Origin: an uncultured bacterium | GTDB taxonomy: Bacteria; Verrucomicrobiota; Kiritimatiellia; RFP12; UBA3636 | Assembly: GCA_902761575.1 (NCBI GenBank) | Contig: CACWKU010000001.1 | Coordinates: 22,435 to 86,434 of the forward strand | Reading direction: 5' to 3' | DNA: 64,000 nt | Part shown: piece after piece, positions 1 through 64,000 of the stretch | How positions within the stretch are numbered: the first letter of the stretch is position 1 | Layout: every line of letters begins with the position of its first letter | The notes under the pieces: generated by a model | The model's input: the letters and a program-made list of their open reading frames with translations, nothing else | Told to the model about the DNA's origin: nothing | The model's database searches: none | Position numbers and translations under genes: made by a program

Positions 1-2975
1 TAGGAGACGGCGTAGGACGTCGCGTTCGCCCCCTCGTCGTCGGTGCCCATCACGATCCCGGAGAGGGAGATCGTCGCCGTCGTGCCGTTCACCTCGACGG
101 CCGCGGATCCGATCGACGGATCGACGACCGTCGCCCCGCCCGCGCCGAGCTCGCGGACCTGGATGGCGTTGATGCAGGCGTTCCCGGAATACTCGATCGT
201 GAATTCTTCCGAGGCGCCGCTTGCCGTGAAGACGCCGACGAGCGAACTTCCGTATTCCCAGCCCGTTCCGCCGAACTTGACGGTCGTCGTGCCGTCCGGC
301 GCGGTGGCGGACTGCGTCGTATAAGTCTGGTTGAACGCAATGATCTGGACCAGGTACCGCTTTCCGCTCTCAAGGTTGTTCAACTGGATCTTCCGGCCTT
401 TGGGGTTCGCCCACCAGCAGTGTCCCAGCATATTCTTATAGTCGACATCGTCGATGCCGGACGGAGGAGTCGGGGTGGCGGATTGCGCCCCCGTCGTGGC
501 CTCCCATACGACGCAGTCCGCGTTGTTGATGAGGCCACTACTAGCAATGAACGCGACACCGTTGACCGTGTAGTTCCCAGCCGCGTAGGCATACTTAAGC
601 GTGCCGTCGGTTCGTATCGCGGCGCTCGTCGCGCCCAGCGCCTCGCCGGTCCAGCCCTCCTCGGCGGAACCGCCGCCACCGCCGCCCGACGTGCTGATGG
701 CGAACGAGGCGGTCTTGGACGCCGTCTTGCCCTTGTCGGTCGTGATCGTGACTTCGCAGGTGTAGGAACCGTCGGCGAGATCGGCGATCTGGAACGAGGC
801 CGAGGCGGCGGTCTGGTTCGCGAGCACCGCCACCGCGGCCCCGCCGTTCAGCGCGTAGGAGACCGCGTAGGACGTCGCGGCCGCGCCCTCGTCGTCCGTG
901 CCGAGCACGATGTCGGAGAGCGAGATCGTCGCGTTCGAGCTGACGACGCTGGCTGCCGCCGACCCGATCGACGGCGCGACGACCGGCGGCGGCGGCGTGC
1001 CGATCCGGAAGGAGACGGTCTTTTCCGCCGAGGTCTTGTTCTTGTCGGTCGTGATCGAGACCGCGCACGTATACTCGCCGTCGGCGAGGTTCGCGATGTC
1101 GAACGAAGCCGTCGCGGCGGCCTGGCCCGTGAGCGCCTGCACCGCGGCCGCGTCGCCCAGGCGATAGGAGACGGCGTAGGACGTCGCGTTCGTCCCCTCG
1201 TCGTCGGTGCCCATCACGACGCCGGCGAGCGAGATCGTCGCGGTCGAGCCGTTCGTCGAGACGGAGACGGAGCCGATCTTCGGCAGGACGACGACCGGCA
1301 CGCCGCTCTCGCCGAGGTCGCGGACCTGGATGCCGTTGATGCCGTAGTTGCCGTCGGACGTGATGGTGAACGTCTTGGTGGTCTCGGTGGCCGTGAAGGT
1401 TCCCGTCAGCGTGCCGCCGCAGGACCAGCCGTCGCCATAGACCTTGATGAAGTTCGGATCCCAGTACGACTCCTTGATCCAGACATGAGCCTTGCTGTCG
1501 CCGTTGTAGTTGCGGTAGCCGAAGATCTGGACGAGATAGCTGCGTCCGACCGTGAGGTTCTTGAGCGTCACCGCCTTGTCGCCCTGGTTCGCCCACCAGC
1601 AGCGGTCCAGGAGTTCATGGTAGGCACCGGAGACGCTGCTCGGGGCCGACGCGCCCGAGGTCTGGCTGTACGGCCAGGCGATATCGCCCGAGATGTTCGC
1701 GTTGTTGTTCCCGGCGGCCGCGAACGCAACGCCGTTGACCGTGCACGCCGCGGGCGCATACGCATACTCGAGCGTGCCGTCCGTGCGGATGGCGCTGTCG
1801 TCGGTCGGCAGCGGGCTCGCGTACCACGGCTCGGTCATCGTGAAGTCGAGCAGCGTCACGAGCTCCTTGTCGTCGGCCGTCGTGACGGTCACCTTGCAGG
1901 TATGGTCGCCGAGGGCGACGTTCGGGATCGCGAACGAAGCCCGGGTGCCCGTCTGGCCGGAAAGCGCGCGCGTCTTCGCCCCGCCGTCGAGCTCGTAGTC
2001 GATTGCGTAGGACGTGACGGCGTTCGCGTTCGCGTCCGTTCCGAGGTTGACGCCGAAGACCGTGATCGTCGCCGAGCCCGCGCCGTCCGCGTTCGGGGCG
2101 GCCTTGGCGTAGCCGACGGAAGGATCCGCCACGTGCGCCTGGCCGGCGGGAACCGAGAGATACTTGTGCATCGCGTTGGTCAGCGCAGGCTTCCAGAAAT
2201 CCGAATAGGTGAAGAATTCCGGATGGAGGCAGAGTCCCACGGCGTCGTAGCCGCCGTGGCCGCCCTCGCGGTAGCAGACCTTGTCGGGCATCGAATTCTG
2301 CTGGAGGTACTGGCTGCGGAGGTCCACCCAGAACACGCGCTTGTTGTCGACGAACTGGAGGATGTAGTCGTTGACTGCCTCGCTCATGGCCGTCACTTCG
2401 GCCGCTTCGAAGTACCTGCTGTCGAAGCTGTAGGGGAGGATCGGCATCAGGAGGATCTTCGCGTCCGGATGCTTCGTCGCCATCTCGCAGAGCATGAGCC
2501 GGATCGACTCGGCGACATCCTCGGCGCGATCGGCGTGCTCGTTGTGGTCGATGCACTTCTGGTGGCCGTTGTTGATGCCGACCATCAGCGTGAAGTACTT
2601 CGTGGTATAGCCGTCGAGCGCGCCGTTCCGGAGGCGCCACAGGAGGTTCTGGACGCGGTCGCTGCCGATGCCCATGTTGAACGCCGCGGCGTAGTTGAGG
2701 GGATCCCCGTCGAGGGCCAGGCTGGGATTGTTCCAGAAGTCGGTGATGGAGTCGCCAAACAGGACCACGTCGAAGTCCTTGCCCTGGCTGCCGCTGATGT
2801 CGGCGCTGAAGTGGTTCTTGTGGTAGTCGTCCGTGCGCTCCTTCGGCGTGCACGGCTCCGAGCTGGGGTCGGATCCCGGCACCTGGGCGCCGATCACGAT
2901 CGGATCGGCGGACGCGACAGTCCAGGCCATCGCAAGGATCGCCGCCGACAGGAAGTGGAGGAGCTTGAGTTTCAT
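1..2975 (-). CDS. Secreted multidomain SGNH/GDSL-type esterase, partial (3' end lies beyond the window start). Order: signal peptide, SGNH domain, Ig-like repeat, 'QVR' beta-sandwich module, 2 Ig-like repeats, Gly linker, second 'QVR' module, partial Ig-like repeat.
   Basis: The minus-strand frame is open from the ATG (2975-2973) to position 1. It is not in the supplied track because it has no stop in the window. Hand translation gives MKLKLLHFLSAAILAMAWTVASA (signal peptide), VVLFGDSITDFW and GINNG (SGNH blocks), ~95-aa repeats (..ATISLSGIVMGTDDEG..SYAVSY..), and modules ending INGIQVRDLGE and INAIQVRELGAGG. It is a paralog of 10964..12616 and 5249..10795. Confidence 0.85.
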   Translation of the reverse strand, partial: MKLKLLHFLSAAILAMAWTVASADPIVIGAQVPGSDPSSEPCTPKERTDDYHKNHFSADISGSQGKDFDVVLFGDSITDFWNNPSLALDGDPLNYAAAFNMGIGSDRVQNLLWRLRNGALDGYTTKYFTLMVGINNGHQKCIDHNEHADRAEDVAESIRLMLCEMATKHPDAKILLMPILPYSFDSRYFEAAEVTAMSEAVNDYILQFVDNKRVFWVDLRSQYLQQNSMPDKVCYREGGHGGYDAVGLCLHPEFFTYSDFWKPALTNAMHKYLSVPAGQAHVADPSVGYAKAAPNADGAGSATITVFGVNLGTDANANAVTSYAIDYELDGGAKTRALSGQTGTRASFAIPNVALGDHTCKVTVTTADDKELVTLLDFTMTEPWYASPLPTDDSAIRTDGTLEYAYAPAACTVNGVAFAAAGNNNANISGDIAWPYSQTSGASAPSSVSGAYHELLDRCWWANQGDKAVTLKNLTVGRSYLVQIFGYRNYNGDSKAHVWIKESYWDPNFIKVYGDGWSCGGTLTGTFTATETTKTFTITSDGNYGINGIQVRDLGESGVPVVVLPKIGSVSVSTNGSTATISLAGVVMGTDDEGTNATSYAVSYRLGDAAAVQALTGQAAATASFDIANLADGEYTCAVSITTDKNKTSAEKTVSFRIGTPPPPVVAPSIGSAAASVVSSNATISLSDIVLGTDDEGAAATSYAVSYALNGGAAVAVLANQTAASASFQIADLADGSYTCEVTITTDKGKTASKTASFAISTSGGGGGGSAEEGWTGEALGATSAAIRTDGTLKYAYAAGNYTVNGVAFIASSGLINNADCVVWEATTGAQSATPTPPSGIDDVDYKNMLGHCWWANPKGRKIQLNNLESGKRYLVQIIAFNQTYTTQSATAPDGTTTVKFGGTGWEYGSSLVGVFTASGASEEFTIEYSGNACINAIQVRELGAGGATVVDPSIGSAAVEVNGTTATISLSGIVMGTDDEGANATSYAVS

Positions 2976-3066
2976 GGTGAACCTCGTGTTTGGATGAGCT
3001 GTTGTTTTCCTTGCGTAGTGCCGGTCCGGGCTCCGAGATGGCGGAGGTGCCGTTCGACAAGGCGGA

Positions 3067-3122
3067 ATTCTAGGCGTTGCCCCGTTTCGAAGATAGGGAC
3101 ACGGAACGCGGAAACAAGTAAA
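3067..3122 (-). promoter_or_regulatory. Tripartite upstream cassette copy 1 (putative promoter of 1..2975)
   Basis: Sense strand: TTTACT (3122-3117), N18, CCCTAT (3098-3093), N20, TAGAAT (3072-3067). The ATG is 92 nt downstream. Confidence 0.55.
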
Positions 3123-3203
3123 TTTCATTCATTCGCCCGAATCCAACCCGCGGCGCGAAGCGAACGGGTTGCCTCGCGTTCGGCCCGGTCTCCGCGTTCC
3201 CTA

Positions 3204-5243
3204 TCAAACGCGTGCGAGGTCCTTCTCGCGCAGGAGGCGCCAGGCGGCGTCGCGGACGTCCGTGACGTCGTCGCGCAGCCTGCCGCAGCGGCACGGGCGG
3301 AGGCGCACGAGGTGCGTCGCGTGGCCGGGGACGGAGGCCTCGTAGACGCCCATGAAGACGCCCTCGTCCTCCTGCCGCCACACGTCGCGCACGAGCCACT
3401 TGCAGAGCAGCCCGGCCTTCTTGAGGTCGAAGGGCACCATCCGCTCGAAGCCGGACTTGTTGTAGAGGCCGGCGGCGATGGAGCCGTCGGCGAGCGGGCG
3501 CGCCCAGACCTCCCAGCCGTCGCCCTCGGCGATGCAGCCCGCGGCCTTGCCGAGCTCGTCCTGGTCGATCTCGATCACCTCGTCGTTCGTGAGGAGCGAG
3601 CGCGTGAACGGGGAGAGCTTCGTAAGATCGCAACCGATCATGAGCGGCGCCGCGAGGAGCGCCCACATCGAGACGTGCGTGTACTGCTCGTTCGGCGCGA
3701 GGCGCGACTCCTTGCCGTCGTTCCAGCAGACCGCGCCGACGCAGAGCATGTCCGGGTCGTTCCACGCGCCGGGGCCGGCGTAGAGGAAGAGGCGCTTCTG
3801 CTTCTCGATGGCGGCGGAGACCGAGGACCAGGTGTCGAAGACGTCGCCCGTCGTGCGCCAGCTCTGCCCGCCGACGCATCGCCCCCACGCGCTCACGTTC
3901 TCCATGCCGTACTGGCAGAGCGAGAGGACGATGTCCCGCTTCTGGTGGCGCAGCGCGGCGCCCATCACGAGGTAGGGGTACATCGCGCGGAGCACGTCGG
4001 AGCCGAACGCGACGTCGTCGTAGAAGCACCAGTCGTGCTTGAGGTAGTCGAAGCCCCACTCGGCGAACGTCTTCGCGTCGAGCTCCTCGTGCTGCCAGCT
4101 CCCGGCGGCGCGGCCGCAGGTGAACGGACCGGGGCTCGAGTAGATGCCGGCCTTGAGGCCCTTCGCGTGGATGTGGTCCGCGAGCGCCTTCATGTCGGGG
4201 AAGCGCCGGTTCGCGGCGATGCGGCCGTCGGCGTCGCGCAGGGGCCCGTCGAGGTCGGGGTCCTCCTTCGCGCGCTCGGGGATGTTCTGCCAGAAGTCGT
4301 CGACGTTCACGTAGGCGTAGCCGTGGTCCGCGAGGCCCGTCGCGACGAGCGCGTCCGCGGCGGTGCGGACCTTCTCGTCCGAGACGCTTCCGGCGAACGC
4401 GTTCCAGCTGCTCCAGCCCATCGCGGGCGTGAGGCAGATCGTCTCGCCGACCCGGATCGTGAACGGCTTCTCGTCGCTGCCGAGGCGGTTCGTCGCGCGG
4501 ATCGCGAGCGCGTAGTCGCCGGGCTCGTCGATGCGGCCGGAGAGGATCCGCGTGGCGGGGTCGTAGGAGAGGCCCGCGAGCTTCGGACTGTCGAGCCCGA
4601 GGCCGATCACCTCGACGCGGAGCGGCGCGGCGCCGGTCGCGGGCACGCGGAAGAGGATGGGGCGGCCGGGCCGCACGCCGTAGACGCACGGGCCGTTCAC
4701 GCGCGGCTCGGGGCGCTCCGGCGGCGTGAGGATCCCGAGCTGGCGCGACGTGCGCCGGACGTCGTTCGGGAGCACCTTGCCGTCGGCGTAGAGCAGCTTC
4801 GCCCCGCCCCAGACGGCGCCGACGCCCTTCCCCGCCCCGCCGTCCGCCGGCTCGGCGACGAGCGTGAACGTCTGGGCGCCGCTCACGTCCGCGCGCGCCT
4901 TGAGGTCGGCCGTGTCGCCCGCCGCCACGACTCCCGACCAGACTTCGCGGCCGTCGGCGAGGACCTTCAGGGCGACCGTGCCCGGCGCGCCGGCGGCGTC
5001 GATGCCGCAGGACGCCTCGAACGCGGCCGCGTCGCCGCCGACCGGGATCTCCACGGCGAACGGCACGGGCGTGCGCAGCCCGAAGAAGTGCTTCTTCGCG
5101 GGGGTCGAGAAGCGCTTCTCGATCGCCGCGCAGGCGACCTCGCAGACGCCCTCGCCGCGCACGACCCTCGTGACGTCGAACATCTCGGCGGGGACGTAGT
5201 GGACGGCGGCGGGCGCCGTTGTGTGTTTCGTGGAACGTTTCAT
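3204..5243 (-). CDS. GH27-family alpha-galactosidase with an N-terminal NPCBM-like beta-sandwich
   Basis: Track ORF 3204..6602 trimmed to the internal ATG at 5243 (MKRSTKHTT..), 5 nt after the stop of the upstream gene. The rest of the track ORF is R/G-rich nonsense in an alternate frame of 5249..10795. GH27-like motifs: TPAMGWSSWNAF, YVNVDDFWQ, FDYLKHDWCF. No obvious signal peptide. Confidence 0.9.
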   Translation of the reverse strand: MKRSTKHTTAPAAVHYVPAEMFDVTRVVRGEGVCEVACAAIEKRFSTPAKKHFFGLRTPVPFAVEIPVGGDAAAFEASCGIDAAGAPGTVALKVLADGREVWSGVVAAGDTADLKARADVSGAQTFTLVAEPADGGAGKGVGAVWGGAKLLYADGKVLPNDVRRTSRQLGILTPPERPEPRVNGPCVYGVRPGRPILFRVPATGAAPLRVEVIGLGLDSPKLAGLSYDPATRILSGRIDEPGDYALAIRATNRLGSDEKPFTIRVGETICLTPAMGWSSWNAFAGSVSDEKVRTAADALVATGLADHGYAYVNVDDFWQNIPERAKEDPDLDGPLRDADGRIAANRRFPDMKALADHIHAKGLKAGIYSSPGPFTCGRAAGSWQHEELDAKTFAEWGFDYLKHDWCFYDDVAFGSDVLRAMYPYLVMGAALRHQKRDIVLSLCQYGMENVSAWGRCVGGQSWRTTGDVFDTWSSVSAAIEKQKRLFLYAGPGAWNDPDMLCVGAVCWNDGKESRLAPNEQYTHVSMWALLAAPLMIGCDLTKLSPFTRSLLTNDEVIEIDQDELGKAAGCIAEGDGWEVWARPLADGSIAAGLYNKSGFERMVPFDLKKAGLLCKWLVRDVWRQEDEGVFMGVYEASVPGHATHLVRLRPCRCGRLRDDVTDVRDAAWRLLREKDLARV

Positions 5244-5248
5244 GGGAT

Positions 5249-8200
5249 CTAGCGCGTCAGGATCGCCCGGTAGAAATGGTGCTGGTCCGTGGCGGGCTGC
5301 CACGGGCCGGAAAGCGCGTCGGCGCCGAAGACCGTCACGGTCCCGTTGTAGGTCCCGGCGATGGCCGGAACCGTGCCCGGATCGATTCCCGCGAAGCGGA
5401 ACGCGGACTTCGCCTCGTCGAGGCCGGCCACGGCGCAGTTCAGAAGGTAGGCCGCCGAAAGCGCGTTGTCGGGGTTCCCGTCCGCGTCGAAGGACATCGC
5501 GTTCACGTCCGCGCCGCCGAACGGCACGCCGTTCGCGCGCGCCCACTTCGAGAGCCTGCGCAGCTCCGCCGTCGTGGTGCCGGCCTCCGCGAAGGCGCCG
5601 CCCGTGAGGCCGAGGTCCGCCGGCGAGGTGGCGTCCGTGATCGCCGTGTCGGGGTCCTCGGGCCAGTCCTGGAAGCCGCCGCCGCCGGCCTCGCCGAGGT
5701 CTCGGACCTGGAGGGCGGCGACGTAGCGCGCGGCGCCCGATCCGCCCATCTTGAACGTGACCACATGCGACGATGATTCCGCCGTGAACGAACCGTACAC
5801 CGTCGCGCCGGACGAGCCGTTCCCGTTCTGGATGCTGACGGAGGGCAGATCGCCGATCGTGATGTAGGCGTTTCCATACGAGTTGCGGGCCAGGATCTGC
5901 AGGAGATACGCATGGCCGGCCGTCAATCCCGAAAGCGTCAGATGGATCTCGCCCATGCCCGTATCCACGCCGAAGTCCCAGACCGTACCGAGGAGCGAGC
6001 TGCTCCCGGCGCTCACGTCCGCGCCGACGAAGGTCGGAGCAAAGGAAATGCTCGCCCCGGACAGGTTGGCGCCGGCCTGGAACGTCACGCCGCCCAGGGT
6101 CCGGTCCGTCGAGGCCCCGCGATAGGCGTAGAGAAGCGTGCCGTCCGTCCGGAGCATCGTTTCGTCCGACGCGCTCAGCGTCGCGACGGTCCAGCCCTCC
6201 ACGACGGAACCGCCGCCGCCCGACGTGTTGACGGCGAACGAGACGGACTTCGTGGCCGTCTTGCCCTTGTCGGTCGTGACCGTGACTGCGCAGGCGTAGG
6301 AGCCGTCGGCGAGGTTCTCGATGGAGAACGAGGCGGTGTCGTCGGTCTGGTTCGCGAGCGCCGCGACGGCGGTCCCGCCGTTCAGCGCGTAGGAGACGGA
6401 GTAGGACGACGCGGCCGCGCCCGCGTCGTCCGTTCCGAGCACGATGCCGGAGAGCGTGACCGTCGCGTTCGAGCCTGCAACATTGGCGGTCGCCGCGGCG
6501 ATCGACGGCGCGATGACCGGCGGCGGAGGCGTGCCGATCCGGAAGGAGACCGACTTCGCCGCCGAGGTCTTGCCCTTGTCGGTCGCGATCGTGACGACGC
6601 AAGTGTAGTCGCCGTCGGCGAGGTTCTCGATGGCGAACGACGCCGTCGCGCCGGTCTGGTTCTGCAGCGCCGTGACGGCGGTCCCGCCGTTCAGCGCGTA
6701 GGAGACGGAATAGGAAGTGGCGTCAGTCCCGGCATCGTCCGTCCCCATCACGATGCCGGAGAGAAAAAGCGACGCGGTGCTCCCGTCCGGAGTCGCGGTC
6801 ACGCTGCCGATCGACGGCTCGACGACCGTCGCCCCGCCGCCGCCGCCACCCCCGCCGCCGCCGTCGAGCTCGCGGACCTGGACGGCGTTGAACGGCATCT
6901 TGCCGCTACCGCCCTGATAGGTGATCGTCACGTCCTTCGTCGCGCCGACGGCCGTGAAGACGCCCGTGACGAGCGCGCCGTACTTCCCGCTCGCCTCGTT
7001 GTCGCCGTGGATGTGCACGGGGTCGCACCCGTTCGCGGAGACGGTCGTCGTGTTGTTCCAGTAGTTGTGCGCCAGGAACTGGACGAGGTAGATCTTCCCG
7101 CCTTCGAGATTCGAGAGCGTCAGCGTGACCGTGTGCGTGCCTGATCCGTCGCTGTCCCAGTACCAGCCGTTGCCGAGGGAGAGGCCGAGGTTGCCGCCGA
7201 CGCTTTCGTTCATGAAGTCGCCGGTGAAGCCGTCGATGTTGGGTGTGAAGGAGATCTTCGGAGGATTCTCCGAGGACTGGAGGTTCACGGACCGCTCGAA
7301 CGGGATTCCGTTGATGGTCCCGCCGTTGCAGACATAGCCGTAGACGAACGTGCCCTCCGTGCTGAATGCGGTGCCGCCCGCGTCCATGTATCCGGAGGTC
7401 CAGACATCGGAGACGGCGCTCGTGTTGACGTAGAAGACGACGGACTTCGTCTTCGCTCGCCCCTTGTCCGTCGTCATCGTGACCTCGCACGTGTGGTTGC
7501 CGTCCGCGAGGCCCTCGAGCGTGAACGAGCAGTCTTCCGACGTCTGGTCGGAGAGCGCCGTCACGGCCGCCGCGCCGTCGAGCTTGTAGGCGACGGAATA
7601 CTTCGTCGCGGGAACGGAGTTGGCGTCCGTGCCGAGGACGACGCCCGTGAGCGAGATCGTCGCGTTCGAACCGCTCGGCGCCGCGGCGAGCTCCGCGATG
7701 CGGGGATACTTCGGCCGGTTGTTCGTCGCGCGGTTCTGCGCGAACATCCAGACGAATCGGTGGTTCGGCGCGCCCGCCGTGACGTCGTCCTCCGTGGCGT
7801 AGCACGTCGTCCAGGCGTCGTGGCTGTTGTTCTCGAGCTTCTCGAAGATCACGTCCGATCCGAGCGCCCGGAGCGCCGTGACGATGCCCTCGGTCTGCTC
7901 GACGGGAATGGTCGGGTCTCCGCGGTTGTGCACGGCCAGGACCGGGACGTGCGCGATGTCGGCCGCGCAGGCGGGATCGCCGCCGCCGCAGCACGGCATC
8001 GCCGCGGCGAAGAAGTCGGGCCGGCGGCAGATCGCGTCCCAGGTCCCGTGCCCGCCCATCGAGAGGCCGGTGACGTAGATGCGGTCGGCGTCGACGTCCG
8101 CCATCGCGGCGTAGGCGTCGAGAAGGTCGAACACCGCCTGGAGCGCCGCGGACGGCTTGTCCTGGAACGTGCAGGTGGTCGAGTTCATGGAGAACTCCGC

Positions 8201-10795
8201 CCACTTGACGTCGTTCGGGCACTGGGGGACGAGAAGCTTGTAGCCGCTTGGGCCGCCCGCGCCGTCGAGGTAGCGCTGAATGTTCGACATCTCGTTGATC
8301 GTGAACGAATTGTCGACGCCGCACTGGCCGTATCCGTGAAGGAACACGACGACGGGAACCTTGCCGCCGTTCGGATCGGCCTTCGCCGCGACGCGGTAGG
8401 GGAGCTGAAGCTTGTTGGACGCGATGAAGGTCTTCTTGACGAATTCGCCGGTCAGGTCGTCGCCGCCGCCACCACCGCCGCCGCCGCCACCGCCGAGCTC
8501 GCGGAGCTGAATGGCCTTGACGAGGCATTTGCTGCCGGAGGTGGCGAACGTGACGGTCACGGTCTCCTGCGCGCCCGTCGCCTCGAACACGCGCGAAATG
8601 ACGGCGCCGCACTTGTAGTCGTTCTGCTTGGTGGCCTCGAACGGAACGAGATCGCCGGCGGAGAGCGTCGTCGAGGAATTGTTCCAGTGGTTGGCGGCGA
8701 GAATCTGGACCAGGTACTTCTTCCCGGCCGTGAGCCCCTGGAGGGTGAAGGCAAGGTCCAGCGAGGAGTCGCTCTTCTCCCACACCCAGCCGCCGTTGAA
8801 CACCGGGTTGTTCTCCGTCCAGCCCGCGCCGGCGTACGACGAGGGCGAGACCGTCGCCTGGTCCGAGCCCGGGAAGCCCGCGGAGAACGAGACGCCGTTG
8901 ACAGTGTGCCCGGTGAAGCCGCGCGCGAAGACCTGCGTGCCGTCGCTGCGGAACGCCGAGCCCGTCGCGTCCATCGGCGCGACCTTCCAGCCGACGGCGT
9001 CGGCCTGGGAATCGATCTGGAACTTGACGCGCTTCACGGCGGACATCACGACGCCGTCCGACGAAACCCAGACCGCGCAGGTGTGCCAGCCGTCGGCGAG
9101 GTCCGCGAGCTCGAACGAGGCCGAGGAGCCCGTCTCCGCCGCGGGAAGCGCCGTCTCGGCGCCCGCGTCGAGCTTGTAGGAGACCGCGAAGGACGCAGCG
9201 GCCGCGCCGCTCGCGTCCGTGCCCTTCGTCACGTTCGAAAGCGAGATCGTCGCCGACGTGCCGCTGACCTGCGCGGCGGCGGAGCCGATCGTCGGAAGCA
9301 CGACGGGCGAGGCGCCGGCCGTCGCCATCGCGCTGGCGATCGCGGGCGCGAGGATCTCCTCGTAGGCCTTCGTGGTCAGGTGCAGGAACTGGTCGGGATA
9401 GTCGCCGTTGCCCTGGAGGTACATCTCGCCGCGGTACGTCCCGTCGGCGTTCAGGAACTGGCTGCGGACGTCGACGAGGATCACGCGCTCTCCGTCCGCG
9501 AACGTCCGGATGATCTCGTTCGCCGCCTCGTTGTTGGCGTAGTGCGCGGCGCCCTTCGCGCCGTTCTGCGCGTTCGTGTAGCCGTAGGGGATGATCGGCA
9601 TCAGGAGGACCTTCGACTCGGGATGCTTCGCGAGGATGAGGTCGAGCACGGCGCGCACGCCCGCGGCGATGTCCGCGGGATCCTCGCTCGGATTCTTCCC
9701 GATCGTGTTGTTCGTGCCGATCAGCAGGTTGAAGAACTTCGTCGTGTAGCCGTCGATGCAGCCGCTCTCGAGGCGCCACAGCAGGTTCTCCACGAAGTCG
9801 CCGGTCCGGCCGAGGTTCAGGACGTTGGCGGCGAGTCCGTTCATGGACGAGGCGCTGTTCCCCTCCATCCACTTCTGAGTGAGGGAGTCGCCGAGGAGGA
9901 CGAGATCGAAGCTCCGGCCGTTTTCGCCGATGAGCTTCAGGTCGTCCTCGAACTTCCGCCAGAAGGCGTCCTGCAGATCGGCGTTGACCGCCGTCGGGAA
10001 CGTCGCGATGCGGTCGATCTCGGGACGCGCCGTCGCCACGAGGTCGGCGGGCATCGCGGAGCCGCCCGCCGCGGCGGCGACGTAGGGCGCGACCGCCTGG
10101 GCCCAGACCTCGTAGCCGGCCGCGTTCAGCGTGACGCGGTCGGCATTGAAGAGCGAGGTCTTCAGCGTGTGGTGGTCGTTCTCGAGGAAGAGGTCCGACA
10201 TGTCCACCCAGGCGCATCCCTTCTTCTGCGCGTACGCGCGAACGTCGATGTTCAGGCGGTCGTTGCGCGGACGCACGGGATCGGACTCGTCGAGCCCGCG
10301 CGGAAGCACCGCCTGCACGACGACCTTGGACGCGCCAACGCTTGCGACGAGGTCGTCGATGATTTCGCGCACGCCCAGGTACGTCTTCCCCTCCGGCTCC
10401 TCCTTCTCGGTGTAGATCGCGGCGTTGTTGCCGCCGACCATCAGGAAGACGACCTTGGGGCTGCCGAGCTCGCCGTTCCGGATGCGCCAGAGGACGTTCT
10501 CCGTGCAGTCGCCGGCGAAGCCGAGGTTGAACATTGTCCTGTCGCCGGTGAAGTAGGTCGCGAGCGCGCCCGCGCCCGTCGTCTCCCAGTCCTGCGTCAG
10601 CTCGTCGCCGAGGAAGACGATGTCCTTCCTGATGGAACTGTCGGCCACCGCCGCGACCTTCTCGGCGTGGCGCGCCGTCCACCAGGCGTCGAGCCGCGAG
10701 GCGGGGGTGTTCGCGCGGATGGACACCGCGGGTGCGTTCACAGCGGCCATCGCGAGGATCGCCGCGGACAGGAACGTGAAGGAGTGGGGTTTCAT
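5249..10795 (-). CDS. Giant secreted multi-esterase (1848 aa): 2 SGNH domains, an alpha/beta (CE1/PHB-depolymerase-like) esterase, 4 Ig-like repeats, 3 'QVR' modules, poly-Gly linkers and a conserved C-terminal tail
   Basis: Track ORF 5249..10888 trimmed to the ATG at 10795 (MKPHSFTFLSAAILAMAAVNAPA signal peptide). Motifs: IVFLGDELTQDW and LVLLGDSLTQKW/GTNN (SGNH); VVVFLHGYGQCG and GLSMGGHGTW (Ser-hydrolase elbow). Gly runs of 9-11 residues. Modules end KAIQLRELG, NAVQVRELD and ALQVRDLGE. The tail ends HHFYRAILTR. Confidence 0.9.
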   Translation of the reverse strand: MKPHSFTFLSAAILAMAAVNAPAVSIRANTPASRLDAWWTARHAEKVAAVADSSIRKDIVFLGDELTQDWETTGAGALATYFTGDRTMFNLGFAGDCTENVLWRIRNGELGSPKVVFLMVGGNNAAIYTEKEEPEGKTYLGVREIIDDLVASVGASKVVVQAVLPRGLDESDPVRPRNDRLNIDVRAYAQKKGCAWVDMSDLFLENDHHTLKTSLFNADRVTLNAAGYEVWAQAVAPYVAAAAGGSAMPADLVATARPEIDRIATFPTAVNADLQDAFWRKFEDDLKLIGENGRSFDLVLLGDSLTQKWMEGNSASSMNGLAANVLNLGRTGDFVENLLWRLESGCIDGYTTKFFNLLIGTNNTIGKNPSEDPADIAAGVRAVLDLILAKHPESKVLLMPIIPYGYTNAQNGAKGAAHYANNEAANEIIRTFADGERVILVDVRSQFLNADGTYRGEMYLQGNGDYPDQFLHLTTKAYEEILAPAIASAMATAGASPVVLPTIGSAAAQVSGTSATISLSNVTKGTDASGAAAASFAVSYKLDAGAETALPAAETGSSASFELADLADGWHTCAVWVSSDGVVMSAVKRVKFQIDSQADAVGWKVAPMDATGSAFRSDGTQVFARGFTGHTVNGVSFSAGFPGSDQATVSPSSYAGAGWTENNPVFNGGWVWEKSDSSLDLAFTLQGLTAGKKYLVQILAANHWNNSSTTLSAGDLVPFEATKQNDYKCGAVISRVFEATGAQETVTVTFATSGSKCLVKAIQLRELGGGGGGGGGGGDDLTGEFVKKTFIASNKLQLPYRVAAKADPNGGKVPVVVFLHGYGQCGVDNSFTINEMSNIQRYLDGAGGPSGYKLLVPQCPNDVKWAEFSMNSTTCTFQDKPSAALQAVFDLLDAYAAMADVDADRIYVTGLSMGGHGTWDAICRRPDFFAAAMPCCGGGDPACAADIAHVPVLAVHNRGDPTIPVEQTEGIVTALRALGSDVIFEKLENNSHDAWTTCYATEDDVTAGAPNHRFVWMFAQNRATNNRPKYPRIAELAAAPSGSNATISLTGVVLGTDANSVPATKYSVAYKLDGAAAVTALSDQTSEDCSFTLEGLADGNHTCEVTMTTDKGRAKTKSVVFYVNTSAVSDVWTSGYMDAGGTAFSTEGTFVYGYVCNGGTINGIPFERSVNLQSSENPPKISFTPNIDGFTGDFMNESVGGNLGLSLGNGWYWDSDGSGTHTVTLTLSNLEGGKIYLVQFLAHNYWNNTTTVSANGCDPVHIHGDNEASGKYGALVTGVFTAVGATKDVTITYQGGSGKMPFNAVQVRELDGGGGGGGGGGATVVEPSIGSVTATPDGSTASLFLSGIVMGTDDAGTDATSYSVSYALNGGTAVTALQNQTGATASFAIENLADGDYTCVVTIATDKGKTSAAKSVSFRIGTPPPPVIAPSIAAATANVAGSNATVTLSGIVLGTDDAGAAASSYSVSYALNGGTAVAALANQTDDTASFSIENLADGSYACAVTVTTDKGKTATKSVSFAVNTSGGGGSVVEGWTVATLSASDETMLRTDGTLLYAYRGASTDRTLGGVTFQAGANLSGASISFAPTFVGADVSAGSSSLLGTVWDFGVDTGMGEIHLTLSGLTAGHAYLLQILARNSYGNAYITIGDLPSVSIQNGNGSSGATVYGSFTAESSSHVVTFKMGGSGAARYVAALQVRDLGEAGGGGFQDWPEDPDTAITDATSPADLGLTGGAFAEAGTTTAELRRLSKWARANGVPFGGADVNAMSFDADGNPDNALSAAYLLNCAVAGLDEAKSAFRFAGIDPGTVPAIAGTYNGTVTVFGADALSGPWQPATDQHHFYRAILTR

Positions 10796-10883
10796 CGTGA
10801 GCCTCGTGCTTTGGTTGCGTGCCCTTTCCGCACGCGTGCCGAATCCGGCCACGCGATGGCGATGGCTCCGTTCGACACCGCGA

Positions 10884-10940
10884 ATCATACCGCCGCGCCC
10901 GCCCGTTCGGCTAGGTAGATTCGCGGCGGATATCAGTAAA
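10884..10940 (-). promoter_or_regulatory. Tripartite upstream cassette copy 2 (putative promoter of 5249..10795 and the GH27 gene)
   Basis: TTTACT (10940-10935), N18, ACCTAG (10916-10911), N21, TATGAT (10889-10884). Confidence 0.55.
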
Positions 10941-10963
10941 GAGACGGCTATACGCGCACTCGC

Positions 10964-12616
10964 CTAGCGCGTCAGGTCGCGGACCTGGATGGCGTTGAGG
11001 GCGTAGTTGTTGTCGGCGCAGACGGTGATCGTCTTCGTGGGCGCGGTCGCCGTGAAGGTTCCCGTGAGCACGCCGCCGCGGGCCCAGCCGTCGCCGCAGA
11101 CCTTGATGTAGTTCGTGTCCCGGAACGACTCCTTGATCCAGACGTGCGACTTCTCGTAGCCGTTGAAGTCGCGGAAGCCGACGATCTGGACGAGGTAGCG
11201 GTGGCCGGGCACGAGGTTCCGGAGCGTCACCTCCTTCTCGCCCGCGTTCGCCCACCAGCAGTGGGCCAGCAGGTCGCGGAGCCCGCCGCCCACGACGTCC
11301 GCCGGGACCTGCGAGCCGGAGGTCGGCCCGTAGGGCCAGGCGATGTTCGCGTCGTCGATGGCGCCGTTCGCGGCGGCGAAGGGAACGGAATGGGCCGTGT
11401 AGGTGCCGCTCCCGACGGCGTACGCGCAGACGAGCGTCCCGTCCGTCCGAATCGCGCCGCCGTCGGCGGAGAGCGCCTCGCCCCGCCAGTCCTCGGTCAT
11501 CGTGAAGTCGACCGAGGTCGAGAGCTCCCTGCCGTCCGCGGTCGTGACGGTCACCTTGCAGGTGTGCGCGCCGAGCGCGACGTCCGGGATCGTGAACGAG
11601 TTGCGCGTCTTCGTCTGGTTCGAGAGGACCGGCTTCCTCGGCCCGCCGTCGAGCTCGTAGGCGACCGAGTAGGACGCGACGGGAACGGCCTTCGCGTCCG
11701 TCCCGAGGAAGATGCCGCGGACCGTGATCGTCGCGGTCCCCGGGCCGTCCGCGTTCGGCGCGGCCGACGCGTAGCCGAGCGAGGGGTCCGCCACGTGGGG
11801 CCGGCCCGCGGGGATCGCGCGGTACTTCTGCATCGCGGCCGTCAGGGCGGGCTTCCAGATGGCGGGATAGGCGGAGTCGGCCGGATGCAGGCAGTGCCCC
11901 TTCGAATCGTAGACGCCGGCCTTGTAGCAGCTCTCCTTGCAGGAGGCGTCGGGGTTGAGGAACGCGCCGCGCAGGTCCACCCAGAACACGCGACTGTTGT
12001 CGACGAACCCCAGGATGATGTCGTTGACGTCCTCGTTCACGTTGCGGACGTCGAGCGCCGCGTAGTACCGGCTCTCGAACCCGTAGGGCAGGATCGGCAT
12101 CAGGAGGATCTTCGACTCGGGGTGCTTCGCCACGATCTCGCGCAGGATGAGCCGGATCGACTCGGCGACGTCCTCCGCGCGGTCGCAGGGGTCGTCGTGG
12201 TTGTCGACGTGCTTCTGGTAGCCGTTGTTCACGCCGATCATCAGCGTGAAGTACTCCGCCTGGTAGCCGTCGAGCGCGCCGTTCCGGACGCGCCAGAGCA
12301 GGTTCTGCGCGCGGTCGCTGCCGATGCCCATGTTGATCGTCCTGCCGGCATCCCCGTCGAAGCTCAGGTTCGAGTAGACCCAGAAGTCGGTGATGGAGTC
12401 GCCGAAGAGGACGGCGTCGAACGACTTGCCCTGGCTCTGGCTGCGGTCGTCTTCGAAGTGGCGAACGCCGTACTCGTCCGTGCGACGCGCCGGCGTGCAC
12501 GGCTCCGAATCCGGGTTTGAGCCCGGCACGGGGACGTCGAGCGGTCCGCCGAACGCGGCGGTCGCGGCGACCGCGAGGATCGCCGAGGAGAGGAGCGGGA
12601 GGGCGTGGAGCTTCAT
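10964..12616 (-). CDS. Secreted SGNH/GDSL esterase with one Ig-like repeat and one 'QVR' module (550 aa)
   Basis: Track ORF. Signal peptide MKLHALPLLSSAILAVAATAAFG. Motifs AVLFGDSITDFW and GVNNG. Ends ..NYALNAIQVRDLTR. Collinear with the N-terminal 550 aa of the gene at 1..2975. Confidence 0.9.
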   Translation of the reverse strand: MKLHALPLLSSAILAVAATAAFGGPLDVPVPGSNPDSEPCTPARRTDEYGVRHFEDDRSQSQGKSFDAVLFGDSITDFWVYSNLSFDGDAGRTINMGIGSDRAQNLLWRVRNGALDGYQAEYFTLMIGVNNGYQKHVDNHDDPCDRAEDVAESIRLILREIVAKHPESKILLMPILPYGFESRYYAALDVRNVNEDVNDIILGFVDNSRVFWVDLRGAFLNPDASCKESCYKAGVYDSKGHCLHPADSAYPAIWKPALTAAMQKYRAIPAGRPHVADPSLGYASAAPNADGPGTATITVRGIFLGTDAKAVPVASYSVAYELDGGPRKPVLSNQTKTRNSFTIPDVALGAHTCKVTVTTADGRELSTSVDFTMTEDWRGEALSADGGAIRTDGTLVCAYAVGSGTYTAHSVPFAAANGAIDDANIAWPYGPTSGSQVPADVVGGGLRDLLAHCWWANAGEKEVTLRNLVPGHRYLVQIVGFRDFNGYEKSHVWIKESFRDTNYIKVCGDGWARGGVLTGTFTATAPTKTITVCADNNYALNAIQVRDLTR

Positions 12617-12690
12617 CGTGTGCCTCGTGTTGCTTGGGTTGTCGCCGCCGGGTCCGCCGCGATGGCGGGGACGCCGTCCGACAAGCCGGC

Positions 12691-12747
12691 ATTCTACCCG
12701 TACCGGCCTTTCGGCGGAAAGGGAGTCGCCCGGCGATATCGGGTAAA
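12691..12747 (-). promoter_or_regulatory. Tripartite upstream cassette copy 3 (putative promoter of 10964..12616)
   Basis: TTTACC (12747-12742), N18, CCCTTT (12723-12718), N21, TAGAAT (12696-12691). Confidence 0.55.
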
Positions 12748-12803
12748 TTTCGGCCAGTCCGCCGAAGCGGGCGCGGCGCGACGCCTCGGTTCGGGCGCCC
12801 CGG

Positions 12804-14384
12804 TCAGCGGGTCAGGATCGCCTGGAAGAAGCGGTGCTCGGCCGTGGCGGGCGCCCACGCGCCGCCGAGGTCGTCCGCGCCGAGGACCGTCACGCTGCCG
12901 TTGAGGCCGGAGGCGTCGATGGACGGCACCGTCCCGGGCGTGAACTCCGTGAAGCGGAACGCGGCCTTCCTCGCGTCCAGGTCGCCGACGCCGCAGCCGA
13001 GCAGGTACGCCGTCGTGAGATCGGTGTCCGGGTTGCCCGATTCGTCGAAGGCCATCGCGTTCACGTCCGCGCCGGCGTAGCGCACGCCGTTCGCGCTCGC
13101 CCACTTCGAGAGCCTGCGCAGCTCCGCCGTCGTGGTGGCGGACTCCGCGAAGCCGCCCGCGACGAGGCCCAGGTCGATCGGCCGCATCGCGTCCGTGATC
13201 TGCGCGTCGGGATCCTCGGGCCAGTCGAGAAACGGCGGAACGGTCGGACCGCCCTCGTCGGGAAGGCCCGTCAGCGTCAGCGCGCAGAGGCGGGGGACGG
13301 TCACCGCCCTAAAGGTCATGCCGTAGACCGTCTTCTCCTTGGTCTCGCCGCCGTCCGAGACGAGGAAGACGGCGCGAGTGCCGTCACCGAGGATCGGTCC
13401 GAGCGCGATGCCCTCGTAGACGATGATCTGCTCAAGCCCCCCGCCCCGAAACTCCAGCAGGGCGCTTCCCTTCGAGACCGCCTCGTAAGCGTCCGTCTCC
13501 GTCAGCGCGGCAATCTCCGAGACTTCCGTCGCCGCGGCAAGGGCGGCTGTCGTGATCCGGTAGACGCGACAGCGCCCGAAGGTCGTGGTGCTCACCTCGC
13601 GCTCGAGGGTCAACAGCGACCCGTCCGGCAGCGCGCACAGTCCGGAGAGGCCGCACTGGGAGAACTGGGCGAGCTGCGAGATGAGGACCGACGAGCACGG
13701 GTCGCACAGGTAGGCCCATTCGCCGGCCGACTCCCAGTCAGCCTCCGCCGACTCGCGCGTGAAGCGCGTCAGGCGTACGGCGGTGCTCACGGTGCTGTTG
13801 CCGCTCGAGGAATCGCCGTCGCACGTGAGCGCCTGCTCGTTGGCCGTCCACATCGTGAGCCCATCCGGCGAAACCGTGAGCGCCTCGAGCGAAAGGTTGG
13901 ACCGTTTGTAGTTGCGCTGGACGGCGGGAACCGGGGCGGTCCGCCCCGTGGCGACGCCGTCGAGGCCGTATTCGGCGATCGTCGGGGAGGCTTCGTCGCT
14001 GATCCACAGCGCTCCGGTCTGCGGGTCGAGGGCGATCCCCTCCGCGTCGGTGAGCGTCCCGGGCGTGAACTCCGCGCCGATCGACTGGGCGGCGATGGCG
14101 CCGGAGGCGGGATTGATCGCGAACGAAACCGGATAGACCTTCGACTTGTTGTCGCCCGCGTGGTCGCGCAGCACGTAGAAGACGCCGGCTCGCCCGGACC
14201 AGGCGATGCCGCCGCATCCGTCCTTCTCGAAGGAATACTCGGCGACCTTCTCGATCGAAAGCGAGTAGTCGGAGTCCGGACCGGCGACGATCTCTCGGCT
14301 CGCGGCGTGCGCGAGGGAGGCGCCCAGGACGATGGCGAGCGCGACGGCGGGAATGGCATGCATGGCGGGACTTGGGCTGGACAT
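12804..14384 (-). CDS. Secreted phytase-like/esterase-like beta-propeller protein with a conserved C-terminal tail (526 aa)
   Basis: Track ORF. Signal peptide ..AIPAVALAIVLGASLAHAAS. Propeller-style repeats (DAEGIALDPQTGALWISDE, LEALTVSPDGLTMWTANE, LSGLCALPDGSLLTLERE) resemble the 'esterase-like activity of phytase' family as I recall it. The last ~140 aa are homologous to the tail of 5249..10795 (..TTTAELRRLSKWA.ANGV..FFQAILTR). An alternative start exists at 14363. Confidence 0.75.
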   Translation of the reverse strand: MSSPSPAMHAIPAVALAIVLGASLAHAASREIVAGPDSDYSLSIEKVAEYSFEKDGCGGIAWSGRAGVFYVLRDHAGDNKSKVYPVSFAINPASGAIAAQSIGAEFTPGTLTDAEGIALDPQTGALWISDEASPTIAEYGLDGVATGRTAPVPAVQRNYKRSNLSLEALTVSPDGLTMWTANEQALTCDGDSSSGNSTVSTAVRLTRFTRESAEADWESAGEWAYLCDPCSSVLISQLAQFSQCGLSGLCALPDGSLLTLEREVSTTTFGRCRVYRITTAALAAATEVSEIAALTETDAYEAVSKGSALLEFRGGGLEQIIVYEGIALGPILGDGTRAVFLVSDGGETKEKTVYGMTFRAVTVPRLCALTLTGLPDEGGPTVPPFLDWPEDPDAQITDAMRPIDLGLVAGGFAESATTTAELRRLSKWASANGVRYAGADVNAMAFDESGNPDTDLTTAYLLGCGVGDLDARKAAFRFTEFTPGTVPSIDASGLNGSVTVLGADDLGGAWAPATAEHRFFQAILTR

Positions 14385-14444
14385 GGCTGTCGATTCGCGG
14401 CTTCTCCGGCGCGACCGCCGGGCGGTCGCGTCGAACGGAACCCG

Positions 14445-14473
14445 ATTTTACCCAAGCTCCGGCCGCAAGGCAA
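14445..14473 (-). promoter_or_regulatory. Sigma70-like promoter for 12804..14384
   Basis: Sense strand: TTGCCT, 17 nt, TAAAAT. The -10 lies ~60 nt upstream of the ATG at 14384. Confidence 0.45.
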
Positions 14474-14494
14474 ACGCGAGCGGCGGCGGCGCTG

Positions 14495-14523
14495 TTGCCG
14501 TGCGCGGGGCGGTCTGCTAGCAT
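14495..14523 (+). promoter_or_regulatory. Sigma70-like promoter for 14533..16236, with the -10 only 9 nt from the ATG (very short or absent leader)
   Basis: TTGCCG (14495-14500), 17 nt, TAGCAT (14518-14523), preceded by TGc (extended -10). Confidence 0.45.
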
Positions 14524-14532
14524 CCCCCCGCC

Positions 14533-16236
14533 ATGAGCACGATGAAACCCTTCGATCCCGCCGTCGCGGAGCGCCAGCCGGTCTGGCCCGCCGGAGAGAT
14601 GCCCGACCGCCAGCCCCACCAGATCGCCGCGATGACCGACGAGGCGGAAGCCCCCGGCTTCGACCCCGCCGCGCACACGGAGCCCTTCCTCGACTGGTAT
14701 CCGCCGCCCGCGAACCCCATCGGAGCCTGCGCGATCCTCGTCTCCGGCGGCGCCTACCAGAACTGCTGCGACGTGGGCCTGATCAAGGAGTGGCGCGAGC
14801 GCTTCGAGGCGCTCGGCTGCCAGTGCGTGAACTTCGTCTACCGCACGCCGTGGGCGCGCGGGATGGCGATCTACAAGACCGCGTGGGAGGACGCCCGCCG
14901 CGCCGTCCGCCTCGTGCGCTCGCAGGCCGCCGCGCGCGGCTTCGACCCGGAGCGCATCGTCACGGTCTCGATGTCCGCCGGCTCGCACCTCTCGCTGCTC
15001 CTCGCGACGGCGTCGCAGACGAAGGTCTACGAGCCCGTCGACGCGCTCGACGAGATTCCCTGCCACGTGAACGCCGCCGTCGCCTTCGCGCCGGCCGGGA
15101 TGCTCTCCGACGGCCCGATGTGCCCGAACGAGCGCGACGGCGACGGCCTCGACATCGAGCTCGACCCCGCCTTCGCGTTCGACGCGAAGACGCCGCCGGT
15201 CTTCCTCTCGCACGGCGGCGCCGACGCGTACTCGACGTTCAACTCGACGCGCATCTACCGCCGCCTGCGCGCGGCGGGCGTCCCGGCCGAGCTGCACATC
15301 CATCCCGACAAGCCGCACGGCATGTTCGGCCTCGAGCGCGGCGTCGAGTTCCTGCGCCAGATCGGCTTCCTCGGCCCGCTCGGGCCCGAGGTGCCGATCC
15401 TCGAGCGGTTCGCGTCCGACGACGCGCGCGACGGCGCCGCGGAGGCCGCGCCGATCTGGCCGGAGGGGCGCATGCCCCACCCGCAGGCGGACCAGTGCGA
15501 GCCGATCCTCGAGTGGCACCTCCCGAAGAAGCGCACGACCGACGCCATCCAGATCGTCTGGAGCGGCGGCGCCTACCTCGGCAACGACCCGGACGGCTTC
15601 GAGGTCGCGCCCGCGCGGCGCTACCTGAACGGGAAGGGCATGGCCGTCGTCACGGTCCGCTACCGCACGCCGCGCCCCTCCCCTCCCCTCGCCAAGCACG
15701 TCGCGGCGTGGCAGGACGTCCAGCGCGCGGTCCGGCTCGTCCGCGCCGGCGCCGCGGCGCGCGGCCTCGACCCGGACCGCATCGGCGTGATGGGCAGCTC
15801 CGCCGGCGGGCACCTGGCGCTGCTGGCCGCGACCGGCTCGCGCCACCGCACCTACCTTCCGGTCGACGAGACCGACGCCCTACCCTGCACCGTGCAGTGG
15901 TGCGTTGCGATCTACCCGGCCTACACGATCGAGGGCACCTACGACAACGGGACACCCGACGGCTCCAACGACCCGGCGCTGCGCCTCGCCCCGGAGCTGC
16001 CGTTCGACCCCGACACGCCGCCGATCCTCTTCGTGCACGGCGACGCGGACGAACACCCCGCCACGGCATCCGTCGCGACGTGGGAGCAGCTGCGCCGCAT
16101 GGGCGTCCAGGGCGCGGTGCACACGCTCGCCAGGCGCGGCCACTGCTTCTACTTCGCCGCCGCCCCCGGCACCGGCTCCTACACCTTCCTCGACCGGGTC
16201 TGGGAGTTCCTGACGGACAAAGGCTTCAACAAGTAG
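14533..16236 (+). CDS. Tandem-duplicated alpha/beta-hydrolase (two esterase/lipase-like halves in one 567-aa protein), apparently cytoplasmic
   Basis: Track ORF with no signal peptide. The two ~280-aa halves align to each other (TAWEDARRAVRLVRSQAAARGFDPERI vs AAWQDVQRAVRLVRAGAAARGLDPDRI). Each half carries a nucleophile elbow (SMSAGSH, GSSAGGH) and an HG(G/D)AD block. Confidence 0.85.
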   Translation: MSTMKPFDPAVAERQPVWPAGEMPDRQPHQIAAMTDEAEAPGFDPAAHTEPFLDWYPPPANPIGACAILVSGGAYQNCCDVGLIKEWRERFEALGCQCVNFVYRTPWARGMAIYKTAWEDARRAVRLVRSQAAARGFDPERIVTVSMSAGSHLSLLLATASQTKVYEPVDALDEIPCHVNAAVAFAPAGMLSDGPMCPNERDGDGLDIELDPAFAFDAKTPPVFLSHGGADAYSTFNSTRIYRRLRAAGVPAELHIHPDKPHGMFGLERGVEFLRQIGFLGPLGPEVPILERFASDDARDGAAEAAPIWPEGRMPHPQADQCEPILEWHLPKKRTTDAIQIVWSGGAYLGNDPDGFEVAPARRYLNGKGMAVVTVRYRTPRPSPPLAKHVAAWQDVQRAVRLVRAGAAARGLDPDRIGVMGSSAGGHLALLAATGSRHRTYLPVDETDALPCTVQWCVAIYPAYTIEGTYDNGTPDGSNDPALRLAPELPFDPDTPPILFVHGDADEHPATASVATWEQLRRMGVQGAVHTLARRGHCFYFAAAPGTGSYTFLDRVWEFLTDKGFNK

Positions 16237-17158
16237 CCCGAAGCGGGAACCCGGCCGACTCGCGCAGGAGCGCGGTGATGCGCGCGGAGACGGCGTCCTC
16301 CGGCGCGCGGAGGCGCAGGACGCGCGCGTTGCCCGCCGGATCGGGCGCGAAGGGCGTGGAGAGGTCCGGCGCCACGCGGACGCGCCCCGGCTCGCCAAGC
16401 CCGTAGCACTCGTTCTCGCCGTGGACCGCGAGGTCGACGGTGACCGGGTCCCAGCTCGGGCGCGTCATCCCGGGGCCGCAGTAGCGCCGGAACGCCTCGG
16501 CGAGCGGATGCGCGGCGCAGTCCGGCGGCAGGCCGGAGAGGTCGGTGACCACCTTCTCGCCGCTCTCGAACCCGACGAAGACGATCGGGCCGTCCCACGC
16601 GTCGAGGAAGCGGCGCGTGGCCTCCGGGCGTTCGCGGACGTTGGTCTCCGCGTAGCCCGCGCACCGTCCGAAGCCGCCCGCCATCGCCCAGACGGCGCGC
16701 ACCTTGCGTCGGAAGAGCGCGGGGTCCTCCGCGAGGACCTCGTCGAGCGTGTTGAAGAAGCCGATCGAGATCACGTCGACGGAGCCGTCCGCCGCCTCCG
16801 CGAAGACGCGGCGGTAGAGCTCGCGCGCGGCGCACGACGTGGCGGGGTGCGCACCCCGCCACAATGCCGCGAGCGCGGCGAGATACGGGGACTCGTTGCC
16901 GCTCGGCGGAGGCGGGTCGTCCGTGACGCCGACGGGGACGTCCTGCAGGCCCCACGCGGCGAGGACCGCCTTCACCGCGGGCGCGGCGAGCGGCGTCTCG
17001 ACGTTGCACGAGACGCCGCCGATGCGGAACGCGCCGGCGTGGCGGCGCGACTCGGCGCAAAGCAGCGCGAGCGCGGCGACGTCGTCGACGTCGCCGCAGA
17101 AGTCCGTCTCGAGAACGACGGTCGCGCCCGTGCGGGCGGCGAGGGGCTCGGGCGTCAT
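16226..17158 (-). CDS. Inosine-uridine-preferring nucleoside hydrolase (IUNH)-like protein (310 aa)
   Basis: C-terminal part of track ORF 16226..19435, trimmed to the ATG at 17158. That ATG overlaps the upstream stop as ATGA. The N-terminal Asp cluster VVLETDFCGDVDDVAAL is IUNH-like. No signal peptide. Contains the 24-nt palindrome at 16839-16862. Its 3' end overlaps the convergent gene 14533..16236 by 11 nt. Confidence 0.75.
   Translation of the reverse strand: MTPEPLAARTGATVVLETDFCGDVDDVAALALLCAESRRHAGAFRIGGVSCNVETPLAAPAVKAVLAAWGLQDVPVGVTDDPPPPSGNESPYLAALAALWRGAHPATSCAARELYRRVFAEAADGSVDVISIGFFNTLDEVLAEDPALFRRKVRAVWAMAGGFGRCAGYAETNVRERPEATRRFLDAWDGPIVFVGFESGEKVVTDLSGLPPDCAAHPLAEAFRRYCGPGMTRPSWDPVTVDLAVHGENECYGLGEPGRVRVAPDLSTPFAPDPAGNARVLRLRAPEDAVSARITALLRESAGFPLRATC
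16839..16862. repeat. Perfect 24-nt palindrome GTGGCGGGGTGCGCACCCCGCCAC inside the nucleoside-hydrolase-like CDS
   Basis: Read directly from the sequence. It encodes ..LWRGAHPATS.. in the gene frame. Confidence 0.9.
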
Positions 17159-19524
17159 CGCAGAACCAGGATGGTCGGGGGGTCGCCGTAGTGTTCGAAG
17201 CACCCGACGTCGGGGCCGCCGCCGAAGTCGCGTGGCCGCTTGCCGAGGAAGTCGCGCGCGCCGGCCATCCAGTCGCAGAGAACGCCGGCATCCCTCAGCG
17301 GCGACTTCGCGCGGGGAGACCAGTCTCCCTTGTCCGGCTTCGCGAAACGGACGCCCCTTTCGTCGCAGGCCGCCGTGATCCGCGCGGACGCGCCCGACGG
17401 ATCGCGCGCGAGGACCTCCGCGACGGCGTTGGCGCTTCCGCCCTCGACGACCGTGCTCGCGATCCGGACCACGTTGGTCAGGGACGGGCAGTTGTCGACG
17501 GGGGACTCGCACCAGTAGAGGCCGGGCGCGCCCCTGTACTTCCGGCCCCAGGGCCAGCCGTCGGTCTTCGGGAGGTTGTCCCAGAACACGCAGTTGGTGA
17601 TCGCGGGGACCGACGAGTCGTTCTGGAAGTAGACGAGGCCTCCGACGTTGCGGACGAAGGTGCAGTTCGCGAGGGCGGGGAAGCTGCCCAGCTTGAACGG
17701 GCACCGGTTGTCGACGAAGAGCGTGCTGGTGATCTTGGCGACGGACGCGTCCGGCGACCGGAAGAAGGACGGCAGTTGGCTTCCGCTCGACGAGGTGTTG
17801 ATCGTCGTCGCGGTGTCCGAAACCACGCATCGGTCGAGCCGGGCGCGGCCGTAGAAGAGCCCGGCGTTCGAGGAATCGAGCACGTTGCCGGCGATCGTGC
17901 AGGCAACGAGGCGGACGGCTCCGTTCGGGCAGTCGCCGTTGTTGGAGCCGAACGTCATTCCGGCCAGCCCGCCGCCGTCCGAGCGGAGCGTCTGGTTCCG
18001 GAAGACGCAGTTCGTAACGGTCGTGTGGCTCGTCGCGGCGACGGATGTCTGCCCCCGGCTGGCGGTCCGCTCGACGTAGCAGGCGTCGAACGCCGAATTC
18101 TCGATCCAGAGCGAACCGTAGATCGCGCCGCCTGCGTTCCACATATCGGTCCAGGACGTTCCGCACCGGACGAACTCGCATCCGTCGACGATGCCGTATT
18201 CGGACCGCGCGTCGAAGTCCGTGTGCGTTTCGTCGGGGGCGTAGATCGCGCCGCCGAAGCGCGCCGTGCAGTCGACGAAATCGCAGTCGCGGATGGTCGC
18301 CGTGTTGACCGCCGCCGAACCGTCGAGCCGGATCGCGCCGCCCTTGTCCGAGCTGCCGTTCTTGAAGGTGACGCCCCGGACGGTGAAGCCGGACGCGGAC
18401 ACCCGGAGCAGGTTGGCGGACGAATCGCCGTCGAGGATCGTCTTGCCCTTGCCCTCGCGCGAGACGACCGTCAGGTTCGCCGCGGTGACGTCGATCGCCG
18501 ACGTCGCCGTGTAGATGCCGCGGTTCACGACGACCGTCGCGCCGTTGGTCGCGCCCTCGATCTCCGCCTTGAGCCGGGCGAAGTCCCCGACCGTCGCGAA
18601 GATCTCGAAGGAAACGCCCGCCGGCAGAGAGGTCTTGCCCTTGTCGCTTTCGATCGTGACCGTGCAGACGTAGTCGCCGTCGGCGAGGTTCGGGATGGCG
18701 AACTCGGCCGTCTCGCCGGTCTGGTCGCGGAGGACAGTCACCGGATCGCCGCCGTTCAGGCTGTACGAGACGGAATACTTCGTCGCGGGGTTCCCGTCCA
18801 CGTCCGTGCCCATCCCGACGTCCGCGAGCGCGATGGTCGCCGTCCGGCGGAGCGTGGAGGCGGACAGGGAGCCGATCGTCGGATGGGAGCCCGAGATGAT
18901 CTTGCGGACCTGGACCGCGTTGAAGAAGGCGGGTGCGCCCTCGTATTCGAACGTGAACGACTCGGTCCCGTTCTCGGCCGTGAACGTTCCGACGAGGGAG
19001 CCTCCGTACTGGAAGAAATAGCCTTGCGGCCGGGCGGAACACGAATGGTCCGGAGCCCAGACTTCGGTGCCGGCGGCGCCGGTGTTGGAGACGTCCGTGC
19101 AGTGGAGAATCAACTGCACGGCGTAGGTGGCTCCCGGCGTGAGCTTCTTGAGCTGAAGTTCGTGGTCGCCGACGCTCGACCACCATCCGTGCGACAGCAG
19201 GTTGGAGTAGGCGCCCGAAACACCCGGGGGAGGGACGTTCTCGTCCCCGTGCCAATGCCACTCGCCCGAAAAGCCGAAATCGGGGCATCCGGCGACGTCC
19301 TGCCGCCCGACGAACGGAACGCCGTTGACCGCGTTGGTGACGGCGGCGCCGCCGTTCGCCTGGCACCAGGCGTACGCAAGCGTTCCGTTCGTGATGATCG
19401 AATTGCCGGACTGGCTCATCGTGACCTCCTGCCACGTGACGTACGTCGCGGCGCCGGCGACGGGAACGAACAGAGATCCCGAGAGGATGGCGATCAAAAG
19501 TGTCAGAAGGGTCTTGGATTTCAT
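17155..19524 (-). CDS. Secreted right-handed beta-helix (pectate-lyase-fold) protein with an N-terminal 'QVR' module and an Ig-like repeat (789 aa)
   Basis: Track ORF 17155..20343 trimmed to the ATG at 19524 (MKSKTLLTLLIAILSGSLFVPVAGA signal peptide). The module ends FFNAVQVRKI. Parallel beta-helix style repeats are present (..VRGVTFKNG.., ..IRDCDFVDC.., ..VTNCVFRN.., ..ITNCVFWDN..). The C-terminus ..DVGCFEH.. resembles the repeat ends in 27174..33467. Confidence 0.85.
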   Translation of the reverse strand: MKSKTLLTLLIAILSGSLFVPVAGAATYVTWQEVTMSQSGNSIITNGTLAYAWCQANGGAAVTNAVNGVPFVGRQDVAGCPDFGFSGEWHWHGDENVPPPGVSGAYSNLLSHGWWSSVGDHELQLKKLTPGATYAVQLILHCTDVSNTGAAGTEVWAPDHSCSARPQGYFFQYGGSLVGTFTAENGTESFTFEYEGAPAFFNAVQVRKIISGSHPTIGSLSASTLRRTATIALADVGMGTDVDGNPATKYSVSYSLNGGDPVTVLRDQTGETAEFAIPNLADGDYVCTVTIESDKGKTSLPAGVSFEIFATVGDFARLKAEIEGATNGATVVVNRGIYTATSAIDVTAANLTVVSREGKGKTILDGDSSANLLRVSASGFTVRGVTFKNGSSDKGGAIRLDGSAAVNTATIRDCDFVDCTARFGGAIYAPDETHTDFDARSEYGIVDGCEFVRCGTSWTDMWNAGGAIYGSLWIENSAFDACYVERTASRGQTSVAATSHTTVTNCVFRNQTLRSDGGGLAGMTFGSNNGDCPNGAVRLVACTIAGNVLDSSNAGLFYGRARLDRCVVSDTATTINTSSSGSQLPSFFRSPDASVAKITSTLFVDNRCPFKLGSFPALANCTFVRNVGGLVYFQNDSSVPAITNCVFWDNLPKTDGWPWGRKYRGAPGLYWCESPVDNCPSLTNVVRIASTVVEGGSANAVAEVLARDPSGASARITAACDERGVRFAKPDKGDWSPRAKSPLRDAGVLCDWMAGARDFLGKRPRDFGGGPDVGCFEHYGDPPTILVLR

Positions 19525-19591
19525 GGTTCGCTCCCGGCTACGGGTTGCCTGGTCGGGCGAACGCGACGACGTCCCCCGCCACGAGTCCGGA

Positions 19592-19647
19592 ATCATAGTG
19601 CATCCGGCCTTGCGACGGTAGGGACGGCGCGGCCAAAAATGGGTAAA
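19592..19647 (-). promoter_or_regulatory. Tripartite upstream cassette copy 4 (putative promoter of 17155..19524 and 16226..17158)
   Basis: TTTACC (19647-19642), N18, CCCTAC (19623-19618), N20, TATGAT (19597-19592). Confidence 0.55.
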
Positions 19648-19694
19648 TACGAGGGCGGCCCGGTTGCTCGCCCAGGCGTCATTTCCGACGATGC

Positions 19695-21764
19695 CTACTT
19701 GACGATGATGATCGTGCCAAGGACCGGGCCGAACGTGTATTTCCCGTTGCCCTTCGCGGCGAAGCTCCAAAGCCCCGACCCGGGCGGCACGTCGCCCTCG
19801 AACGCCAGCCGGGGCGTGCCGTCCACGCGACTGGCCGTGAACGCCGTGACGGCGGGGTTGTGCGAATACGTCGCCAGGTTCTCCGGATCCGTGATCGTGA
19901 ACGTCGCGCCGGGCGCGAACGTGAGTCCGGCGGGGAAATCCGCGTACCGGCCCGCGAACAGGTCCGCGCACGAGGCGCGCAGGGAGTTCGTCACCGTGAC
20001 CGCGATGTTGGTGGCCCCTGCCGGGTCCGTCACGGCGCCCGCGCCCGCGAACGAGGAGAGAACGATCGAGTCGGCGCCCTCCGGGAGCCGCAGCGTCGCG
20101 CCGTACTCCACGCGCACGGACGTGTTGCTCGGCACGACGCCGTCCGTCTCGGCATGGAGCGTCCCCGACTCGACCGCTATGCCGTAAAACGTGTTGGTGG
20201 CATAGAGGAAGAGATCGTGAGTCCCGCGCTTCACCAGTTCGCCGCCCAGCCCCGCGTTGTCGGAGAGCGTGAGCGCGCATTCGTAGCGCGTAGCGCGGTT
20301 GTAGCTCTCCACATACGCCTTCGCGTTGTCGCTGTAGTCGCATCCGCGCGAGGTGACAACGACCCGCGAATGCGTCTTCGTTTCGTAGTCGTATTCGACG
20401 TAGGCGCTCGCGCCCCAGCCGGTCTCGTCCTCGAACACGATGCGCGCGGGGCCGAAATATGGCTCCGTCGTGTAGTCCCCCTCGGTCGGCAGAGCGACGG
20501 ACGCGACGCCCTTTCCCGTCGGCGCGGCAAACGAAAAAGGCATATGACTCACGGGGTTGTTTCCGGTCAATTCCGACGTGTCGATGACGAGGCCTTTCTT
20601 CCAGACGACGAAATGGCTGGGATTGCCCTTGTAGAAGTCCGCATGAGTCGGCCCAACCCCCGTCCAGTCGCTCGCCATCGTCGGCATCAGCGTTCCGCCG
20701 TCGGCGTTGACGGTAATGAGCGAAGCCGCGCCGGCAGCCCGGTGCTTGAAGAAACGCGCGGCCTTTACCGTCGCGCCGTCCTTCACGTTGAACACGTTTG
20801 TGGAAATCGTTCCGTTCCCGCCGCCAAACCGAAGCGTCTCGGTCGTAAGCAGCGTCCCCTCGCCCGACACCGTGACGTCGGAACAGCCACCGTAATCGCT
20901 AAGAAGAAAGCGCTGGGTCTGTCCGCCTTGCGTAACGCACGTGTCGTTCGTGCCGCCGGCCAGGTGGAACACGGCCGTTCCGGCGCGACTGGCGTGCACG
21001 GCGCTCTTGCTCCCGCCCTCCAGTTTGAAGAGCCCGCCCGTCTGGATAAAGCTGCCAAAACTGCCGGCGGTATGCGCGACATGGACGTTGTTGCTCACGT
21101 ACGCTTCGCCGCCCGACATGGCCCAGTGCCCTATGTCCGTGGCATTCATGCCGACTGCCGTTTCACCCTTCGCGACAAGGATGCCGCCCGTCTGGTGGAA
21201 CACGCCATAGCCGTCGTTTCCAACGCGAACCTTGTTGAGAAGCGTGTGCCCGTCGCCCATCAGAGACCGGCTTCCGCCTTTCACGATGAACCAATCGCGG
21301 AACACGCGCGATGCCGTGCTGATCATTTGCATAAGACCTTGGTCGATTTGCACACCGCACGCGAGGTCGACATTGCCGTTTAGGTACAGTACGCCCGTCC
21401 CCCTCTTGCGGAACAAGATGTCCGACGTGGTGGTCGAGCCGCGGGTCAAGGTTCCGTTGAGACGCAATTCGTTTGATCCGGCGGTTTCGATGTAGAGAGC
21501 GCCTTCCTCGATCACCACGTCGCCCGAATACTCCGTCGTCGTCGTCCGCAGCACCACCGTTCCGGCACCCCTCTTCACGACCCGCGAGAAACCGTCAATC
21601 GCCGCAACGACCGTATACTCTTCGCCGGCGTCGGCCGTCACGACGTAGTCCGTACCTTCCGCACCCTCGCTGCCGGCCCGCGCCGAGAGCGGGGCGAACA
21701 ACGTGCACGATGCGATGGTCGCCGCGAGGGTGGCGGCGGCGTTTCTCCTTGCGATGCATTTCAT
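19695..21764 (-). CDS. Secreted protein with autotransporter-associated beta-strand-type repeats, and no translocator barrel in the ORF (689 aa)
   Basis: Track ORF. Signal peptide MKCIARRNAAATLAATIASCTLFAPLSARA. Repeated G-rich beta-strand segments (..KRGAGTVVL.., ..GALYIE.., ..GGTL..). Noticeably lower GC than its neighbours. Ends ..GPVLGTIIIVK. Confidence 0.75.
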   Translation of the reverse strand: MKCIARRNAAATLAATIASCTLFAPLSARAGSEGAEGTDYVVTADAGEEYTVVAAIDGFSRVVKRGAGTVVLRTTTTEYSGDVVIEEGALYIETAGSNELRLNGTLTRGSTTTSDILFRKRGTGVLYLNGNVDLACGVQIDQGLMQMISTASRVFRDWFIVKGGSRSLMGDGHTLLNKVRVGNDGYGVFHQTGGILVAKGETAVGMNATDIGHWAMSGGEAYVSNNVHVAHTAGSFGSFIQTGGLFKLEGGSKSAVHASRAGTAVFHLAGGTNDTCVTQGGQTQRFLLSDYGGCSDVTVSGEGTLLTTETLRFGGGNGTISTNVFNVKDGATVKAARFFKHRAAGAASLITVNADGGTLMPTMASDWTGVGPTHADFYKGNPSHFVVWKKGLVIDTSELTGNNPVSHMPFSFAAPTGKGVASVALPTEGDYTTEPYFGPARIVFEDETGWGASAYVEYDYETKTHSRVVVTSRGCDYSDNAKAYVESYNRATRYECALTLSDNAGLGGELVKRGTHDLFLYATNTFYGIAVESGTLHAETDGVVPSNTSVRVEYGATLRLPEGADSIVLSSFAGAGAVTDPAGATNIAVTVTNSLRASCADLFAGRYADFPAGLTFAPGATFTITDPENLATYSHNPAVTAFTASRVDGTPRLAFEGDVPPGSGLWSFAAKGNGKYTFGPVLGTIIIVK

Positions 21765-21833
21765 GGGGAGTCTCCTGGCTGGGTCGGGTTTTCTGTCGTC
21801 CGCCGCGGACGATGCCCGCGCCGGACGCCCCCG

Positions 21834-21890
21834 ATTCTACGCCCACACGCTCGCGGAAGGATAGGTACAAGATGCGCAAAATCTGGTAAA
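21834..21890 (-). promoter_or_regulatory. Tripartite upstream cassette copy 5 (putative promoter of 19695..21764)
   Basis: TTTACC (21890-21885), N18, ACCTAT (21866-21861), N21, TAGAAT (21839-21834). Confidence 0.55.
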
Positions 21891-21947
21891 TATGAGACCA
21901 GGCCACCGCCCGCGACGAAGTCGCGTGGCGGCATTCTCGGTTCGCGG

Positions 21948-23765
21948 TCAGGTTCTTTCGACGGTAATCCGCGCGGAGAACGCGAGGCCGGCGCGGAGGG
22001 GCGCCGTCAGGTAGGCGTAGAGGAATCCCGCGATCGGGGAAAAGGCGCGGTCGCCGCGGTCGGTCTTCGCAAGTTCGAACGGCAGGTCGGATTCGACCGT
22101 GACGACCGCGTCGCCCCGCCGGATTCGGACGCGCCCGTCCGCGAGTTCGACGCGGTCGGCGGCCGTCGCGACGAGCGGAAGCACGAAGCGCGCGTCCGCC
22201 TCGCACATGCCGACGATCGAGAACGCGTTCCCGTCCACGCGCGAAACCAGTTCGTAGGCCGCGCCGCGCGTCCCGTCGCGCCCCGTCAGACGGCCGCGCG
22301 CGCGGCATTCGACGGCGCCCGCGGCGGATGTTGACTCCATCTCGGCGTCCGCGTCCCGCGCGGAGCTCGAAGAATCGTTCGCCTCGATGCGCGGCATCAT
22401 CGAAAGCACCGTCCGCTCGTGGCGGAGGTCCTGCAGGTTGCGGGCCTCGACGATCGCGTAGTCCGCCATCGTGCCGACGACGAGCGGCCCGACCGCTTCG
22501 TGCCAGACCATCGACGGACCGCCGCCGGAAACCCGGAGCCCGGTCATGCCCTGCGCGAAGGAGTCTCCGCCCGCGAACGTGACGCGCCAGGGACCGACGG
22601 CGGCGAGCGCCACGCCGATCGAGGGGAAGGACTTGAGTCCGTAGGCGCGTTCGCGCGGCAGGGGCGCATCGGCGCCCCGCTCGGGGATCGAATCGTCCAG
22701 GAGGACGTCGACGACGGACTTCGCGTGCGTGAACGAATGGTGGATGCATGCCGGCTCGCCGGCCGCCTCGTACTGCACGCCGCCCGCCAGAAGGCCGGAG
22801 GCGTTCGTGCAGCGCTCGTACAGGGCGAGGTGGAGCCCCATCGCCCTCGCGGCCCAGGGCACGCCCGACTTGGCGAGGGCGCCGAGGATCGGCAGGAGGC
22901 CGTCCGACGTGCGGCTGCCGTAGTACGTCCACTTCGCGCTCCGGCTCCCGAAGGAGTCGTCCACGCCGCCGTCGGGTAGGAGGAACTCGGCATGCACGGC
23001 CGCCGAGGCGAGGACGGCGTCCTTCATCCGCCCGTCGCCGCAGAGTTCGGCATACGCGAACAGAGACGGCAGCGACTCCTCCAGATTGTAGCCGAGGTCG
23101 ACGTACGCGTGCCCGCGCGGCGAGCGGTGCGACATCGGCGCGCCTTCGCCCGTGAAAAGTCCGTCCGGAAGGAACGACTTCATCACGCGGTCGGCCATCG
23201 ACCGGGCCAGAGCCGTCCTGCCGGCGTCGCCCAGTACGCGCCCGGCGAGCGCCATCGCCTCGCAGAAGGACGCCGGATAGTTCACGTTGGTGGACTCCAC
23301 GAACGACTCGTCGAACCGCTCGACGACGAAGTCCGTGTCCCGCTCGAAGAGCGCGCTCCAGCGCACGCGCAGGTCCCGCGGCAGCCGGTCGCCGAAACGG
23401 AGAAGCGTCTTGCCGAGGGCGATCTGCGCGAACACGGTGATGGCCCACCACTGGCTCTGGAAGTCGTTGTAGAGGCCGCCGTCCTCCCGGCGCATCGCGG
23501 CCTCCGTCCAGTCGACGGCCCGCTCCGCCGCCGCGAGGTACTTCTCGTCCCCCGTGCGCGTCCAGCGGTAGGCCAGCGGATAGGCGAGGTCGCCGACGCG
23601 CCCGTGGAGGACGCCGCACGCGGGGCACGCGATCGCGCCGTCGAGCATTGGGTCGCCCGTTCCCGCGATCTGCCGCGCGAGGAGGGCGTCGCACCACCGG
23701 GCGACGAGCCCCTCGGCGGCCTCCCGGCTCCAGGACGAAGACGTTGAAAGCGTGTTGGATTCCAT
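21948..23765 (-). CDS. Hypothetical enzyme, probably an alpha/alpha-toroid plus C-terminal beta-sandwich (polysaccharide lyase/hydrolase-like); function uncertain (605 aa)
   Basis: C-terminal part of track ORF 21948..27086, trimmed to the ATG at 23765 (MESNTLSTSSSW..), 20 nt downstream of the previous gene's stop. Sensible amino-acid composition with W/Y/F-rich helical repeats (..YLAAAERAVDWTEAAMR.., ..WWAITVFAQIALGKT..). No signal peptide seen. Confidence 0.7.
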   Translation of the reverse strand: MESNTLSTSSSWSREAAEGLVARWCDALLARQIAGTGDPMLDGAIACPACGVLHGRVGDLAYPLAYRWTRTGDEKYLAAAERAVDWTEAAMRREDGGLYNDFQSQWWAITVFAQIALGKTLLRFGDRLPRDLRVRWSALFERDTDFVVERFDESFVESTNVNYPASFCEAMALAGRVLGDAGRTALARSMADRVMKSFLPDGLFTGEGAPMSHRSPRGHAYVDLGYNLEESLPSLFAYAELCGDGRMKDAVLASAAVHAEFLLPDGGVDDSFGSRSAKWTYYGSRTSDGLLPILGALAKSGVPWAARAMGLHLALYERCTNASGLLAGGVQYEAAGEPACIHHSFTHAKSVVDVLLDDSIPERGADAPLPRERAYGLKSFPSIGVALAAVGPWRVTFAGGDSFAQGMTGLRVSGGGPSMVWHEAVGPLVVGTMADYAIVEARNLQDLRHERTVLSMMPRIEANDSSSSARDADAEMESTSAAGAVECRARGRLTGRDGTRGAAYELVSRVDGNAFSIVGMCEADARFVLPLVATAADRVELADGRVRIRRGDAVVTVESDLPFELAKTDRGDRAFSPIAGFLYAYLTAPLRAGLAFSARITVERT

Positions 23766-23785
23766 GGTTCCGATTCGTCGGGAGG

Positions 23786-26700
23786 CTACCGGAGGAACTC
23801 CTCCGCGTCGTCGCCGTAGTAGAACAGATGCGTCGAGTGGAGGGCGGCGTCGAACGAGAACACGTCCGTGTCGCGGGCGACGACGCGGCGGCCGACCAGG
23901 TCGACGACGGTCGTCCTGCGCGGCAGGCGGACGGTCTTCGCGCCCGCCGTGCGCGCATGCAGCGTGAACAGCGCGTCGTTCGCCTCGATCGGATCGTCCG
24001 AGTCGCACCAGACGTGCACGCCGGCCTTCGCGGCGAGCGACCGGATGAAGGGGATGTCGAGCTGCCACGCGCCCGAGAAGTACGACGGCGAGCCGTCGAC
24101 CGTCGAGACCGTCAGACCCGGCTTGCCGTTCGCGTAGACGCCCAGCACCTCGTCGGCCGCGACCGGGGCGAACGCCTGCGCGACCTGTGCGTCCGGCATG
24201 CCCATCCAGCGGCCGTCGCTCTCCATCTTCACGCCGGCCACGGTCGGCTCCGCGATGCGCTCGAACCCGATGCCCGTGAGGGCCTTCATGTCCGCGAGCG
24301 AATTCCCCCTGCTCCACCCGGGCGCGTAGAGCCAGAGGATCGTCGCGCCGCGCGCGCGGATCCGCTCCACCGCCTCGCGGACGGAGTCGTCGAAGGTCAG
24401 CTGGTTCAGGAAGACGTACAGCCTGTAGTCGCCGGCGTACCGGCCGAGGTCCTCCGCCAGCAGGAAGTCGACGGGCGTTCCGGAGCGCGCGAACTTCGTG
24501 TGCAGGGCGCCGAAGATCTCGCCGTTGTAGACCGCGAGCCTCTCCTCGGCGCGCTTCACGGTGCCGTCGGGGGCGTACTCCTGCGTCCAGCGGCCCGTCC
24601 GGGCGAACGGGCGCCGGTTGAGCGACGGCGTCGCCACGATCGACCGCTCGCTCGCGACGAGCGCCACCTCGGCATGGCGGCCGACCCGGCGCCCGAGGCA
24701 GAAGCGCATCGCGTCGAGCACGTCGCGTCCGACCTTCGCGCATTCGGGGGAATCGCAGTCGACGCCCGTCGCGAGCGCGTAGAAGTACGGCCAGCCGCCG
24801 CGGCACATCGTGGCGGCCGCGTCGCGCAGCAGCACCGCGGCGGTCTGCTCGGGGGTCAGGGTCTGCTTGAAGCCGTAGAAGTTCGGCCGGATCCGGTTGT
24901 GCGTGCGCGTGTCGTCCTCGTTGACGGCCAGGATGCCGGCGGCGTTCAGCGTGGCGGACGGCTTCATGTCGCCGCAGGCGTCGCCGATCCGGCGCTCGCC
25001 GTAGCTCTGGGGCGAAAGCAGGAAGTCGATCCGCCCGTCGTTCCCGTCCAGCAGCGTCTTGAGGGCGAAGTGCCCGCGCCACTGGTCGAACCCGTTCGCG
25101 TTCAGGTAGAACGTGTAGCCGTAGTAGGTCCCCACGAGCTTGGTGCGCCCGAGCGACCGCAGCACGTCCTTCGCGTGCCCGCACGCCTCCAGCGCGTCCT
25201 TCGCGATGATCCACGAGTTGTAGTCCATGTAGGCGATCGCGTTCCGATGCCGCTCCCCGTCCCAGAGGACGTCCAGGGGCGAATCGAGCGCCTGCCGCTC
25301 GGCGAGGTCGGGGACGTGCGGGTCCGCGAGCCCGGGATACCGTTCGGCGGCGAACGCCGCGAAGGCCTTCTTGTTGACGTCCGAGAAGTCGCGCACGTGG
25401 CCGGGCTTCGCGTCCCATCCCAGCCATTCCACCGTCACGCCCGAGTTCACGCGGTAGCCGATGATCCGGTTGGCGTAGGGGGACGATTCCAGGCGGCGGA
25501 TCGCCCGCTCCGTCATCTCCTTGATCTCGTCGAGCCCGAGGCGGGAGGCATAGCTCCAGCTGAAGCGGCTGGCCGGGACGATGTCCCCGGTTTCGTCGGC
25601 GGACATCTCTTGCGGGTACTTCTGCGCGAAGTCCGCCGGCGGATAGACCGAGAGGTCCCAGACGAAATACGCGTCGGGATTCGCCCGGCGGTATTTCTCG
25701 GCGATGCGGTCGAACGAGGAGAAGTCGTACGTACCGAGCCGCGGATGCCAGTCCACGCAATTGTTGTAGACCGTGACCGCGGTGAGCGGCATGTCGCTGT
25801 GGCGCGGCAGGCGGTCCGGGCGCCGCAGGTACTGGACGCCGCCCCACAGGAGCGGGAACGGCTTGTCGTCCAGATGGACCGTGGGGACGCCCGACACCGG
25901 CTTCACCTCGGCCCGGACGGGACGGTCGAATCCCGGAATCTCGGACGCCTTGCGCGCGGAGATCCGCAGGCGCCCTCCGGGCCATCCTCCCCCGTCGCAG
26001 CAGACGCCGGAGGACGAGAGCCGGATCTCGTATTCGCCCGAATGGCAGTAGAGGGGCGTCTCGAACGGAATCTCCAGCCGCCAGCGGCCGTCCGCGAGGC
26101 GGACGACGTTCGAGCTCCCCAGCGACAGCGTCTCGTCCCACCACGTGGCGTCGTTGCGGCGCAGCGCGAGGTCGGCCTCGAAGTCTCCTTCCGGCGGCGT
26201 CCCCTCGAACTCGTAGCGGAGCGTCGCCGTCTCGCCCGCCCGGACGCGCGGCGACTCGGGCCCGCCGCCGAGGAAGCGCTGCGGGCGGGCGAAGTCGCGG
26301 TAGACGAGGCGCGTGCAGCGCGGCGGCGCCGGCGGCGGGTCGGAGCAGACGACCCCCGTCCAGGCCCTTCCGTCCACGGACGACTCGAACGAGTCGTCGG
26401 TGTCGATGCGCTCCGTCGTTCCGTCGGCGTAGGCGACGAAGAGCTCCGCCAGCACGCCGCCGGGGTAGGGCCTGCGCACGCCGTACTCCATCCGGGCGTT
26501 GATCGTGTACTCCACGTCCAGCACGTTCTCCCCTTCGCGGAGCAGGGAGCGGACGTTCGCGGACGCCGGCACGCCGTCCGCCGCGCTGCGATCGTAGGCG
26601 GAGCGCATGGCGACGCTCCCGTTGAGGCTGAACGTGGCCATCGTGTCGCCGACGCCCTGGAGCCAGGCGTCCGCGGGCGCGGCCTTCAGCGCGAAGCGCC

Positions 26701-26947
26701 GGCGAAGCCGGTACTTCGGCTCGGGGTCGGCGCCGCCGGCGCGTCCTTCGGCGTCGGCGGCCGCGGAGACGAAGCGGCCCCCGAAGTACGGGCCCCGGAC
26801 GCTGCACGCCGGGTCGTTCGCGGCGTCGTAGAAGTGCGGCGTCACGTCGGGCCATTCGGGGGCGTCCAGTTTTCCCTCCCACGCCGGCCCGGCCATCGCC
26901 GCCGCCGCCGCGAAGACCGCCGCCATCGCCATTCTGTGAACGAACAT
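23786..26947 (-). CDS. Secreted putative TIM-barrel glycoside hydrolase (GH42/GH35-like organisation) with an N-terminal galactose-binding-like sandwich (1053 aa)
   Basis: Track ORF 23786..27076 trimmed to the ATG at 26947 (MFVHRMAMAAVFAAAAAMAGPA signal peptide). Segments are typical of GH-A-type barrels plus a GH42-like trimerisation/GATase-like domain (..YRLYVFLNQLTFDDSVREAVERIRARGATILWLYAPGW..). Family assignment is unverified. Confidence 0.75.
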   Translation of the reverse strand: MFVHRMAMAAVFAAAAAMAGPAWEGKLDAPEWPDVTPHFYDAANDPACSVRGPYFGGRFVSAAADAEGRAGGADPEPKYRLRRRFALKAAPADAWLQGVGDTMATFSLNGSVAMRSAYDRSAADGVPASANVRSLLREGENVLDVEYTINARMEYGVRRPYPGGVLAELFVAYADGTTERIDTDDSFESSVDGRAWTGVVCSDPPPAPPRCTRLVYRDFARPQRFLGGGPESPRVRAGETATLRYEFEGTPPEGDFEADLALRRNDATWWDETLSLGSSNVVRLADGRWRLEIPFETPLYCHSGEYEIRLSSSGVCCDGGGWPGGRLRISARKASEIPGFDRPVRAEVKPVSGVPTVHLDDKPFPLLWGGVQYLRRPDRLPRHSDMPLTAVTVYNNCVDWHPRLGTYDFSSFDRIAEKYRRANPDAYFVWDLSVYPPADFAQKYPQEMSADETGDIVPASRFSWSYASRLGLDEIKEMTERAIRRLESSPYANRIIGYRVNSGVTVEWLGWDAKPGHVRDFSDVNKKAFAAFAAERYPGLADPHVPDLAERQALDSPLDVLWDGERHRNAIAYMDYNSWIIAKDALEACGHAKDVLRSLGRTKLVGTYYGYTFYLNANGFDQWRGHFALKTLLDGNDGRIDFLLSPQSYGERRIGDACGDMKPSATLNAAGILAVNEDDTRTHNRIRPNFYGFKQTLTPEQTAAVLLRDAAATMCRGGWPYFYALATGVDCDSPECAKVGRDVLDAMRFCLGRRVGRHAEVALVASERSIVATPSLNRRPFARTGRWTQEYAPDGTVKRAEERLAVYNGEIFGALHTKFARSGTPVDFLLAEDLGRYAGDYRLYVFLNQLTFDDSVREAVERIRARGATILWLYAPGWSRGNSLADMKALTGIGFERIAEPTVAGVKMESDGRWMGMPDAQVAQAFAPVAADEVLGVYANGKPGLTVSTVDGSPSYFSGAWQLDIPFIRSLAAKAGVHVWCDSDDPIEANDALFTLHARTAGAKTVRLPRRTTVVDLVGRRVVARDTDVFSFDAALHSTHLFYYGDDAEEFLR

Positions 26948-27035
26948 GACTTGACTTCTCCTTCTCGCCGCCGTTCGGGCGTCGCACGGACGGTCTCGCG
27001 GAACGGTCGCCCCCGCCCGCGCGCCACGAACCAGA

Positions 27036-27091
27036 ATGATAGAGGATTCCGGACGGCGGGACAAGGGATGAATCACGCAGATTCAAGTAAA
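27036..27091 (-). promoter_or_regulatory. Tripartite upstream cassette copy 6 (putative promoter of 23786..26947 and 21948..23765)
   Basis: TTTACT (27091-27086), N18, CCCTTG (27067-27062), N20, TATCAT (27041-27036). Confidence 0.55.
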
Positions 27092-27105
27092 ACCGCGAGA
27101 CATCT

Positions 27106-27142
27106 CCCTCGCGTGTCGTGGTGGCACCCCGCCACGCGAGGG
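27106..27142 (-). terminator. Hairpin after the stop of the giant gene; its loop carries a degenerate half of the palindrome
   Basis: CCCTCGCGTG-N17-CACGCGAGGG (10-bp stem). The loop and right arm contain GCACCCCGCCAC (27125-27136). It lies between the stop at 27174 and cassette copy 6. Confidence 0.4.
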
Positions 27143-27173
27143 AGGCGCGCGGCTCGCTTCGTCGGTCGCGCGG

Positions 27174-30100
27174 CTATTCCGGCATGCGCACCCAGACCCG
27201 GAAGAAGCGGCTGTCGGCGTTCGGCGCGGTCCAGACCTCGTTCGTGAGGAAGGGCTTGCCCTCTATGGTGTAGACGCGCTTGGCGCCGAGGTCCGGATGC
27301 CAGGAGATCTCCGGCTCGTCGCCGGGCACGAGGATGTCCGCGAGGAAGCGCGAGAGCGCATCGAGCGGGTTCAGGCCCGCGACGAACTCCTCCCAGAGCG
27401 TGTCGCCCTTGCCCGACGGCAGCGGCTTCAGCGCCTCGTAGCCGCTGGTCGACCCGATGCCGTGGAAGTCGATCCACGCCTCCCATTCGCCCTTCGTCGC
27501 CTCCGGAATCCACTGCACGCAGTCGAGGAAGCCGCGGTCTTCGCCGTCGGCCATTCCGGAGTCCTTCGCGTAGGTCCAGCGCAGCGTGTGCGCCCCCTCC
27601 CCCTCGACGGCGAACGACGCCCGCTCCCACTTCGTCCGCCCGTCGAGACGCGCCTTCTCGACGCCGTCGACGAGAAACGCAAGGTGGTCCCAGTCGCGAT
27701 AGCCGCTGTCGTCGCGCTCGCACGAGGCGCGCCAGCGGAAATCGATCTGTCCCGGTCCTTCGACCGTCGTCTCGATCCAGCTTTCGCCGTTGTCGCCGGG
27801 CGACGCGGAGGTCGCGCGGTGGACGCCGTCCGCCGAGTCCTCGGTCGCCTCGGGAACCCACGGATCGTCGTCCCCGGTCGTGAAGGCGAGCTGCGGCATG
27901 TTGACCGCCGTCGCGAGCCCGAGCGTCGAGCCGAGCGCCGGAACGCCCGCCCCCGAACGGCCCGCGAGGTTCTCCGAGACAACGAAGTAGTAGTAGGTCT
28001 TCCCGGGCTCGACCGTCACGTCGGTCCACGAAAGGCCCTCCGTCGTCCCGAGCTCCTCCGCCGCCGCGAGGTCGGGCGACGTCCCGCGGCAGACGCGGTA
28101 GGAGTCCGCCGTCTCCACGGCGTCCCACGAGAGCGCGATGCCCGCGCCTTCCTGCGCCGCCGCGAGGCCGTCCGGCGCCTGCGCCACGTAGACATGGACG
28201 ATCGTCGCGGTCGCGACCTCGCTCGCCCAATCGCCGCGCACCACGGCGATCGCCTTCACCGTCGTCGTCTCAAGGATCGAAAACTTGACGGAAGTCGCGC
28301 TGTTCGTCGCCGGGTCGGAACCGTCCACCGTGTGGTAGATCTTCGCGTCCGGATCGGTGCACGTGAGCATCACCGACTGCGAGTTCTTGTTCGCGAACTG
28401 CGTTCCGTCCGGCGGATCGATGACGGGCGTCGCCGGTACGCCGTATTCGTAGCAGCCCATGTCCACCGCCGCGTGCGCGACGCGCGGATTGCCGGCGAGG
28501 TCCGTCTTCCCCGCCGCCCACGACGTGTCGCCCGCGTCGACGCACGGCGCCACCGCGCGCACGCGGTAGTCGCCGTTCGCCGCGTCGAAGAAGAGGTCCG
28601 CCGCCGACGCGACGATATTGCTAGTCCCGACGGTTTCCGTGTCGAGGCAGGAATAGTCGACGTTGCACGTCGCGGCATGGACTTCGGTTCCGACCGGTAC
28701 ATTCTCGACGAAATTGCCGACAATGACGCAGTTTGTCGCGACGCATTTTCCGATGGCGCATGCCCCCAGACTAATGGCGTTCGTATTCGCGGCAACGGTG
28801 CAGTTCGCAAGCGAACATTTGTAGGCGGCACTGGGTGCACAACCGCTGTGATCGTCGTTCCAGACGACATTGCCGGCAATCAGGCAGTTCTCCATGTCGG
28901 CTTCGTACGCCGCGCCCCATTTCCGGCTGACATTACCGGTCAAAATGCAGTTCTTCAATGTCGCAGTCAGAACGGCCGACCCCCCACCCGAACAGTATCC
29001 ATTACGGAACATGAATCCTTCCATTGTCACGAGCCCGCGGAGGGTTTCGTAGTAATAGGCGCTCGGATCCGTCGGCTGATACGCCGCCATCTGGATACAG
29101 CGCCGGAGCCCTTGACCGTCGATGATCGTCGTCGCGGGACCGTTTGCGCTTCGAATGCGCAGGTGTGCGCTTTTCCAGTTCACGATGGAACTGGAAGCCT
29201 GCGCATCGCCCGTATAGACGCCGTCCGCCACGACGATTTCGTCGCCGTCCGCCGCCCAGTCGATGGCATTCTGGATGGTCGCCTTCGCCGTTTCCCAGGA
29301 GAGGCCGTCGTTCGCATCGTCGCCCGTCGCCTGCGCGACGTATTGCGTCGCCGCCGCGTAGTGGGTGGCCCATTCGTAGCAACCCATGTCGGTCCCGACG
29401 CCGATCCACCGCGAGTGGCCATCGAGGTCGGTTCCAAGCTTGGCCTCGGTTGTCAGTCCGCCCGCGTCGATGCACGGCGAGCCCGCCGTGAGCCGGTAGT
29501 CGCCGTTCGCCGCGTCGACGAAGAGCGGATCGGCGTCGATGTTGCCCGAGCCGGAGACGGCCGAACCGAAGCAGGAATAGGTCGCGGTGGAATTGTAGAT
29601 ATCGTTTGCGGCTCCGCTCGTGTAGGCGTTTCCGTAGACGATGCAGGATTCGAGCGTGCAGAAGTCGCAACCGCCGCCGCCGGGCTTGCTGGAAGAACCG
29701 TAGACGGCCCGGTTGTCCACAATCGTGCACCGGACCGCATCGCAGCTGCCAAGTCCGCCGCCCGTCGTGGCGGCGACGATGTTGTTCGCCAGATTGTCCG
29801 CAATCAAGCAATCTTCCAGCCGGGAATTCATGGCGCCGCCCCCGCCGGCGGACGAAACGTTGTTGGAAACGATGCATCGAAAGGCAATGCTGCATTGAAG
29901 TCCCCCGCCGTAGCCGCGGAACGAAGGGTCGTCGTCTTTCCCGGCGTAGTTCCCCGTCACGATGCACGCTTCCAGAATTCCGCCGCGAACGCCGGCTCCG
30001 TGGTCGTTCCGGCCGTTCCGCAACGTAAAGCCGACAAGCGTCGTTTTCACGGCATCGGTCCTTTCGGCACCTAGCGTCGCGCAGCGGTTCGTGCCGCCGC

Positions 30101-33100
30101 CGTCGACGATGGTCTTCTCCGCGCCTTCGACGCTGCGGATGACGATGTCCTTGTTCCTTGCGACGAACGGTTCGTAGACGCCGTTCGTGACGAGGACCGT
30201 GTTGCCCGCGACGGTGCGGTCCGCCGCGTTCTGGATCGTCCGCAGCGCGTCGTCCCACGAACGCCCCGTGTTCTCGTCATCGCCGCGTTCCGCGTCGACG
30301 TACCAGACCGTTTCCGCGGGTTCCGGATCTTCGCAGACAAGACGGAAGCCGACGTCGCTGTATTTGGTAGAAGCGCCGTCTTGGATGCGAAAGGCCGAAC
30401 GGCAACGATTGGCCGCGAACTTCCATCCGCCGCCGCGCCTCGAACGATGCGTTCCGGAACCGGCCCCCGCGGGATTGACCGCGGGTCCGCCGTCCAATTC
30501 GGCATACCAGTCGAGGCACCATTCGTAAACGTTGCCGTGCATGTCGAAAAGGCCCCATCGGTTCGGAAGATAGGACCCGACCGCTGCATGGTGGTCGTTC
30601 CCCCGGTTGTCGACGTATCGTCCGAGTTCCGCCAGATTGGCGCTGTAGCCCTCCGCTGATTCCAGATTCTTTCCAGAGTTCAAGGAGGATTCTGTCCCCG
30701 CGCGGCAGGCATATTCCCACTGCGCTTCGGTCGGGAGGTCGAAGCCGTCCAGGCCCGTCTTCGCGCGGAGGACGCCGAGGAAGCTCGAAGCGTCCACGGC
30801 GCTGCTCGCCGGGAAGTTCGTTCCCGCGTCGTCGCCGCGGATCATGTCGTAGGAAACCGTCTCGATCGGGTGGGTTCCTCCGAGATTCTGCGCCACGTTC
30901 GTTCCCATCACGAGTTCCCATTGCTTCTGCGTCACCTCGAAAACGCCGGCGTAGAAGCCGCGCGAGAGCGTGACGCGGTGGAGCGTCTCGTTGTCCTGAC
31001 GGCCTAGCTCGTCCTCCGGGCTGCCCATCCAGAACGAGCCCTCCGGCACATTGCGGAGGACGAGTTTCGTCGTCTTGTATTCCTCGGTCCAGCCGCCCGC
31101 GGGAACGTCGGAGAGGTAGGAGACCGGATAGGAGGTCGCGTTCGTTCCACCCGAGAGGTCGACGACGAGGAAGCGGGTCTCGTCGACCGGATCGATGCCG
31201 AACGGATAGACGAACGTGCCCTCGTAGTTGTTCTTGCCGGTCACGCGGACGCCCGCCGTGCCGACGTCCACGTTGTCGACGTATTCGACGTCGTAGTTCT
31301 CCGCGCCGAGGATGTCCGGCCAGCCGTCGCGGATGTGGACCTCGGGCGTCTTCGGCGTTCCGTCCCACACCTGGTCCGGAACGACGCACATCATCGAGGG
31401 GTCGATCCGCTTCTTCCGGACGGTGAGCGTCGCGGCGTTCGTGACGGCGGGATAGCCCGGCGCCGTCGCGACGACCCAGACCGGATGCTCGCCCGCGTCC
31501 GTGAACGACGGCGCCTCCGCCGTGAACGGGCCTTCCGCGGAAAGACCGTAGAGAATCGTCGCCTCCGCGCCGGGGAAGTCCGCCGTCACGGAGAGCGCGT
31601 TCGGGCCGCCGTTGTAGACGACATCCGTCCCCTCGACCTTGAGCCACGACTCCGGTCCCGCCTCGTAGGCGCCGATGTCCACGTGCGCGCCCTGCACGCG
31701 CGCGTTGCCCCAGAGGTCGGAGTCGCTCACCGCGTTCGCGTCGCTTCCCGCGTCGATGCAGGGCGACGAACCGAGCAGGCGGAAGTCGCCGGCAGCCTCG
31801 TCCGCGAACTTCGGGAACGCGACGATGTTCCCTTCGCCCTCCTTCAGCGACGTGAGGCAGCAGTGGTCGAGCGTGCACGCCGCCACGTCCGCTGCGATGC
31901 CGCCCACCGTGTTCCCCGTCACGATGCAGTTGTAGACCTTGCAGTCGTAGAGCCCTCCGGCGGGAGCCCCGGCAACGGCCTCGTTCCCGATGACCGTGCA
32001 GTTATAGAGGTCGCACTGGTAGGCACCTCCCGCGGCGGCGGTTCCGTCGGACGACAAAGACGCGTTTCCGAGAATCAGGCAGTTTACGAGTTTACAGCCG
32101 CCCGCGCCGCCGACCGTTTTCTCCGCATTCAGGCATTTCGTGGTCGTGCAATCCTGGATGACGCAGTTTTCCACGATACCGTGCGAAACTCCTCCTAGGT
32201 TCGTGAACAAGCCGTTTGTAATCGTAAAACCGACGAGCGTCGCAACGCGATCCGCCGTCCTTCCGTCGAGAGAAGCCGAAAGTTTTGCGCAACGGTATTT
32301 GCCTTCTCCGTCGAGAATCGTCTTTTCCGGTCCGTTCACACTTTTGATCAGGAGCTTGCCGCTGGTAGCATGGCAGTCGAGAACCATGTTTCCCGAGACC
32401 CTTTTGTATGTTCCGTCGTTCACGAGAACCGTGTCCCCGTCGATCGCCTCGTCCACCGTGGATTGGATGGACTTCTTCGCCGCGCTCCAGGAGAGACCGT
32501 CGTTCGAGTCGTTTCCGGAGGCGGCGTCCACGTGCCACGTCACGGGTTCACGGTATTCGTAGCAGCCGGCGTCCACGATTCCGTTCACGATGCGCCGACT
32601 TCCGCGAAGATCGTAATTCGTCGGAACCAATTCGTTCGTACCCGCGTCGACGCACGGCGATTCCGGGCGGAGACGGTAGACGCCGGCCGCGGCGTCGACG
32701 AACGGCGATTCGGAAAGGACGCCGTTGTTCGAGCCAGGAAGAACAACTTCGGCAAACGAGTTTGTGGCGGAAAAACTGGAGGAAACAAGCGATGCGGATC
32801 CTGTTTCGTTGCCGAACACGACGCAGTTGGCCAGGACGGAATCCGAAAACACGGCGCCAGATCCGTCAAAACCGCCATTGTTCGAAAACGTGCAATTGAA
32901 AGCGGTCGAATTCCGGACGAGGCATTGCAAAGCCCTGTTTCCGACGACCAGGCAATTGTCCATTCGGACTGTGTGGAGGACGACTTTGGAGTTCAAAGAC
33001 GTTCCCTTCACAATGCACTTCCTCAGTTTGGTCCAAGCTACTCCTCCGGTGTCTTGATGCAATCCGTTCTGCAACGTGAATCCGTCGAAAAGCAGGCAAT

Positions 33101-33467
33101 GGTCCATCCAGTCATTTTGATGGGCCGTGTTCGTTCCCTTGGCGACGCGGCGCTGACCATCGGCGTCGATGATCGTGACGAGAGGGCCGTCCGTGCTGCG
33201 GACCGTAGCAGAACGCCCATTGGAATTATAGACGGCACCAACGGAGTCCGCCGTCTCCTTGTAGGTTCCCGGGCCGACGAGGATCAAGTCGCCGTCGGAG
33301 CAGGAAGTCACCGCCTTTTGGATCGTTTTGAAGGGCTTTGCGGAAGTGCCTTCGTTCGAGTCGGAACCCGAAGAGGCGGAAACGTACCAGTTCTTCGCGA
33401 ACCCGGAGGGCGCGAAACCGGCGAGAAGAAGAAGGAACGAGACTGCGGGGAGGCGCGAGCGGAGCAT
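27174..33467 (-). CDS. Giant secreted protein (2097 aa): several parallel beta-helix units, an embedded FGE-sulfatase (SUMF1-type) domain, a chitobiase-C-like domain, an FN3-like domain, and a C-terminal 'FFR' tail
   Basis: Track ORF. Signal peptide MLRSRLPAVSFLLLLAGFAPSGFA. Beta-helix units each end ..SPC(I/V)DAG..D(A/I/M)G(C/A)YE(Y/A/W). FGE-sulfatase motifs: HRVTLSRGFYAGVFEVTQKQW, WEYACRAG, DMHGNVYEWCLDWY, RGGGW. The tail is ..WEEFVAGLNPLDALSRF..RFFRVWVRMPE. The 5' third (about 32000-33400) is visibly less GC-rich. Confidence 0.9.
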   Translation of the reverse strand: MLRSRLPAVSFLLLLAGFAPSGFAKNWYVSASSGSDSNEGTSAKPFKTIQKAVTSCSDGDLILVGPGTYKETADSVGAVYNSNGRSATVRSTDGPLVTIIDADGQRRVAKGTNTAHQNDWMDHCLLFDGFTLQNGLHQDTGGVAWTKLRKCIVKGTSLNSKVVLHTVRMDNCLVVGNRALQCLVRNSTAFNCTFSNNGGFDGSGAVFSDSVLANCVVFGNETGSASLVSSSFSATNSFAEVVLPGSNNGVLSESPFVDAAAGVYRLRPESPCVDAGTNELVPTNYDLRGSRRIVNGIVDAGCYEYREPVTWHVDAASGNDSNDGLSWSAAKKSIQSTVDEAIDGDTVLVNDGTYKRVSGNMVLDCHATSGKLLIKSVNGPEKTILDGEGKYRCAKLSASLDGRTADRVATLVGFTITNGLFTNLGGVSHGIVENCVIQDCTTTKCLNAEKTVGGAGGCKLVNCLILGNASLSSDGTAAAGGAYQCDLYNCTVIGNEAVAGAPAGGLYDCKVYNCIVTGNTVGGIAADVAACTLDHCCLTSLKEGEGNIVAFPKFADEAAGDFRLLGSSPCIDAGSDANAVSDSDLWGNARVQGAHVDIGAYEAGPESWLKVEGTDVVYNGGPNALSVTADFPGAEATILYGLSAEGPFTAEAPSFTDAGEHPVWVVATAPGYPAVTNAATLTVRKKRIDPSMMCVVPDQVWDGTPKTPEVHIRDGWPDILGAENYDVEYVDNVDVGTAGVRVTGKNNYEGTFVYPFGIDPVDETRFLVVDLSGGTNATSYPVSYLSDVPAGGWTEEYKTTKLVLRNVPEGSFWMGSPEDELGRQDNETLHRVTLSRGFYAGVFEVTQKQWELVMGTNVAQNLGGTHPIETVSYDMIRGDDAGTNFPASSAVDASSFLGVLRAKTGLDGFDLPTEAQWEYACRAGTESSLNSGKNLESAEGYSANLAELGRYVDNRGNDHHAAVGSYLPNRWGLFDMHGNVYEWCLDWYAELDGGPAVNPAGAGSGTHRSRRGGGWKFAANRCRSAFRIQDGASTKYSDVGFRLVCEDPEPAETVWYVDAERGDDENTGRSWDDALRTIQNAADRTVAGNTVLVTNGVYEPFVARNKDIVIRSVEGAEKTIVDGGGTNRCATLGAERTDAVKTTLVGFTLRNGRNDHGAGVRGGILEACIVTGNYAGKDDDPSFRGYGGGLQCSIAFRCIVSNNVSSAGGGGAMNSRLEDCLIADNLANNIVAATTGGGLGSCDAVRCTIVDNRAVYGSSSKPGGGGCDFCTLESCIVYGNAYTSGAANDIYNSTATYSCFGSAVSGSGNIDADPLFVDAANGDYRLTAGSPCIDAGGLTTEAKLGTDLDGHSRWIGVGTDMGCYEWATHYAAATQYVAQATGDDANDGLSWETAKATIQNAIDWAADGDEIVVADGVYTGDAQASSSIVNWKSAHLRIRSANGPATTIIDGQGLRRCIQMAAYQPTDPSAYYYETLRGLVTMEGFMFRNGYCSGGGSAVLTATLKNCILTGNVSRKWGAAYEADMENCLIAGNVVWNDDHSGCAPSAAYKCSLANCTVAANTNAISLGACAIGKCVATNCVIVGNFVENVPVGTEVHAATCNVDYSCLDTETVGTSNIVASAADLFFDAANGDYRVRAVAPCVDAGDTSWAAGKTDLAGNPRVAHAAVDMGCYEYGVPATPVIDPPDGTQFANKNSQSVMLTCTDPDAKIYHTVDGSDPATNSATSVKFSILETTTVKAIAVVRGDWASEVATATIVHVYVAQAPDGLAAAQEGAGIALSWDAVETADSYRVCRGTSPDLAAAEELGTTEGLSWTDVTVEPGKTYYYFVVSENLAGRSGAGVPALGSTLGLATAVNMPQLAFTTGDDDPWVPEATEDSADGVHRATSASPGDNGESWIETTVEGPGQIDFRWRASCERDDSGYRDWDHLAFLVDGVEKARLDGRTKWERASFAVEGEGAHTLRWTYAKDSGMADGEDRGFLDCVQWIPEATKGEWEAWIDFHGIGSTSGYEALKPLPSGKGDTLWEEFVAGLNPLDALSRFLADILVPGDEPEISWHPDLGAKRVYTIEGKPFLTNEVWTAPNADSRFFRVWVRMPE

Positions 33468-33603
33468 GGCGGAATCCTTGCCCCGGGGTGTAGAGCCGAA
33501 GGCGGGTTCGGGGCGAAAGAGCCTACCTTCGGTGTCTGCCGTCCGTATGAAACGGCAGGTGCCGAGGCGGGGATGTTTGCCCCGTCACGGCGCGACGGGG
33601 CGT

Positions 33604-33632
33604 AGGATACCAGAACCGCCCCATGAATACAA
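33604..33632 (-). promoter_or_regulatory. Sigma70-like promoter for the giant gene 27174..33467
   Basis: Sense strand: TTGTAT (33632-33627), 17 nt, TATCCT (33609-33604). Predicts a ~130-nt structured leader. Confidence 0.35.
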
Positions 33633-33681
33633 GCGCAGTTTGCGGCAAAGCGGGCGCGCGCGAAGGTCCTGGCGGAGCCCG

Positions 33682-33990
33682 CTAGTCCGCGAGCCATTCA
33701 TGGGCCGGGACGACGCGGATGGCTCGGCCGTCCTCGCGGGCGAAGTCGCGCTGCCTCAGCGTGACGATCGTCCCTTCGCGCAGGCCGAACTGCCGCAGGG
33801 CGCCGAGAATCCCGGCCAGTTCGCGCTCGCGGTTCTCGGACACAAGCTCGTAGCAGACCTGCTCCGCGGAGAACGCGCCGGAGGCGTCGGCGAAGACGAA
33901 GTCGCACTCGGAGGCGTCGTCCGCCCAGTAGAAGCGCCGCGCGCTCCGGCGGCGGATCCGCGCCCAGGCGCAACGGAGACGACCATTATT
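33682..33990 (-). pseudogene. Remnant (C-terminal ~100 codons) of a DUF4143-type AAA+ ATPase gene
   Basis: Frame open from the TAA at 33993-33991 to the TAG at 33684-33682, with no Met. Hand translation: ..RRFYWADDASECDFVFADASG..QVCYELVSENRERELAGILGALRQFGLREGTIVTLRQRDFAREDGRAIRVVPAHEWLAD*. This matches the usual C-terminal style of AAA_14/DUF4143 proteins (YWR..E(V/C)DFV .. I.V(I/V)P...WL). It is preceded by an AT-rich patch at 33985-34040. Track ORF 33698..33973 is a different, nonsense frame. Confidence 0.55.
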
Positions 33991-34096
33991 TTACCACGAT
34001 TGCAATATTTTTTTTCTATTGTTGAAATATCTGCCGCGCGTCCAGTTGCTTTCCGAATCAAGGGCGAATCGGACGCGAAGGGCGCGAGGGCGCGTC

Positions 34097-34121
34097 GTGG
34101 CGGGGTGCGACACCCCGCCAC
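34097..34121 (-). terminator. GC palindrome hairpin 8 nt after the stop of the GH36-like gene (REP-like element copy; possible terminator or mRNA stabiliser)
   Basis: GTGGCGGGGTG-cga-CACCCCGCCAC (11-bp stem). No U tract follows. Confidence 0.4.
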
Positions 34122-34128
34122 GGCATCC

Positions 34129-35724
34129 TCAACGAGGCGCGATCTTGACCCAGACGAAGTCGAGCTTGTCGCGGACGGCGACCGTGAGGACGCCGCCTTC
34201 GATCCGCGCTTCGCCGCGACCGCCGATGACGGTCGGCTCCAGGCCGTCCGAGGGCAGGTAGTCGGCGAGGGGCAGGGAGAACTCCTCGCGCGCGTCCAGC
34301 TCGCGGAAGAGAAGCGCCGTTCCCGCCGTTCCGTCGCGGGACGCCGACACGAAGCCCGTCCAGGAGAGGCCGTCCGGCGCGCTCCCGACGGGATGGACGT
34401 AGCCCTCGTGGATCGCGTCGCGCTCCCGCTTCCATCGGGCGATGAGGGGCTTCCACGCCTCGACCGTCTCCCGCGAGAGGTTCTGGATCTCGAACCATCC
34501 GAGCGGCGAGGAGTACATCGCGATCGCGAAGATCGCGTCGCGCGGCCAGCGCAGGGGCGCGAGCGAGTCGCCATCGGGATACAGTTCCGGCTGGCGCTCG
34601 GGGTTCAGGACCTCCATCCGCAGACGCACGGGATCGACGGCGTGCGCGAGGCCCCAGAGGTTCCGCAGCGTGCGGTGCGGCCACCAGAGGCGGCCGTCGC
34701 CCTCGCGGACGTAGCGGTTTTCCACGAAAACGGGGCCGATGCGCGGGAACGCGAAGTAGCCGGGGCGCCGCCCCGCCGTGACGTCGAGGTCGACGGTGAT
34801 GCGGCCGCCCGACCCGTCCATCAGCCGGTCCATCAGCATCCCCTGGCGCGCGAATGCGAGAGGGGTCGGCGTGTCCATCGAGTCGAACTTGAAGTAGTCG
34901 ATGCCGAAAGAGCGGTGGAGGGACAGGAGGAAGTCGGCGTCCCGCCGCCAGTTCGCCGCCTCGTCGGAGGAGTCCGGCCCGAACCACAGCCCGAACTTCA
35001 GGCCCTTCGCGCGCGCCTCCGCGATGAGCGGCGCGAGCCCGCCCGGGAACCGGACGGGGTCGACGTCCCAGAACCCCGCCTCCTCCCACCAGGAGCCCCA
35101 GCGCCCCTTTTCGCCCCTCGCGACGCGGACGGAATTGGCCGTGTAGCCCTTCTCCCAGCCGTCGTCGATCTGGATCACGTCCACGCCGAGCTCGGCCCCC
35201 GCCGCGATCTCGCCCCGCAGGAAGCGCTCGTTGACGCAGGCGTCCTGGTGCCCGTCGCCCCAGGTGTTGGAGAGGAAGAGCCCGTCGCGCCCCGCGACGT
35301 ACGGGCGGAACGACCGGTGGAAGTCCGTGGCCGCGCGGACGCGCCCCGCCCTCCCGCCGCGATAGCCGACGCGGAAGCACCGGTAGGGACTGGAAAGGAT
35401 GCGCAGCATCTGCCGCCCGGGATCCACGTGCCAGTCGGGCGAATCGTCCGCCCGCGCGTGCGGCAGCGGCGCCTGGCGGAAGAAGGCGACGCCCTCCCCG
35501 CCGAGCGAATCCTCGAGGAAGAGCGCCGGTCCGGCAACGTCGAACGGCCTCTCGCAGCGGGAAAGCAGGCGCTCCTTCTCGAAGTAGAGGTCATCGTGCC
35601 GGTCCGTGTCGTCCACCAGCTGGACCTCGACCAGCCGCGGATGCTCCCACGTGTAGCGGAACTCGCCGCCCTCCTCCGCTCCGTACGGAAGCGCACGGAC
35701 CTCGGGCACGACGGAATCGGGCAT
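34129..35724 (-). CDS. GH36-like alpha-galactosidase/melibiase-family enzyme (531 aa), no signal peptide
   Basis: Track ORF. Motifs VIQIDDGWE and IDYFKFDSMD (GH36-type K-x-D), plus GLKFGLWFGP. Its start lies 13 nt after the stop of 35738..36388. Confidence 0.85.
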   Translation of the reverse strand: MPDSVVPEVRALPYGAEEGGEFRYTWEHPRLVEVQLVDDTDRHDDLYFEKERLLSRCERPFDVAGPALFLEDSLGGEGVAFFRQAPLPHARADDSPDWHVDPGRQMLRILSSPYRCFRVGYRGGRAGRVRAATDFHRSFRPYVAGRDGLFLSNTWGDGHQDACVNERFLRGEIAAGAELGVDVIQIDDGWEKGYTANSVRVARGEKGRWGSWWEEAGFWDVDPVRFPGGLAPLIAEARAKGLKFGLWFGPDSSDEAANWRRDADFLLSLHRSFGIDYFKFDSMDTPTPLAFARQGMLMDRLMDGSGGRITVDLDVTAGRRPGYFAFPRIGPVFVENRYVREGDGRLWWPHRTLRNLWGLAHAVDPVRLRMEVLNPERQPELYPDGDSLAPLRWPRDAIFAIAMYSSPLGWFEIQNLSRETVEAWKPLIARWKRERDAIHEGYVHPVGSAPDGLSWTGFVSASRDGTAGTALLFRELDAREEFSLPLADYLPSDGLEPTVIGGRGEARIEGGVLTVAVRDKLDFVWVKIAPR

Positions 35725-35737
35725 GGAAGGAAGGCCC

Positions 35738-36388
35738 TTACTTGACGGTAATGACCGCCGGCTTCCCCGCCGGTTCGTCCGACGGAAGCTCGCGCACCTG
35801 GATGGCGTTGATCAAAGCCTGGCCGCTGTACGAGATCGTGAACTCCTCCGTCGTGGCTTCGGCGGTGAACTGGCAGATCAGCGAACCGCCGTATTCCCAT
35901 CCGGTTCCGGCGAACTTGGCAACCGTCGTTCGGTCCGGCGCGGTCGCCGACTGCGTCGTGTAGTCGTTGCGGAAGGCGACCATCTGGACCAGATACCGCT
36001 TCCCGGATTCCAGATTCTTCAACGCGATCGGCCGGTCCTTGCCGTTTGCCCACCAGCCATTCGACAGCAGATCCTTGTAATCGCCCGACTCGGTGTCGGA
36101 GGGAGGCGACGAAACGGCGTTGCCGGCTCCGCCCGAGGCTTCCCAGACGACGCAGTCCGCCGTATTGACGATTTTGTCGCCGACACCGGCGAACGAAACG
36201 CCGTTGACCGTGTAGTTTCCGCGGGCGTAGGCGTACTTGAGCGTTCCGTCCGTGCGGATCGACGTGCTGCTCGCCGTCAGTGGCGTAGCAGACCACGTGA
36301 CGTCCGTTGCCGCCCCGGCGGGGGCGGCGACGAGCGCGGCGGCGGCCGCGAGGGCGAGGGCGGCGGTTTTCCTGACGATGCGATTCAT
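35738..36388 (-). CDS. Free-standing secreted 'QVR' module protein (216 aa)
   Basis: C-terminal part of track ORF 35738..40231, trimmed to the ATG at 36388 (MNRIVRKTAALALAAAAALVAAPAGA signal peptide). The whole mature protein is one copy of the recurrent module (..SSTSIRTDGTLKYAYARGNYTVNGVSF..GKRYLVQMVAF..LINAIQVRELPS). Confidence 0.85.
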   Translation of the reverse strand: MNRIVRKTAALALAAAAALVAAPAGAATDVTWSATPLTASSTSIRTDGTLKYAYARGNYTVNGVSFAGVGDKIVNTADCVVWEASGGAGNAVSSPPSDTESGDYKDLLSNGWWANGKDRPIALKNLESGKRYLVQMVAFRNDYTTQSATAPDRTTVAKFAGTGWEYGGSLICQFTAEATTEEFTISYSGQALINAIQVRELPSDEPAGKPAVITVK

Positions 36389-36476
36389 GGGACGTCTCCT
36401 TGTCCGGGACGGGGTTGTCGTCGGCCGGTTCTCCCGGCCGCCTCCGACGGAGGCCGTGGCGGTGCCGACGTCCCGT

Positions 36477-36533
36477 ATCATACCCCCGCGCCCCAGCGGG
36501 CGAGTAGGTTCAAATCGGGCAAAAACGGGTAAA
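36477..36533 (-). promoter_or_regulatory. Tripartite upstream cassette copy 7 (putative promoter of 35738..36388 and the GH36-like gene)
   Basis: TTTACC (36533-36528), N18, ACCTAC (36509-36504), N21, TATGAT (36482-36477). Confidence 0.55.
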
Positions 36534-36549
36534 GCGCCCAGCCCTTCGC

Positions 36550-36573
36550 GTGGCGGGGTGCGGACCCCGCCAC
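36550..36573 (-). terminator. GC palindrome hairpin 24 nt after the stop of 36598..39927, immediately upstream of cassette copy 7
   Basis: GTGGCGGGGT-gcgg-ACCCCGCCAC (10-bp stem). No U tract follows. Confidence 0.4.
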
Positions 36574-36597
36574 GGCGGCGAACGCCACAAGGGGCGG

Positions 36598-39500
36598 CTA
36601 CTTGATCCGGTAGACGTGCCGGCTGAAGCCGTCGAAGGCGTCGGAGAAGACGCCGCCCTTCGCCTGGAGGGTGCGGTTCTCGTAGAGGACCTCGACCGTG
36701 GTGTCCTGCGGGACGTCGTCCGGGAGGCGGAACGAGACCCGGGCGTTCGGGTGCGGGTTGACGTTGGCCGTGTAGATGCGGCGCTCGCTCCCGTGCCGGC
36801 GCGTGAGGCAGCGGATGTAGTTCTCGGTCTCGCTCGCGATGGCGCCGCCGCAGAGCTCGTCGGAGCAGAGGAAGTCGACGTTGTCCAGCAGCTCGCGGTT
36901 GATGTCCACGAGCGCGTCGTAGCAGCAGCGCGAGGTGGGCATGTTGACGAACCAGGAGAGGCCCGTCGCGCCGGCGGCGACACAGCCCCAGCACTGCGCG
37001 ACCTGCTCCTTGTAGGTCGGGATCCGCGGATGGAGCGAGTTCTCGCTCTCCATGAAGTACCAGCACGGCTTGCCGGGCGCGATGGAGCGCAGGACGTCGA
37101 CCTTCGAGACGACCATGTCGAGCGTGGTGCCGTCGACGGTCAGGTAGTAGTCGACCATCAGGATGTCGGTCGGGAGCCCCGCGAAGCGCCCGGAGATGCC
37201 GAGCCAGCAGTTGTTCATCTGCACGGGGTTGTAGGGGAAGAGGGCCTTCGTCCGCTTCATGAACGCCTTGCAGTCGTCGGCGTTGCGGTACTCGGGCTCG
37301 TCGAGGACGAGCCAGTTGATCACGTTCGGGCTGTCGAGCATGCCGTACATCTTCCGGCGCGACCAGTCGGTGACGGAGTTGTCCTCCCAGCGCCGGATCT
37401 CGCCCACGTCGTCGAGGGTCTGGCCCTCGCCGGTCCAGATCGTGAACTTCATGCCTTTCTGTGCCGCGTACGCGAGCGTCTTGCGGTTCATCTCGATGTC
37501 GCGGACGTTGAGGTTGTTCTGCAGGTTCAGGTACTTGAACCCGGCGTCGGCGAGGATGTCGACCGGACGCGAGGTGCCGTCGTCCATCGGCCCGTTCTCG
37601 CGGCCGATGAGGCACGGCGAGCTCATGAACACCTTCTCGCCGTCGTGGACGAGCGTGCGGGACCACTGGTTGATCTGCGTCGCGCCCTTCTTGAAGGGCA
37701 GCTTGCGGACCTCGGCCTTCCACTCGCGGCCGAGCGCGCGGACCGTGACGGCGTTGGTGCCGCAGGGCATCCCGGAGATGTCGATCGAGACCTGCTCGAA
37801 GCCGCCCTTGCCGTCCCACGCGCGGAAGTCGGCGGTCCTCTCCTCCATGTAGAAGTCGTAGTGGCCGAGGAGGAGCCCCTCGGGCGGGAGCGGATAGCCG
37901 CAGAGCGCGTTCTCGGCGGGCGTGAGCGGCGCCGTGCGCTCGGGCTTCGCGTGCGGGGTCGGCTTGCCGAGCGCGAAGTTCTCCGCGTCGCCGGACTTCG
38001 GCTTGTACTCCGTCGCGTAGGTCTTCGCGGGGTCGAAGCCGCCGGCCGGCGGGTCGACCATCTCGAGCTGCAGGTCGTCGAGCCAGATCGAGGCCTCGGT
38101 CGTGCGGTCGCGAAGGCCGGGGACGTCGAACCAGACGGGGCTGAAGATGCCGGGCGCGGGCAGGTTGGTCGTCGTGACCTCGTAGCGCGTCCATTCGGTC
38201 GTGAGGTCCACGATCCGGGCGTTGTCGGAGAGCTTCGCCTTGAACTGGACGCCGGGCTCGGACGCCTTCGCCCAGAAGGAGAGGACCGCGCTGCGGCCCT
38301 TCTGCGTGGGCGTGTTCCAGGCGAAGAAGTCGAAGCTGCGGACGAACGGCCCGATGCGCAGCCGGAGCGACTGCTTCCCGGAGTGCCTCTCGGCCGTGTC
38401 GACCATGAAGCACTTGAGGTACTTCTCCTTGTAGTCCTCGATCGAGACCTTCGACATCTCGCAGGAATTGCGGTTGCAGTAGTGCAGCGGCACGCCGTCG
38501 CCGTCGAACTCGAAGCCGGAGTTCGAGATCAGGTTCGGGCTGTCCTCGCCCTTGAGCGCGTAGATCGTGACGCGGCGCACCTCGAAGGGGCACTTGAAGT
38601 TCTCGATGCCGAGCGGGGCCCAGTGCGCGACGCCGTCGAAGCCGACGGTCTTCCTCGGCGTGGGCGCCGTGTAGTAGTTGCCCAGGACGCCGTTGAGGAA
38701 GAAGGCGTAGCCCATCATCGTCTCGCCGATCTTGCGACGCTCGAAGCGGACCGTGACCGGCTCGCCCTCCTTGAAGTTGGCGATCCAGGGGTAGGCGCTG
38801 CGCGTCGGCTGGTCGGCCACCGGCTGGTAGAGGGTCACCCCGTAGCCGTCGCTGCGGACGCCGAACGTGCCGTAGTCGCCGGTCATGACCGCCCAGTGGT
38901 AGTCGCCGTCCTTCGGGTCCTTGATCTCGCTCCACGCGGGGTAGACCGCGATCTCGGCCTCGGCCGCGAACTCGTCCGGCAGCTCGCCCTTCCACTGGAT
39001 GCCGTCGCCGGTGCCGCCGCTCGGGATGCGCACCGCGCCGTCCTTCACCTCGATGTCCTTCTGCGCGTGCCCGCGGAAGCTCCAGCGCTCGGCGAAGACC
39101 TTGGGCTCGGAGAAGTCGTCCTCGAAGATCGGGACCGAGAAGTCGGAGACCGGCCCGCCCGGCGCGCGGGCGGCCCCGGCGGCGTTCGCGGGCTCCTTCT
39201 TCTCGTAGCGCGGCCCCGCCTCGAGCGGCACGTCCGTCGCGCTTGCGTAGAACTTCCCCGTGACCTCCTCGTAGAGGCCGGCGACGCCGCCCTTCACGAC
39301 CGGGACGAAGCGCGCGAGCGGCTTTCCGTCCCGGTAGAACTCCGCCCCGTAGAGCGCGAGGTCGTAGCAGGCGTAGGACTTCACCGACCCGTCGTCGCAG
39401 GTCATCCCGAAGAACGAGACCGGGACCTTGCCGGCCGCGGTGCGCTCGCCCTCGAGCTTCATGTCGAAGCTGCCCCAGGTGACGTGCCGGCCGTCGTAGA

Positions 39501-39927
39501 CGATCGACACGCGGGTTCCGATGGCGGAGTCGTTCACCTCCTGGAGGCCGCAGTGGATCCACTTCTCGCGGCTCTTGCGGCCCAGGCTCGCGAACGTCTG
39601 GTAGGCCTGCGCCTCGTGCCCGCCGAGCGCGAGCTGGAAGAGGTCGCGGAAGCCCTCCGCGTCCTGCGCGTCCTCCTGGCCGAAGAAGACCGTCGTGTTC
39701 TTCGCGTGGTCGAACTTCCCGCCGAAGATCTGGTTGAACGGGCCGTCGAACCGGACGTCCATCCGGAACGTCGTCCCGGGCTGCGGCACGAGGTCGGTCT
39801 TCACGCAGCTGCCGTGCGTGGACTTGACGTATTCGACGCGGTAGTCGAAGTCCGCGGCGGCGGCGGACACGGCGGCGGCGGCGAGGCAGGCCGCGACGGC
39901 GCGGGCGTTTCGTTCGATGGCGTTCAT
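36598..39927 (-). CDS. Large secreted multidomain putative glycoside hydrolase (1109 aa): two LamG/DUF1080-like sandwiches, a CBM4/9-like domain and a TIM-barrel-like catalytic region. Paralog of 43645..46467.
   Basis: Track ORF. Signal peptide ..AVAACLAAAAVSAAAA. Shared blocks with the paralog include SNSGFEFDGDGVPLHYCNR, HSGKQSLRL, IWLDDLQLE, GMPCGTNAVTVRA, LVLDEPE, PYNPVQMNN, and the C-terminus EVLYENRTL..HVYRIK. The family is not recognised by me. Confidence 0.85.
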   Translation of the reverse strand: MNAIERNARAVAACLAAAAVSAAAADFDYRVEYVKSTHGSCVKTDLVPQPGTTFRMDVRFDGPFNQIFGGKFDHAKNTTVFFGQEDAQDAEGFRDLFQLALGGHEAQAYQTFASLGRKSREKWIHCGLQEVNDSAIGTRVSIVYDGRHVTWGSFDMKLEGERTAAGKVPVSFFGMTCDDGSVKSYACYDLALYGAEFYRDGKPLARFVPVVKGGVAGLYEEVTGKFYASATDVPLEAGPRYEKKEPANAAGAARAPGGPVSDFSVPIFEDDFSEPKVFAERWSFRGHAQKDIEVKDGAVRIPSGGTGDGIQWKGELPDEFAAEAEIAVYPAWSEIKDPKDGDYHWAVMTGDYGTFGVRSDGYGVTLYQPVADQPTRSAYPWIANFKEGEPVTVRFERRKIGETMMGYAFFLNGVLGNYYTAPTPRKTVGFDGVAHWAPLGIENFKCPFEVRRVTIYALKGEDSPNLISNSGFEFDGDGVPLHYCNRNSCEMSKVSIEDYKEKYLKCFMVDTAERHSGKQSLRLRIGPFVRSFDFFAWNTPTQKGRSAVLSFWAKASEPGVQFKAKLSDNARIVDLTTEWTRYEVTTTNLPAPGIFSPVWFDVPGLRDRTTEASIWLDDLQLEMVDPPAGGFDPAKTYATEYKPKSGDAENFALGKPTPHAKPERTAPLTPAENALCGYPLPPEGLLLGHYDFYMEERTADFRAWDGKGGFEQVSIDISGMPCGTNAVTVRALGREWKAEVRKLPFKKGATQINQWSRTLVHDGEKVFMSSPCLIGRENGPMDDGTSRPVDILADAGFKYLNLQNNLNVRDIEMNRKTLAYAAQKGMKFTIWTGEGQTLDDVGEIRRWEDNSVTDWSRRKMYGMLDSPNVINWLVLDEPEYRNADDCKAFMKRTKALFPYNPVQMNNCWLGISGRFAGLPTDILMVDYYLTVDGTTLDMVVSKVDVLRSIAPGKPCWYFMESENSLHPRIPTYKEQVAQCWGCVAAGATGLSWFVNMPTSRCCYDALVDINRELLDNVDFLCSDELCGGAIASETENYIRCLTRRHGSERRIYTANVNPHPNARVSFRLPDDVPQDTTVEVLYENRTLQAKGGVFSDAFDGFSRHVYRIK

Positions 39928-39966
39928 GGTCGTTTTCCCCTGGATGGTTCCGGTCGGACTTGCGGG

Positions 39967-41121
39967 CTAGAGCCCGAGCTCCTTCGCCTGCTTGGAGGCG
40001 ACGCGCTCGGATTCGGCGGCGGCCTTCACGCGGTCGATCTGGAGGCCGAAGTCGCCGCTCTCCGCGTGGTCGCGGTCGGCGATCGGCTCGTCGCCGAAGC
40101 TCGTCGCCATGATCGAGAAGATGCGCGCGAAGTTGCCGTCGCAGGAGCTGAAGTGCGTGTCGTTCTCGTTGAGGCGGTTGGTGAGCACCACCTCGACGGC
40201 GTCGAGGCCCGGGTCGATCAGGAGGAAGCACCCCGTGGCGCCGGCGTGGCCGACGGCCTCCATCGTGTTCACCTCGCCGAAGTACTGGCCGAAGCCGACG
40301 TAGCCGGACTTGATGAAGAACGCCGGCGTGCGGTTGAACTCGGGCCTGAGGCAGCGGCGGAAGAGCGCGTCGGCACCCTGCGGCGTGAGGATGCCGGCCT
40401 TGCGCGTGCGGCGGATGTCGAGCAGGTGCCGGCCGAACTTCACGAGGTCCGGCGCGGTGATGTGAAGCCCCGACTGCCCCTGGTGCGCGGCGAAGGCGGA
40501 GTGCTCCATGCCGAGCGGGCGGAAGATGCGGTCGCGCGCGAGGTCGGCGACGTCCGCGGCGCCGGTGACCTTCTCGCAGATCTCGGCGAGGATGTCGTAG
40601 CCCTGCGACATGTAGCGGAACTTCTCGTTCACCTCGAAGTCCTGGTACATCGTGGCGTAGAACTCGTCGTGGCGCTTCTCATCCACGGCCTTCGCGACGT
40701 GCCCGGTGCGGTTGCGCCAGCCCGAGGTGTGCGTCATCAGGTTGATGATCGGCACGTTCTCGCCGGGGAACTCCGGAATGTACTTCCTCACGTAGTCGTT
40801 GAGGGAGAGCTTGCCCTCCTCCGAGAGCTGCATCAGCAGCGTCGCGGTGAAGACCTTGGTGATCGAGGCGACGTGGAGGGGCGTGTTCTCGTCGAACCCC
40901 TCCCAGCCCTTCTGCGCGACGAACCGGTAGCGCGTCTCGCCGTGCTGCTCGTAGACGCAGCTCATGCACTTGAGGGCGCCGCCCTCGAACTCGCTGGCGA
41001 GGAACGCGTCCACGCGGGACTTGGCGTCGGCGCCGTCCGCCGCGAACAGCGATCCGGCGAGCAGGGAGGTCGTTCCGACCGCGATGGCGCGGACGGCGTG
41101 GTTCCGAACGATGCGTTTCAT
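39967..41121 (-). CDS. Secreted serine hydrolase of the beta-lactamase/transpeptidase-like (class C/esterase) family (384 aa)
   Basis: Track ORF. Signal peptide ..AIAVGTTSLLAGSLFA. S-x-x-K motif in LHVASITKVFTATLLMQL. Lies 39 nt upstream of 36598..39927, so they are a likely operon. Confidence 0.9.
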   Translation of the reverse strand: MKRIVRNHAVRAIAVGTTSLLAGSLFAADGADAKSRVDAFLASEFEGGALKCMSCVYEQHGETRYRFVAQKGWEGFDENTPLHVASITKVFTATLLMQLSEEGKLSLNDYVRKYIPEFPGENVPIINLMTHTSGWRNRTGHVAKAVDEKRHDEFYATMYQDFEVNEKFRYMSQGYDILAEICEKVTGAADVADLARDRIFRPLGMEHSAFAAHQGQSGLHITAPDLVKFGRHLLDIRRTRKAGILTPQGADALFRRCLRPEFNRTPAFFIKSGYVGFGQYFGEVNTMEAVGHAGATGCFLLIDPGLDAVEVVLTNRLNENDTHFSSCDGNFARIFSIMATSFGDEPIADRDHAESGDFGLQIDRVKAAAESERVASKQAKELGL

Positions 41122-41203
41122 GGGAGGGCTCCGGACGATGGGGATGTCGTTCCTTCGGCGCGCCGCCCCCCCCGGGGGACGGCACCCGCGCCGAACGCCG
41201 CCG

Positions 41204-41260
41204 AGTATACCCCACGGACCGCTCGCGAAGAAAGGGCGAAATCGGGCAAAGACGGGTAAA
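41204..41260 (-). promoter_or_regulatory. Tripartite upstream cassette copy 8 (putative promoter of 39967..41121 and 36598..39927)
   Basis: TTTACC (41260-41255), N18, CCCTTT (41236-41231), N21, TATACT (41209-41204). Confidence 0.55.
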
Positions 41261-41316
41261 TCAATGTCACCCCCGTCTTTTCCCGTTCCTCGCCGGTCGG
41301 GCAGTGGAGGCGCGGG

Positions 41317-43515
41317 CTACTCTTCCGCGAAATCGATCTTCCAGCGGAAGAAGAGCCGGGGCGGGCTGCCGCCGGCGGCGGGCTTCCAGGTGCCGTCGCC
41401 GCCGTCGTACGCCATCGGAACCAGATTCTCGTCGGACCAGTCCGCAAGGTCTTCGGTGGCTTGCACCGTCAACGCCGCCCCCTCGGTGTTCACCGGCTCC
41501 GGAATCGTGACGGACGGATTGCCGTCCTCATCGAAGCCGATGTCGAGCAGCGGCTCGGTTAGGTCTGCGGGGCCGATCGAGGGGTCGATGTCGAAGACAT
41601 ACCGCACGCCGGCCGGGATTCCGTTCACCATATCTTCCGGTTTCGGCATGTCTTCCGGTTTCGGTTCGTCGGTAATGCCAACGTCATTCAGCCAGAGCTC
41701 GTACGCGCTGAAGAACGTCCGCAGGTACGGATACGTCTCTTCGTCGATCTTCCAGACGTCGACGAAGTCGAGGGCTGTGAAGGACTCTTTCCGCTGCATC
41801 TCCTCGTCGCCGAGCGGCGTGATGCCGGCGTAGTCGTCGGAGCCGCTACTCGTGCCGGCGGCCTTCAGGCCGTTCTCGGTGTCTTCATAGTAGGAACCCG
41901 TGACGAGACCGGAACTGGCCAGGCCGACGAACGCGCCGCGATAGTGCCCACCATCGCTCGAGACGTAGCTGTAGCACCAGGAGGTGTCGATTCGGGCCGC
42001 CTTCGACACGCCGCCCGCGAAGCCGCCGACATTGTCGCCACCATTGCCGCCGTAGCCGTCGCTGCTATCCACTGACGATTGGGCGCTGGAGTCCGCGATG
42101 AAGCCGCCGCCGTGGTTGCCGACGAAGCCGCCCGTGTACGACTTGCCGGACTCGTTCGCCACATAACTTTCCACGCAGCAGCGGAGAATGACGGGCGCGT
42201 CTGCGGTGTAGCCGACGAAACCGCCGGCGTTGACGCTGTTTGTATTCCAGACTTCTCCGACGAACCAGCAGCCGTCCACTAGCGACTTGGAGTCGATCTT
42301 GCCCGCGAGACCGCCGACGCCGACGTCCTCCAATCCGGAGTCGGCCGGACCGCCGGTGACATAACCCTCCTCCACTTGCACGCCGCTCACGCGGCCGCCG
42401 TTGATCTTGCCGAAGAGTCCCGCATACTTGTCCGTGGTGTCGATGTAGAAGTTGCTGATCTTGTGGTTCTGTCCGTAGAACTCGCCTTTGAACGGGGTTC
42501 TGTAGTTGCCGATGGGCTCGATGGTCTCGCCGTCGAAGTCGATGTCCGCCGTCAGCACATAGCTGCCCGAGAGGTTGTTCGTGACGGCGAGCAGTTCCTC
42601 GGGAGTCGAAATCGGAATCATCGCGCTGGACTTGGCGCGTTTCGGCGCTTCCGGCCACTTGGCGGAGCGTGCCTTTATGTCCGCCTGCGTGAGCCTGCCG
42701 CCCGTGATGGCCGGGTCGTTCCCGCAGAACGGACGCGGCCCGTTGGCGTAGGCCGAAACCGCGCAGTTGACATTCGTTCCTCTCACGTGGTGGCCGATGA
42801 ACGACCCAATGTCGCCGCCCGTGCCCCACACGGCGCCGGAGCACCAGCAGTCGCTGATCGTCGCATCGTCGTGGGCGAGCCGCCCGACGAAGCCGCCGTA
42901 GTAGCTGGCGGCGGAGCGCACGTCGCCGCGCGCCACGCAGTTGGAGATCACGGCTGGCGCATAAACGTAGCCGATGAATCCGCCCGCCATGCCGGAACCG
43001 CTGACGAAGCCGTCCGCACGGCAGTCGACGATTCGATTGGTCGCGCTGCCGCCGGCGCAGGCCCCGACCAGACCTCCGGCGTAGGAGTTGGTCGCCGCGA
43101 TCTCGACCGTCGCGATGCAGTTGCTGATGACCGTTCCGCCCGTGATGCATCCGACGAGACCGCCGACGTACTGCTTGCCCGCGACCGTTCCCGAGACGGA
43201 AACACGCTTGATCGTCGCATTGCTCGCGCAGCCGAAGAGCCCGCGATAGTCGCTGCCCGACAGGCTGTTCGTGCAGAAGAGGTTGCGGATGGCGCGGTCG
43301 TTGCCGTTGAACGTGCCGGTGAACGGCGCCGAATCGGTGCCGATGGGCGTCCAGTCCGCCCCGCCGAGGTCGATGTCCGAGCCAAGCTCGTAGGAGCCGG
43401 CGAGGTTCTCCGCGATCGCCGCGAACCCCTCGCGGGTGGTGACGAGCGTGGGCTCGGCGACCGCGTGCGCTGCCGCGAAGGCGAAGAGCAGGGGAAGAAG
43501 GGGACGGTGCTTCAT
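41317..43515 (-). CDS. Secreted GLUG-motif repeat protein with a C-terminal 'FFR'-type tail (732 aa)
   Basis: Track ORF. Signal peptide MKHRPLLPLLFAFAAAHAVA. Many GLUG-style repeats are present (..YVGGLVGC.., ..YAGGLVGA.., ..MAGGFIGY.., ..YGGFVGR.., ..NAGGFVGY.., ..YTGGFVGN..). The tail ends ..PPRLFFRWKIDFAEE. Confidence 0.85.
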   Translation of the reverse strand: MKHRPLLPLLFAFAAAHAVAEPTLVTTREGFAAIAENLAGSYELGSDIDLGGADWTPIGTDSAPFTGTFNGNDRAIRNLFCTNSLSGSDYRGLFGCASNATIKRVSVSGTVAGKQYVGGLVGCITGGTVISNCIATVEIAATNSYAGGLVGACAGGSATNRIVDCRADGFVSGSGMAGGFIGYVYAPAVISNCVARGDVRSAASYYGGFVGRLAHDDATISDCWCSGAVWGTGGDIGSFIGHHVRGTNVNCAVSAYANGPRPFCGNDPAITGGRLTQADIKARSAKWPEAPKRAKSSAMIPISTPEELLAVTNNLSGSYVLTADIDFDGETIEPIGNYRTPFKGEFYGQNHKISNFYIDTTDKYAGLFGKINGGRVSGVQVEEGYVTGGPADSGLEDVGVGGLAGKIDSKSLVDGCWFVGEVWNTNSVNAGGFVGYTADAPVILRCCVESYVANESGKSYTGGFVGNHGGGFIADSSAQSSVDSSDGYGGNGGDNVGGFAGGVSKAARIDTSWCYSYVSSDGGHYRGAFVGLASSGLVTGSYYEDTENGLKAAGTSSGSDDYAGITPLGDEEMQRKESFTALDFVDVWKIDEETYPYLRTFFSAYELWLNDVGITDEPKPEDMPKPEDMVNGIPAGVRYVFDIDPSIGPADLTEPLLDIGFDEDGNPSVTIPEPVNTEGAALTVQATEDLADWSDENLVPMAYDGGDGTWKPAAGGSPPRLFFRWKIDFAEE

Positions 43516-43533
43516 GGCGGGGAACGGCGCCGC

Positions 43534-43562
43534 ATTCTACCAGATTCCCGCGTGCGCGCAAA
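43534..43562 (-). promoter_or_regulatory. Sigma70-like promoter for the GLUG gene 41317..43515
   Basis: Sense strand: TTTGCG (43562-43557), 17 nt, TAGAAT (43539-43534). The -10 is 18 nt from the ATG. Confidence 0.4.
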
Positions 43563-43644
43563 CGCCCCCGCCTCCCGGCGGCACGGGGACCGGAATGGAG
43601 CCCGCACGCGGCCGCCGAGGAGGCGATGCCCGGCCCGGCGCGCG

Positions 43645-46467
43645 CTATGGCGCCGGATGGATGCGGTAGAGGTGGCGGTAGTGCCCGGGATAGAAGTCGG
43701 CGAAGGAGCCGTCCGCGAGCGGGAGGGTGCGGTTCTCGTAGAGGACCTCGACGGTGCCGGCGCGCGGGGCGTCGGGCGGGAGCGTGAAGGTCACGGCCTC
43801 GAGCGGGTCGGCGTCGATGTTGCACGAGAAGATATACCAGTCGTCGCCGCACTTCGAGGTGCGGTGGCGGAGGAGGTCCGGCCCGACAGAGGCGCGCGCG
43901 GGCTCGCAGACCTCCTCGCTCAGGATCTTGTCCTTGAGCTCCTGTGCCTCGCGGTTGAAGTCGACCATCGCGCGCCAGTTCGCCTCGGAGCCGACCATGT
44001 TCACGAACCACGTGACGCCGGAGCAGCCGGCGCAGATCGCGCCCCAGCACTGCGCGGTCTGCTCGGCGTAGGAGGGCTGCTTGTAGTGGATCGAGTTCAT
44101 CCCCGCGAGGAAGAACCAGCACGGGACGCCCTCGCGCGCCTTGAGCATCTCGTCGACGTTGCGCAGGATCTGGTCGACGGTGCCGAACTCGGCGGCGGTG
44201 AGATAGGCGTCGAGCATGAAGACGTCGGTCCGCAGGTCGGCGAACCGGCTCGGGAAGCCGAACGTCGTGTTGTTCATCTGCACCGGCGTGTAGGGATAGT
44301 GCCTCTTCTCCTCGATCATGAAGTCGCGCACCTCGTCGCTCGGGCGGGAGAGCTCGGGCTCGTCGGTCGCGACGCGGCTCACGATGTTGTCGAAGTCCTT
44401 CAGCCGCTCGCGCGTCTCGGCGCGCGTCTCGGTGGCGCCGTCGCGGTCGCCCGTCCAGAGGATGAAGTCCATCCCGATCTTCCGCCCGTACTCGAGCATC
44501 GCGATCGTCCGGTCGGTGCCCGCCTTGTCGGAGAAGGTGCAGACGTGCGCGTAGCGGAAGCCGCGCGCCTTCATCGCGTCGAGCATCGCGAAGCGGCCGT
44601 CCTCGCGGGGCGGGTTCTCGCGGACGACGAGGCAGTTGGCCGCCATCAGGACCTTCTCCCCTCCCCTCTCGAGGCAGCGCGCGAAGCGGTTGATCTGCGT
44701 GGCGCCCCTCCAGTACGGGAGCTTCACGACCTCGACGGGCCAGTCGCGGCCGTGCGCGCGGACCGTGACGGCGTTCGTGCCGCAGGGCATGCCGCGGATG
44801 TCGAGCGCGACCTCCTCGAGGCGGCCCTCCTCGTCCCAGATGCGCCAGCGCGCCTCGGGCTCGCGCATGTAGAAGTCGAGGCGGCCGAGGACGACCGGCT
44901 CCGGCGCGGCCTTCTTCGCGGCGGCGGCGCGCGCCCACTTCGCGTGGACCTCGGGCGGCAGGTCGAGCGAGGCCCAGAAGGCGTCGTCGCGGAAGTCGCC
45001 GTTCTTGGAGTAGGAGGTCCCGGGGCACTGCGGGTTCTCCCCGTGGCGGTCGTTGCGGCCGAGGTTGAAGAGCCAGTGCGCGTCCATGCCGCGCTCCGCG
45101 AGGTCCGCGAAGGGGACGGTGACGAGGTACTCGACCGCGCCGCCCGCGTCGCGCGCCTGCACGGTCCAGGAGCCGTCCCAGGTCTTGTCCTCGCCGTAGG
45201 CGTCGGCGCGGCAGCCGTTCGGCGCGCAGAAGAGGTGGTAGTTCTTCTTCTCCTCCGTCGGGCGCAGCAGCACCTCCACGGAGTCGCGGATGCAGATCTC
45301 GGTCGCGTCCTTGAAGTAGGGCGCGTGGCCGATCTCCGCGGGATCCTCGCCGAAGTTGCGGAAGCCGATGTAGAGGCGGTCGTCGTCGCACGCGAGGAAG
45401 GCCTGCGTGCGCTGGACCGGCTCCTCGCGCTTCACGTAGAACCGGCCGGCGTCGGCCGCGTGAGCCTCCCACGAGGAAAGATCGACGGTGGGCCGCACGC
45501 CCGCGGGGAGCTTTTTCACCCGAACGGTCGGCGGGCGCTCCGCCTTCTCCTGCCGCCCGAAGCGCGTGGCGTCGAGGTCGCTCGGACGCCACTGCGTCGC
45601 CGCGTCGCCGAACTCGAGCTGGAGGTCGTCGAGCCAGATGCAGCCGTCGTAGCGCGACGGATTTCGCACCTCGAACTGGACGGGGCTGAAGAGGCCTGGC
45701 GCCGGCATGTTCGTCGTCGCGAGCTCGTAGCGGGCCCACTCGGTCGAGAGCGCGAACGTGCGCCGCTCGGGGCCGAGCGACACGGTGATCTCCATCCCGG
45801 GCCTCTCCGCCTTCATCCAGCCCGAGAACACCCCGTGGGCACCCTTGCGCGTCGCCGTGCGCCACGGGTAGAACGACACGTTCGCGCAGTACGGCCGCAC
45901 CGCGAGGCGGAACGACTGCCTGCCCGAGTGCTTCTCCGCGGTGTCCACCGCGAAGCCCTTCGTCCACTCCTCGTACTCCGCGCCGCCGTAGTGGCGCCAG
46001 TCGAACGCGCCGCGGTTGCAGAAATAGGGCGGGACGCCGTCCTCGTCGAACTCGAAGCCGGAGTTCACGATGAGGTTCGGCGAGGCGTCGGCGTCCTCCG
46101 GGAGCGAGACCACGACGTCGTCGATCAGGCGCGGGGCCGCGCCCCGCGCCTCGAAGACGACGGCCGGGCTCTTCGCCCGCTCGCGCTCCTCGCGGCGAGG
46201 CGCGCGCTCCTCGCCCTCGACCCACTCCAGGACGTATTTCTCGGGCACGGCGCCGCGCCACGTCGCCTTCGCGCCGGGCGAGACGACGAGCCGGCCGCCC
46301 TCGCTGCGGATCTCGCCGTCCGCGCGCCAGTGCTCGGCGAGCGTCTGGCTCGTGGCGAAGTCGTCGGAGAAGACGGAGATCCCGGCCGCCGGAGCGGACG
46401 GCGCGGCCGCGGCCGCGAGCAGGACGAGGGCCGCCGGGAGGCGGGCGTTCCGGAAAGTCGCTTTCAT
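43645..46467 (-). CDS. Large secreted putative glycoside hydrolase (940 aa), paralog of 36598..39927 lacking the first N-terminal sandwich
   Basis: Track ORF. Signal peptide MKATFRNARLPAALVLLAAAAAPSAPAAG. Shares VNSGFEFDEDGVPPYFCNR, HSGRQSFRL, IWLDDLQLE, GMPCGTNAVTVRA, VATDEPE, PYTPVQMNN and EVLYENRTL with its paralog. Confidence 0.85.
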   Translation of the reverse strand: MKATFRNARLPAALVLLAAAAAPSAPAAGISVFSDDFATSQTLAEHWRADGEIRSEGGRLVVSPGAKATWRGAVPEKYVLEWVEGEERAPRREERERAKSPAVVFEARGAAPRLIDDVVVSLPEDADASPNLIVNSGFEFDEDGVPPYFCNRGAFDWRHYGGAEYEEWTKGFAVDTAEKHSGRQSFRLAVRPYCANVSFYPWRTATRKGAHGVFSGWMKAERPGMEITVSLGPERRTFALSTEWARYELATTNMPAPGLFSPVQFEVRNPSRYDGCIWLDDLQLEFGDAATQWRPSDLDATRFGRQEKAERPPTVRVKKLPAGVRPTVDLSSWEAHAADAGRFYVKREEPVQRTQAFLACDDDRLYIGFRNFGEDPAEIGHAPYFKDATEICIRDSVEVLLRPTEEKKNYHLFCAPNGCRADAYGEDKTWDGSWTVQARDAGGAVEYLVTVPFADLAERGMDAHWLFNLGRNDRHGENPQCPGTSYSKNGDFRDDAFWASLDLPPEVHAKWARAAAAKKAAPEPVVLGRLDFYMREPEARWRIWDEEGRLEEVALDIRGMPCGTNAVTVRAHGRDWPVEVVKLPYWRGATQINRFARCLERGGEKVLMAANCLVVRENPPREDGRFAMLDAMKARGFRYAHVCTFSDKAGTDRTIAMLEYGRKIGMDFILWTGDRDGATETRAETRERLKDFDNIVSRVATDEPELSRPSDEVRDFMIEEKRHYPYTPVQMNNTTFGFPSRFADLRTDVFMLDAYLTAAEFGTVDQILRNVDEMLKAREGVPCWFFLAGMNSIHYKQPSYAEQTAQCWGAICAGCSGVTWFVNMVGSEANWRAMVDFNREAQELKDKILSEEVCEPARASVGPDLLRHRTSKCGDDWYIFSCNIDADPLEAVTFTLPPDAPRAGTVEVLYENRTLPLADGSFADFYPGHYRHLYRIHPAP

Positions 46468-46497
46468 CGGGTGCGTTCCATCGGTTGTCTGCGGAAC

Positions 46498-46554
46498 ATC
46501 CTACCACACCGTCCCGAGGGGCGGCTAGGTACGCCGGGGCCTGAAAGCGGTAAA
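46498..46554 (-). promoter_or_regulatory. Tripartite upstream cassette copy 9 (putative promoter of 43645..46467)
   Basis: TTTACC (46554-46549), N18, ACCTAG (46530-46525), N21, TAGGAT (46503-46498). Confidence 0.55.
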
Positions 46555-46566
46555 ACCCCGCCGGCG

Positions 46567-47484
46567 TCAGACGACGAACGCCTTCTCCCAGCGGCGCGCG
46601 GTGTGGTCGCGGAAGAAGACGCCGTAGGACGCGCCGCCGTACCACTCGACGACCGCCGAGCGGATCGCGTTGCCGCGGCGGTTCTCGAGCGAGGCGACGT
46701 CGAACTGCGTGACCGCGGAGCCGTCGATCCCGGAGATCTGGCGCAGGCAGTCCTTGCCGCCCCACTGGAAGTCTCCGACGTGGCAGTGGCCGTAGAAGTG
46801 CGCGACGACGTTCTCCGGCAGCGGCAGCAGCGTCCCCATCAGGTCCGAGGCGCGGTTGCCGCCCGGGAAGGCGTAGTGGCTCATCGTGAAGACGGGCTTG
46901 CCGAGCGCGGCGATCGCCGCTCGCGCCCGCTCCGCGGCTCCGGGGTCGGGGTAGTCGATCCGGTTCTCGCCGTCGGTCGCGCCGCCGTGGACGCAGAACC
47001 ACGAGCCGTCCGGCGCGGCGTGGTCGGAGAAGATCGCGAGCGCCAGGTCGCCGAAGTCCGCGACGAGCAGCCAGTCGCGGACGGAGGGCGTCGTGTGCCA
47101 CTGCGTCTCCCGCAGGACGCGCTCCCGCATCGGGATCGTGACGCGCCCGCTTCCGCGGCCGCCGCCCCACCGGTGGTAGTCGAACTCGTGGTTGCCCATC
47201 GCGTACCAGACCGGCGCGTCGACCCGCGCGAGGGCCTCGACCTGCATGTCGGCCATCTCGCGCAGGTGCGCCGGATCGGTCCCCTCGGTCGTGTCGCCGA
47301 GGTAGCACACGGCGTCCACGGGAAGGCGCAGCGAGAGGAAGTCCTCCACGCCCGCGTGCATGCAGCGGCGGGCGTTCGCCGGATCGCGCTGCTGCAGGTC
47401 GGAGATGACCCAGAGGCGCCGGCGCGCGGGACGGAGCAGGCCCGCGCGGAAGTCCGCGGGCGGCGTGGCGGGGTGCGCGCTCAT
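46567..47484 (-). CDS. Calcineurin-like metallophosphoesterase (305 aa)
   Basis: C-terminal part of track ORF 46567..47955, trimmed to the ATG at 47484, which overlaps the upstream stop as ATGA. Motifs: ISDLQ, YLGDTTEG, MGNHEF, GHCHVGD. Confidence 0.8.
   Translation of the reverse strand: MSAHPATPPADFRAGLLRPARRRLWVISDLQQRDPANARRCMHAGVEDFLSLRLPVDAVCYLGDTTEGTDPAHLREMADMQVEALARVDAPVWYAMGNHEFDYHRWGGGRGSGRVTIPMRERVLRETQWHTTPSVRDWLLVADFGDLALAIFSDHAAPDGSWFCVHGGATDGENRIDYPDPGAAERARAAIAALGKPVFTMSHYAFPGGNRASDLMGTLLPLPENVVAHFYGHCHVGDFQWGGKDCLRQISGIDGSAVTQFDVASLENRRGNAIRSAVVEWYGGASYGVFFRDHTARRWEKAFVV
47465..47476. repeat. Half-copy of the palindrome (GTGGCGGGGTGC) at the 5' end of the metallophosphoesterase CDS
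   Basis: The sense strand reads ATG AGC GCG CAC CCC GCC ACG (MSAHPAT), echoing the GAHPAT peptide of the full intragenic copy. Confidence 0.6.
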
Positions 47485-48212
47485 TTCGACTTCCTCCGGT
47501 AGAGCGCGGCCGGACGGTGCCCCGCGCCGCCGCGCACGCCGCCCGCCGGCTCGACGAACGGTCGGATCTTGCGGCGGAAGTTCGCGGGGTCGTCGGCCGA
47601 GAGCCCGAACGCCAGGAAGACCTCGCGCAGCTCGGCGAGCGTGAAGGTCCGTGGCACGAACGCGAAGGCCAGGTCGCGCGCGGCGTCCGGCCCGCGCAGC
47701 CGCGCGAGCGCGCCGGCGAGGATCTCGTCGTGGTCGAAGGCGAGCCGGCGCCCCGGCTCCGCGAGCTCGCGCCATTCGGCGGCCGCGGCGTCGTCGCCGC
47801 CGCGCACGCCCTCGGCGCCCGCCGTGACGATGCACAGATACGGGCAGGAGAGGATCCACCCGCGCGGGTCGCGCCCGGGCTTGCTCCGCGGCGCGAGCGG
47901 AACGAGCGCGCTCGCCTCGAGGCCCGTCTCCTCGCGCAGCTCGCGCCGCGCGCACTCCTCCAGCGACTCGCCGGGCTGGAGGAACCCGCCCGGCAGCGCC
48001 CAGCGCCCCTTGAAGGGATGCCCGCCGCGCCTCACGAGCAGGATCGCGGCGCGGCGGCGCTCCGGCGCGCGCCAGTTGCCCGTCGGCTCGCAGCGCAGCG
48101 TGAGCGCGACGATGTCCGCCGCGACCGACGGCCGCGGGTACTTCTCGAGACTGTAGTGGGCGAGGAAGCTCGCCTCGTCGTCCAACGCGGATGGCTTGTC
48201 GTTCTTCTTCAT
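47481..48212 (-). CDS. Nudix hydrolase fused to a C-terminal winged-helix-like domain (NrtR-like ADP-ribose-responsive regulator/ADPR pyrophosphatase candidate, 243 aa)
   Basis: Track ORF. A perfect Nudix box is present (GGFLQPGESLEECARRELREETGL), followed by a ~90-aa C-terminal extension. Lies directly downstream of the pncA-like gene. The NrtR assignment is inferred from architecture and context. Confidence 0.8.
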   Translation of the reverse strand: MKKNDKPSALDDEASFLAHYSLEKYPRPSVAADIVALTLRCEPTGNWRAPERRRAAILLVRRGGHPFKGRWALPGGFLQPGESLEECARRELREETGLEASALVPLAPRSKPGRDPRGWILSCPYLCIVTAGAEGVRGGDDAAAAEWRELAEPGRRLAFDHDEILAGALARLRGPDAARDLAFAFVPRTFTLAELREVFLAFGLSADDPANFRRKIRPFVEPAGGVRGGAGHRPAALYRRKSK

Positions 48213-48228
48213 CGGCGCAGGGCCTCCG

Positions 48229-48756
48229 CTAGACGATGTCGCACTGGATCGAGCCGAGGACCGCCAGCGCGTGGACCTTCAGCTCCGGCGTCACGTCCGC
48301 CGTGGCGTCCGCGTGGACGACGATCGTCGCGTCCGGGAACCGCGCGCGCAGGATCGCCGCGTTGGAGAGGACGCAGATCGACGTGCATACGCCGCAGAGG
48401 TGCAGCTCCGCCGGCTCGTCGCCGATCCGCGCCGCGAGCGCGTCCGCGAGCGCGAAGCTGCCGAACGTGGGCTTGTCCACGACGATCGCGCCCGGCGCCT
48501 CCGCGAAGGACCGCAGCGCCGGCGCGATCTGCCAGCCGTCCGTCCCCTCGAGGCAGTGCGGGACCGGGAGCTTGCGCCCCTCGAGCGTGGAGGTGTAGTT
48601 TTCGTGGTGCGTGTCGCGCGTGAACGCGACGGCGTCCCACCCGCCCTGCGCGAGCAGCGCGCGGACGGGCTCCGCCGACGCCGCGCATTCGGCGTTCCCG
48701 AGGCTTCCCGTGAGGAAGTCGTTCTGCATGTCGATGACGACGAGGATCTTTTTCAT
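48229..48756 (-). CDS. pncA: Nicotinamidase/isochorismatase-family cysteine hydrolase (175 aa)
   Basis: Track ORF 48229..48822 trimmed to the ATG at 48756 (MKKILVVIDMQNDF..). D/K/C triad context: VIDMQNDF, VDKPTFGSF, LHLCGVCTSICVL. The metal-site style TRDTHHENY..PHC..GTDG resembles Gram-positive-type PncA as I recall it. Confidence 0.7.
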   Translation of the reverse strand: MKKILVVIDMQNDFLTGSLGNAECAASAEPVRALLAQGGWDAVAFTRDTHHENYTSTLEGRKLPVPHCLEGTDGWQIAPALRSFAEAPGAIVVDKPTFGSFALADALAARIGDEPAELHLCGVCTSICVLSNAAILRARFPDATIVVHADATADVTPELKVHALAVLGSIQCDIV

Positions 48757-48810
48757 GGGTTGAAGGGGCTGTCCTTTCGTGGTTCGGGGTGGTTTGTGTT
48801 CAACGCGTAC

Positions 48811-48835
48811 TGATACTATCAAAAATGAATTATCA
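48811..48835. promoter_or_regulatory. Inverted repeat TGATA-N15-TATCA spanning the spacer and -10 of the pncA-operon promoter (candidate operator, for example for the Nudix-wHTH protein)
   Basis: Plus strand: TGATActatcaaaaatgaatTATCA. Its position overlaps the predicted RNA polymerase contact region. Confidence 0.35.
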
Positions 48836-48841
48836 GGTCAA
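48813..48841 (-). promoter_or_regulatory. Sigma70-like promoter of the pncA / Nudix-regulator / metallophosphoesterase operon
   Basis: Sense strand: TTGACC (48841-48836), 17 nt, TAGTAT (48818-48813). Confidence 0.55.
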
Positions 48842-48943
48842 GCAAGAAATTGTACCATCCGCTCCGTGCCCTCCCCGTGCCCCTCGCTCGCCCCGCGCCG
48901 GGTCGGCGGTGGTCGTAGCTCGCATCGCTCGGTCCCGAAAACC

Positions 48944-49027
48944 AACAAACTCCCGAGTGTTTATTCAACAAACTCCCGAACGATTCTTCAACAAACTCCC
49001 GGACGAAATTTCAACAAACTCCCGAAC
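48944..49027 (+). repeat. Four direct repeats of CAACAAACTCCCGR (iteron/operator-like), period 22-23 bp, ending 3 nt before the -35 of the ATPase promoter
   Basis: Repeat starts at 48944, 48966, 48989 and 49012. The 14-nt core is identical except for R. The spacers are AT-rich and not conserved. Confidence 0.8.
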
Positions 49028-49030
49028 AAC

Positions 49031-49059
49031 TTGACATTTCCTTAGATTTCTCATAGAAT
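49031..49059 (+). promoter_or_regulatory. Near-consensus sigma70 promoter of the DUF4143 ATPase gene; the -10 ends 8 nt before the ATG (leaderless-type)
   Basis: TTGACA (49031-49036), 17 nt, TAGAAT (49054-49059), ATG at 49068. Confidence 0.6.
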
Positions 49060-49067
49060 TCGCCACC

Positions 49068-50348
49068 ATGAAACGGTACGCGAAGAGAGTGGCGGATAGT
49101 TTGCTCGCCCGAAAGCTCCAAGGGCTAGGCGCCGTTCTCGTCCAAGGGGCCAAATGGTGCGGCAAGACAACGACCTGCGAACAGGTCGCCAAGAGCGTTC
49201 TGTACATGGGCGACCCGAAGAAGCGCAAGGAGAATCTGGAGATGGCGTCGATCGACGTCACATCGCTTCTGGAGGGTGCGAAGCCAAGGCTCATCGACGA
49301 ATGGCAGGTCGCACCCGTGTTTTGGGACGCGATCCGCCACGCGGTGGACCACGCCGACGGTCCGGGGCAGTTCATCCTGACCGGCAGCGTGGTTCCCCCG
49401 AAGACCGAGGAGAAGACCCATAGCGGGACGGGGCGGATCGCCCGTCTCACCATGCGCCCGATGACGCTCTGGGAAAGCGGTGAGTCGAGCGGAACGATCT
49501 CCCTCGCCGAACTGTTTTCGGGAACGGCCCCGGATAGCGCCCGCGCCATGGGGCGCGAACTGGAGGAGATCGCGTTCCTCGCCTGCCGGGGCGGATGGCC
49601 CCAGGCGGTCCTTCGGAAGGGCGACGTCGCCCTCGACCTCGCCTTCGACTACGTGGACTCGGTCGCGGACGAGGACATCTCGCGCGTGGACGATGTGAGG
49701 CGCGACCCCGCGCGCGCCCGACGCCTTCTGCGCTCCTACGCGCGGCTCCAGGGCTCTCAGGCGAACCTCAAGGCCATCAAGCTTGACATGGCGGGCGGCG
49801 GGATCGACGCCCCGGACGAGGACACCGTCGCCTCCTACCGCGGCGCCCTCGAAAAGCTCTTCGTCGTGGAAGACGTGCCGGCCTGGTGTCCGAACCTTCG
49901 GTGCCGGACCCCTATCCGCACGAGCGGCACGCGCTGCTTCGTCGACCCGTCCATCGCTGCGGCGTCCCTCGGTCTCGGCCCGGGCGGCCTGATGTCCGAC
50001 CTGACGACGTTCGGCTTTTTCTTCGAAACGCTGGCCGTCCGCGACCTTCGCGTCTACGCAGAAGCCCTGTCCGGGAGCGTCGCCCACTACCGTGACGCCT
50101 CCGGGCTCGAATGCGACGCCGTCATCCATCTCCGCAATGGCGCCTACGGTCTCGTCGAGGTCAAGCTCGGCGGCGACCGACTCGTTGCCGAAGGCGTGGA
50201 AACCCTCCTGGCCTTCTCAGGCAAGATCGACACCGACGCAATGAAGGCGCCGGCGTTCCGTATGGTCCTTACGGCCGTCGGCGACTATGCCTACCGTCGT
50301 CCGGCCGATGGCGTCTACGTCTGTCCCCTCTCCGCTCTCTGTCCCTGA
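49068..50348 (+). CDS. AAA+ ATPase of the AAA_14/DUF4143 type (426 aa)
   Basis: Track ORF. Walker A GAKWCGKTT. The C-terminal ..HYRDASGLECDAVIHLRNGAYGLVEVKLGG.. is typical of DUF4143 proteins. Preceded by a low-GC region with a near-consensus promoter and four direct repeats. Confidence 0.85.
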   Translation: MKRYAKRVADSLLARKLQGLGAVLVQGAKWCGKTTTCEQVAKSVLYMGDPKKRKENLEMASIDVTSLLEGAKPRLIDEWQVAPVFWDAIRHAVDHADGPGQFILTGSVVPPKTEEKTHSGTGRIARLTMRPMTLWESGESSGTISLAELFSGTAPDSARAMGRELEEIAFLACRGGWPQAVLRKGDVALDLAFDYVDSVADEDISRVDDVRRDPARARRLLRSYARLQGSQANLKAIKLDMAGGGIDAPDEDTVASYRGALEKLFVVEDVPAWCPNLRCRTPIRTSGTRCFVDPSIAAASLGLGPGGLMSDLTTFGFFFETLAVRDLRVYAEALSGSVAHYRDASGLECDAVIHLRNGAYGLVEVKLGGDRLVAEGVETLLAFSGKIDTDAMKAPAFRMVLTAVGDYAYRRPADGVYVCPLSALCP

Positions 50349-50362
50349 TCCTAGCTCCGCGC

Positions 50363-50389
50363 CCGCCCCGTCGCTTCGCGCCGGGGCGG
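50363..50389. terminator. Hairpin between the convergent ATPase and SBP-permease genes
   Basis: CCGCCCCG-N11-CGGGGCGG (8-bp GC stem). No clear U tract. Confidence 0.3.
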
Positions 50390-50409
50390 AGACGGTCGGA
50401 CGCGGCGCG

Positions 50410-53025
50410 CTAGTTCTTCGCGGGCGTGCCGGCGCCGGCGCCGGCCTTGAACTCCATCCTGCTCAGGCGCTGGAGCTGAAGGACGGTGAAGCCGATCAGC
50501 ATGGAGCCGAGCACCCAGGCCATCGCCGTGGCGGGACCGAAGCGCAGGTAGCCGAACGCCTCCCAGAAGATGTGCAGCCCGACGACCTCCGTCGCGCCGT
50601 ACGGCGTGTAGGGGCCGCCGCCCGTCATCGCGAGCACGAACTCGCCGCCGCTCTTCATCGCGCCGATCGCGGCGCCGACGAAGTTGATCAGGATCAGCGA
50701 CCGGATGCCCGGCAGCGCCACGTGGCGGATCTTGCCGAAGAGGCCCGAGCCCTCGAGCTCGGCCGCCTCGTAGAGGTCGTCCGGGACGGTCTTGAGGGCC
50801 GCGAGGTACACGAGGCAGCCCGGCCCCATGCCGGCCCAGATCGTCGGCAGGAGGCACAGCAGGAGCGCCGCCTTCGGCTCGGAGAGCCAGGCCTTCGCGA
50901 GGTCCGGATAGGAGGTGCCGAACACGTAGTTCACGGCGTGGACGCAGCCGTTGATCATCTGGTTGAGGGCGCCGTAGGGACCGTAGAAGCCCTTCCAGAG
51001 GAAGATCACGACAACGCCCGAGAGCACGGCGGGGAGGTAGTAGATCGTGCGGTAGAGGATCTTGCCGCGCGGCACCTCGGAGAGGAGCAGGGCGAGGACG
51101 ATCGGCGCGACGAACCCGAGCCCGAGGTAGAGCGCGGCGTATTCCGCGGAGACGAGCATCGCGTGCCAGAACTCGCCGCTGAAGAGGACGTTGGCGAAGT
51201 TGTCGAGCCCGACCCACTGCGAGTAGCCGCGGACGTTGTAGTCCTGGAACGCCATCGCCGTGCCGCGCGCGAGCGGCCAGTAGGACCAGACCGCGAGCGA
51301 GAGCAGCGCGGGGAGCAGCAGCAGGTAGGCGGCGCCGCGCCCGGAGTCGTTGCGGCGCGAGCCGCCCGCCGGGTCGCGCGGGACCGCGGCGGCGAAGGTG
51401 CGCATCACGCGGCGGAAGACGAAGAAGAACGCGAGCGCCATGCCGACGACGACGACCGCCGCGACGCGGCGGCGGAAGCGCATCTTCTCCGGCGGCACGC
51501 GCCCGATCATCTTCTCGTCGGCGAGCGCGACGCGCTCGCGCAGGATCGCGCCGATGCGCTCGCGCGCGGCGGGGACGTCGCCGCGGCGGATGGCGTCGCG
51601 CACGGCGCCGTCGTTGCGCGCCTGGTCGATGGCGCGGGACATGTAGGTGTAGACGAGCTGGCAGTTGCGGCCGTAGGGCTCGGGGACGCCGTTCTCGCGC
51701 GCGACGGCGGCGGCCTCGTCCCAGCCCTCGGGGCAGGCGAAGGCCTCCGGGTCGAAGCCCGCCTCGCGCAGCGCGGAGGGCGGGACGAAGCGGCCGAGGC
51801 CGTTCTCGACGTAGGTGCGCGTCCGGATCTTGCGCGCCTCGCGCCCGCCCATGAACCACGCCCACTCCCACGCGAGCTCCGGCACGCGCGGGTCGCGGTC
51901 GCCGCTGCCGGCGTAGACGCCGAGCATGCCGCAGTTGTACTCGCTGCCGCGGCGGCCGGACGGGCCGCGGGGCACCGGGCCGAAGCCGATCAGGTTCGGG
52001 TCGATCTGCTGGAAGGTGTCCTGGTCGAGGTAGGAGAACCACATCGCGGAGCGCTGGCCGGGCGTGAAGGCCTCGCCCGTGTCGACGCACGTCGGGAGCG
52101 TGCCGCAGGCGTTGGTGAAGGGCTCCAGGTAGAGGCGGCAGACGAACGCGTAGGCGTCCGCCGCCTCGGGCGAGTCGAACGCGCAGCGCCAGGCGCCGTC
52201 CGCGTCGCGCTTCACGGCTCGGCCGCCCCACGAGTAGAGGAACGAGAGCGTGCTCCAGCCCGTCTCGCCGGTCGGGAGCGAGAGGCCCCAGGTCTTGTCC
52301 GCCGGGTTCGTGACGCGGCGCGCCCAGTCGAGGAGCTCGTCCGCCGTCTCCGGCACGCGGTCCGGGAGCCCCGCCTCCGAGAAGACGTCGCGCCGGTAGA
52401 AGAGCGCCATCACGAGCTGCTTGTGCGGGACGGCGAAGGTGTGGAAGTGCTCCGCGCACGGCTCGCGGCCCCATTCGCGCAGGTAGGGGCAGTCCTCGCC
52501 CCACGGGCACTCGCGGCGGATGACGTCCCACAGCACGGGCGGGAGGCGGTCGCGCAGCTCCTCCTCGAAGCGCGGGCCGGTCCGGAGCAGGTCGAGATAC
52601 TCCGGGTTGGGGAGCCGGTGCGCCTCGCGCGTCGCCTCCGGCGAGAGGCCGTCCTCCCGCTCGAGCCAGGCGTCGAGCGGCATCAGGAAGCGGTTGCGGA
52701 CGTAGGTGTCGGACTGGCGGAAGTTCACGTACATCGCGTCCGGCGCGACGTCGCCCGCAATCTGCATGAGCGGGGTCGTGTCCATCGCGCGACCGCCGGG
52801 CAGGACGAGCCCGCCGGAGGACTCGAGCCGCGCCTCGGGGTGCAGCGCGCGGAAGGCGTCCGCGACGCGGACGGAGCATTCGCCCTCGACGCCCTGCGGC
52901 TCGCCGCTGGGGACGCCCCACGAGCGCACGACGGGCGGGCCGTCCTCCGCCGCCGCGAACGCGGCGCACGCGAGGAGGACGGCGATCGCCGGCAGGCGAC
53001 GGAAGGGACGGATCGTTGCGTTCAT
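50410..53025 (-). CDS. Fusion of a sugar-type ABC extracellular solute-binding protein and a MalF-like ABC permease in one 871-aa polypeptide
   Basis: Track ORF 50410..53115 trimmed to the ATG at 53025 (MNATIRPFRRLPAIAVLLACAAFAAA signal peptide). The N-terminal ~530 aa are SBP-like. A TM segment follows (RVAAVVVVGMALAFFFVF), then a permease core with an EAA loop (DLYEAAELEGSGLFGKIRHVALPGIR). Confidence 0.85.
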   Translation of the reverse strand: MNATIRPFRRLPAIAVLLACAAFAAAEDGPPVVRSWGVPSGEPQGVEGECSVRVADAFRALHPEARLESSGGLVLPGGRAMDTTPLMQIAGDVAPDAMYVNFRQSDTYVRNRFLMPLDAWLEREDGLSPEATREAHRLPNPEYLDLLRTGPRFEEELRDRLPPVLWDVIRRECPWGEDCPYLREWGREPCAEHFHTFAVPHKQLVMALFYRRDVFSEAGLPDRVPETADELLDWARRVTNPADKTWGLSLPTGETGWSTLSFLYSWGGRAVKRDADGAWRCAFDSPEAADAYAFVCRLYLEPFTNACGTLPTCVDTGEAFTPGQRSAMWFSYLDQDTFQQIDPNLIGFGPVPRGPSGRRGSEYNCGMLGVYAGSGDRDPRVPELAWEWAWFMGGREARKIRTRTYVENGLGRFVPPSALREAGFDPEAFACPEGWDEAAAVARENGVPEPYGRNCQLVYTYMSRAIDQARNDGAVRDAIRRGDVPAARERIGAILRERVALADEKMIGRVPPEKMRFRRRVAAVVVVGMALAFFFVFRRVMRTFAAAVPRDPAGGSRRNDSGRGAAYLLLLPALLSLAVWSYWPLARGTAMAFQDYNVRGYSQWVGLDNFANVLFSGEFWHAMLVSAEYAALYLGLGFVAPIVLALLLSEVPRGKILYRTIYYLPAVLSGVVVIFLWKGFYGPYGALNQMINGCVHAVNYVFGTSYPDLAKAWLSEPKAALLLCLLPTIWAGMGPGCLVYLAALKTVPDDLYEAAELEGSGLFGKIRHVALPGIRSLILINFVGAAIGAMKSGGEFVLAMTGGGPYTPYGATEVVGLHIFWEAFGYLRFGPATAMAWVLGSMLIGFTVLQLQRLSRMEFKAGAGAGTPAKN

Positions 53026-53105
53026 CGAAAGGGGTTCCAAGGGTTGTGTCGCGGTCCCGCGGCCGGCCCGGATCCGATCGCCCCGACCCGCCGAAGACGG
53101 AACCG

Positions 53106-53161
53106 ATGCTATCACCTCGCGCGCGTTGCGGGTAGGGACGGACCGCCCAAAAAGCGGTAAA
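53106..53161 (-). promoter_or_regulatory. Tripartite upstream cassette copy 10 (putative promoter of the SBP-permease fusion gene)
   Basis: TTTACC (53161-53156), N18, CCCTAC (53137-53132), N20, TAGCAT (53111-53106). Confidence 0.55.
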
Positions 53162-53231
53162 TCCGAGCAATGCCCGCCATTCTACCACAACTCCCCCGTC
53201 CCGCGCCAACCCGCCCCTGCGGCGGCGTGGC

Positions 53232-54626
53232 TCAGGCGAAGTGCGAGAGCGGCGCCTTGCCGATGGCGCGGACGTGGAACCCGAGCTCGAAGAGCTCGCG
53301 GCGGTCGAGGCAGTTGCGGCCGTCGAAGACGAAGGCCGGCTTGCGCATCCTCGCGAAGATCCGCGCCCAGTCGAGCTCCGGGAACTGGCGCCAGTCCGTG
53401 AGGACCGCGACGGCGTCCGCGCCCTCGACGGCCGTGTAGGGATCCTCCTCGAACGAGACGAGGTCGCCGTGGCGCGCGAGCTCCTTCCGCGCGTTCGGGA
53501 GCGCGTAGGGGTCGCACACGACGAGCTGCGCGCGCTCCTCGGCGAGCAGGTCCGCGACGACCTTCGCGGGCGTCTCGCGCGTGTCGGACGTGTCCGCCTT
53601 GAACGCGTAGCCGAGGATCGCGATGCGCTTGCCCGCGACGGTGTTGAACATCGCGTGGACCATCTCGGCGACGAAGCGCGTCTCCTGGTGCTCGTTCATC
53701 TCGACGACGGAGTTCCAGTAGGCCGCGGCCTCCGTCAGGCCCCGCTGCTCGCAGAGGTAGACGAGGTTGAGGATGTCCTTCTTGAAGCACGAGCCGCCGA
53801 AGCCCACGCCGGCGCGGAGGAACTTCGGCCCGATGCGCGAGTCGCGGCCGATGGCGCGCGCGACCTCGTCGACGTCGGCGCCCGTCTTCTCGCACAGCTC
53901 CGTGAGCGCGTTCACGCTCGAGATGCGCTGGGCGAGGAAGGCGTTGGCGGCGAGCTTCGAGAGCTCGGAGGACCAGACGTTGGTGGTGAGGATGCGGTCG
54001 CGCGGCACCCACTCGGCGTAGATGTCGACGACCGCCTCGCGCGCGGCGGCGCCGGTCGGGGTCTCGTCGGAGCCGACGAGCACGCGGTCGGGCTTCTCGA
54101 GGTCGGCGATCGCGGTGCCCTCGGCGAGGAACTCGGGGTTGGAGAGCACCTCGAAGCGGTGCGCGCCGCCGGACTCGAGCACGCGCTTCATCGCCGTCGC
54201 GGTGCGGACGGGGAGCGTGCTCTTCTCGACCACGATCAGGTCGTGCGTCGCGCACTCGCGGATCTCGTGCGCGGTCTTCTCCCAGTACTGCAGGTCGGCC
54301 GCGCGCCCGGCGCCCTGGCCGAAGGTCTTGGTGGGCGTGTTGACCGCGACGAACACGACGTCCGCCTCCGCGATCGCGGCGGGGATGTCGGTCGAGAAGA
54401 AGAGGTTGCGCCCGAGCGTCTCCGCGACGACCTCCTTGAGGCCGGGCTCGTAGAACGGGAGCGCGTCGGACTGCCACGCGGCGATGCGCTTCGCGTCGAT
54501 GTCGACGACCGTGACCTTGCGGTCCGGGCACTTTTTGGCGATCATCGCCATCGTGGGGCCGCCGACGTAGCCGGCGCCGATGCACAGGATGTTCGTGAGC
54601 TTTTTCGGGGTCTTGACGGTCTTCAT
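53232..54626 (-). CDS. ugd: UDP-glucose 6-dehydrogenase (464 aa)
   Basis: C-terminal part of track ORF 53232..55364, trimmed to the ATG at 54626 (MKTVKTPKKLTNILCIGAGYVGGPT, Rossmann fold). Catalytic-Cys block GFGGSCFKKD. Overall similarity to long (eukaryote-like) UGDH. Confidence 0.95.
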   Translation of the reverse strand: MKTVKTPKKLTNILCIGAGYVGGPTMAMIAKKCPDRKVTVVDIDAKRIAAWQSDALPFYEPGLKEVVAETLGRNLFFSTDIPAAIAEADVVFVAVNTPTKTFGQGAGRAADLQYWEKTAHEIRECATHDLIVVEKSTLPVRTATAMKRVLESGGAHRFEVLSNPEFLAEGTAIADLEKPDRVLVGSDETPTGAAAREAVVDIYAEWVPRDRILTTNVWSSELSKLAANAFLAQRISSVNALTELCEKTGADVDEVARAIGRDSRIGPKFLRAGVGFGGSCFKKDILNLVYLCEQRGLTEAAAYWNSVVEMNEHQETRFVAEMVHAMFNTVAGKRIAILGYAFKADTSDTRETPAKVVADLLAEERAQLVVCDPYALPNARKELARHGDLVSFEEDPYTAVEGADAVAVLTDWRQFPELDWARIFARMRKPAFVFDGRNCLDRRELFELGFHVRAIGKAPLSHFA

Positions 54627-54706
54627 GGTCTGGATGGTCTGGATGGTCGGGATGGTCGGGATGGTCAGAGGGTCAGAGGGTCGGGATGGTCCTGATGGTC
54701 GGGAGG
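54627..54706 (-). repeat. Tandem 8-9-nt GACCATCS-type repeats filling the whole fcl-ugd intergenic region and abutting the ugd ATG
   Basis: Sense strand: TGA cctcc CGACCATCA GGACCATCC CGACCCTCT GACCCTCT GACCATCC CGACCATCC CGACCATCC AGACCATCC AGACC ATG. Confidence 0.9.
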
Positions 54707-55648
54707 TCACCGCTCCACGCGCATCGGGTTCTCGAGGAAGTCCCTGTAGGCGAGCTTGAGGCCGTCCTCGAGGGAGGTCTTCGGCCTCCAGCCGAGGGCG
54801 ATGGAGCGGGAGAGGTCGAGCAGCTTGCGCGGCGTGCCGTTCGGGCGGGTGCGGTCCCAGCGGATCTCGCCCTCGTAGCCGACGGTGCGCGCGACGAGCT
54901 CGGAGAGCGCCTTGATCGTGATCTCGCGCCCGGAGCCGGCGTTGATCGGGTCGTCGCCGTGGTAGCGCTCCATCACGAGGAGGCAGAGGTCGGCCAGGTC
55001 GTCCACGTAGAGGAACTCGCGAAGCGGCGAGCCGTCGCCCCAGCAGGTCACGAAGGGCGCCTTCGCCTCCTTCGCCTCGTGGAAGCGGCGGATCAGCGCG
55101 GGCAGGACGTGGCTGTGCTCCGGGTGGTAGTTGTCGTTCGGGCCGTAGAGGTTCGTCGGCATCACGGAGACGTAGTCCGCGCCGTGCTGGCGGTTGAGGT
55201 AGGCGCAGTACTTGAGGCCCGCGATCTTCGCGAGCGCGTAGCCCTCGTTCGTCGGCTCGAGCGCGCTCGTGAGCAGGCAGGACTCCGGCATCGGCTGCGG
55301 CGCGAACTTCGGGTAGATGCACGACGAACCGAGGAAGAGGAGCTTCCGGCAGCCGTTCCTCCACGCGGCGTGGATCGCGTTCATCTCCAGCATCGCGTTG
55401 TCGTAGAGGAAGTCCGCCGGCGCGGCGGCGTTCGCCGCGATGCCGCCGACCTTCGACGCGGCGAGGAAGACGTAGTCCGGCCTCTCCTCCGCGAAGAAGG
55501 CGTCCGTGGCGCGCTGGTCGCGCAGGTCGAGCTCCGCGTGCGAGCGGACGACGATGTTCTCGAAGCCGCGGCGCTTCAGCGCGCGGATGATGGCGGAGCC
55601 GACCATCCCGCGATGGCCTGCGACGTAGATCTTGGCGTTTGGTTCCAT
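54707..55648 (-). CDS. fcl: GDP-L-fucose synthase (GDP-4-keto-6-deoxymannose 3,5-epimerase/4-reductase, 313 aa)
   Basis: Track ORF. Motifs [30 protein letters not shown] (Y-x-x-x-K), [11 protein letters not shown]. Confidence 0.95.
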
Positions 55649-55688
55649 GGTCTGGATGGTCCGATGGTCCGGATGGTCCGATGGTCAG
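55649..55688 (-). repeat. Tandem GACCATCS repeats abutting the fcl ATG
   Basis: Sense strand: CT GACCATCG GACCATCCG GACCATCG GACCATCCA GACC ATG (a 17-nt unit, twice). Confidence 0.9.
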
Positions 55689-55824
55689 AAGTGGCGCGCG
55701 GCATCATGAATTCGACATGGCGCGTTGCGATGGGCGCGGAGTCTAGCAGAGGGGTCGGCGGGAACGGAAGGGACGGAGTTGACCGTTTCTAGCACGATTT
55801 TGACTTGCTTTCCGGGCGGGCCGA

Positions 55825-55833
55825 TGATAGCAT
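55825..55833 (+). promoter_or_regulatory. Extended -10 element (TGaTAGCAT) 6 nt upstream of the AraC-regulator ATG (leaderless-type)
   Basis: TGATAGCAT at 55825-55833. TTGACT at 55800-55805 is 22 nt upstream of TAGCAT (17 nt from an alternative GATGAT). Confidence 0.3.
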
Positions 55834-55839
55834 GGACCC

Positions 55840-56691
55840 ATGAAACGTGCGCAGAACGAGGAGTCCGCCCCCCGGCGGCGGCTCTGCACACCGGACGGTT
55901 TTGCACGGTCGTCTCTCCTCCACGTGCAGGAGATCGGCGAGCTTGCTCCGTCACGTCCGATGACGAGCCGGCGCGCGGGATTCCCGTCGCTTCTCTTCCT
56001 GCTCGCCGAGTGGGGCGAAGGCGTGGTCCGCGAGGGCGCCGAGGAGCGTCCGCTGCGCGCCGGGGAGTGCGCGCTGCTGGACTGCCGCCGCGGGTGCGGA
56101 CACGCGACGGGCGAGCCGCCGTGGCGGCTCAAGTGGATCCACTTCGACGGACCCGGCGCGGCGGCGTTCGGCGAGAGATGGCGTGAGCGCGCCGGCGGAC
56201 CGGTCCTGCGCGCGACGTCGCCGGAGCGCTACCGGCGCGCGTGGGAGGAGGTCTGGGCCGCGGTCTCGTCGGAGGACGACCCGATCCGCGACCTCCGCGC
56301 GAACGAGGGGCTCGCCTCGCTCTGCACGCTGCTGATGCAGGACGCTCTCGGGACGGAGCCCGACCGGCGCGCGGAGCGCCTCGCGGCGGTGCGCTCCTGG
56401 ATCGATGCGCACTGCGCGGAGGAGGTCGCGCTCGACCGTCTCGCGGCGGTGGCGCACCTCAACAAGTACACGCTCGTGCGCGAGTTCCGCGCGCGGTACG
56501 GCGTGCCGCCGATGCGCGCCCTGGCGCAGGCTCGCGTCTCGAGGGCCAAGCGCCTGCTCCGCTTCACGGACGACACCGTCGAGACGATCGGCGCGGCGGT
56601 CGGAGTCCCCGACCCGAACTACTTCGCGCGCCTCTTCCGCCGCGTCGAGGGCCTCTCGCCGCGCGCCTTCCGCGAACGCTGGCGGGAATGA
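55840..56691 (+). CDS. AraC-family transcriptional regulator (283 aa)
   Basis: Track ORF. N-terminal cupin-like sensor. C-terminal double HTH (..LNKYTLVREFRARYGVPPMRALAQARVSRAKRLL..IGAAVGVPDPNYFARLFRRVEGLSPRAFR). Confidence 0.85.
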   Translation: MKRAQNEESAPRRRLCTPDGFARSSLLHVQEIGELAPSRPMTSRRAGFPSLLFLLAEWGEGVVREGAEERPLRAGECALLDCRRGCGHATGEPPWRLKWIHFDGPGAAAFGERWRERAGGPVLRATSPERYRRAWEEVWAAVSSEDDPIRDLRANEGLASLCTLLMQDALGTEPDRRAERLAAVRSWIDAHCAEEVALDRLAAVAHLNKYTLVREFRARYGVPPMRALAQARVSRAKRLLRFTDDTVETIGAAVGVPDPNYFARLFRRVEGLSPRAFRERWRE

Positions 56692-56713
56692 CGCCCGCCC
56701 TTCCCCTGGTAGA

Positions 56714-57556
56714 ATGACGGACTTAGTTCCCAGACTCTCCTTCTCGACCCTCGGCTGCCCCGGATGGGACGCTTCGCGCATCGTCGAGACCGCCGTCGCC
56801 TCCGGCTACGGCGCCATCGACTTCCGAGGCTATCTCGACGACGTCGAGCTTCCCGAAAGCCCTGCCTTCCGCTCCGGCGCGCTCCGGGAGCTCGCCGCGC
56901 GCGTCCGCGACGCAGGTCTCGCGGTCTCGTGCCTCGGCAGCGGCGCGAAGATGACTGCCCCCGACGCCGCCGCCCGCGCGCGAGAGCTCGACACGATGCG
57001 CCGCTACGCCGACCTGTGCGCACCGCTCGGGTGCCGGCAGGTCCGCATCTTCGGCGGAGCGGCGGAGGAGATCGCGGACCCCGTCCAGAACGCGGCCGAA
57101 ACGCTCGTCGCGGCATCGGAGATCGCGCGGAACGCGGGGATCGAGTTCGCCGTCGAGACCCACGACTCCTGGACCGATACGGGGAAGCTGCGCGCGGCGT
57201 TCGACGCCGCGGGCCGTCCGGACGGCATCACGCTGCTCTGGGACGTCCACCATCCGTGGGCGGCGAAGGGCGAAGCGCCGGAGGTCTCGGCGCGGAATCT
57301 CGCGCCGTTCATCGGCAACACGCACTGGAAGGACTCCCGCCCGATGCCCGGCGGAAAGCGTCGGCTCTGCCTGCCGGGCGAGGGAGACGCGCCCCTGGGC
57401 TCGATCCTCGAAGCGCTCTCCTCCACCGGATACGACGGCTGGCTCACGTTCGAATGGGAGAAGCGCTGGCACCCCGAGATCGAGGAGCCCGAAGTCGCAA
57501 TCCCCGCGTTCGCGCGCTTCATGCGAGGCCTCTTCGCAAAGGCACTCGAGCCGTAG
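56714..57556 (+). CDS. Xylose-isomerase-like TIM-barrel protein (sugar phosphate isomerase/epimerase family, 280 aa)
   Basis: C-terminal part of track ORF 56405..57556, trimmed to the ATG at 56714 (MTDLVPRLSFSTLGCPGW..). This is the only in-frame start after the araC stop, 22 nt upstream. The family style ..IDFRG.., ..VRIFGG.., ..FAVETHD.., ..LTFEWE.. is present. Confidence 0.85.
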   Translation: MTDLVPRLSFSTLGCPGWDASRIVETAVASGYGAIDFRGYLDDVELPESPAFRSGALRELAARVRDAGLAVSCLGSGAKMTAPDAAARARELDTMRRYADLCAPLGCRQVRIFGGAAEEIADPVQNAAETLVAASEIARNAGIEFAVETHDSWTDTGKLRAAFDAAGRPDGITLLWDVHHPWAAKGEAPEVSARNLAPFIGNTHWKDSRPMPGGKRRLCLPGEGDAPLGSILEALSSTGYDGWLTFEWEKRWHPEIEEPEVAIPAFARFMRGLFAKALEP

Positions 57557-57573
57557 GGGCGCGCCGGAGTCCG

Positions 57574-59790
57574 TCAGCGAACGTCGATCCGCGCGGAGGC
57601 GCGGAGGGAGGCGGAGAGCTCGAATTCGCCCGCCTCGAAGCGGCGGGTGCCGTCGGGCTGCATCGCGGCGAGATCCTTGCGCGAGAGCGACAGCTTCACC
57701 GTCTTCGTCTCGCCCGGCTTCAGCGAGACCTTCTCGAATCCGACGACGCGCCGCACCGGCTGGGTGCTCGTGCTCTCGAGGTCCGAGAGATACCAGATCA
57801 CGGTCTCCGCGCCGGCGCGCCTGCCGGCGTTCCTCACCGTCACGGACGCCTCGACGCGCCCGCCGCGGCGCACGGCGGCCTTCGCCTTCCCGTATTCGAA
57901 CGTCGTGTAGGAGAGGCCGTAGCCGAACGGCAGCCACGGGTCGTTCTCGTGCGGACAGTCGAGGTAGTCGAAGAGGTTCTCGCGGCTGCGCGGCTGGGCG
58001 TTGTAGAACACCGGGATCTGCCCGACGGCGCGCGGGAAGGTCATCGCGAGGCGGCCGGAGGGGTTCGCGGCGCCGGTGACGAGCTCCCACGCGGCCTGGG
58101 CGGCGCGCGAGCCGCCCTGCCAGAGGTAGAGGATCGCGTCGAGCTTCGCGGCGGTCTCGGAAAACGCGAGCGGACGTCCCGCGGCGACGAGGCCGACGAG
58201 CGGCCGGCCGGTCTCCGCGAGGGCGTCGACGAGCGCCTCCTGCGCGGGCGAGAGGCGGATGTCGCGGCGCGACTTGTATTCGCCCGAGAGCCAGCCCGGC
58301 TCGCCGAGCGCGACGACGACGACGTCCGCGGCGCGCGCGGCGCGGACCGCCTTCGCGATCGCGGCGCGGTCCGGCGGCAGGCCCGGATCGAGGATCGAGC
58401 CCTCGACGAAGTCGACCGTACGCAGCCGCGGCGCGCCCTCGGGCGGCAGCGCGCAGCCCGGCGCGTAGTCGATCCTCGCGTTCGGGAAGAAGCGCGCGGC
58501 CTCGTCCCGGAGCGACGGCGTCTCCTCGTGGTTCTTCGCGCACATCGCCGCCCACGTGCCGACGAGCGCGGGGCAGTCGTCCGCCGCCGGGCCGACGAGC
58601 GCGAGGCGCTTCACCTTCCTCGGATCGAGCGGGAGCAGCCCCCCCTCGTTCTTGAGCAGGACGGCGCAGCCGCGCGCGCACTCGGCCGCGAGGTCGAGGT
58701 CGGCGGGCAGGCGGCAGGTCCTCTCGCGCGGGAGCTCGGGGACGTAGGGATGCTCGAAGAGGCCGCACTCGAACTTGACGCGCAGCACGCGCTCCACGGC
58801 GCGGTCGAGCACGTGCATCGGAAGGCGGCCGGCCTTGACGAGGGCCGGGATGTTGCGGAAGACGTCGTCCGACATGTCCATGTCGTTGCCGGCCGTGAGC
58901 GCGGCGAGCGTCTGGACGGCCGGGTCGGAGCTGTAATGCTGGATGCGCAGCTGCGAGACGGCGCCCCAGTCGGAGACGACGAAGCCGTCGAAGCCCCATT
59001 CGCCGCGGAGGATGTCCGTCAGCGTCTCCCGGTTCGCGACGGCGGGCGTGCCGTCGATGCAGTTGAAGGAGCTCATGAGCGTCCGCGCGCCGGCGCGCAC
59101 GCCCGCCTCGAACGGCGGCAGATACCACTCGCGCAGCGCCCGCGCCGAGATCTCCGTGTAGGAGTAGTCGCGCCCGCCCTCGCTCGCGCTGTAGCCGACG
59201 AAGTGCTTGAGGCAGGCGACGACGCGGCCCGGCTTCCGCAGGTCCGCGCGGCGGCGCCCCTGGTAGCCGCGGACGGCGGCCGCGGCGAAGACGCCGTTCG
59301 TGAACGGGTCCTCGCCGTAGCCCTCGACGTTGCGGCCCCAGCGCGGATCGTGCCCGACCTCGACCATCGGGGAGAAGGTCCAGTCGACGCCGCCGTCCGT
59401 CCAGCACTCGCGCGCCGCGACTCGGCACGCCCTCTCCGTGAGCGACGGGTCGAACGAGCAGGACTGCGCGAGCGGGACGGGGAAGCCCGTGCGCCAGCCG
59501 TGGATGACGTCGTAGCCCCAGAGGATCGGGATGCCGAGGCGCGTCCCCTCGACGGCCATGCGCTGGAACGCGTTGCGCGCGGCGGCGCCGCCGGTGAAGG
59601 AGAGGACGGAGCCGATCGTCGGGTCGAACGGATGGTCGGGCCCGACGTTGTTCGGATTGGTGTCGCGGCCGATCGGGTTCTGGATCAGCTGCGCGGCCTT
59701 CTCCTCGAGCGTCATGCGGCGGAGCAGGTCGCGCACGCGCGCCTCGGCGGGCTTCTTCGGATCCTTGTACGGGGGGAGTTTCGTTTTCAT
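57574..59790 (-). CDS. bglX: GH3 beta-glucosidase/beta-hexosidase (BglX-like, 738 aa)
   Basis: C-terminal part of track ORF 57574..61119, trimmed to the ATG at 59790 (MKTKLPPYKDPKKPAEARVRDLLRRMTLEEKAAQL). Motifs GYDVIHG, KHFVGY, GFVVSDWGA (nucleophile Asp context). Its start overlaps the upstream stop as ATGA. The symbol is a family-level guess. Confidence 0.9.
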   Translation of the reverse strand: MKTKLPPYKDPKKPAEARVRDLLRRMTLEEKAAQLIQNPIGRDTNPNNVGPDHPFDPTIGSVLSFTGGAAARNAFQRMAVEGTRLGIPILWGYDVIHGWRTGFPVPLAQSCSFDPSLTERACRVAARECWTDGGVDWTFSPMVEVGHDPRWGRNVEGYGEDPFTNGVFAAAAVRGYQGRRRADLRKPGRVVACLKHFVGYSASEGGRDYSYTEISARALREWYLPPFEAGVRAGARTLMSSFNCIDGTPAVANRETLTDILRGEWGFDGFVVSDWGAVSQLRIQHYSSDPAVQTLAALTAGNDMDMSDDVFRNIPALVKAGRLPMHVLDRAVERVLRVKFECGLFEHPYVPELPRERTCRLPADLDLAAECARGCAVLLKNEGGLLPLDPRKVKRLALVGPAADDCPALVGTWAAMCAKNHEETPSLRDEAARFFPNARIDYAPGCALPPEGAPRLRTVDFVEGSILDPGLPPDRAAIAKAVRAARAADVVVVALGEPGWLSGEYKSRRDIRLSPAQEALVDALAETGRPLVGLVAAGRPLAFSETAAKLDAILYLWQGGSRAAQAAWELVTGAANPSGRLAMTFPRAVGQIPVFYNAQPRSRENLFDYLDCPHENDPWLPFGYGLSYTTFEYGKAKAAVRRGGRVEASVTVRNAGRRAGAETVIWYLSDLESTSTQPVRRVVGFEKVSLKPGETKTVKLSLSRKDLAAMQPDGTRRFEAGEFELSASLRASARIDVR

Positions 59791-61496
59791 GGTGTGGTGT
59801 ACCGGGAACTTGATGAGCGGGAAGCGGAAACATCCGGCGTGGCGCCGTCGGCGCGGAGGCGCAGGGCGAGCCCGCCCTCCGGGGGCTCCTCGACGATCGC
59901 CTCGACGCGACCGAGCCCGGCCGCGGCGTGGAAGGCGAGGACGGCCGCGTCGAGAATCCCGGAGACCTCGGGGTCGAGGCGCAGCCCGAACTTCGCCGCA
60001 AAGCCCGCGAGCGCGTTCGCCGTGCGGACCTGCGCCGCGAGGCGCGGCATGTCCGCGCGCAGCGCGAGGAGCGCGGCGGGGTGCGCACCCCGCCACGCCG
60101 CCACGACCTGGCCGACGGTCTCGCCGCTCCCCTCCCCCGCCCCGCCGGTCAGCGCGTTCCACGCGCCCCGGCCGAGGCCGAGGTCGAGCCGACCCGCGGT
60201 AGCGTCCTCGGAGACGAACGCGCAGTCCGCCTCCGGCGTCTGGCCGAGCAGCTCGAACTTCTTCGCGCGGACGAGCCGCGTGGCGGGGTCCGGCGCCGAG
60301 TCGCGAAGGCGCAGGTCCACGTCCGCCTTGAGCGCCTCGAACCACGGCGGCCACCACTGCGCGAGCGGCGCCGCGGGATCGGCGGGAAGCGAAAGCGCGA
60401 GCGACGGCACCTCGAGGATCGCCAGGTGCGTCGCGTTCGGACGGTCCGCCGCCCACGCGACCGCCGTGCCTTCGCCGAAGGGCGGCAGGCCCGAGTCGGC
60501 CGGGATCCACCCCTTCGCGACCGGCGCGGCGACGAGGAGGAACGCCGCGTCCGCCGGCGCACGCGCCGCGGCGCCCGCGAGGGGCGCGGCGGCGCCGAGC
60601 GACGGGTCGGGGAGGCTGGACCGTATCCCGGAGCCGACCATGGCGTCGAGCTCGATGCCCGGGCGCCTGAACGACGCGAGGTCGAGCGTGAAGGGATTGC
60701 AGTCGAACGCGTAGGGACCGAGGTCGTAGGGCTGCACCCAGATGCGGTGGCGCTTGCGGATCTCGCGCCAGGGCTCCGGTTCGCGGTCGGCCTGGACCGG
60801 GCCGCCTGCCTTGAAGCATCCGGCGAGACGCTGCCAGGAGTCCGTCTTCCCCGCGACGCGCGCCGCGAGCTCGGCTACGCGGTCCGGGTCCTGCGCGAGG
60901 ACGGCGACGAGGACGCCGTCGACGATATCGAGGCCGAGGACGATGCCATTGTCGCGCAGCTCGCGGGCGTGCGGGAACTCCATGTAGCGCGTGCCCTTCG
61001 CGGTGGTGCGCAGCGGCCCGAGGCCGGGCACCCACCTGATGCGCCAGAGCAGCTCCAGCGCGCGCGCCTTCCAGCCGACGTAGCTCGCGCCCGCGAGGTA
61101 GCCGCCGAGCCCGGCGCATTCGCCCTCCTCCGGGACGACGCCGACGACCGAGTTCTCGCCCGTGAGCCAGAAGAGCGTCCAGAAGACGCCGGCGTTGTCG
61201 TCGATCGCGTCCTCCGGATCGCCGCCGAGCGCGCGCAGCGCGTACTGGAACGACGGGTTGCGCAGGAGTGCGCGGTCCTCCATCGCGAGGTTGCGCACGT
61301 AGGCCGCGGCGGCGGTCCGCTCCGGCAGCGCATAGAAGAGCTCCGCCCGGTCCATCGGATACCAGAAGAACCAGAGCGCGACGGCGGCGATCGCGCAGCG
61401 ACGCAGCGCCTTGCGGCGCCGCCGCGCCCAGGCGCGCGGCCCCGTGGCGGGGTCCGCCCCCGCGGCGAGAAATTCGTCGTCGTCCATGTCGCCCAT
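59787..61496 (-). CDS. Hypothetical membrane-anchored protein (569 aa), translationally coupled to the GH3 gene
   Basis: Track ORF. N-terminal R-rich segment, then a TM helix (CAIAAVALWFFWY). Balanced composition with many W/F/Y, and no family recognised. Carries a near-perfect copy of the 24-nt palindrome (60073-60096, WRGAHPA). The alternative start ATG at 61487 may be the real (leaderless) start. Confidence 0.6.
   Translation of the reverse strand: MGDMDDDEFLAAGADPATGPRAWARRRRKALRRCAIAAVALWFFWYPMDRAELFYALPERTAAAAYVRNLAMEDRALLRNPSFQYALRALGGDPEDAIDDNAGVFWTLFWLTGENSVVGVVPEEGECAGLGGYLAGASYVGWKARALELLWRIRWVPGLGPLRTTAKGTRYMEFPHARELRDNGIVLGLDIVDGVLVAVLAQDPDRVAELAARVAGKTDSWQRLAGCFKAGGPVQADREPEPWREIRKRHRIWVQPYDLGPYAFDCNPFTLDLASFRRPGIELDAMVGSGIRSSLPDPSLGAAAPLAGAAARAPADAAFLLVAAPVAKGWIPADSGLPPFGEGTAVAWAADRPNATHLAILEVPSLALSLPADPAAPLAQWWPPWFEALKADVDLRLRDSAPDPATRLVRAKKFELLGQTPEADCAFVSEDATAGRLDLGLGRGAWNALTGGAGEGSGETVGQVVAAWRGAHPAALLALRADMPRLAAQVRTANALAGFAAKFGLRLDPEVSGILDAAVLAFHAAAGLGRVEAIVEEPPEGGLALRLRADGATPDVSASRSSSSRYTTP
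60073..60096. repeat. Near-perfect (23/24) copy of the same palindrome inside hypothetical CDS 59787..61496
   Basis: GCGGCGGGGTGCGCACCCCGCCAC. It encodes ..AWRGAHPAAL.. in the same relative frame as the copy at 16839. Confidence 0.9.
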
Positions 61497-61528
61497 TCTA
61501 GCAGAACGGGCGCCGGACTTCCACCCGC

Positions 61529-61557
61529 TTGCGTTTGCATGCCCTTTTCGCTAGTAT
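61529..61557 (+). promoter_or_regulatory. Sigma70-like promoter for rdgB(-galE-cdd)
   Basis: TTGCGT (61529-61534), 17 nt, TAGTAT (61552-61557). The ATG is 30 nt downstream. Confidence 0.45.
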
Positions 61558-61587
61558 TCCGGCCCCGCACGCCACCCCCGCCCCTCC

Positions 61588-62205
61588 ATGCGCCTCGTCC
61601 TCGCCTCCCGCAACTCCAACAAGCTCGTCGAGCTCCGCGCCCTCTGCGGCCTGCCGGCGGACTTCCTCGTCTCCGCCGCCGAATGCCCCGGCGCGCCCGA
61701 CCCCGAGGAGGATGCCGACACGTTCGTCGGCAACGCGCTCATCAAGGCGCGCGCGCTGCGCGACTTCTCGGGCGAGTGGGCGCTCGCCGACGACTCCGGG
61801 CTCGAGGTCGACGCCCTCGGCGGCGCGCCCGGCGTCCATTCCGCGCGCTACGCCGGCGTCCACGGCGAGGACGGCGCGAACAACGCGCTCCTCCTGCGCA
61901 ACCTCGACGCGCTCGGCCCGAAGGCCCCGCGCACATGCCACTTCTCCTGCGCGCTCGCCCTCGTCGCGCCCGACGGCCGCGAGTTCGTCGCGCTCGGCCA
62001 GTGCCCCGGCACGCTCCTGCGCGAGGGCCGCGGCACCAACGGCTTCGGCTACGACCCCCTCTTCCTCCCCGACGGCCGGGACAAGACCTTCGCCGAGCTT
62101 CCGCGCGAGGTGAAGTGCACCTTCTCCCACCGCGCCCGCGCCGCCGAACGCATGCGCCCCCTCCTCCGCTCCCTCTTCCCGACCCTCCCCCCTCCCCAAC
62201 CATAG
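61588..62205 (+). CDS. rdgB: Non-canonical purine NTP pyrophosphatase (RdgB/HAM1 family, 205 aa)
   Basis: Track ORF. Motifs LASRNSNKLVE, ADDSGLEVDALGGAPGVHSARY, GFGYDPLF, FSHRARA. Confidence 0.9.
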   Translation: MRLVLASRNSNKLVELRALCGLPADFLVSAAECPGAPDPEEDADTFVGNALIKARALRDFSGEWALADDSGLEVDALGGAPGVHSARYAGVHGEDGANNALLLRNLDALGPKAPRTCHFSCALALVAPDGREFVALGQCPGTLLREGRGTNGFGYDPLFLPDGRDKTFAELPREVKCTFSHRARAAERMRPLLRSLFPTLPPPQP

Positions 62206-62242
62206 ACCATCGGACCATCCCGACCATCGGACCATCCCGACC
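62206..62242 (+). repeat. Tandem GACCATCS repeats filling the rdgB-galE intergenic region and abutting the galE ATG
   Basis: TAG ACCATCG GACCATCCC GACCATCG GACCATCCC GACC ATG (a 17-nt unit, twice). Confidence 0.9.
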
Positions 62243-63265
62243 ATGCACATCCTCGTCACCGGCGGCGCCGGCTACATCGGCAGCCACACCTGCGTCGCGG
62301 CCTATGCCGCGGGCCATACGATCACGATCCTCGACAACCTGTCGAACAGCTCGCCCGAGTCCCTGAACCGCGTCGAGAAGATCAGCGGGAGGCGCCCGCG
62401 CCTCGTCGTGGGCGACATCGGCGACCGCTCCGTCGTCCGCTCCGTCCTCGACTCGGAGAAGTTCGACGCCGTCATCCACTTCGCCGGCTACAAGGCCGTC
62501 GGCGAGTCCGTCGCGAAGCCCTGGGAGTACTACCAGAACAACGTCGCGGGGACGCTCGTCCTCCTGGACGAGCTCCGGAGGCACGGGGTGCGCAACTTCA
62601 TCTTCTCCTCCTCGGCGACGGTCTACGGCAACCCCGACCCGAAGGACCTCCCGCTGAAGGAGACCGCGCCCCTTTCCGCCCTCAACCCCTACGGCGCGAC
62701 GAAGCTCTGGCTCGAGGAGATCATGCGCGCGATGGCCGCCGCCGATCCGGCGTGGCACTTCCTGCTGCTGCGCTACTTCAATCCCGTCGGCGCGCACGAG
62801 AGCGGCCTCATGGGCGAGGATCCCGCCGGCATCCCGAACAACCTGATGCCCTACATCACGCAGGTGGCGGTCGGCCGCCTGAAGGAGCTCACGATCTTCG
62901 GGAACGACTACCCGACGCCCGACGGCACCGGCGTCCGCGACTACATCCACGTGTGCGACCTGGCGGAGGGGCACGTCGCCGCGCTCGCAAAGGTCGCGGA
63001 CCTCCCCGGCTGCACCGCGATCAACCTCGGCTCCGGCTCGGGCGTATCCGTCGCGCAGCTCGTCGCCTCGTTCGAGAAGGCGATCGGCCGCCCGCTCCCG
63101 CACCGGTTCGGCCCGCGCCGCCCCGGCGACGCCGCGGCCTGCTACGCGGACGCCTCGAAGGCGCTGCAGCTCCTCGGCTGGAAGACGAAGCGCAACTCCG
63201 ACGACATGTGCCGCGACGCCTGGAACTGGCAGTCGAAGAACCCCAACGGCTACAAGAATGCGTAG
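62243..63265 (+). CDS. galE: UDP-glucose 4-epimerase (340 aa)
   Basis: Track ORF. Motifs MHILVTGGAGYIGSHT, SSSATVYG, NPYGATKLWLE (Y-x-x-x-K), RYFNPVGAH. Confidence 0.95.
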   Translation: MHILVTGGAGYIGSHTCVAAYAAGHTITILDNLSNSSPESLNRVEKISGRRPRLVVGDIGDRSVVRSVLDSEKFDAVIHFAGYKAVGESVAKPWEYYQNNVAGTLVLLDELRRHGVRNFIFSSSATVYGNPDPKDLPLKETAPLSALNPYGATKLWLEEIMRAMAAADPAWHFLLLRYFNPVGAHESGLMGEDPAGIPNNLMPYITQVAVGRLKELTIFGNDYPTPDGTGVRDYIHVCDLAEGHVAALAKVADLPGCTAINLGSGSGVSVAQLVASFEKAIGRPLPHRFGPRRPGDAAACYADASKALQLLGWKTKRNSDDMCRDAWNWQSKNPNGYKNA

Positions 63266-63770
63266 GCCCGCCGCCCGCTCCCGCGCAATCGGCGGCCGCG
63301 CTTCGCCCCGCCCTTCCGGAGACCGCCCGTCGGAGTTCCGTTCCGCGGGCGGGCATACTTGCCCGCCGGTCGACTGGCCCGCGCTCGTCGCCGCGGCGCG
63401 CGCCGCGGCCGCGCGCTCGTACTCGCCGTACTCGCGCTACGCCGTCGGCGCGGCGCTCCTCGCGGAGGACGGCCGCGTCTTCGCCGGCTGCAACGTCGAG
63501 AACGCCTCCTACGGCCTCACGAACTGCGCCGAGCGCACCGCGCTCTTCAAGGCCGTCTCCGAGGGCGCGCGGCGCTTCCGCGCGCTCGCCATCGCGGGCG
63601 GGACGGCGCGCTCCCCCGCCCTGCCCTGCGGCGCGTGCCGGCAGGTCCTCGCGGAATTCTGCGCGCCGTCGACGCCGGTCGCCGTCGCGCCGCTGCGCCG
63701 CGGCGCGCCCGTCGTCCGCGCCCTCGGCGACTACCTTCCCTTCTCGTTCGGCCTCGACGGGGCGCGCTAG
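63258..63770 (+). CDS. cdd: Cytidine deaminase; start uncertain (R/P-rich ~38-aa N-terminal extension if the ATG at 63258 is used)
   Basis: Track ORF. Core motifs SPYSRYAVGAALL, NCAERTALF (C-A-E zinc site), LPCGACRQVL. The only in-frame ATG overlaps the galE 3' end by 8 nt. I saw no in-frame GTG or TTG in the checked stretch just upstream of the conserved core (about 63330-63377). Confidence 0.8.
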   Translation: MRRPAARSRAIGGRASPRPSGDRPSEFRSAGGHTCPPVDWPALVAAARAAAARSYSPYSRYAVGAALLAEDGRVFAGCNVENASYGLTNCAERTALFKAVSEGARRFRALAIAGGTARSPALPCGACRQVLAEFCAPSTPVAVAPLRRGAPVVRALGDYLPFSFGLDGAR

Positions 63771-64000
63771 AAGAGCCCGCCCTTCTCGGTGGCGAGGGAG
63801 TCGTCCCAGAAGCGGGGCGGCTTGTCGCCGCCCGCGATGGCGGAGATCGGCTTGGTGGTGATCTGCTTGCCGCGCGCGCGCACGCCTTTCACCGCAACCT
63901 CCTGCGAGGGGTCGAACTTCTTCTGCAGGATGCGCTGGCCCTTCGCCGGACGGAACTTGATCCAGATCGTCGGCGGCGTCCCCTCCTCCAGGAGCCGGAT
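63767..64000 (-). CDS. 3'-terminal fragment of a CDS whose 5' part lies beyond the window end; function unknown (possibly the C-terminus of a type IIA topoisomerase A-subunit-like protein, low confidence)
   Basis: The minus-strand frame is open from the window edge to the TAG (63769-63767). It is not in the track. Hand translation: IRLLEEGTPPTIWIKFRPAKGQRILQKKFDPSQEVAVKGVRARGKQITTKPISAIAGGDKPPRFWDDSLATEKGGLF*. Its stop overlaps the cdd stop (CTAG). Confidence 0.5.
   Translation of the reverse strand: MRLLEEGTPPTIWIKFRPAKGQRILQKKFDPSQEVAVKGVRARGKQITTKPISAIAGGDKPPRFWDDSLATEKGGLF

Follow-up and report, generated by a model that had tools for sequence, protein, structure and literature searches.

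In the genome of an uncultured member of the Kiritimatiellia, two otherwise dissimilar secreted proteins end in the same stretch of about 140 amino acids. What does such a tail do for the proteins that carry it? Kiritimatiellia are abundant, almost uncultured glycan degraders of the rumen and gut, and the tail offers a concrete handle on how they export very large enzymes and keep them cell-associated. Their secretion routes on record are Sec, Tat and T2SS only, noted in the one well-described isolate of the diderm Kiritimatiellota (PMC5148204); given that envelope and those systems, exported enzymes need both a route and a way to stay with the cell. The window, by which we mean the whole 64-kb stretch of DNA analysed here, had been the subject of an original prediction, made from the sequence alone, of a shared C-terminal sorting or anchoring domain.

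Results

The features that concern the two tails lie on the minus strand.

5249–10795, minus strand: cargo 1, a secreted multidomain esterase of 1848 aa (Pfam scan, gene call and motif coordinates)
5252–5674, minus strand: tail copy 1, the last 141 aa of this giant GDSL esterase, FQDWPEDPD...FYRAILTR (stop codon 5249–5251; modelled 138-aa domain 5252–5665)
5675–5695, minus strand: GEAGGGG linker, between the ALQVRDL end of the last cargo module (5696–5716) and tail copy 1
12804–14363, minus strand: cargo 2, a secreted phytase-like (PF13449) protein of 519 aa (Pfam E=3.2e-41)
12807–13232, minus strand: tail copy 2, the last 142 aa of the phytase-like protein, FLDWPEDPD...FFQAILTR (stop codon 12804–12806)

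The esterase has a Sec signal peptide (MKPHSFTFLSAAILAMAAVNAPAVS), two GDSL domains, a DLH/Abhydrolase_2 esterase domain and Ig-like (Big_13) domains (Pfam), together with three copies of an unassigned ~170-aa module, each ending in A[ILV]Q[VL]R[DE]L, after which come the Gly linker and the tail. The phytase-like protein has a Sec signal peptide (MHAIPAVALAIVLGASLAHA) and a Pro/Gly linker before its tail. A paralogue without the tail occupies 10964–12616.

As judged from their alignment, the two tails are homologous, with 93 of 142 residues identical (66%, BLASTP E=9e-65). This confirms the original prediction for the last ~140 aa of both proteins, and the signature string that it gave agrees with the alignment. 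The similarity that it saw in the DNA is there too: codon-aligned identity is 77.8%, and a repeat search of the window found the pair independently as a DNA repeat (5356–5655 versus 12914–13213, 78%). Where the residue is identical the codon is too at 79.6% of positions, whereas codon usage would predict 61%. The homology sets in abruptly, right after the linkers (GEAGGGG in the esterase, PDEGGPTVPP in the phytase-like protein), and upstream of them no similarity between the two cargo proteins was found (E>0.1). The HMM of the family described below matches copies 1 and 2 with domain E-values of 1.1e-51 and 8e-46, respectively (HMMER), and an HMM search of the called genes and all six frames returned no third copy in the window. 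An RNA or opposite-strand feature over the tails was ruled out; there is no Rfam match in the window, and the plus-strand open reading frames there do not show the GC3 signature typical of true genes.

Beyond the window, the tail belongs to a family not described before. Its members sit exclusively at the extreme C-terminus of exported proteins, and those seen so far all come from gut and rumen Kiritimatiellia. An exhaustive HMMER search over 1.84 billion proteins, counting cluster representatives, gave 254 representatives at E<=1e-3, of which 104 pass the stricter cut-off of E<=1e-10. Among the best 150 of the 254, the domain ends on the last residue in 95 proteins and at most 12 residues from it in 142; about a third run 1–12 residues past the last strand and a few run further, so the domain does not need its C-terminal carboxylate free at one set position. 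A full internal or second copy of the domain occurs in none of these 150 proteins, and an extra partial N-terminal half in just two. Sec signal peptides, whose association with the tail the original prediction had singled out as a check, are present in at least 98 of the 111 proteins of at least 400 aa among these best 150, the remainder being truncated or missed by the signal-peptide threshold.

The cargo is diverse. Carriers across the family comprise GDSL esterases, phytase-like proteins, Y_phosphatase3+Gly_rich (Tyr-phosphatase) and DUF4838 proteins, and there is a fused esterase-phytase protein (P0007); further carriers are LTD+CotH+PA14 proteins, PPC/Calx-beta/Flg_new giants and many proteins without any Pfam domain. 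The tail is also borne by a large, non-enzymatic family of ~500-aa paralogues without Pfam domains, which have a conserved signal peptide, a strong-promoter-like box, a 5'UTR hairpin, a terminator and variable middles. Such a combination is typical of surface proteins that are abundant and variable, and the family is apparently highly expressed. The proposal that secreted proteins with unrelated cargo share one C-terminal module thus holds, and is much stronger for the family as a whole, with 254 representatives and a terminal, single domain.

According to its structure model, the tail is an autonomously folding alpha/beta domain of ~138 aa. The AF2 model from a 51-sequence alignment reached a pLDDT of 96.8 and a pTM of 0.88, with all five models at or above 94.7, which argues for a real globular domain; it supersedes a model from a 6-sequence alignment (pLDDT 67). 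A helical unit (ADLGI...L..WA...VN.M.F) comes first, followed by a helix and beta-sheet unit (EAYLLNC - AAFKF - PG..P.I - YNG.V.I.G - W - FFKA.L.K-COOH). Conservation peaks in the last strand, F[FY][KR]A.L.[KR], which hardly varies across the family. Conserved residues fall mostly on hydrophobic-core positions, where the conserved aromatics also appear to lie, and no obvious recognition motif was identified among them. The Cys of AYLLNC was set aside as a catalytic or lipidation site, given that V or T takes its place in ~10% of members, that D or G stands for the N before it in ~26%, and that a single Cys is all that most tails contain.

No TM segment was found in the window tails or in 97 family tails (maximum Kyte-Doolittle value over a 19-residue window 0.85 and 0.77 in the former, at most 1.51 in the latter), and there is no lipobox in the tail, so the tail itself is not a membrane anchor. 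It is acidic, with a median pI of 4.6 across the family, and this speaks against attachment to anionic LPS by charge alone.

Searches with four tails and seven other C-termini gave no relevant relative in Pfam or NCBIfam at E<=10, and for the tail none turned up in the PDB by sequence profile or by fold search. A match to a known, functionally defined domain was one of the outcomes that the original prediction had named as counting against it, and none of those that could be tested was found. The family is not visible in Pfam, NCBIfam and UniProt-based resources, and a search of the literature on Kiritimatiellota sorting, secretion or exosortase found nothing on the tail domain. Among the genes of the 64-kb window there is no candidate machinery or partner, as had been noted before, and the gene neighbourhoods of nine members on other contigs showed no recurrent neighbour or machinery gene.

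The original prediction had also extended a common terminal logic to the ends of a 2097-aa FGE-sulfatase/beta-helix protein and of a GLUG protein. By normal sequence criteria neither is a family member: neither has a BLAST match to the two tails (E>0.1), and the family HMM is not significant against either (E=0.33 for the 2097-aa tail and 3.5 for the GLUG tail, HMMER). MAFFT gave no sensible alignment of these two ends with each other. A weak link stands for the last ~50 residues of the 2097-aa protein.

27198–27362, minus strand: possible distant relative of the beta-strand half only, residues 2036–2090 (DALSRFLADILVPGDEPEISW...SRFFR) of the 2097-aa protein

With a shallow profile (2 homologues retrieved), these residues align in register with domain positions 84–133 in hhalign (score 25.0, P=6.5e-4), a match that is marginal at a probability of 28% and that scores above 200 shuffles (maximum 21.4) and above every other C-terminus of the window (maximum 18.0). 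We take the end of this protein to be an uncharacterised C-terminal module of large PVC-superphylum proteins, E[FY]xAG[LT][ND]P...S.F...W...FFRV. Its elements come in the same order as in the beta half of the tail (helix, strand, PG..P.I, strand, W, FF[RK] strand), but the helical N-half and the AYLLNC motif are missing. For the GLUG tail no relation was found, its sole match being a 9-residue 'FDEDGNP' stretch (hhalign probability 3%).

Discussion

The analogy drawn in the original prediction to T9SS CTDs, PEP-CTERM and LPXTG survives in one respect, a terminal element on unrelated Sec cargo, and fails, for PEP-CTERM and LPXTG, in another, given that the tail is no motif-plus-TM signal. PEP-CTERM/exosortase, LPXTG/sortase and related systems do tag numerous signal-peptide proteins within a genome with a common C-terminal element. 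However, their signals are tripartite, with motif, TM helix and basic cluster packed into ~25–35 aa, whereas the tail is a 138-aa globular acidic domain with no TM segment and no NCBIfam sorting-signal match.

The T9SS CTD (Por_Secre_tail, PF18962/TIGR04183, Bacteroidota) resembles the tail, as a functional analogy only, in being a folded domain instead of a peptide motif, single-copy and at the extreme C-terminus, carried by Sec-exported enzymes and adhesins of many unrelated kinds, amplified in a single lineage, and closed by a beta-strand of hydrophobic residues plus Lys. It differs in having an all-beta (Ig-like sandwich) fold of ~80–100 aa, the tail being alpha/beta, and no T9SS CTD profile matched the four tails or the other secreted C-termini (Pfam, NCBIfam, E<=10). 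No T9SS genes (PorK/L/M/N, Sov, PorU/V) were found within the 64-kb window, and we know of no T9SS in the host phylum and of neither PorU-type processing nor A-LPS attachment for these proteins.

The presence of the tail on the ~500-aa family as well as on esterase and phytase-like cargo invites a parallel with SLH domains, which likewise serve as one terminal module common to abundant variable surface proteins and cell-associated exo-enzymes. SLH domains (PF00395), though, occur as triplets, usually N- or C-terminal, and bind pyruvylated secondary cell-wall polymer, mostly in monoderms; they show neither a profile match (Pfam E<=10) nor fold similarity to the tail.

The most likely role of the tail, which we propose tentatively and by analogy, is to target exported proteins to the cell surface or to hold them there. 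A Sec signal peptide would take tail-bearing proteins through the inner membrane, and a flexible Gly/Pro linker would join the tail, always last and a single domain, to any cargo. The tail would then act independently of that cargo, either in recognition for passage to the surface or in non-covalent retention there; in the latter version it would bind an envelope component (LPS or exopolysaccharide) or a surface receptor protein. We infer that the proteins cross the outer membrane, that they are retained at the surface and that a partner or machinery exists.

A fuller version of this proposal is conceivable and rather doubtful: the tail may be the recognition and attachment domain of an unrecognised surface-display or secretion pathway specific to gut Kiritimatiellia, like the T9SS CTD in function and with a new fold, that would display the highly expressed, hypervariable ~500-aa family alongside exo-enzymes, and its beta half may be a lineage-specific elaboration of a wider PVC 'FFR' module. 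For further work, the family profile can be used for cataloguing the surface and secreted proteome of Kiritimatiellia MAGs, and the tail, possibly a new fold, can serve as bait for a partner or machinery.

Several other readings of the tail have to be weighed against a role at the producing cell. We judge it unlikely that the tail binds substrate, as a CBM- or lectin-like module tethering enzymes to plant or host glycans. In its favour, C-terminal CBMs on Gly/Pro linkers are common, and both window cargos sit among neighbours that, like them, are carbohydrate-active or esterase enzymes of a polysaccharide-utilisation-type cluster. Yet the tail is never tandem or internal in the 150 proteins, its conserved aromatics look like core positions, and it is also found on CotH kinases, Tyr-phosphatases, adhesin-like giants and ~500-aa proteins without a catalytic domain.

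The same breadth of cargo weighs on the idea that the tail is a dockerin-like protein-protein module that plugs enzymes into a scaffold, forming cellulosome-like extracellular complexes, which we consider improbable. Type I dockerins are also single C-terminal non-catalytic modules, joined through a linker to diverse glycan-degrading enzymes of gut anaerobes, and the strict limit of one tail per protein would fit, as would its occurrence on a wide range of enzymes in a rumen bacterium that degrades fibre or glycans. However, the tail has no dockerin match (PF00404, Pfam at E<=10; NCBIfam), no Ca-binding duplicated-loop signature and no DxDxDG-type repeats in its consensus, and no cohesin-like partner or protein with repeated candidate receptor modules was found in the window or the examined loci. 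Its carriers include kinases, phosphatases and non-enzymes, the abundant ~500-aa family being an odd carrier for a dockerin.

We give little credence to the idea that the real signal is a short terminal beta-strand with a basic residue (F-F-[KR]-x-Phi-x-[KR], TIIIVK, VITVK, TILVLR), common to all secreted proteins of the window including the 2097-aa and GLUG proteins. The strong conservation of the last strand and the weak in-register alignment of the 2097-aa tail speak for it, and Slakeski et al. 2011 reportedly found that T9SS CTDs, too, close with a Phi-Phi-Phi-K strand in which the final residues are important. In addition, a sub-threshold choice-of-anchor Q match (E=0.014, 15.6 bits, cut-off 25) lies directly before the terminal PPTILVLR of 17155–19524; the choice-of-anchor class (Haft's NCBIfam families) normally precedes sorting signals. 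The endings TIIIVK, VITVK, TILVLR and VYRIK listed in the original prediction are indeed present in window proteins, but the implied preference is not significant, with a terminal K or R in 8 of 13 signal-peptide proteins versus 6 of 18 others in the window (Fisher p=0.16). VYRIK and VRDLTR are the last strands of other paralogous domains, the GLUG tail is unrelated, and some family members tolerate 5–12 residues beyond the strand.

A stabilising cap or folding aid with no cargo-independent function, spread by domain shuffling in one lineage, would suit the dominance of core residues in the conservation, the rarity and lineage restriction of the family (254 of 1.84 billion) and the signs of recent shuffling or gene conversion (the codon-identity excess and the fused protein P0007), but it is a poor prospect, as one would not expect a passive cap to keep to a single, strictly terminal copy, to occur in signal-peptide proteins alone and to show strong conservation on unrelated cargo.

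As for occurrence in other collections, k-mer-indexed protein searches yielded short fragments alone (6 matches; 16 with the profile), a genome-collection scan with closer alignment gave 6 loci and a JGI metagenome scan 1 locus. All 20 of the members looked up are known from metagenome assemblies alone. In one MAG (RUG13889), the last strand of the tail is deleted and the gene is fused in frame to the next one, for an alpha-galactosidase, a fusion that may be an assembly artefact.

The tail domain in the window

The window has a GC content of about 69%, and gene calling by codon usage places in it a long run of minus-strand genes whose products are secreted and mostly carbohydrate-active. Two of these products end in the same C-terminal domain of 138–142 residues, referred to here as the tail:

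5249..10795, minus strand: giant esterase, 1848 aa, with a Sec signal peptide, two GDSL domains, a DLH/Abhydrolase_2 esterase domain, Ig-like domains and three modules ending A[ILV]Q[VL]R[DE]L; the tail lies at the gene's 3' end
12804..14363, minus strand: phytase-like protein with a signal peptide (Phytase-like PF13449, E=3e-41)

The similarity starts exactly past a linker in each protein (GEAGGGG in the esterase, PDEGGPTVPP in the phytase-like protein), and upstream of the linkers nothing is alike between the two. As originally predicted, the tails are homologous, with 93/142 identities (E=9e-65) in a BLASTP comparison of the last ~150 residues of both proteins, and the similarity is visible in the DNA, where codon-aligned identity is 77.8% and a repeat search recovered the pair independently (repeat D5). 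The codon is identical at 79.6% of identical residues, compared with 61% expected from local codon usage, which suggests a relatively recent duplication or gene conversion. A family HMM run on all called genes and the six frames of the window found these two copies only. Plus-strand ORFs overlapping the tails are the usual high-GC artefacts, not genes, and no Rfam family matched the window.

The giant esterase also belongs to a set of three paralogous GDSL-esterase genes (3..2975, 5249..10795 and 10964..12616), whose DNA is 77–83% identical over the start codon, the signal peptide and ~15 nt upstream (2923-2988, 10743-10808 and 12564-12629). Long collinear repeats (D3–D8) connect the first and third gene bodies, and by sequence the three form a recently expanded family in which only one member carries the tail. 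The ~170-aa module ending A[ILV]Q[VL]R[DE]L is usually followed by a poly-Gly linker. Its three copies in the esterase end at 5696-5716, 6866-6886 and 8495-8515, and three other secreted proteins have one each (10973-10993, 35786-35806 and 147-167). It has no Pfam match beyond a sub-threshold CE2_N hit and is probably a separate binding or beta-sandwich module.

Family and fold

A k-mer-indexed protein search returned six fragments only, whose profile seeded an exhaustive search of 1.84 billion cluster representatives. This yielded 254 proteins at E<=1e-3, 104 at E<=1e-10 and 17 at E<=1e-30. Among the best 150 of the 254, the tail envelope ends on the last residue in 95 and at most 12 residues from the end in 142, the non-terminal exceptions being fragments or short Pro/Ala/acidic extensions. 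No second or internal full copy was found in these 150, and two have an extra isolated helical N-terminal half. The consensus reads (DWP.DP.TEIT)..TTPADLGIT.GAFA.....EL.KL..WA.A.GV....VN.M.F...G.P.... and continues directly with EEAYLLNCAP....V..AKAAFKF..I.PG..P.I....YNG.V.I.GA..L..G.W......KFFKA.LTK-COOH. The W is invariant, and conservation is at least 85–95% for each of AYLLNC, F.F, NG and FFKA.L. Because the N-terminal part is largely missing from some members, the core consists of L..WA, AYLLNC and the beta half.

Searches of Pfam and NCBIfam at E<=10 gave no relevant match for any of the tails, and PDB sequence profiles gave none below E=0.05. All 20 members looked up are nameless entries from metagenome assemblies, which explains why neither Pfam nor NCBIfam has a model. 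AlphaFold2 with a 51-sequence alignment predicted the tail at pLDDT 96.8 and pTM 0.88 (all five models >=94.7), with short helices at 5–8 and 15–18, a long helix at 32–44, further helices at 52–55, 68–74 and 79–88, and a small C-terminal sheet with long strands at 109–115 and 131–137. The tail is acidic (median pI 4.6, median net charge -7), usually has one Cys and contains no transmembrane segment. The best Foldseek hit of the model in the PDB had an E value of only 3.5. The family is new and, going by this comparison of the model, the fold is probably new too; a lineage-specific C-terminal domain common to secreted proteins is an already known sort of thing.

Cargo and organisms

Proteins bearing the tail range from ~190 to 2739 aa. 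Their cargo includes GDSL esterases, phytase-like proteins, Y_phosphatase3 with a Gly-rich domain, LTD with CotH kinase and PA14, DUF4838, and PPC/Calx-beta/Flg_new giants, and in many of the proteins neither Pfam nor NCBIfam recognises any domain. This diversity bears out the prediction of a common C-terminal module on unrelated secreted cargo. An association with signal peptides was also found: 98 of the 111 tail proteins of >=400 aa passed a signal-peptide heuristic, the other 13 were N-terminally truncated calls or had obvious signal peptides just below threshold, and no cytoplasmic-type carrier was seen. One ENA metagenome protein (P0007, 1651 aa) has the esterase/Ig/A[IL]QVR[DE]L-module architecture, a phytase-like domain and a single tail, and is effectively a natural fusion of the two tail-bearing genes in the window. 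An LTD/CotH-kinase carrier of 1830 aa (P0133) lies within a surface-polymer biosynthesis cluster (L018:788-14338), where its neighbours include PEP mutase/CTP-transferase, FkbH, DegT, an acyl carrier protein and a glycerophosphotransferase joined to a YidC-like domain.

Much of the family consists of a paralogous group of ~500 aa (N-terminus MKQLKFMLAAATAIGLATAAQA, C-terminus FFKAVLTK), encoded on short contigs or contig ends from different rumen metagenomes. The flanks compared (L009:120-420, L010:30-330, L011, L012:9780-10080, L013 and L014) have in common an upstream A-tract with a promoter-like box (TTGCA...TATGAT), a hairpin conserved in the 5'UTR (TCGGCCCTCGTGAGGGGCGGA) and a conserved downstream GC-hairpin terminator; the signal peptide is kept and the protein middles differ. 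Given these conserved signals and variable middles, the group looks like a putative abundant or highly expressed, variable secreted or surface protein family.

Six tail loci were found when one genome per GTDB species was scanned, all in MAGs labelled Kiritimatiellia/Kiritimatiellae, 'uncultured Verrucomicrobia' or unclassified rumen RUG bins. Among them is a 95%-identical copy in RUG13889, and another bin has two copies on one 11-kb contig. A JGI metagenome scan gave a single locus, and assemblies in ENA, Logan or JGI supplied further members. RGIG1497 is a goat abomasum bin, and STEW19, SHIW14 and SRR8736xx look, from their labels, like ruminant gut data sets. In RUG13889 (L003:3380-3420, compared with window 5180-5330) a deletion at the short microhomology CACCA[T/G]TTC[T/G]AC takes away the last strand of the tail and its stop codon, together with the initial ~20 codons of the alpha-galactosidase gene downstream, so that the two genes are fused in frame; this may reflect a true variant or a collapsed assembly. 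At L002:1-1773 an esterase ORF ends just past the linker (…GGGGFQD*), with the bulk of the tail called as a separate 92-aa ORF (P0004); this break at the cargo/tail junction may stem from a frameshift, from pseudogenisation or from misassembly.

Likely function

The tail is a confidently modelled globular domain, always last, single, linker-attached, confined to signal-peptide proteins, independent of cargo and restricted in lineage, and it occurs both on enzymes and on a non-enzymatic family that seems to be highly expressed. From these traits we tentatively favour a role in targeting or retention. Once a protein has left by Sec, the tail would serve a step common to all cargo types, in which it is either recognised for passage to the cell surface or holds the protein there non-covalently. 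Kiritimatiella, the phylum's cultured reference, has a diderm envelope, the Sec and Tat systems and a T2SS (PMC5148204). T9SS CTDs and SLH modules are the best analogies for such a role, although membership tests placed the tail in neither class. Three observations count against targeting or retention: no secretion or anchoring machinery was found among the genes of the 64-kb window, in line with the original reading; no recurrent neighbour gene was found at the other tail loci examined; and short C-terminal extensions after the tail are tolerated. A glycan-binding module is an unlikely alternative for a domain common to enzymes and non-enzymatic proteins, and a dockerin-like assembly module is more doubtful still. 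Slightly less probable again, and equally so, are a passive cap and a signal residing in the terminal strand alone. The tail is a good, testable lead for protein sorting and rumen microbiology.

Other protein ends and window features

The original prediction extended one terminal pattern to four tails and to short hydrophobic-plus-basic endings. For the 2097-aa FGE-sulfatase/beta-helix protein, BLAST and HMMER found no similarity to the tails, but hhalign aligned its C-terminal ~50 residues (DALSRFLADILVPGDEPEISW...RVYTIEGK...VW...SRFFR) with tail positions 84–133, in register as expected. This match is weak (score 25.0, P=6.5e-4, probability 28%), and it exceeds 200/200 shuffles (maximum 21.4) and all other window C-termini (maximum 18.0). 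Only two homologues of this end were found, too few for a deeper profile, and a distant relationship to the beta half of the tail alone is possible. The claimed relationship of the GLUG protein was not upheld, as profile comparison gave nothing beyond a 9-residue FDEDGNP coincidence. The short endings do occur, but terminal K/R is not significantly enriched in this small window sample (8/13 signal-peptide proteins vs 6/18 others, p=0.16), and VYRIK and VRDLTR are instead the ends of other paralogous domains. One lead for such endings is a sub-threshold choice-of-anchor Q match (NF041518; 17155-17517; E=0.014, 15.6 bits vs a cut-off of 25) in the protein 17155..19524 (minus strand), since choice-of-anchor domains usually precede C-terminal sorting signals; the match stops 12 residues before the C-terminus, just ahead of ...DPPTILVLR.

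Two secreted paralogues without Pfam domains (36598-39927 and 43645-46467, minus strand; 1109 and 940 aa) have a common C-terminal end, '...VEVLYENRTL...F.D.F.G..RH.YRI', and a homologue adjoins a tail-bearing gene in L001 (2841-6152). At 50410-53025 (minus strand), an 871-aa protein has a signal peptide followed by SBP_bac_1 solute-binding and BPD_transp_1 ABC permease domains, apparently fused, and appears to be an unusual fused ABC importer component.

Follow-up and report, generated by a model that had tools for sequence, protein, structure and literature searches.

An over-represented 11-nt word of rumen Kiritimatiellae, single within genes and in inverted pairs at gene ends, as a possible DNA-uptake-sequence-like element

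DNA uptake sequences (DUS in the Neisseriaceae, USS in the Pasteurellaceae) are words of 9-12 nt that are hugely over-represented and common to related species, occur in both orientations and arise by substitution rather than by insertion. Their density in Neisseria or Haemophilus is about 1 per kb, and the share of copies that are paired is much smaller than about half. The cyanobacterial HIP1, an 8-bp palindrome over-represented in coding as well as non-coding DNA, is also thought to spread by substitution and not by transposition, while Rickettsia palindromic elements (RPEs), which are much longer than 24 nt, lie in-frame inside protein-coding genes and add a peptide that is absent from orthologs. 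One report on uptake sequences places 34.5-65% of them in ORFs, in preferred frames and with the cognate peptides enriched (PMC2817400), and another assigns about half of all copies, and >90% of those forming inverted repeats, to terminators (bioRxiv 10.1101/2025.10.24.684340). REPs of PVC bacteria have been reported inside known genes, where they encode 7-8 residues such as VAGVADP (PMC3733652, Di Nocera et al. 2013). In Opitutus terrae, for which a GTGG variant of the tag of GTAG-20 was reported, the intragenic REPs were described as insertions interrupting ORFs, many of them dimers that encode 20-30 residues (PMC3733652).

The Kiritimatiellae element analyzed here differs from HIP1, which is itself palindromic and has no role as a gene-end hairpin, in that its 11-nt unit is non-palindromic and forms a hairpin only when paired. 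With the RPEs it shares a palindromic repeat lying in-frame inside protein-coding genes, but it measures 24 nt, and alignment of its host proteins with orthologs reveals no difference in length. Like the GTAG and GTGG REPs of O. terrae and other PVC bacteria (PMC3733652), it includes short GC palindromes, located mostly downstream of genes and in the same superphylum; unlike the O. terrae REPs, it adds no residues, is symmetric, has a half-word that is enriched alone, and does not flank the RAYT-like gene of the clade. The likeness to DUS and USS covers the length of the word, its strong over-representation and its sharing among related species as well as, in line with the two reports (PMC2817400; bioRxiv 10.1101/2025.10.24.684340), many copies in ORFs, preferred frames with enriched cognate peptides, and inverted pairs at terminator positions. 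It stops at the host, which belongs to an anaerobic rumen lineage of the PVC group, in a different phylum and with no known competence or receptor, and at the Kiritimatiellae word being less dense (~1 per 4-5 kb), GC-rich and paired in about half of its copies.

The word and its inverted pairs in the window and in related species

The window, that is the whole stretch of 64,000 nt that was analyzed, originates from a rumen Kiritimatiellae MAG. The preliminary description had treated a 24-nt palindrome as the repeated element. The repeated unit is instead the single 11-nt word ACCCCGCCACG, and the palindrome consists of two such words in inverted orientation. The copies, their host genes and one neighbouring motif are as follows.

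16839-16862 (span 16838-16863): perfect palindrome GTGGCGGGGTGCGCACCCCGCCAC, two inverted ACCCCGCCAC words with loop GCGC, inside the nucleoside-hydrolase-like gene
60073-60096 (span to 60097): 23/24 palindrome inside the gene of the 569-aa protein
34097-34121 (span 34096-34122): intergenic hairpin, 11-12-bp stem of the ACCCCGCCACG word, 3-5-nt loop; palindrome arms unchanged, one extra base at the centre
36550-36573 (span 36549-36574): intergenic hairpin, 23/24 palindrome
27106-27142: hairpin, 12-bp outer stem around a degenerate palindrome (27113-27135) with an exact right arm and a left arm matching at 9/12
47464-47474, minus strand: single 11-mer, metallophosphoesterase codons 3-7, A-H-P-A-T
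4551-4561, minus strand: single 11-mer in an alpha-galactosidase gene (3204-5183, minus strand), frame D-P-A-T
16055-16065, plus strand: single 11-mer in an esterase gene (14533-16236, plus strand), frame H-P-A-T, kept in the related loci L043 and L001
60279-60289, minus strand: single 11-mer in the 569-aa gene, frame P-D-P-A-T-R, DNA conserved down to a 60%-identical ortholog
61443-61453, minus strand: single 11-mer in the 569-aa gene, close to its 5' end, frame A-D-P-A-T-G
16226-17161, minus strand: host gene 1, nucleoside-hydrolase-like, Pfam IU_nuc_hydro
59787-61496, minus strand: host gene 2, 569-aa protein, no Pfam family
46567-47484, minus strand: host gene 3, calcineurin-like metallophosphoesterase
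36519-36533, minus strand: promoter-like motif TTTACCCGTTTTTGC, immediately downstream of the hairpin at 36550

All palindrome copies reported earlier were recovered at their positions, the one at 16839-16862 perfect, those at 60073-60096 and 36550-36573 with 23 of 24 matches, and the fourth at 34097-34121. Both full intragenic copies encode W-R-G-A-H-P-A in the identical minus-strand frame, and the half-copy at 47465-47476 encodes M-S-A-H-P-A-T, as had been stated. At 27106-27142 the hairpin and the half-copy were confirmed, although this site is a full copy rather than a half, given that the left arm is also present in degenerate form. Four intragenic single copies had been overlooked (4551-4561, 16055-16065, 60279-60289 and 61443-61453).

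The 11-mer ACCCCGCCACG is present in 12 copies in the window, in both orientations, compared with 0.08 expected from dinucleotide shuffles, and is the top 11- to 13-mer of the window that is not of low complexity. Allowing up to one mismatch, the 12-mer occurs 15 times (0.77 expected), while 100 shuffles of the window gave an expectation of 0 matches for the palindrome GTGGCGGGGTGCGCACCCCGCCAC. The word is in strong excess in a clade of rumen Kiritimatiellae, whose members were reached through homologs as the window's nucleoside-hydrolase-like protein is without an exact database record. At least 66 exact-stem palindromes were found in at least 11 Kiritimatiellae species representatives, including at least 19 in loci of SRR8387717_bin.9 and at least 15 in RGIG1497, and the word was also present in several metagenome contigs. 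In L110 and L111, two lineages further removed, it was scarce or missing, and viral contigs yielded 3 matches only. In 161 kb comprising the window and loci fetched via orthologs of two host genes, not picked by a DNA-motif search although several carry the motif at the very host-gene site used for fetching, the 10-mer was present in 37 copies (2.3 per 10 kb), compared with at most 5 for control words of the same composition. Overall the word occurs about once per 4-5 kb, and about half of its copies are in inverted pairs. The same stem in Gemmataceae, Hydrogenedentota and Planctomycetes was set aside as part of a different composite repeat, and in other groups as singleton matches that look like ordinary terminators.

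Single words in coding sequence and the origin of intragenic copies

In the window and the related loci, most of which were ascertained by containing a palindrome while single words were not so ascertained, predicted genes contain 17 of the 67 palindromes and 42 of the 64 single words; two of the palindromes in the window are in conserved CDS. Across coding sequence the single words keep to a few tolerated frames, which read [D/H/N]-P-A-T in the sense and V-A-G or W-R-G in the antisense orientation, and unpaired words are enriched ~27-fold in CDS. The 10-mer occurs 44 times in sense and 32 times in antisense, compared with 1.1 and 0.4 after codon shuffling. Peptide and codon choice are both affected: DPAT was observed 29 times (2.9 expected), PAT is encoded with CCCGCC in 54 of 78 cases (14 expected), and WRG with TGG CGG GGT in 13 of 40 cases (~0.6% expected). 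The G at position +1 is conserved to 92-95% alike in single words of CDS, in intergenic single words and in palindrome arms. A derivation of the single words from decayed palindromes was ruled out because the partner side resembles the word no more than a control side does (4.88 and 4.69 matches of 10, respectively).

The preliminary description had likened the in-frame copies to RPEs inserted into ORFs and had proposed aligning the orthologs of both host proteins. In these alignments WRGAHPA is not an insertion, and the likeness does not hold, since element-free orthologs align without a gap in three unrelated host families. None of 84 orthologs of the nucleoside-hydrolase-like protein has a gap at WRGAHPA, and one with 52% identity already has W-R-G-A-D-P, written with other codons. 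No 8-residue gap was present at the corresponding site in orthologs of the 569-aa protein, and the palindrome site in a VWA/TPR protein of a related genome aligns gap-free with ordinary TPR consensus. Intragenic palindromes occur in at least eight proteins without mutual similarity. Judging from these alignments, the intragenic copies, full palindromes included, were made in place by point substitutions with no residues inserted; the substitutions that built the palindromes comprise synonymous codon changes and some amino-acid changes, and make use of rare codons. Between genes, an orthologous slot with or without the hairpin measures 64, 66 or 72 nt, so that the content changes without a net change in length. 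The overall codon identity among orthologs is already 76-85%, and conserved palindrome codons are therefore only modest evidence of constraint; accordingly, we downgraded synonymous-site conservation as proof of constraint, its sole notable part being the retained rare GGT and CGG codons.

Inverted pairs at gene ends

The inverted pairs occupy terminator or 3'-end-hairpin positions. Two words placed 3-7 nt apart in inverted orientation give a GC hairpin of 10-12 bp, whose stem is computed to be stable as RNA. In the window the hairpins lie 7 nt (34097-34121, gene 34129-35724), 24 nt (36550-36573, gene 36598-39927) and ~32 nt (27106-27142, gene 27174-33467) downstream of the stop of a minus-strand gene. 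The strong bias of this multi-copy palindromic family to sites just after stop codons, which had been proposed from the window, was borne out in the window and related loci listed, most of them ascertained through a palindrome: 50 of 67 palindromes (~75%) are intergenic, 39 have a stop-side neighbour and 23 of these are at most 60 nt away from its stop, 8 palindromes are flanked by convergent genes, and in 15 of 21 tandem cases the palindrome is closer to the stop than to the next start. The 36550 hairpin is located between a stop and the recurrent promoter-like motif TTTACCCGTTTTTGC, of which five are present in the window upstream of minus-strand genes, and its orthologous copy is retained in the related loci L001 and L002; in orthologous intergenic regions one hairpin is conserved while its flanks have diverged. 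It is this concentration of pairs just after stops, with one directly ahead of a promoter-like motif, that marks the positions as those of terminators or 3'-end hairpins. A U tract is absent after the hairpins; a consensus terminator scan, which misses them for want of a T run, called none of these sites, and termination is thus suggested by position. No Rfam family was matched anywhere in the window, and for the convergent intergenic region 50349-50409 no alignment with L059 was obtained.

Candidate explanations

We consider it most likely, with a probability of roughly 0.4, that the word resembles a DNA uptake sequence and that its inverted pairs function as hairpins at 3' ends. The force that creates and maintains the word would act on the DNA sequence itself: a competence receptor would prefer DNA fragments with the word, recombination would then fix substitutions that improve it, and inverted pairs would be kept where a hairpin is useful, i.e. 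at gene ends. To our knowledge, only one process gives this combination, namely the molecular drive associated with DNA uptake sequences (Neisseria DUS, Pasteurellaceae USS). The family shows the preferred frames, enriched peptides and origin by substitution typical of uptake sequences, its word is common to related species, and inverted pairs lie at terminators as judged by position. On the other side, the density of ~1 per 4-5 kb is several-fold below that of Neisseria or Haemophilus, no competence genes were seen among the ~33 genes of the window or in the other DNA examined, and we found nothing in the literature on competence or uptake sequences in Kiritimatiellae or PVC bacteria. We also counted against uptake that REP families are known in PVC bacteria and that relatives encode a RAYT-like gene. 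The fuller proposal that ACCCCGCCACG is the DNA uptake sequence of this rumen clade, and that natural transformation with a preference for self-DNA would have arisen independently a third time, the first outside Proteobacteria and in an uncultured anaerobic PVC lineage with inverted pairs co-opted as gene-end hairpins, is put forward tentatively and may well prove wrong.

The gene-end positions can also be accounted for if the palindromes are primarily transcript 3'-end hairpins (terminators or RNA stabilisers) whose stem is recognised by an RNA- or DNA-binding factor of the host, with intragenic copies selected or converted as internal or antisense terminators. The bias to post-stop and convergent-gene positions, the stable RNA stems, the hairpin conserved between diverging flanks and the one just upstream of a promoter-like motif agree with this; yet it leaves unexplained some 40 genuinely single words in CDS, from which no hairpin can form, U tract and Rfam family are missing, and ordinary terminators do not need a shared stem sequence, which makes this account rather unlikely. 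A site of another DNA-tracking system (a Chi-like hotspot, an FtsK-type polar sequence or a nucleoid protein site), to which gene-end pairing would be secondary, would match the over-representation at word level inside genes without indels and a density similar to that of Chi in E. coli. It is nevertheless improbable, as known Chi and KOPS words are shorter than 11 nt, both orientations are used, about half of the copies occur in inverted pairs, an arrangement not expected of a polar signal, and the arm spacing varies (3-7 nt), which speaks against a protein that binds dsDNA as a dimer. Codon bias or chance in a genome of 69% GC, with WRGAHPA and DPAT merely using common codons, has next to no chance of being correct: GAC, CCC, GCC and ACG of the right arm are indeed all common, but the left arm requires GGT and CGG, which make up 3% and 21% of the Gly and Arg codons, respectively, and neither the codon-shuffled genes (1.1 and 0.4 against 44 and 32) nor the dinucleotide shuffles (0.08 against 12) approach the observed counts. 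Codon-shuffle and codon-choice statistics thus led us to reject it.

A REP family processed by a Y1 transposase of the RAYT type, its GTGG tag degenerate as in O. terrae GTAG-20 and its intragenic copies due to events of a replacement type and not to plain insertion, would explain a short, multi-copy GC palindrome with variable loops found mostly downstream of genes. It has a precedent in the PVC group, O. terrae being rich in GTAG REPs, with one GTGG-tagged family and the highest number of intragenic REPs (PMC3733652). No Y1/RAYT transposase is present among the 33 predicted proteins of the window, in agreement with the preliminary description, and two relatives (L107 and L040) encode a RAYT-like protein that carries the HUH and YxHxNP motifs (Pfam Y1_Tnp, 38 bits; NCBIfam REP_Tyr_transpos, 51 bits, below the cutoff of 80). 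The flanks of the RAYT-like gene contain no copy of the hairpin in either genome. None of the three intragenic sites tested has an indel, what recurs is one 11-mer, enriched on its own in CDS and lacking any trace of a partner arm, and the palindrome is symmetric, its GTGG and CCAC ends pairing together in the stem where a one-sided, unpaired GTAG tag would be expected. We accordingly regard a REP origin as unlikely. The earlier REP/BIME label remains apt for a multi-copy palindrome near gene ends, and not for an element without extragenic restriction, GTAG/CGTC tag, RAYT flanking or insertion at empty sites. Members of the clade also carry a distinct, canonical REP with a GTAG tag (GTAGGGACG), which does insert and is a better cognate for the RAYT-like gene than the ACCCCGCCACG hairpin; in one ortholog (P0023) it accounts for a true 87-nt indel exactly at the palindrome centre. 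This insertion was the only RPE-like event seen.

If the uptake-sequence reading is true, natural competence with species-biased DNA uptake would extend to abundant uncultured rumen glycan degraders, uptake sequences would have evolved outside Neisseriaceae and Pasteurellaceae, and the word would provide a means of genetic manipulation and serve to mark recombination units. Whatever its function, the palindrome provides a clean case of a sequence that resembles an ORF-inserted mobile element and was yet assembled in place by substitutions, in a gene family that also holds a true REP insertion for contrast, and "intragenic REPs" of other PVC genomes may merit the same ortholog test. As for gene arrangement, the start codon of the metallophosphoesterase and the stop codon of the gene upstream overlap in ATGA, and all host genes of the copies noted earlier as well as all genes preceding the hairpins are encoded on the minus strand.

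Palindrome copies in the window and their host genes

The palindrome GTGGCGGGGTGC|GCACCCCGCCAC, for which shuffled sequences gave an expectation of 0, was present as one perfect and two 23/24 copies, accompanied by a variant with one additional base between the arms, a degenerate copy inside a hairpin and a half-copy, all at the positions assigned to them in the preliminary description. Allowing up to one mismatch, the 12-mer occurred 15 times in the window (0.77 expected). Since the GC content of 65-73% leaves open frames everywhere, gene calling relied on third-position GC together with codon log-odds modelling; the caller is crude, and its gene starts are approximate. All relevant window genes are on the minus strand:

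16839-16862, perfect palindrome inside the nucleoside-hydrolase-like gene 16226-17161 (minus)
60073-60096, 23/24 palindrome inside the gene of a family-less 569-aa protein (minus)
47465-47476, half-copy inside a metallophosphoesterase gene (minus), translated M-S-A-H-P-A-T
34097-34121, arms around one additional base, intergenic, 7 nt downstream of the stop of 34129-35724 (minus)
36550-36573, 23/24 palindrome, intergenic, 24 nt downstream of the stop of 36598-39927 (minus)
27106-27142, hairpin with degenerate copy, intergenic, about 32 nt downstream of the stop of 27174-33467 (minus)

Translation also reproduced the previously noted W-R-G-A-H-P-A in an identical frame for both intragenic palindromes. 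The esterase gene 14533-16236 (plus) and the hydrolase-like gene are convergent with an 11-nt overlap (16226-16236), which leaves no space for a terminator between them; the closest hairpin that read-through transcription of the esterase gene would meet is the palindrome inside the hydrolase-like gene, some 600 nt beyond. Two very large GDSL-lipase/Ig-domain proteins (3-2975 and 5249-10888) contain internal 12-mer repeats of their own, CAAGGGCAAGAC and GTCGGGATGGTC, with five copies each, probably derived from repeated Ig-like domains.

Ortholog comparisons at the intragenic sites

The proposed resemblance to Rickettsia palindromic elements inserting into ORFs did not survive comparison with homologs, as three independent host families were gap-free at the site and thereby rule out WRGAHPA as an insertion. 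The nucleoside-hydrolase-like family had no gap in 84 homologs (43-96% identity), with A-R-W-R-G-A-D-P-A kept to about 65% identity and other residues at the same length in remoter members. None of 36 homologs of the 569-aa protein aligned with an 8-residue gap; WRGAHPA was found at 72% identity or more, the residues at 60% were AARRDHPDA, and distant homologs had W-x-x-x...P-D-A. Likewise, a VWA/TPR protein of a related genome aligned without gaps, carrying AQRAWRGADPATALARY versus the ordinary TPR pattern AQRAYRDGRYAEAAADY. Altogether, intragenic palindromes were observed in at least eight host proteins without mutual similarity.

At the nucleotide level, a 52%-identical hydrolase-like ortholog encodes W-R-G-A-D-P by the non-palindromic TGG CGC GGA GCC GAT CCC, TGG CGG GGT GCG GAC CCC GCC is common to the orthologs with 71, 81 and 96% identity, and a GAC to CAC change perfects the palindrome in the window copy. 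In one ortholog lineage the left arm is gone (CGG CGA GGC). With GGT accounting for 3% of Gly and CGG for 21% of Arg codons, the left arm is written in rare codons; conservation of the palindrome codons is by itself modest evidence, as overall codon identity among these orthologs is already 76-85%.

A genuine insertion was detected in the hydrolase-like ortholog P0023, where two samples share an in-frame 87-nt (29-aa) insert precisely at the palindrome centre (L115:3291-3377 and L116:970-1056). This insert contains a canonical GTAG-tagged REP, GGACGCTTC-GTG-GAAGCGTCC-CTAC, and a REPIN-like doublet of a similar REP is located at L071:1540-1600 in the related genome RGIG1497. The clade thus has a separate, rare and genuinely inserting REP, which yields the indel signature that the 24-nt palindrome lacks and which may target the centre of that palindrome. 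In agreement with the preliminary description, no Y1 transposase was found in the window. A 328-aa RAYT-like Y1 transposase with HUH ('HFH') and YxHxNP ('YVHLNPV') motifs is conserved in two relatives (L107:2024-3010 and L040:1541-2572), scoring 38 bits for Pfam Y1_Tnp and 51 bits for NCBIfam REP_Tyr_transpos, a model with a cutoff of 80. The flanks of the transposase gene are conserved, and at neither locus do they include a copy of the palindrome hairpin. The conserved upstream region holds a different hairpin, AAAGGGGTCTGTCCCCTTAAAAAG, and the 3' coding region one or two single words.

The repeated word and its gene-end pairs

The 11-mer ACCCCGCCACG occurred 12 times in the window (0.08 expected) and, low-complexity words aside, was its commonest 11- to 13-mer. 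In 92-95% of cases a G followed the 10-mer core, alike for single words in coding DNA, single words in intergenic DNA and the arms of palindromes. Among 64 unpaired 10-mers in 397 kb of Kiritimatiellae DNA, 42 were in genes, read as sense [D/H/N]-P-A-T (26), antisense V-A-G (10) or antisense W-R-G (4).

Observed and expected usage of the word in coding sequences
10-mer in CDS, sense / antisense: observed 44 / 32, expected 1.1 / 0.4 (codon shuffle)
DPAT tetrapeptide in CDS: observed 29, expected 2.9
PAT encoded CCCGCC: observed 54/78, expected 14
WRG encoded TGGCGGGGT: observed 13/40, expected about 0.6%

The 10-mer density was 2.3 per 10 kb, with at most five occurrences of same-composition control words, in 161 kb comprising the window and loci reached through orthologs of two host genes without DNA-motif selection; in several of these orthologs the motif is present at the host-gene site. 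Chance is excluded. Coding singles as decayed palindromes were rejected as well, since sequence beside them matched the partner arm at 4.88 of 10 positions versus 4.69 in the control; without such a remnant they are true singles.

Names of homologs and the genome scan described next assign the window to rumen Kiritimatiellae; the related genome RUG13889 is about 92% identical to the window across 8 kb. A scan of GTDB representative genomes with GTGGCGGGGT-N3-7-ACCCCGCCAC, in which match counts are lower bounds, revealed at least 66 copies in 11 Kiritimatiellae MAG species among the matches listed, where most other genomes had singletons resembling ordinary terminators. By the crude gene caller with its approximate starts, 50 of 67 classified palindrome copies were intergenic and eight were flanked by convergent gene pairs; a stop was within 60 nt for 23 of the 39 having a stop-side neighbour, and 15 of 21 tandem cases were closer to the stop than to the next start. 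A gene-end role is further supported by the stable RNA folds of the stems and by the 36550 hairpin, which is immediately followed by a recurrent promoter-like motif and is kept at the orthologous site of loci L001 and L002 despite diverged flanks; in L105 a different sequence of similar length replaces it. No U tract was found after the stems, and no Rfam family matched in the window.

The promoter-like motif, TTTACC(C/G)nTTTTTGG, precedes five minus-strand genes (19633-19647, 36519-36533, 41246-41260, 46540-46554 and 53147-53161, all minus; 0.06 expected), frequently extends into ...CCGTCCCTAC and is kept in orthologous intergenic regions at both loci compared, 36519 (L001, L002 and L105) and 19633 (L104). 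The coding signal across 35738-36597 is weak, its sole ORF (35738-36388, 216 aa, no Pfam family) being situated between the motif and a melibiase-like gene, with 89% nucleotide identity in L105.

Uptake-sequence and REP readings

The Kiritimatiellae word is over-represented, originated by substitution, occupies preferred frames, forms inverted pairs at gene ends and is shared across species, five traits that match published hallmarks of uptake sequences. [quoted passage not shown] The likeliest mechanism, with a probability of roughly 0.4, would be a DUS/USS-like molecular drive spreading the word, whose inverted pairs would act as 3'-end hairpins. Against it, no evidence of competence was found in the Kiritimatiellae lineage, classical uptake sequences are denser, the paired share of this word is high, and the word counts are confined to the window and loci of relatives (161 kb and 397 kb). 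An unusual REP family is the chief alternative; Opitutus terrae, a member of the PVC group, has GTAG REPs including a GTGG-tagged family and numerous intragenic REPs (PMC3733652). The preliminary description of a REP-like post-stop element is partly correct. A REP model leaves both the true single words and the absence of indels unexplained. A host factor might instead recognise the hairpin, or the word might be a different kind of DNA-tracking signal. The element is best described as behaving like an uptake sequence in a phylum where this is new; failing that, it would be an atypical REP.

One palindrome and three further single words are also present in 12 kb of a viral-classified contig of 71% GC (L112, IMGVR_UViG_3300031994_003983), which may be a prophage or a wrongly classified Kiritimatiellae host fragment. 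In other phyla, the palindrome's stem is contained in a different composite repeat, GGAGACCTTCGGTC-N6-8-GTGGCGGGGTCnGGAGACCCCGCCAC-AAC/AGC, sometimes tandemly arrayed at 45-90 nt spacing, in Gemmataceae SMAG_U9921 (L011, L018, L052, L083 and L085), Hydrogenedentota (L019, L021, L036, L039 and L084) and Planctomycetaceae (L009). This repeat seems to be a family of REP-like elements in its own right, common to Planctomycetota and Hydrogenedentota.

What the first reader, a model, noticed from the sequence alone, without database searches (positions are those of the whole stretch)
27174..33467. 2097-aa beta-helix giant with an internal FGE-sulfatase domain and a compositionally distinct 5' third
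At least four parallel beta-helix units, each closing with SPC(I/V)DAG...D.G.YE., are interrupted by a complete FGE-sulfatase/SUMF1-type domain (about 30400-31200). They are followed by chitobiase-C-like and FN3-like domains, a large beta-sandwich and the FFR tail. FGE-sulfatase-fold domains in such contexts are usually not formylglycine generators. They are often binding or other-activity modules, and their role on a surface adhesin/enzyme is unclear. The first ~1.3 kb of the gene (about 32100-33400) is visibly less GC-rich than the rest, which suggests mosaic origin. The gene uses a plain sigma70-like promoter rather than the cassette.
Basis: partly seen in the sequence, partly recalled or inferred. 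Interest (0 to 1): 0.55.

Follow-up and report, generated by a model that had tools for sequence, protein, structure and literature searches.

The report
Mosaic giant beta-helix surface protein
This is a 2097-residue secreted protein of an uncultured rumen bacterium, assembled from swappable beta-helix modules around a non-enzymatic lectin-fold ("FGE-like") binding domain; its low-GC 5' third is a recently exchanged DNA segment, so the gene is a real recombination mosaic, though of a broadly familiar kind.

Summary
ORF 27174-33467 (-) encodes a 2097-aa secreted protein. Its parts are four beta-helix units ending in choice-of-anchor-Q motifs, a complete FGE-sulfatase-fold domain (aa 807-1044), CHB_HEX_C, a jelly-roll sandwich and a conserved C-terminal tail.

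The FGE-like domain is not a formylglycine generator. The Cys336 equivalent is Phe, and the Cys341 equivalent is not conserved among orthologs. Its closest solved relative is TvpA, the ligand-binding variable protein of a diversity-generating retroelement (DGR). A 56%-identical Pontiellaceae homolog is a real DGR target, but about 74 kb around this gene holds no template repeat or reverse transcriptase.

The compositional anomaly is real and wider than reported. GC3 is below 0.78 in 16 of 40 windows of this gene, against 4 of 249 windows in neighbouring genes.

The low-GC 5' 1.4 kb is about 99.2% identical to gene copies at a different chromosomal locus. Those copies are otherwise 46-96% identical. 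At the window's own locus, other strains carry a 1371-aa protein with another passenger but the same promoter, signal peptide and C-terminus.

The gene is therefore a recombinant hybrid in a fast-shuffling surface-protein family. Its biochemical function is inferred as glycan or ligand binding and is untested. Interest is moderate.

The parts
27174..33467 (-). Whole ORF, 2097 aa plus stop codon
33396..33467 (-). Sec-type signal peptide (aa 1-24, MLRSRLPAVSFLLLLAGFAPSGFA|K). It has no lipobox Cys.
   Evidence: Read from the translation. A related peptide, partly diverged (DNA of this stretch about 85% identical), is found in alleles at both loci.
32553..33395 (-). Beta-helix unit 1 (aa 25-305): DUF1565/Pel9A-type N-cap, then a choice-of-anchor-Q end (SPCVDAG at aa 270, DAGCYEY at aa 299)
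31656..32552 (-). Beta-helix unit 2 (aa 306-604)
32064..33618 (-). Recently exchanged tract. It comprises the shared promoter and leader start (33560-33618), the leader end, and codons 1-~468. From nt -50 to +1405 it is about 99.2% identical to the locus-B alleles P0003 and P0006, and its GC3 is 0.62-0.82.
31173..31655 (-). Two Ig-like/MBG-like linker domains (aa 605-765). GC3 is about 0.9 and the segment is 88-96% conserved among alleles.
   Evidence: and the sequence pattern. The Pfam MBG_3 match is only E 1.7, so the assignment is tentative.
30324..31172 (-). C-type-lectin fold domain of the FGE subtype, with its conserved N-terminal extension (aa 766-1048). The Pfam FGE-sulfatase match is aa 807-1044.
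30333..30455 (-). Stretch equivalent to a DGR variable region (aa 1005-1045, GTHRSRRGGGWKFAANRCRSAFRIQDGASTKYSDVGFRLVC). It is the most divergent part of the domain among alleles.
29367..30311 (-). Beta-helix unit 3 (aa 1053-1366). Within it, nt 3441-3850 (window 29617-30026) is about 99% identical to allele P0002 only.
28440..29366 (-). Beta-helix unit 4 (aa 1367-1675). Its core is only 46-60% identical to any allele, with GC3 0.65-0.75.
28428..28595 (-). Choice-of-anchor-Q end of unit 4. It is an intragenic DNA repeat (71-84% identical to 32538-32702 and 29459-29525). It is also the right-hand joint (~28592) where homology to the alternative locus-A allele P0011 resumes.
28200..28388 (-). 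CHB_HEX_C_1/Fn3_assoc domain (aa 1694-1756)
27918..28190 (-). Fn3-like stretch (aa ~1760-1850). Identified by sequence pattern only.
   Evidence: There is no Pfam hit.
27498..27917 (-). Jelly-roll beta-sandwich resembling VesC C-domain, MAM domains and CBMs (aa ~1851-1990)
27177..27497 (-). Conserved C-terminal tail domain (aa 1991-2097, ...WEEFVAGLNPLD...RFFRVWVRMPE)

Best explanation
The gene encodes a giant, Sec-exported, probably cell-surface protein of an uncultured ruminant-gut bacterium of the Planctomycetes-Verrucomicrobia-Chlamydiae (PVC) group, most likely Kiritimatiellae. It has a constant 'stalk and anchor': CHB_HEX_C, an Fn3-like stretch, a jelly-roll domain and a ~110-aa C-terminal tail. 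This carries a variable 'passenger' of four beta-helix modules, two on each side of a non-catalytic C-type-lectin-fold (FGE-subtype) domain.

The lectin-fold domain most likely works as a ligand- or glycan-binding module, like its closest solved relative, the DGR variable protein TvpA. It is not a sulfatase-maturing enzyme.

Diversity in this family arises by homologous recombination or gene conversion, not by retrohoming. Exchange occurs between alleles and between two chromosomal loci. Several joints lie at the DNA repeats that encode the conserved choice-of-anchor-Q ends and caps of the helices.

The window's copy is itself a hybrid. Its promoter, leader, signal peptide and C-terminus belong to locus A. 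A locus-B-type passenger (aa ~25-1625) has been spliced in at about window 28592. The 5' 1.4 kb is the most recently shared piece.

The exchanged passenger segments have GC3 of 0.5-0.8 in a genome whose genes run at about 0.93. They therefore most likely come from a gene pool of lower-GC relatives.

Shown: the architecture, the loss of the catalytic Cys, the mosaic tracts, the two loci and the composition pattern. Inferred: surface location, binding function, the selective reason for variation and the donor pool.
For: Architecture.

Non-catalytic lectin-fold domain:
- PDB sequence search gives TvpA (2y3c) E 6e-24, PvdO 3e-21 and human FGE 2e-19. In the alignment, F1017 sits at Cys336.
- In a 17-sequence family alignment, the Cys336 position is variable in every member and the Cys341 position lacks Cys in 5 of 17.
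- The AlphaFold model has pLDDT 86, and its best Foldseek hit is 2y3c at E 3e-19.
- The literature states that TvpA has the FGE-subtype fold, lacks formylglycine-generating activity and is thought to bind ligands (PMC5758913, PMC6328139).

Mosaicism against alleles P0003 and P0006:
- aa 1-440: nucleotide identity 98-100%, synonymous differences 0-0.07.
- aa 450-720: 88-96%.
- C-half of the FGE domain: 55-80%.
- Helix-3 and helix-4 cores: 45-62%.
- C-terminus: 80-93%.
- The change-point lies at nt 1321-1406.

Mosaicism against P0002: 7 differences up to nt 829, divergent from nt 912 (the helix 1/2 junction), and a second about 99%-identical tract at nt 3441-3850.

Two loci:
- The window and L090/L091/L092 share flanks at 92-97% identity. 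L090-92 carry the 1371-aa P0011, which has another passenger.
- P0002, P0003 and P0006 lie between fabF and a Wzy_C-like/DAC cluster.
- Over aa 1650-1750 the window protein is 94-95% identical to P0011 but 83-87% identical to the locus-B alleles. This supports a hybrid origin.

Composition:
- Searches give the window gene against its neighbours.
- All four alleles have low GC3 in their variable modules even though the sequences differ.
- The unrelated passenger of P0011 also has low GC3, while its C-terminus is 0.9 or higher.
- The closest species-representative genomes carrying the lectin-fold module have locus GC of 0.52-0.58.

Context: neighbouring genes encode secreted carbohydrate esterases, an ulvan-lyase-like protein, and melibiase-like and GH3 proteins.
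Against: - No experiment or proteomic data shows export, surface anchoring or binding.
- The helix bodies have no detectable relative of known activity. Only the ~60-aa N-cap matches PL9 rhamnogalacturonan lyase and similar proteins. Enzymatic roles are therefore not excluded.
- No donor for the 5' module was found outside the family. The best outside hit is 53% identical, so the 'lower-GC donor pool' is inferred from composition only.
- It is unknown whether loci A and B coexist in one genome (paralogs) or represent a translocation between strains.
- Several breakpoints lie inside helices, not at module junctions.
- The taxonomic assignment rests on the names of distant homologs.
Confidence: 0.6

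Rival explanations
1. The internal lectin-fold domain is an active target of a DGR located elsewhere in the genome. Its hypervariable C-terminal stretch would be rewritten by adenine mutagenesis from a remote template repeat.
For: - The closest solved structure is the DGR variable protein TvpA.
- A 56%-identical homolog with the same N-terminal extension in a Pontiellaceae metagenome-assembled genome (MAG), L011, is a textbook DGR target. Its variable region is at 1361-1498 and its template repeat at 3090-3227. 27 mismatches separate them, 93% at template adenines, and a reverse transcriptase ORF lies at 2084-3388.
- The equivalent stretch is the most divergent part of the domain among alleles.
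- Remote DGR targets more than 100 kb away are documented (PMC5758913).
Against: - No repeat of window 30250-30800 exists in the window or in the ~10 kb beyond it.
- No reverse transcriptase was found among 20 window genes or the extension.
- Alleles differ here by indels and by many synonymous changes. This is not the pattern of changes confined to template-adenine positions.
- P0003 and P0006, from different samples, are identical in this stretch although they differ elsewhere.
- Identical protein was recovered from at least 3 assemblies.
- The domain is internal, whereas variable regions normally lie at the C-terminus of the protein.
Confidence: 0.08
2. The domain is a working formylglycine-generating enzyme that matures sulfatases, as some pipelines name its orthologs.
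For: - There is a full-length Pfam FGE-sulfatase match at E 3e-35.
- JGI labels an orthologous cluster member 'formylglycine-generating enzyme required for sulfatase activity'.
- From general knowledge, Kiritimatiellae are sulfatase-rich.
Against: - The Cys336 equivalent is Phe. The Cys341 equivalent is not conserved, and this position lies in the most variable stretch of the domain.
- The domain sits inside an exported 2097-aa protein.
- From general knowledge, FGE is an O2- and copper-dependent oxidase, while the habitat (rumen) is anoxic.
- Scores are far below all NCBIfam equivalog cutoffs.
Confidence: 0.02
3. The protein is mainly a multi-catalytic polysaccharide-degrading enzyme. Its beta-helix units would be lyases or hydrolases, with the lectin-fold and jelly-roll domains acting as substrate-binding modules.
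For: - The gene cluster is rich in secreted carbohydrate esterases and also encodes an ulvan-lyase-like, a melibiase-like and a GH3 protein.
- The helix N-caps match PL9 rhamnogalacturonan lyase at E 1.6e-5 and Pel9A-like and Chondroitinase B profiles weakly.
- The jelly-roll resembles CBMs, and a CHB_HEX_C domain is present.
Against: - Matches cover only the ~60-aa cap and fall below Pfam cutoffs (24.4 against 25.2 bits; 20.5 against 24).
- The helix bodies have no PDB or family match.
- Helix cores are only 45-60% conserved between alleles, which is unusual for active sites.
- This reading is compatible with, rather than exclusive of, the mosaic-surface-protein explanation.
Confidence: 0.25
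4. The compositional and identity mosaic is an assembly artefact, that is, a chimeric metagenome contig joining reads of different strains or species.
For: - All sequences come from short-read metagenome assemblies.
- Repeated motif DNA inside the gene could mislead assemblers.
Against: - The identical 2097-aa protein was assembled on 4 contigs in at least 3 assemblies made with different assemblers, on contigs of up to 92 kb.
- The same low-GC3 pattern recurs in independent alleles.
- The reading frame is intact across all joints.
- The repeats are short (70-170 bp) and only 71-84% identical.
Confidence: 0.03

Closest known systems
TvpA, Treponema denticola variable protein 1 (PDB 2y3c), the FGE-subtype C-type-lectin-fold target of a DGR
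   Same: It is the best sequence hit (E 6e-24) and the best fold hit (E 3e-19) for aa 755-1052. It has the same fold subtype and lacks formylglycine-generating chemistry. The stretch equivalent to its variable region is the most variable part here too (PMC5758913).
   Different: TvpA is a single-domain lipoprotein whose variable region lies at the protein's C-terminus and is rewritten from a template repeat. Here the domain is embedded in the middle of a 2097-aa protein. No template repeat or reverse transcriptase lies within about 74 kb, and allelic differences include indels and synonymous changes.
Pontiellaceae MAG DGR target (locus L011, ORF 230-1501)
   Same: It is 56% identical over the whole lectin-fold domain, including the 'YLVVDLSGG...YPVS.L..VP.GGWT' N-terminal extension.
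   Different: It is a 423-aa protein with a C-terminal variable region, an adjacent reverse transcriptase and an adenine-biased template repeat. The window gene has none of these.
Human/bacterial formylglycine-generating enzyme (SUMF1; PDB 1y1e, 5ssy, 6muj)
   Same: It has the same fold (Foldseek E about 1e-14, 21-24% identity) and the same Pfam family, PF03781.
   Different: The catalytic, copper-binding Cys pair is not conserved. The domain here is exported and internal to a giant protein.
PvdO (PDB 5hha) and PorK/GldK (PDB 9mzu): other non-FGE members of the fold
   Same: Matches are significant: PvdO E 3e-21 with TM 0.68-0.77, and PorK E 1e-11.
   Different: NCBIfam scores are far below the equivalog cutoffs: PvdO 99 against 500 bits and GldK 74 against 350 bits. 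There is no pyoverdine or type IX secretion (T9SS) context.
Choice-of-anchor Q domain proteins (NCBIfam NF041518) and DUF1565/Pel9A-capped right-handed beta-helix proteins
   Same: There are four above-threshold choice_anch_Q matches, and DUF1565-type caps open the helix units, scored by Pfam/PDB for unit 1.
   Different: The family is defined by sequence only and has no established function. Here four units are arranged around a lectin-fold domain and are exchanged as cassettes.
Recombination-driven mosaic surface proteins (general knowledge, not tested here; for example gene-conversion systems of pathogens and mosaic adhesins of gut bacteria)
   Same: Conserved ends flank variable cassettes. 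Identity changes sharply along the gene, alternative alleles occupy one locus, and copies lie at a second locus.
   Different: No silent-cassette array or dedicated recombinase was seen. The exchanged segments are compositionally foreign (GC3 0.5-0.8 against 0.93). The organism is an uncultured rumen PVC bacterium.

Membership tests
Formylglycine-generating enzyme (SUMF1/FGE) | FGE-sulfatase (C-type-lectin subtype) fold | tested here: met
   PF03781 matches at E 3.3e-35 over profile positions 8-254 of 255. Foldseek to human FGE gives E about 1e-14.
Formylglycine-generating enzyme (SUMF1/FGE) | Conserved catalytic, copper-binding Cys pair (human C336 and C341) | tested here: not met
   F1017 aligns with C336. 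C1022 aligns with C341, but Cys is missing there in 5 of 17 family members, and the C336 column is variable throughout.
Formylglycine-generating enzyme (SUMF1/FGE) | Formylglycine-generating activity on sulfatase motifs | not testable with these tools
   This needs an in-vitro assay.
DGR variable protein (CLec/FGE subtype, TvpA-like) | C-type-lectin fold with a solvent-exposed variable stretch at the end of the domain | tested here: met
   The best PDB hit by both sequence and fold is 2y3c. The last ~40 residues of the domain are the least conserved.
DGR variable protein (CLec/FGE subtype, TvpA-like) | Cognate template repeat differing from the variable region essentially only at adenines | tested here: not met
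   No second copy of 30250-30800 exists in the 64-kb window or in the ~10 kb beyond its end. The same screen did detect true template/variable repeat pairs in L011 and L060. The rest of the genome could not be searched.
DGR variable protein (CLec/FGE subtype, TvpA-like) | DGR reverse transcriptase (and accessory gene) in the vicinity | tested here: not met
   Pfam scans of 20 window genes and the precomputed Pfam calls for the extension show no RVT domain. The YxDD motif scan found only an AP_endonuc_2 protein.
DGR variable protein (CLec/FGE subtype, TvpA-like) | Variation among copies confined to template-adenine codon positions, with no indels | tested here: not met
   Alleles differ by indels and have synonymous difference rates of 0.4-0.67 in this stretch. 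P0003 and P0006 are identical here.
Choice-of-anchor Q domain protein (NF041518) | Match to the domain model above the curated cutoff | tested here: met
   113.6 bits against a cutoff of 25, in 4 stretches. The motif positions are aa 270, 568, 1330 and 1640.
Polysaccharide lyase-type beta-helix (PL9/Pel9A, chondroitinase B) | Homology across the catalytic helix body, above family thresholds | tested here: not met
   Pel9A-like scores 24.4 bits (cutoff 25.2) and covers profile positions 8-63 only. Chondroitinase B scores 20.5 (cutoff 24). PDB hits are confined to the first ~60 residues of the unit.
PorK/GldK T9SS lipoprotein; PvdO; EgtB | Score at or above the NCBIfam equivalog cutoff | tested here: not met
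   GldK scores 74 against 350, PvdO 99 against 500, and EgtB 25 against 360.
Unnamed C-terminal tail-domain family of PVC giant proteins (profile A3) | ~110-aa domain with invariant G, P, P, R, G, L, W, F and V, ending ...RFF(K/R)V.V.(M/L)P at the extreme C-terminus | tested here: met
   The target matches the profile at aa 1990-2096, E 4.5e-37. The profile finds 3791 cluster representatives, and about 144 of the best 150 end at the protein's C-terminus. No Pfam or NCBIfam model covers it.

The most novel reading that the evidence does not exclude
Loci A and B form a cassette-exchange system for surface variation in rumen Kiritimatiellae. A constant promoter, leader and signal peptide, together with a constant stalk and tail, frame a passenger that is repeatedly replaced. 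The replacements are beta-helix and lectin-fold cassettes drawn from an inter-species, lower-GC pool, joined at the repeated choice-of-anchor-Q and cap sequences. The internal TvpA-like domain would be a domesticated ex-DGR binding module, or possibly one still served by a remote DGR. The unannotated C-terminal tail would be the sorting signal of a PVC-specific export or anchoring pathway.
Probability: 0.25. Interest if true: 0.6.

Novelty: new variant of a known kind. Interest (0 to 1): 0.4.

Why it matters
Ruminant-gut Kiritimatiellae are abundant but uncultured, and none of their giant secreted proteins has been characterised.

This case corrects a misleading automatic label. Orthologs are called 'formylglycine-generating enzyme', but the domain is a non-catalytic lectin-fold binding module.

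It also documents, with nucleotide-level breakpoints, that these proteins evolve by swapping whole modules between alleles and between two loci. The swapped parts are marked by foreign base composition. That gives a concrete handle for studying strain-level surface variation in the rumen, whether it reflects phage or protist pressure or substrate specificity.

The work also shows a DGR-type binding fold reused without its retroelement. Finally, it flags a large unannotated C-terminal domain family that may be a sorting signal.

None of this overturns current concepts. It is a well-supported but moderate finding.

Tried and rejected
1. I searched for a DGR template repeat. Permissive blastn of 30250-30800 against the window, and of 30300-30480 against the contig extension, gave chance-level hits only. 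A self-repeat screen with an adenine-bias filter across 87 loci found real DGRs only in L011 and L060, plus an ambiguous pair in L043.

2. I searched for a reverse transcriptase using Pfam on 20 window genes, the called genes of L088, and a YxDD motif scan. None was found.

3. I searched for a donor of the low-GC 5' module. A protein search with aa 1-470 found nothing closer than 53% outside the family; the 99% hit is a fragment of the same gene. tblastn of each module against 80 genome loci found only the lectin-fold module widely.

4. I looked for catalytic homology in the helix units. PDB sequence searches with units 1 and 3 matched only the N-cap.

5. I tested the 176-nt leader insert present in other alleles as a possible riboswitch. 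Rfam gave nothing meaningful.

6. Many window genes share an ATTTACC...GGTA(G/T)AAT-like upstream arrangement. The target's upstream (CTTTGCC...TGGTATCCT) looks like a weaker version of it, so I did not treat the difference as significant.

7. I tested whether other window proteins with FFR-like endings share the tail domain. The A3 profile hits only the target.

8. The genome-contig scan was dominated by the YEWCLDWY pattern of the lectin-fold domain. It therefore did not recover the source species. Taxonomy stays at 'PVC, probably Kiritimatiellae'.

9. Literature searches for this architecture in Kiritimatiellae and for 'choice-of-anchor' found nothing relevant.

Full report
**1. Checking the observation**

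The ORF is exactly as described: 27174..33467 on the minus strand, ATG start, 2097 aa. The same protein sequence was assembled on four metagenome contigs of up to 92 kb, from at least three assemblies. Those assemblies include the series named 'STEW19'.

Pfam finds a complete FGE-sulfatase domain at aa 807-1044, with E 3.3e-35 and profile positions 8-254 of 255. This corresponds to window 30336-31049. Pfam also finds CHB_HEX_C_1/Fn3_assoc at aa 1694-1756 and DUF1565/Pel9A-type caps.

It matches four times, at 113.6 bits against a cutoff of 25. The motif cores lie at aa 270, 568, 1330 and 1640.

The N-terminus reads as a Sec signal peptide (MLRSRLPAVSFLLLLAGFAPSGFA|K) with no lipobox.

**2. Composition**

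The 5' 1.3-1.4 kb has GC 0.55-0.60, in a window that averages 0.66-0.74. This is a synonymous-site effect. GC3 is 0.62-0.77 over aa 1-450. In 249 100-codon windows of 19 other genes in the window, GC3 averages 0.93 with sd 0.06. GC3 below 0.78 occurs in 16 of 40 windows of this gene and in 4 of 249 elsewhere.

GC3 is also low across the C-half of the FGE-like domain and helix 3 (aa ~900-1260, 0.67-0.80) and in the helix-4 core (aa ~1410-1590, 0.65-0.75). It is 0.9 or higher in the Ig-like linker (aa 480-800) and in the last 500 residues.

**3. Is it a mosaic?**

A protein search found full-length relatives of 56-84% identity and 2094-2962 aa (P0002-P0009). It also found a 1371-aa family (P0011-15) that shares only the last third.

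Sliding-window comparison shows abrupt changes of identity along the gene. I fetched the DNA of three alleles and aligned them codon by codon.

- Against P0003 and P0006, nucleotide identity is 98-100% over aa 1-440, with synonymous differences of 0-0.07.
- It is 88-96% over aa 450-720.
- It is 55-80% in the C-half of the FGE-like domain.
- It is 45-62% in the cores of helices 3 and 4.
- It is 80-93% at the C-terminus.

At single-nucleotide resolution there are about 12 differences between nt -50 and +1405, then about one difference per 9 nt. This puts the change-point at window ~32062-32146, which is exactly where GC3 rises from about 0.7 to 0.9.

Against P0002, the near-identical tract ends at nt 829-912. 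This is the junction between helix 1 and helix 2. A second tract of about 99% identity spans nt 3441-3850, inside helix 3.

Synonymous sites are as conserved as non-synonymous ones in these tracts. The tracts therefore reflect recent shared ancestry through recombination, not purifying selection.

**4. Two loci and a hybrid gene**

P0011 has a different passenger. It lacks an FGE-like domain, has a single helix, and has an unrelated N-terminal ~650 aa. Yet it lies at the same chromosomal locus as the window gene (locus A). Its flanks, which include the melibiase-like gene, the 1053-aa protein, the ulvan-lyase-like gene and a PATR protein, are 92-97% identical to the window.

Fine mapping gives the following picture.
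- The promoter and the start of the leader are shared (window 33677-33553, 96.8%).
- The end of the leader and the signal peptide are shared (33537-33412, 85%).
- Homology is then lost.
- It resumes at window 28592 (aa 1625), at the start of helix 4's choice-of-anchor-Q end. This sequence is also an intragenic DNA repeat.

The three four-helix alleles P0002, P0003 and P0006 lie at a different locus (locus B), between fabF and a Wzy_C-like/DAC/ABC cluster. Their homology to the window begins at the promoter's -10 region (window 33618) and ends at the stop codon.

Over aa 1650-1750 the window protein is 94-95% identical to the locus-A protein P0011, but only 83-87% identical to the locus-B alleles.

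The window gene is therefore a hybrid. A locus-B-type passenger (aa ~25-1625) sits in a locus-A frame. Whether A and B coexist in one genome could not be determined.

**5. Composition follows variability**

In all four alleles, the helix cores and the C-half of the FGE-like domain have GC3 of 0.5-0.8, although their sequences differ strongly. The conserved scaffold has GC3 of 0.9 or higher.

The unrelated passenger of P0011 is also low in GC3 (0.53-0.88), and its C-terminus is 0.83-0.97. Other beta-helix genes in the window have normal GC3, so the effect is not intrinsic to coding a helix.

From general knowledge, GC-biased gene conversion would raise the GC of recombining DNA rather than lower it. 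The simplest reading is therefore that the passengers come from lower-GC relatives.

The species-representative genomes whose lectin-fold module is closest (55-60% identical) are ruminant-gut and other PVC-group MAGs, with locus GC of 0.52-0.58. No actual donor for the 5' module was found; the best match outside the family is 53% identical. This step remains an inference.

**6. The FGE-like domain**

Sequence search of the PDB gives Treponema denticola variable protein 1 (TvpA, 2y3c) as the best hit at E 6e-24. PvdO follows at 3e-21 and human FGE at 2e-19.

An AlphaFold model built from 17 family sequences has pLDDT 86 and pTM 0.88. Foldseek returns the same order: 2y3c at E 3e-19, then PvdO, then FGEs.

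In the HMMER alignment to human FGE, F1017 occupies the catalytic Cys336 position and C1022 occupies Cys341. In the family alignment, the first column is variable in every sequence and the second lacks Cys in 5 of 17. The domain is therefore not a formylglycine generator.

TvpA is the FGE-subtype lectin-fold target of a diversity-generating retroelement (DGR). It lacks formylglycine-generating activity and is thought to bind ligands through its C-terminal variable region (PMC5758913, PMC6328139).

I followed the DGR lead. Among 80 related genome loci, an adenine-bias screen found a textbook DGR in a Pontiellaceae MAG (L011). Its target domain is 56% identical to the window's, including the N-terminal 'LVVDLSGG...YPVS.L..VP.GGWT' extension. 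Its variable region lies at the equivalent of aa 1005-1045 here.

The window gene does not behave like a DGR target.
- There is no template copy in the window or in ~10 kb beyond it.
- There is no reverse transcriptase.
- Alleles differ by indels and by many synonymous changes in that stretch.
- Two alleles from different samples are identical there.

A remote DGR elsewhere in the genome cannot be excluded. I put that possibility at about 8%.

**7. The remaining parts**

Only the ~60-residue N-cap of helix unit 1 resembles a solved protein (PL9 rhamnogalacturonan lyase, E 1.6e-5); unit 3 gave no significant PDB hit (best E 0.4). The helix bodies match nothing, so enzymatic activity is neither supported nor excluded.

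The last ~110 residues form a domain with no Pfam or NCBIfam model. A profile of it finds 3791 cluster representatives among 1.84 billion proteins, of which 2139 have E of 1e-10 or better. In about 144 of the best 150, the domain ends at the extreme C-terminus, on proteins of 134-3304 aa. That distribution is what one expects of a sorting or anchoring signal, but the function is untested.

**8. Context and organism**

Neighbouring genes encode the following:
- secreted GDSL, BD-FAE and phytase-like esterases;
- a beta-lactamase-fold protein;
- an ulvan-lyase-like protein;
- melibiase-like and GH3 proteins;
- other large signal-peptide proteins.

Housekeeping genes follow just beyond the window. 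The locus is chromosomal.

Named distant homologs are from Kiritimatiellae and Lentisphaerae, and the closest genome loci are ruminant-gut MAGs. The species itself is not among the representative genomes.

**9. Conclusion**

The gene is a recombinant member of a fast-shuffling family of giant exported proteins. The FGE-like domain is a TvpA-like binding module used without a retroelement. The low-GC 5' third is the most recently exchanged of several compositionally foreign segments.

The biochemical function and surface location are inferred. In kind, this is a new variant of known things: modular beta-helix surface proteins, lectin-fold binding domains and recombination mosaics. Interest is moderate (0.4).

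Noticed in passing
window 27177-27497 (aa 1991-2097); profile alignment A3: The ~110-aa C-terminal tail (TPVPVP..WLD ... W(Q/E)(D/E)(F/Y)VAG..P.D ... RFF(K/R)V.V.(M/L)P) has no Pfam or NCBIfam model. Its profile finds 3791 cluster representatives, and about 144 of the best 150 end at the extreme C-terminus of proteins of 134-3304 aa. It may be an undescribed sorting or anchoring signal of PVC bacteria.
   Followed up: partly
L011 230-3388 (Pontiellaceae MAG JAOZMR010000143.1): This is a complete DGR. The target ORF is at 230-1501, the variable region at 1361-1498 and the template repeat at 3090-3227. There are 27 mismatches, 93% at template adenines. An HRDC-like accessory ORF lies at 1620-2087 and a reverse transcriptase ORF at 2084-3388. 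The next gene (3319-7155) ends with a similar RFYRVNVQFE ending (same family not tested). L060 (Phaeodactylibacter MAG) also shows one template with two variable regions (5020-5110 against 14580-14670 and 4467-4548).
   Followed up: partly
window 33682-33990 and 33971-34047: A truncated remnant of a DUF4143/AAA_14 ATPase gene lies just upstream of the giant gene's promoter. It keeps its own AT-rich upstream island (GC 0.375 or less). Strain L090 lacks window 33678-33888 of this remnant. It is a scar of earlier rearrangement at the left edge of the variable locus.
   Followed up: partly
window ~33538-33552; L004 1504-1686; L090 6027-6202: The 5' leader of the window gene lacks a segment of about 176-183 nt that is present in the leaders of the locus-B allele and of the alternative locus-A allele. 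Rfam finds no known RNA family in it. The remaining leader contains hairpins, for example ccgaagg...ccttcgg.
   Followed up: partly
window 48955-49075: Three tandem copies of TTCAACAAACTCCCG(A/G)ACG lie in an AT-rich island directly upstream of the intact DUF4143 ATPase gene (49068-50348). This gene also has lowered GC3 (0.83).
   Followed up: no
upstream of window genes 10964-12616, 17155-19524, 19695-21764, 43645-46467, 50410-53115 and others: There is a recurrent upstream arrangement: (A/T)TTTACC, then ~40-50 nt, then GGTA(G/T)AAT or TATGAT, followed by GC-rich hairpins in the leader. The target has a weaker version (CTTTGCC ... TGGTATCCT).
   Followed up: partly
window 3-3128, 10964-12616, 35738-36388: Three secreted proteins share a C-terminal region around '...NAIQVR(D/E)L...', C-terminal in two of them and internal in the cut ORF 3-3128. 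Their DNA cross-matches at 71-73% (window 148-632 against the 216-aa gene of L090/L091). Two other proteins end in ...H(H/R)F(Y/F)(R/Q)AILTR (5249-10888 and 12804-14384). These endings are not detected by the tail profile A3.
   Followed up: no
window 19695-21764 and 41317-43515: Two further secreted proteins (one with a PATR repeat, one with GLUG/M26-like motifs) also have below-average GC3, at 0.83 and 0.86. The PATR gene is only 76% identical between the window and L090, while its neighbours are 90-97%. This may be another fast-evolving surface gene.
   Followed up: no
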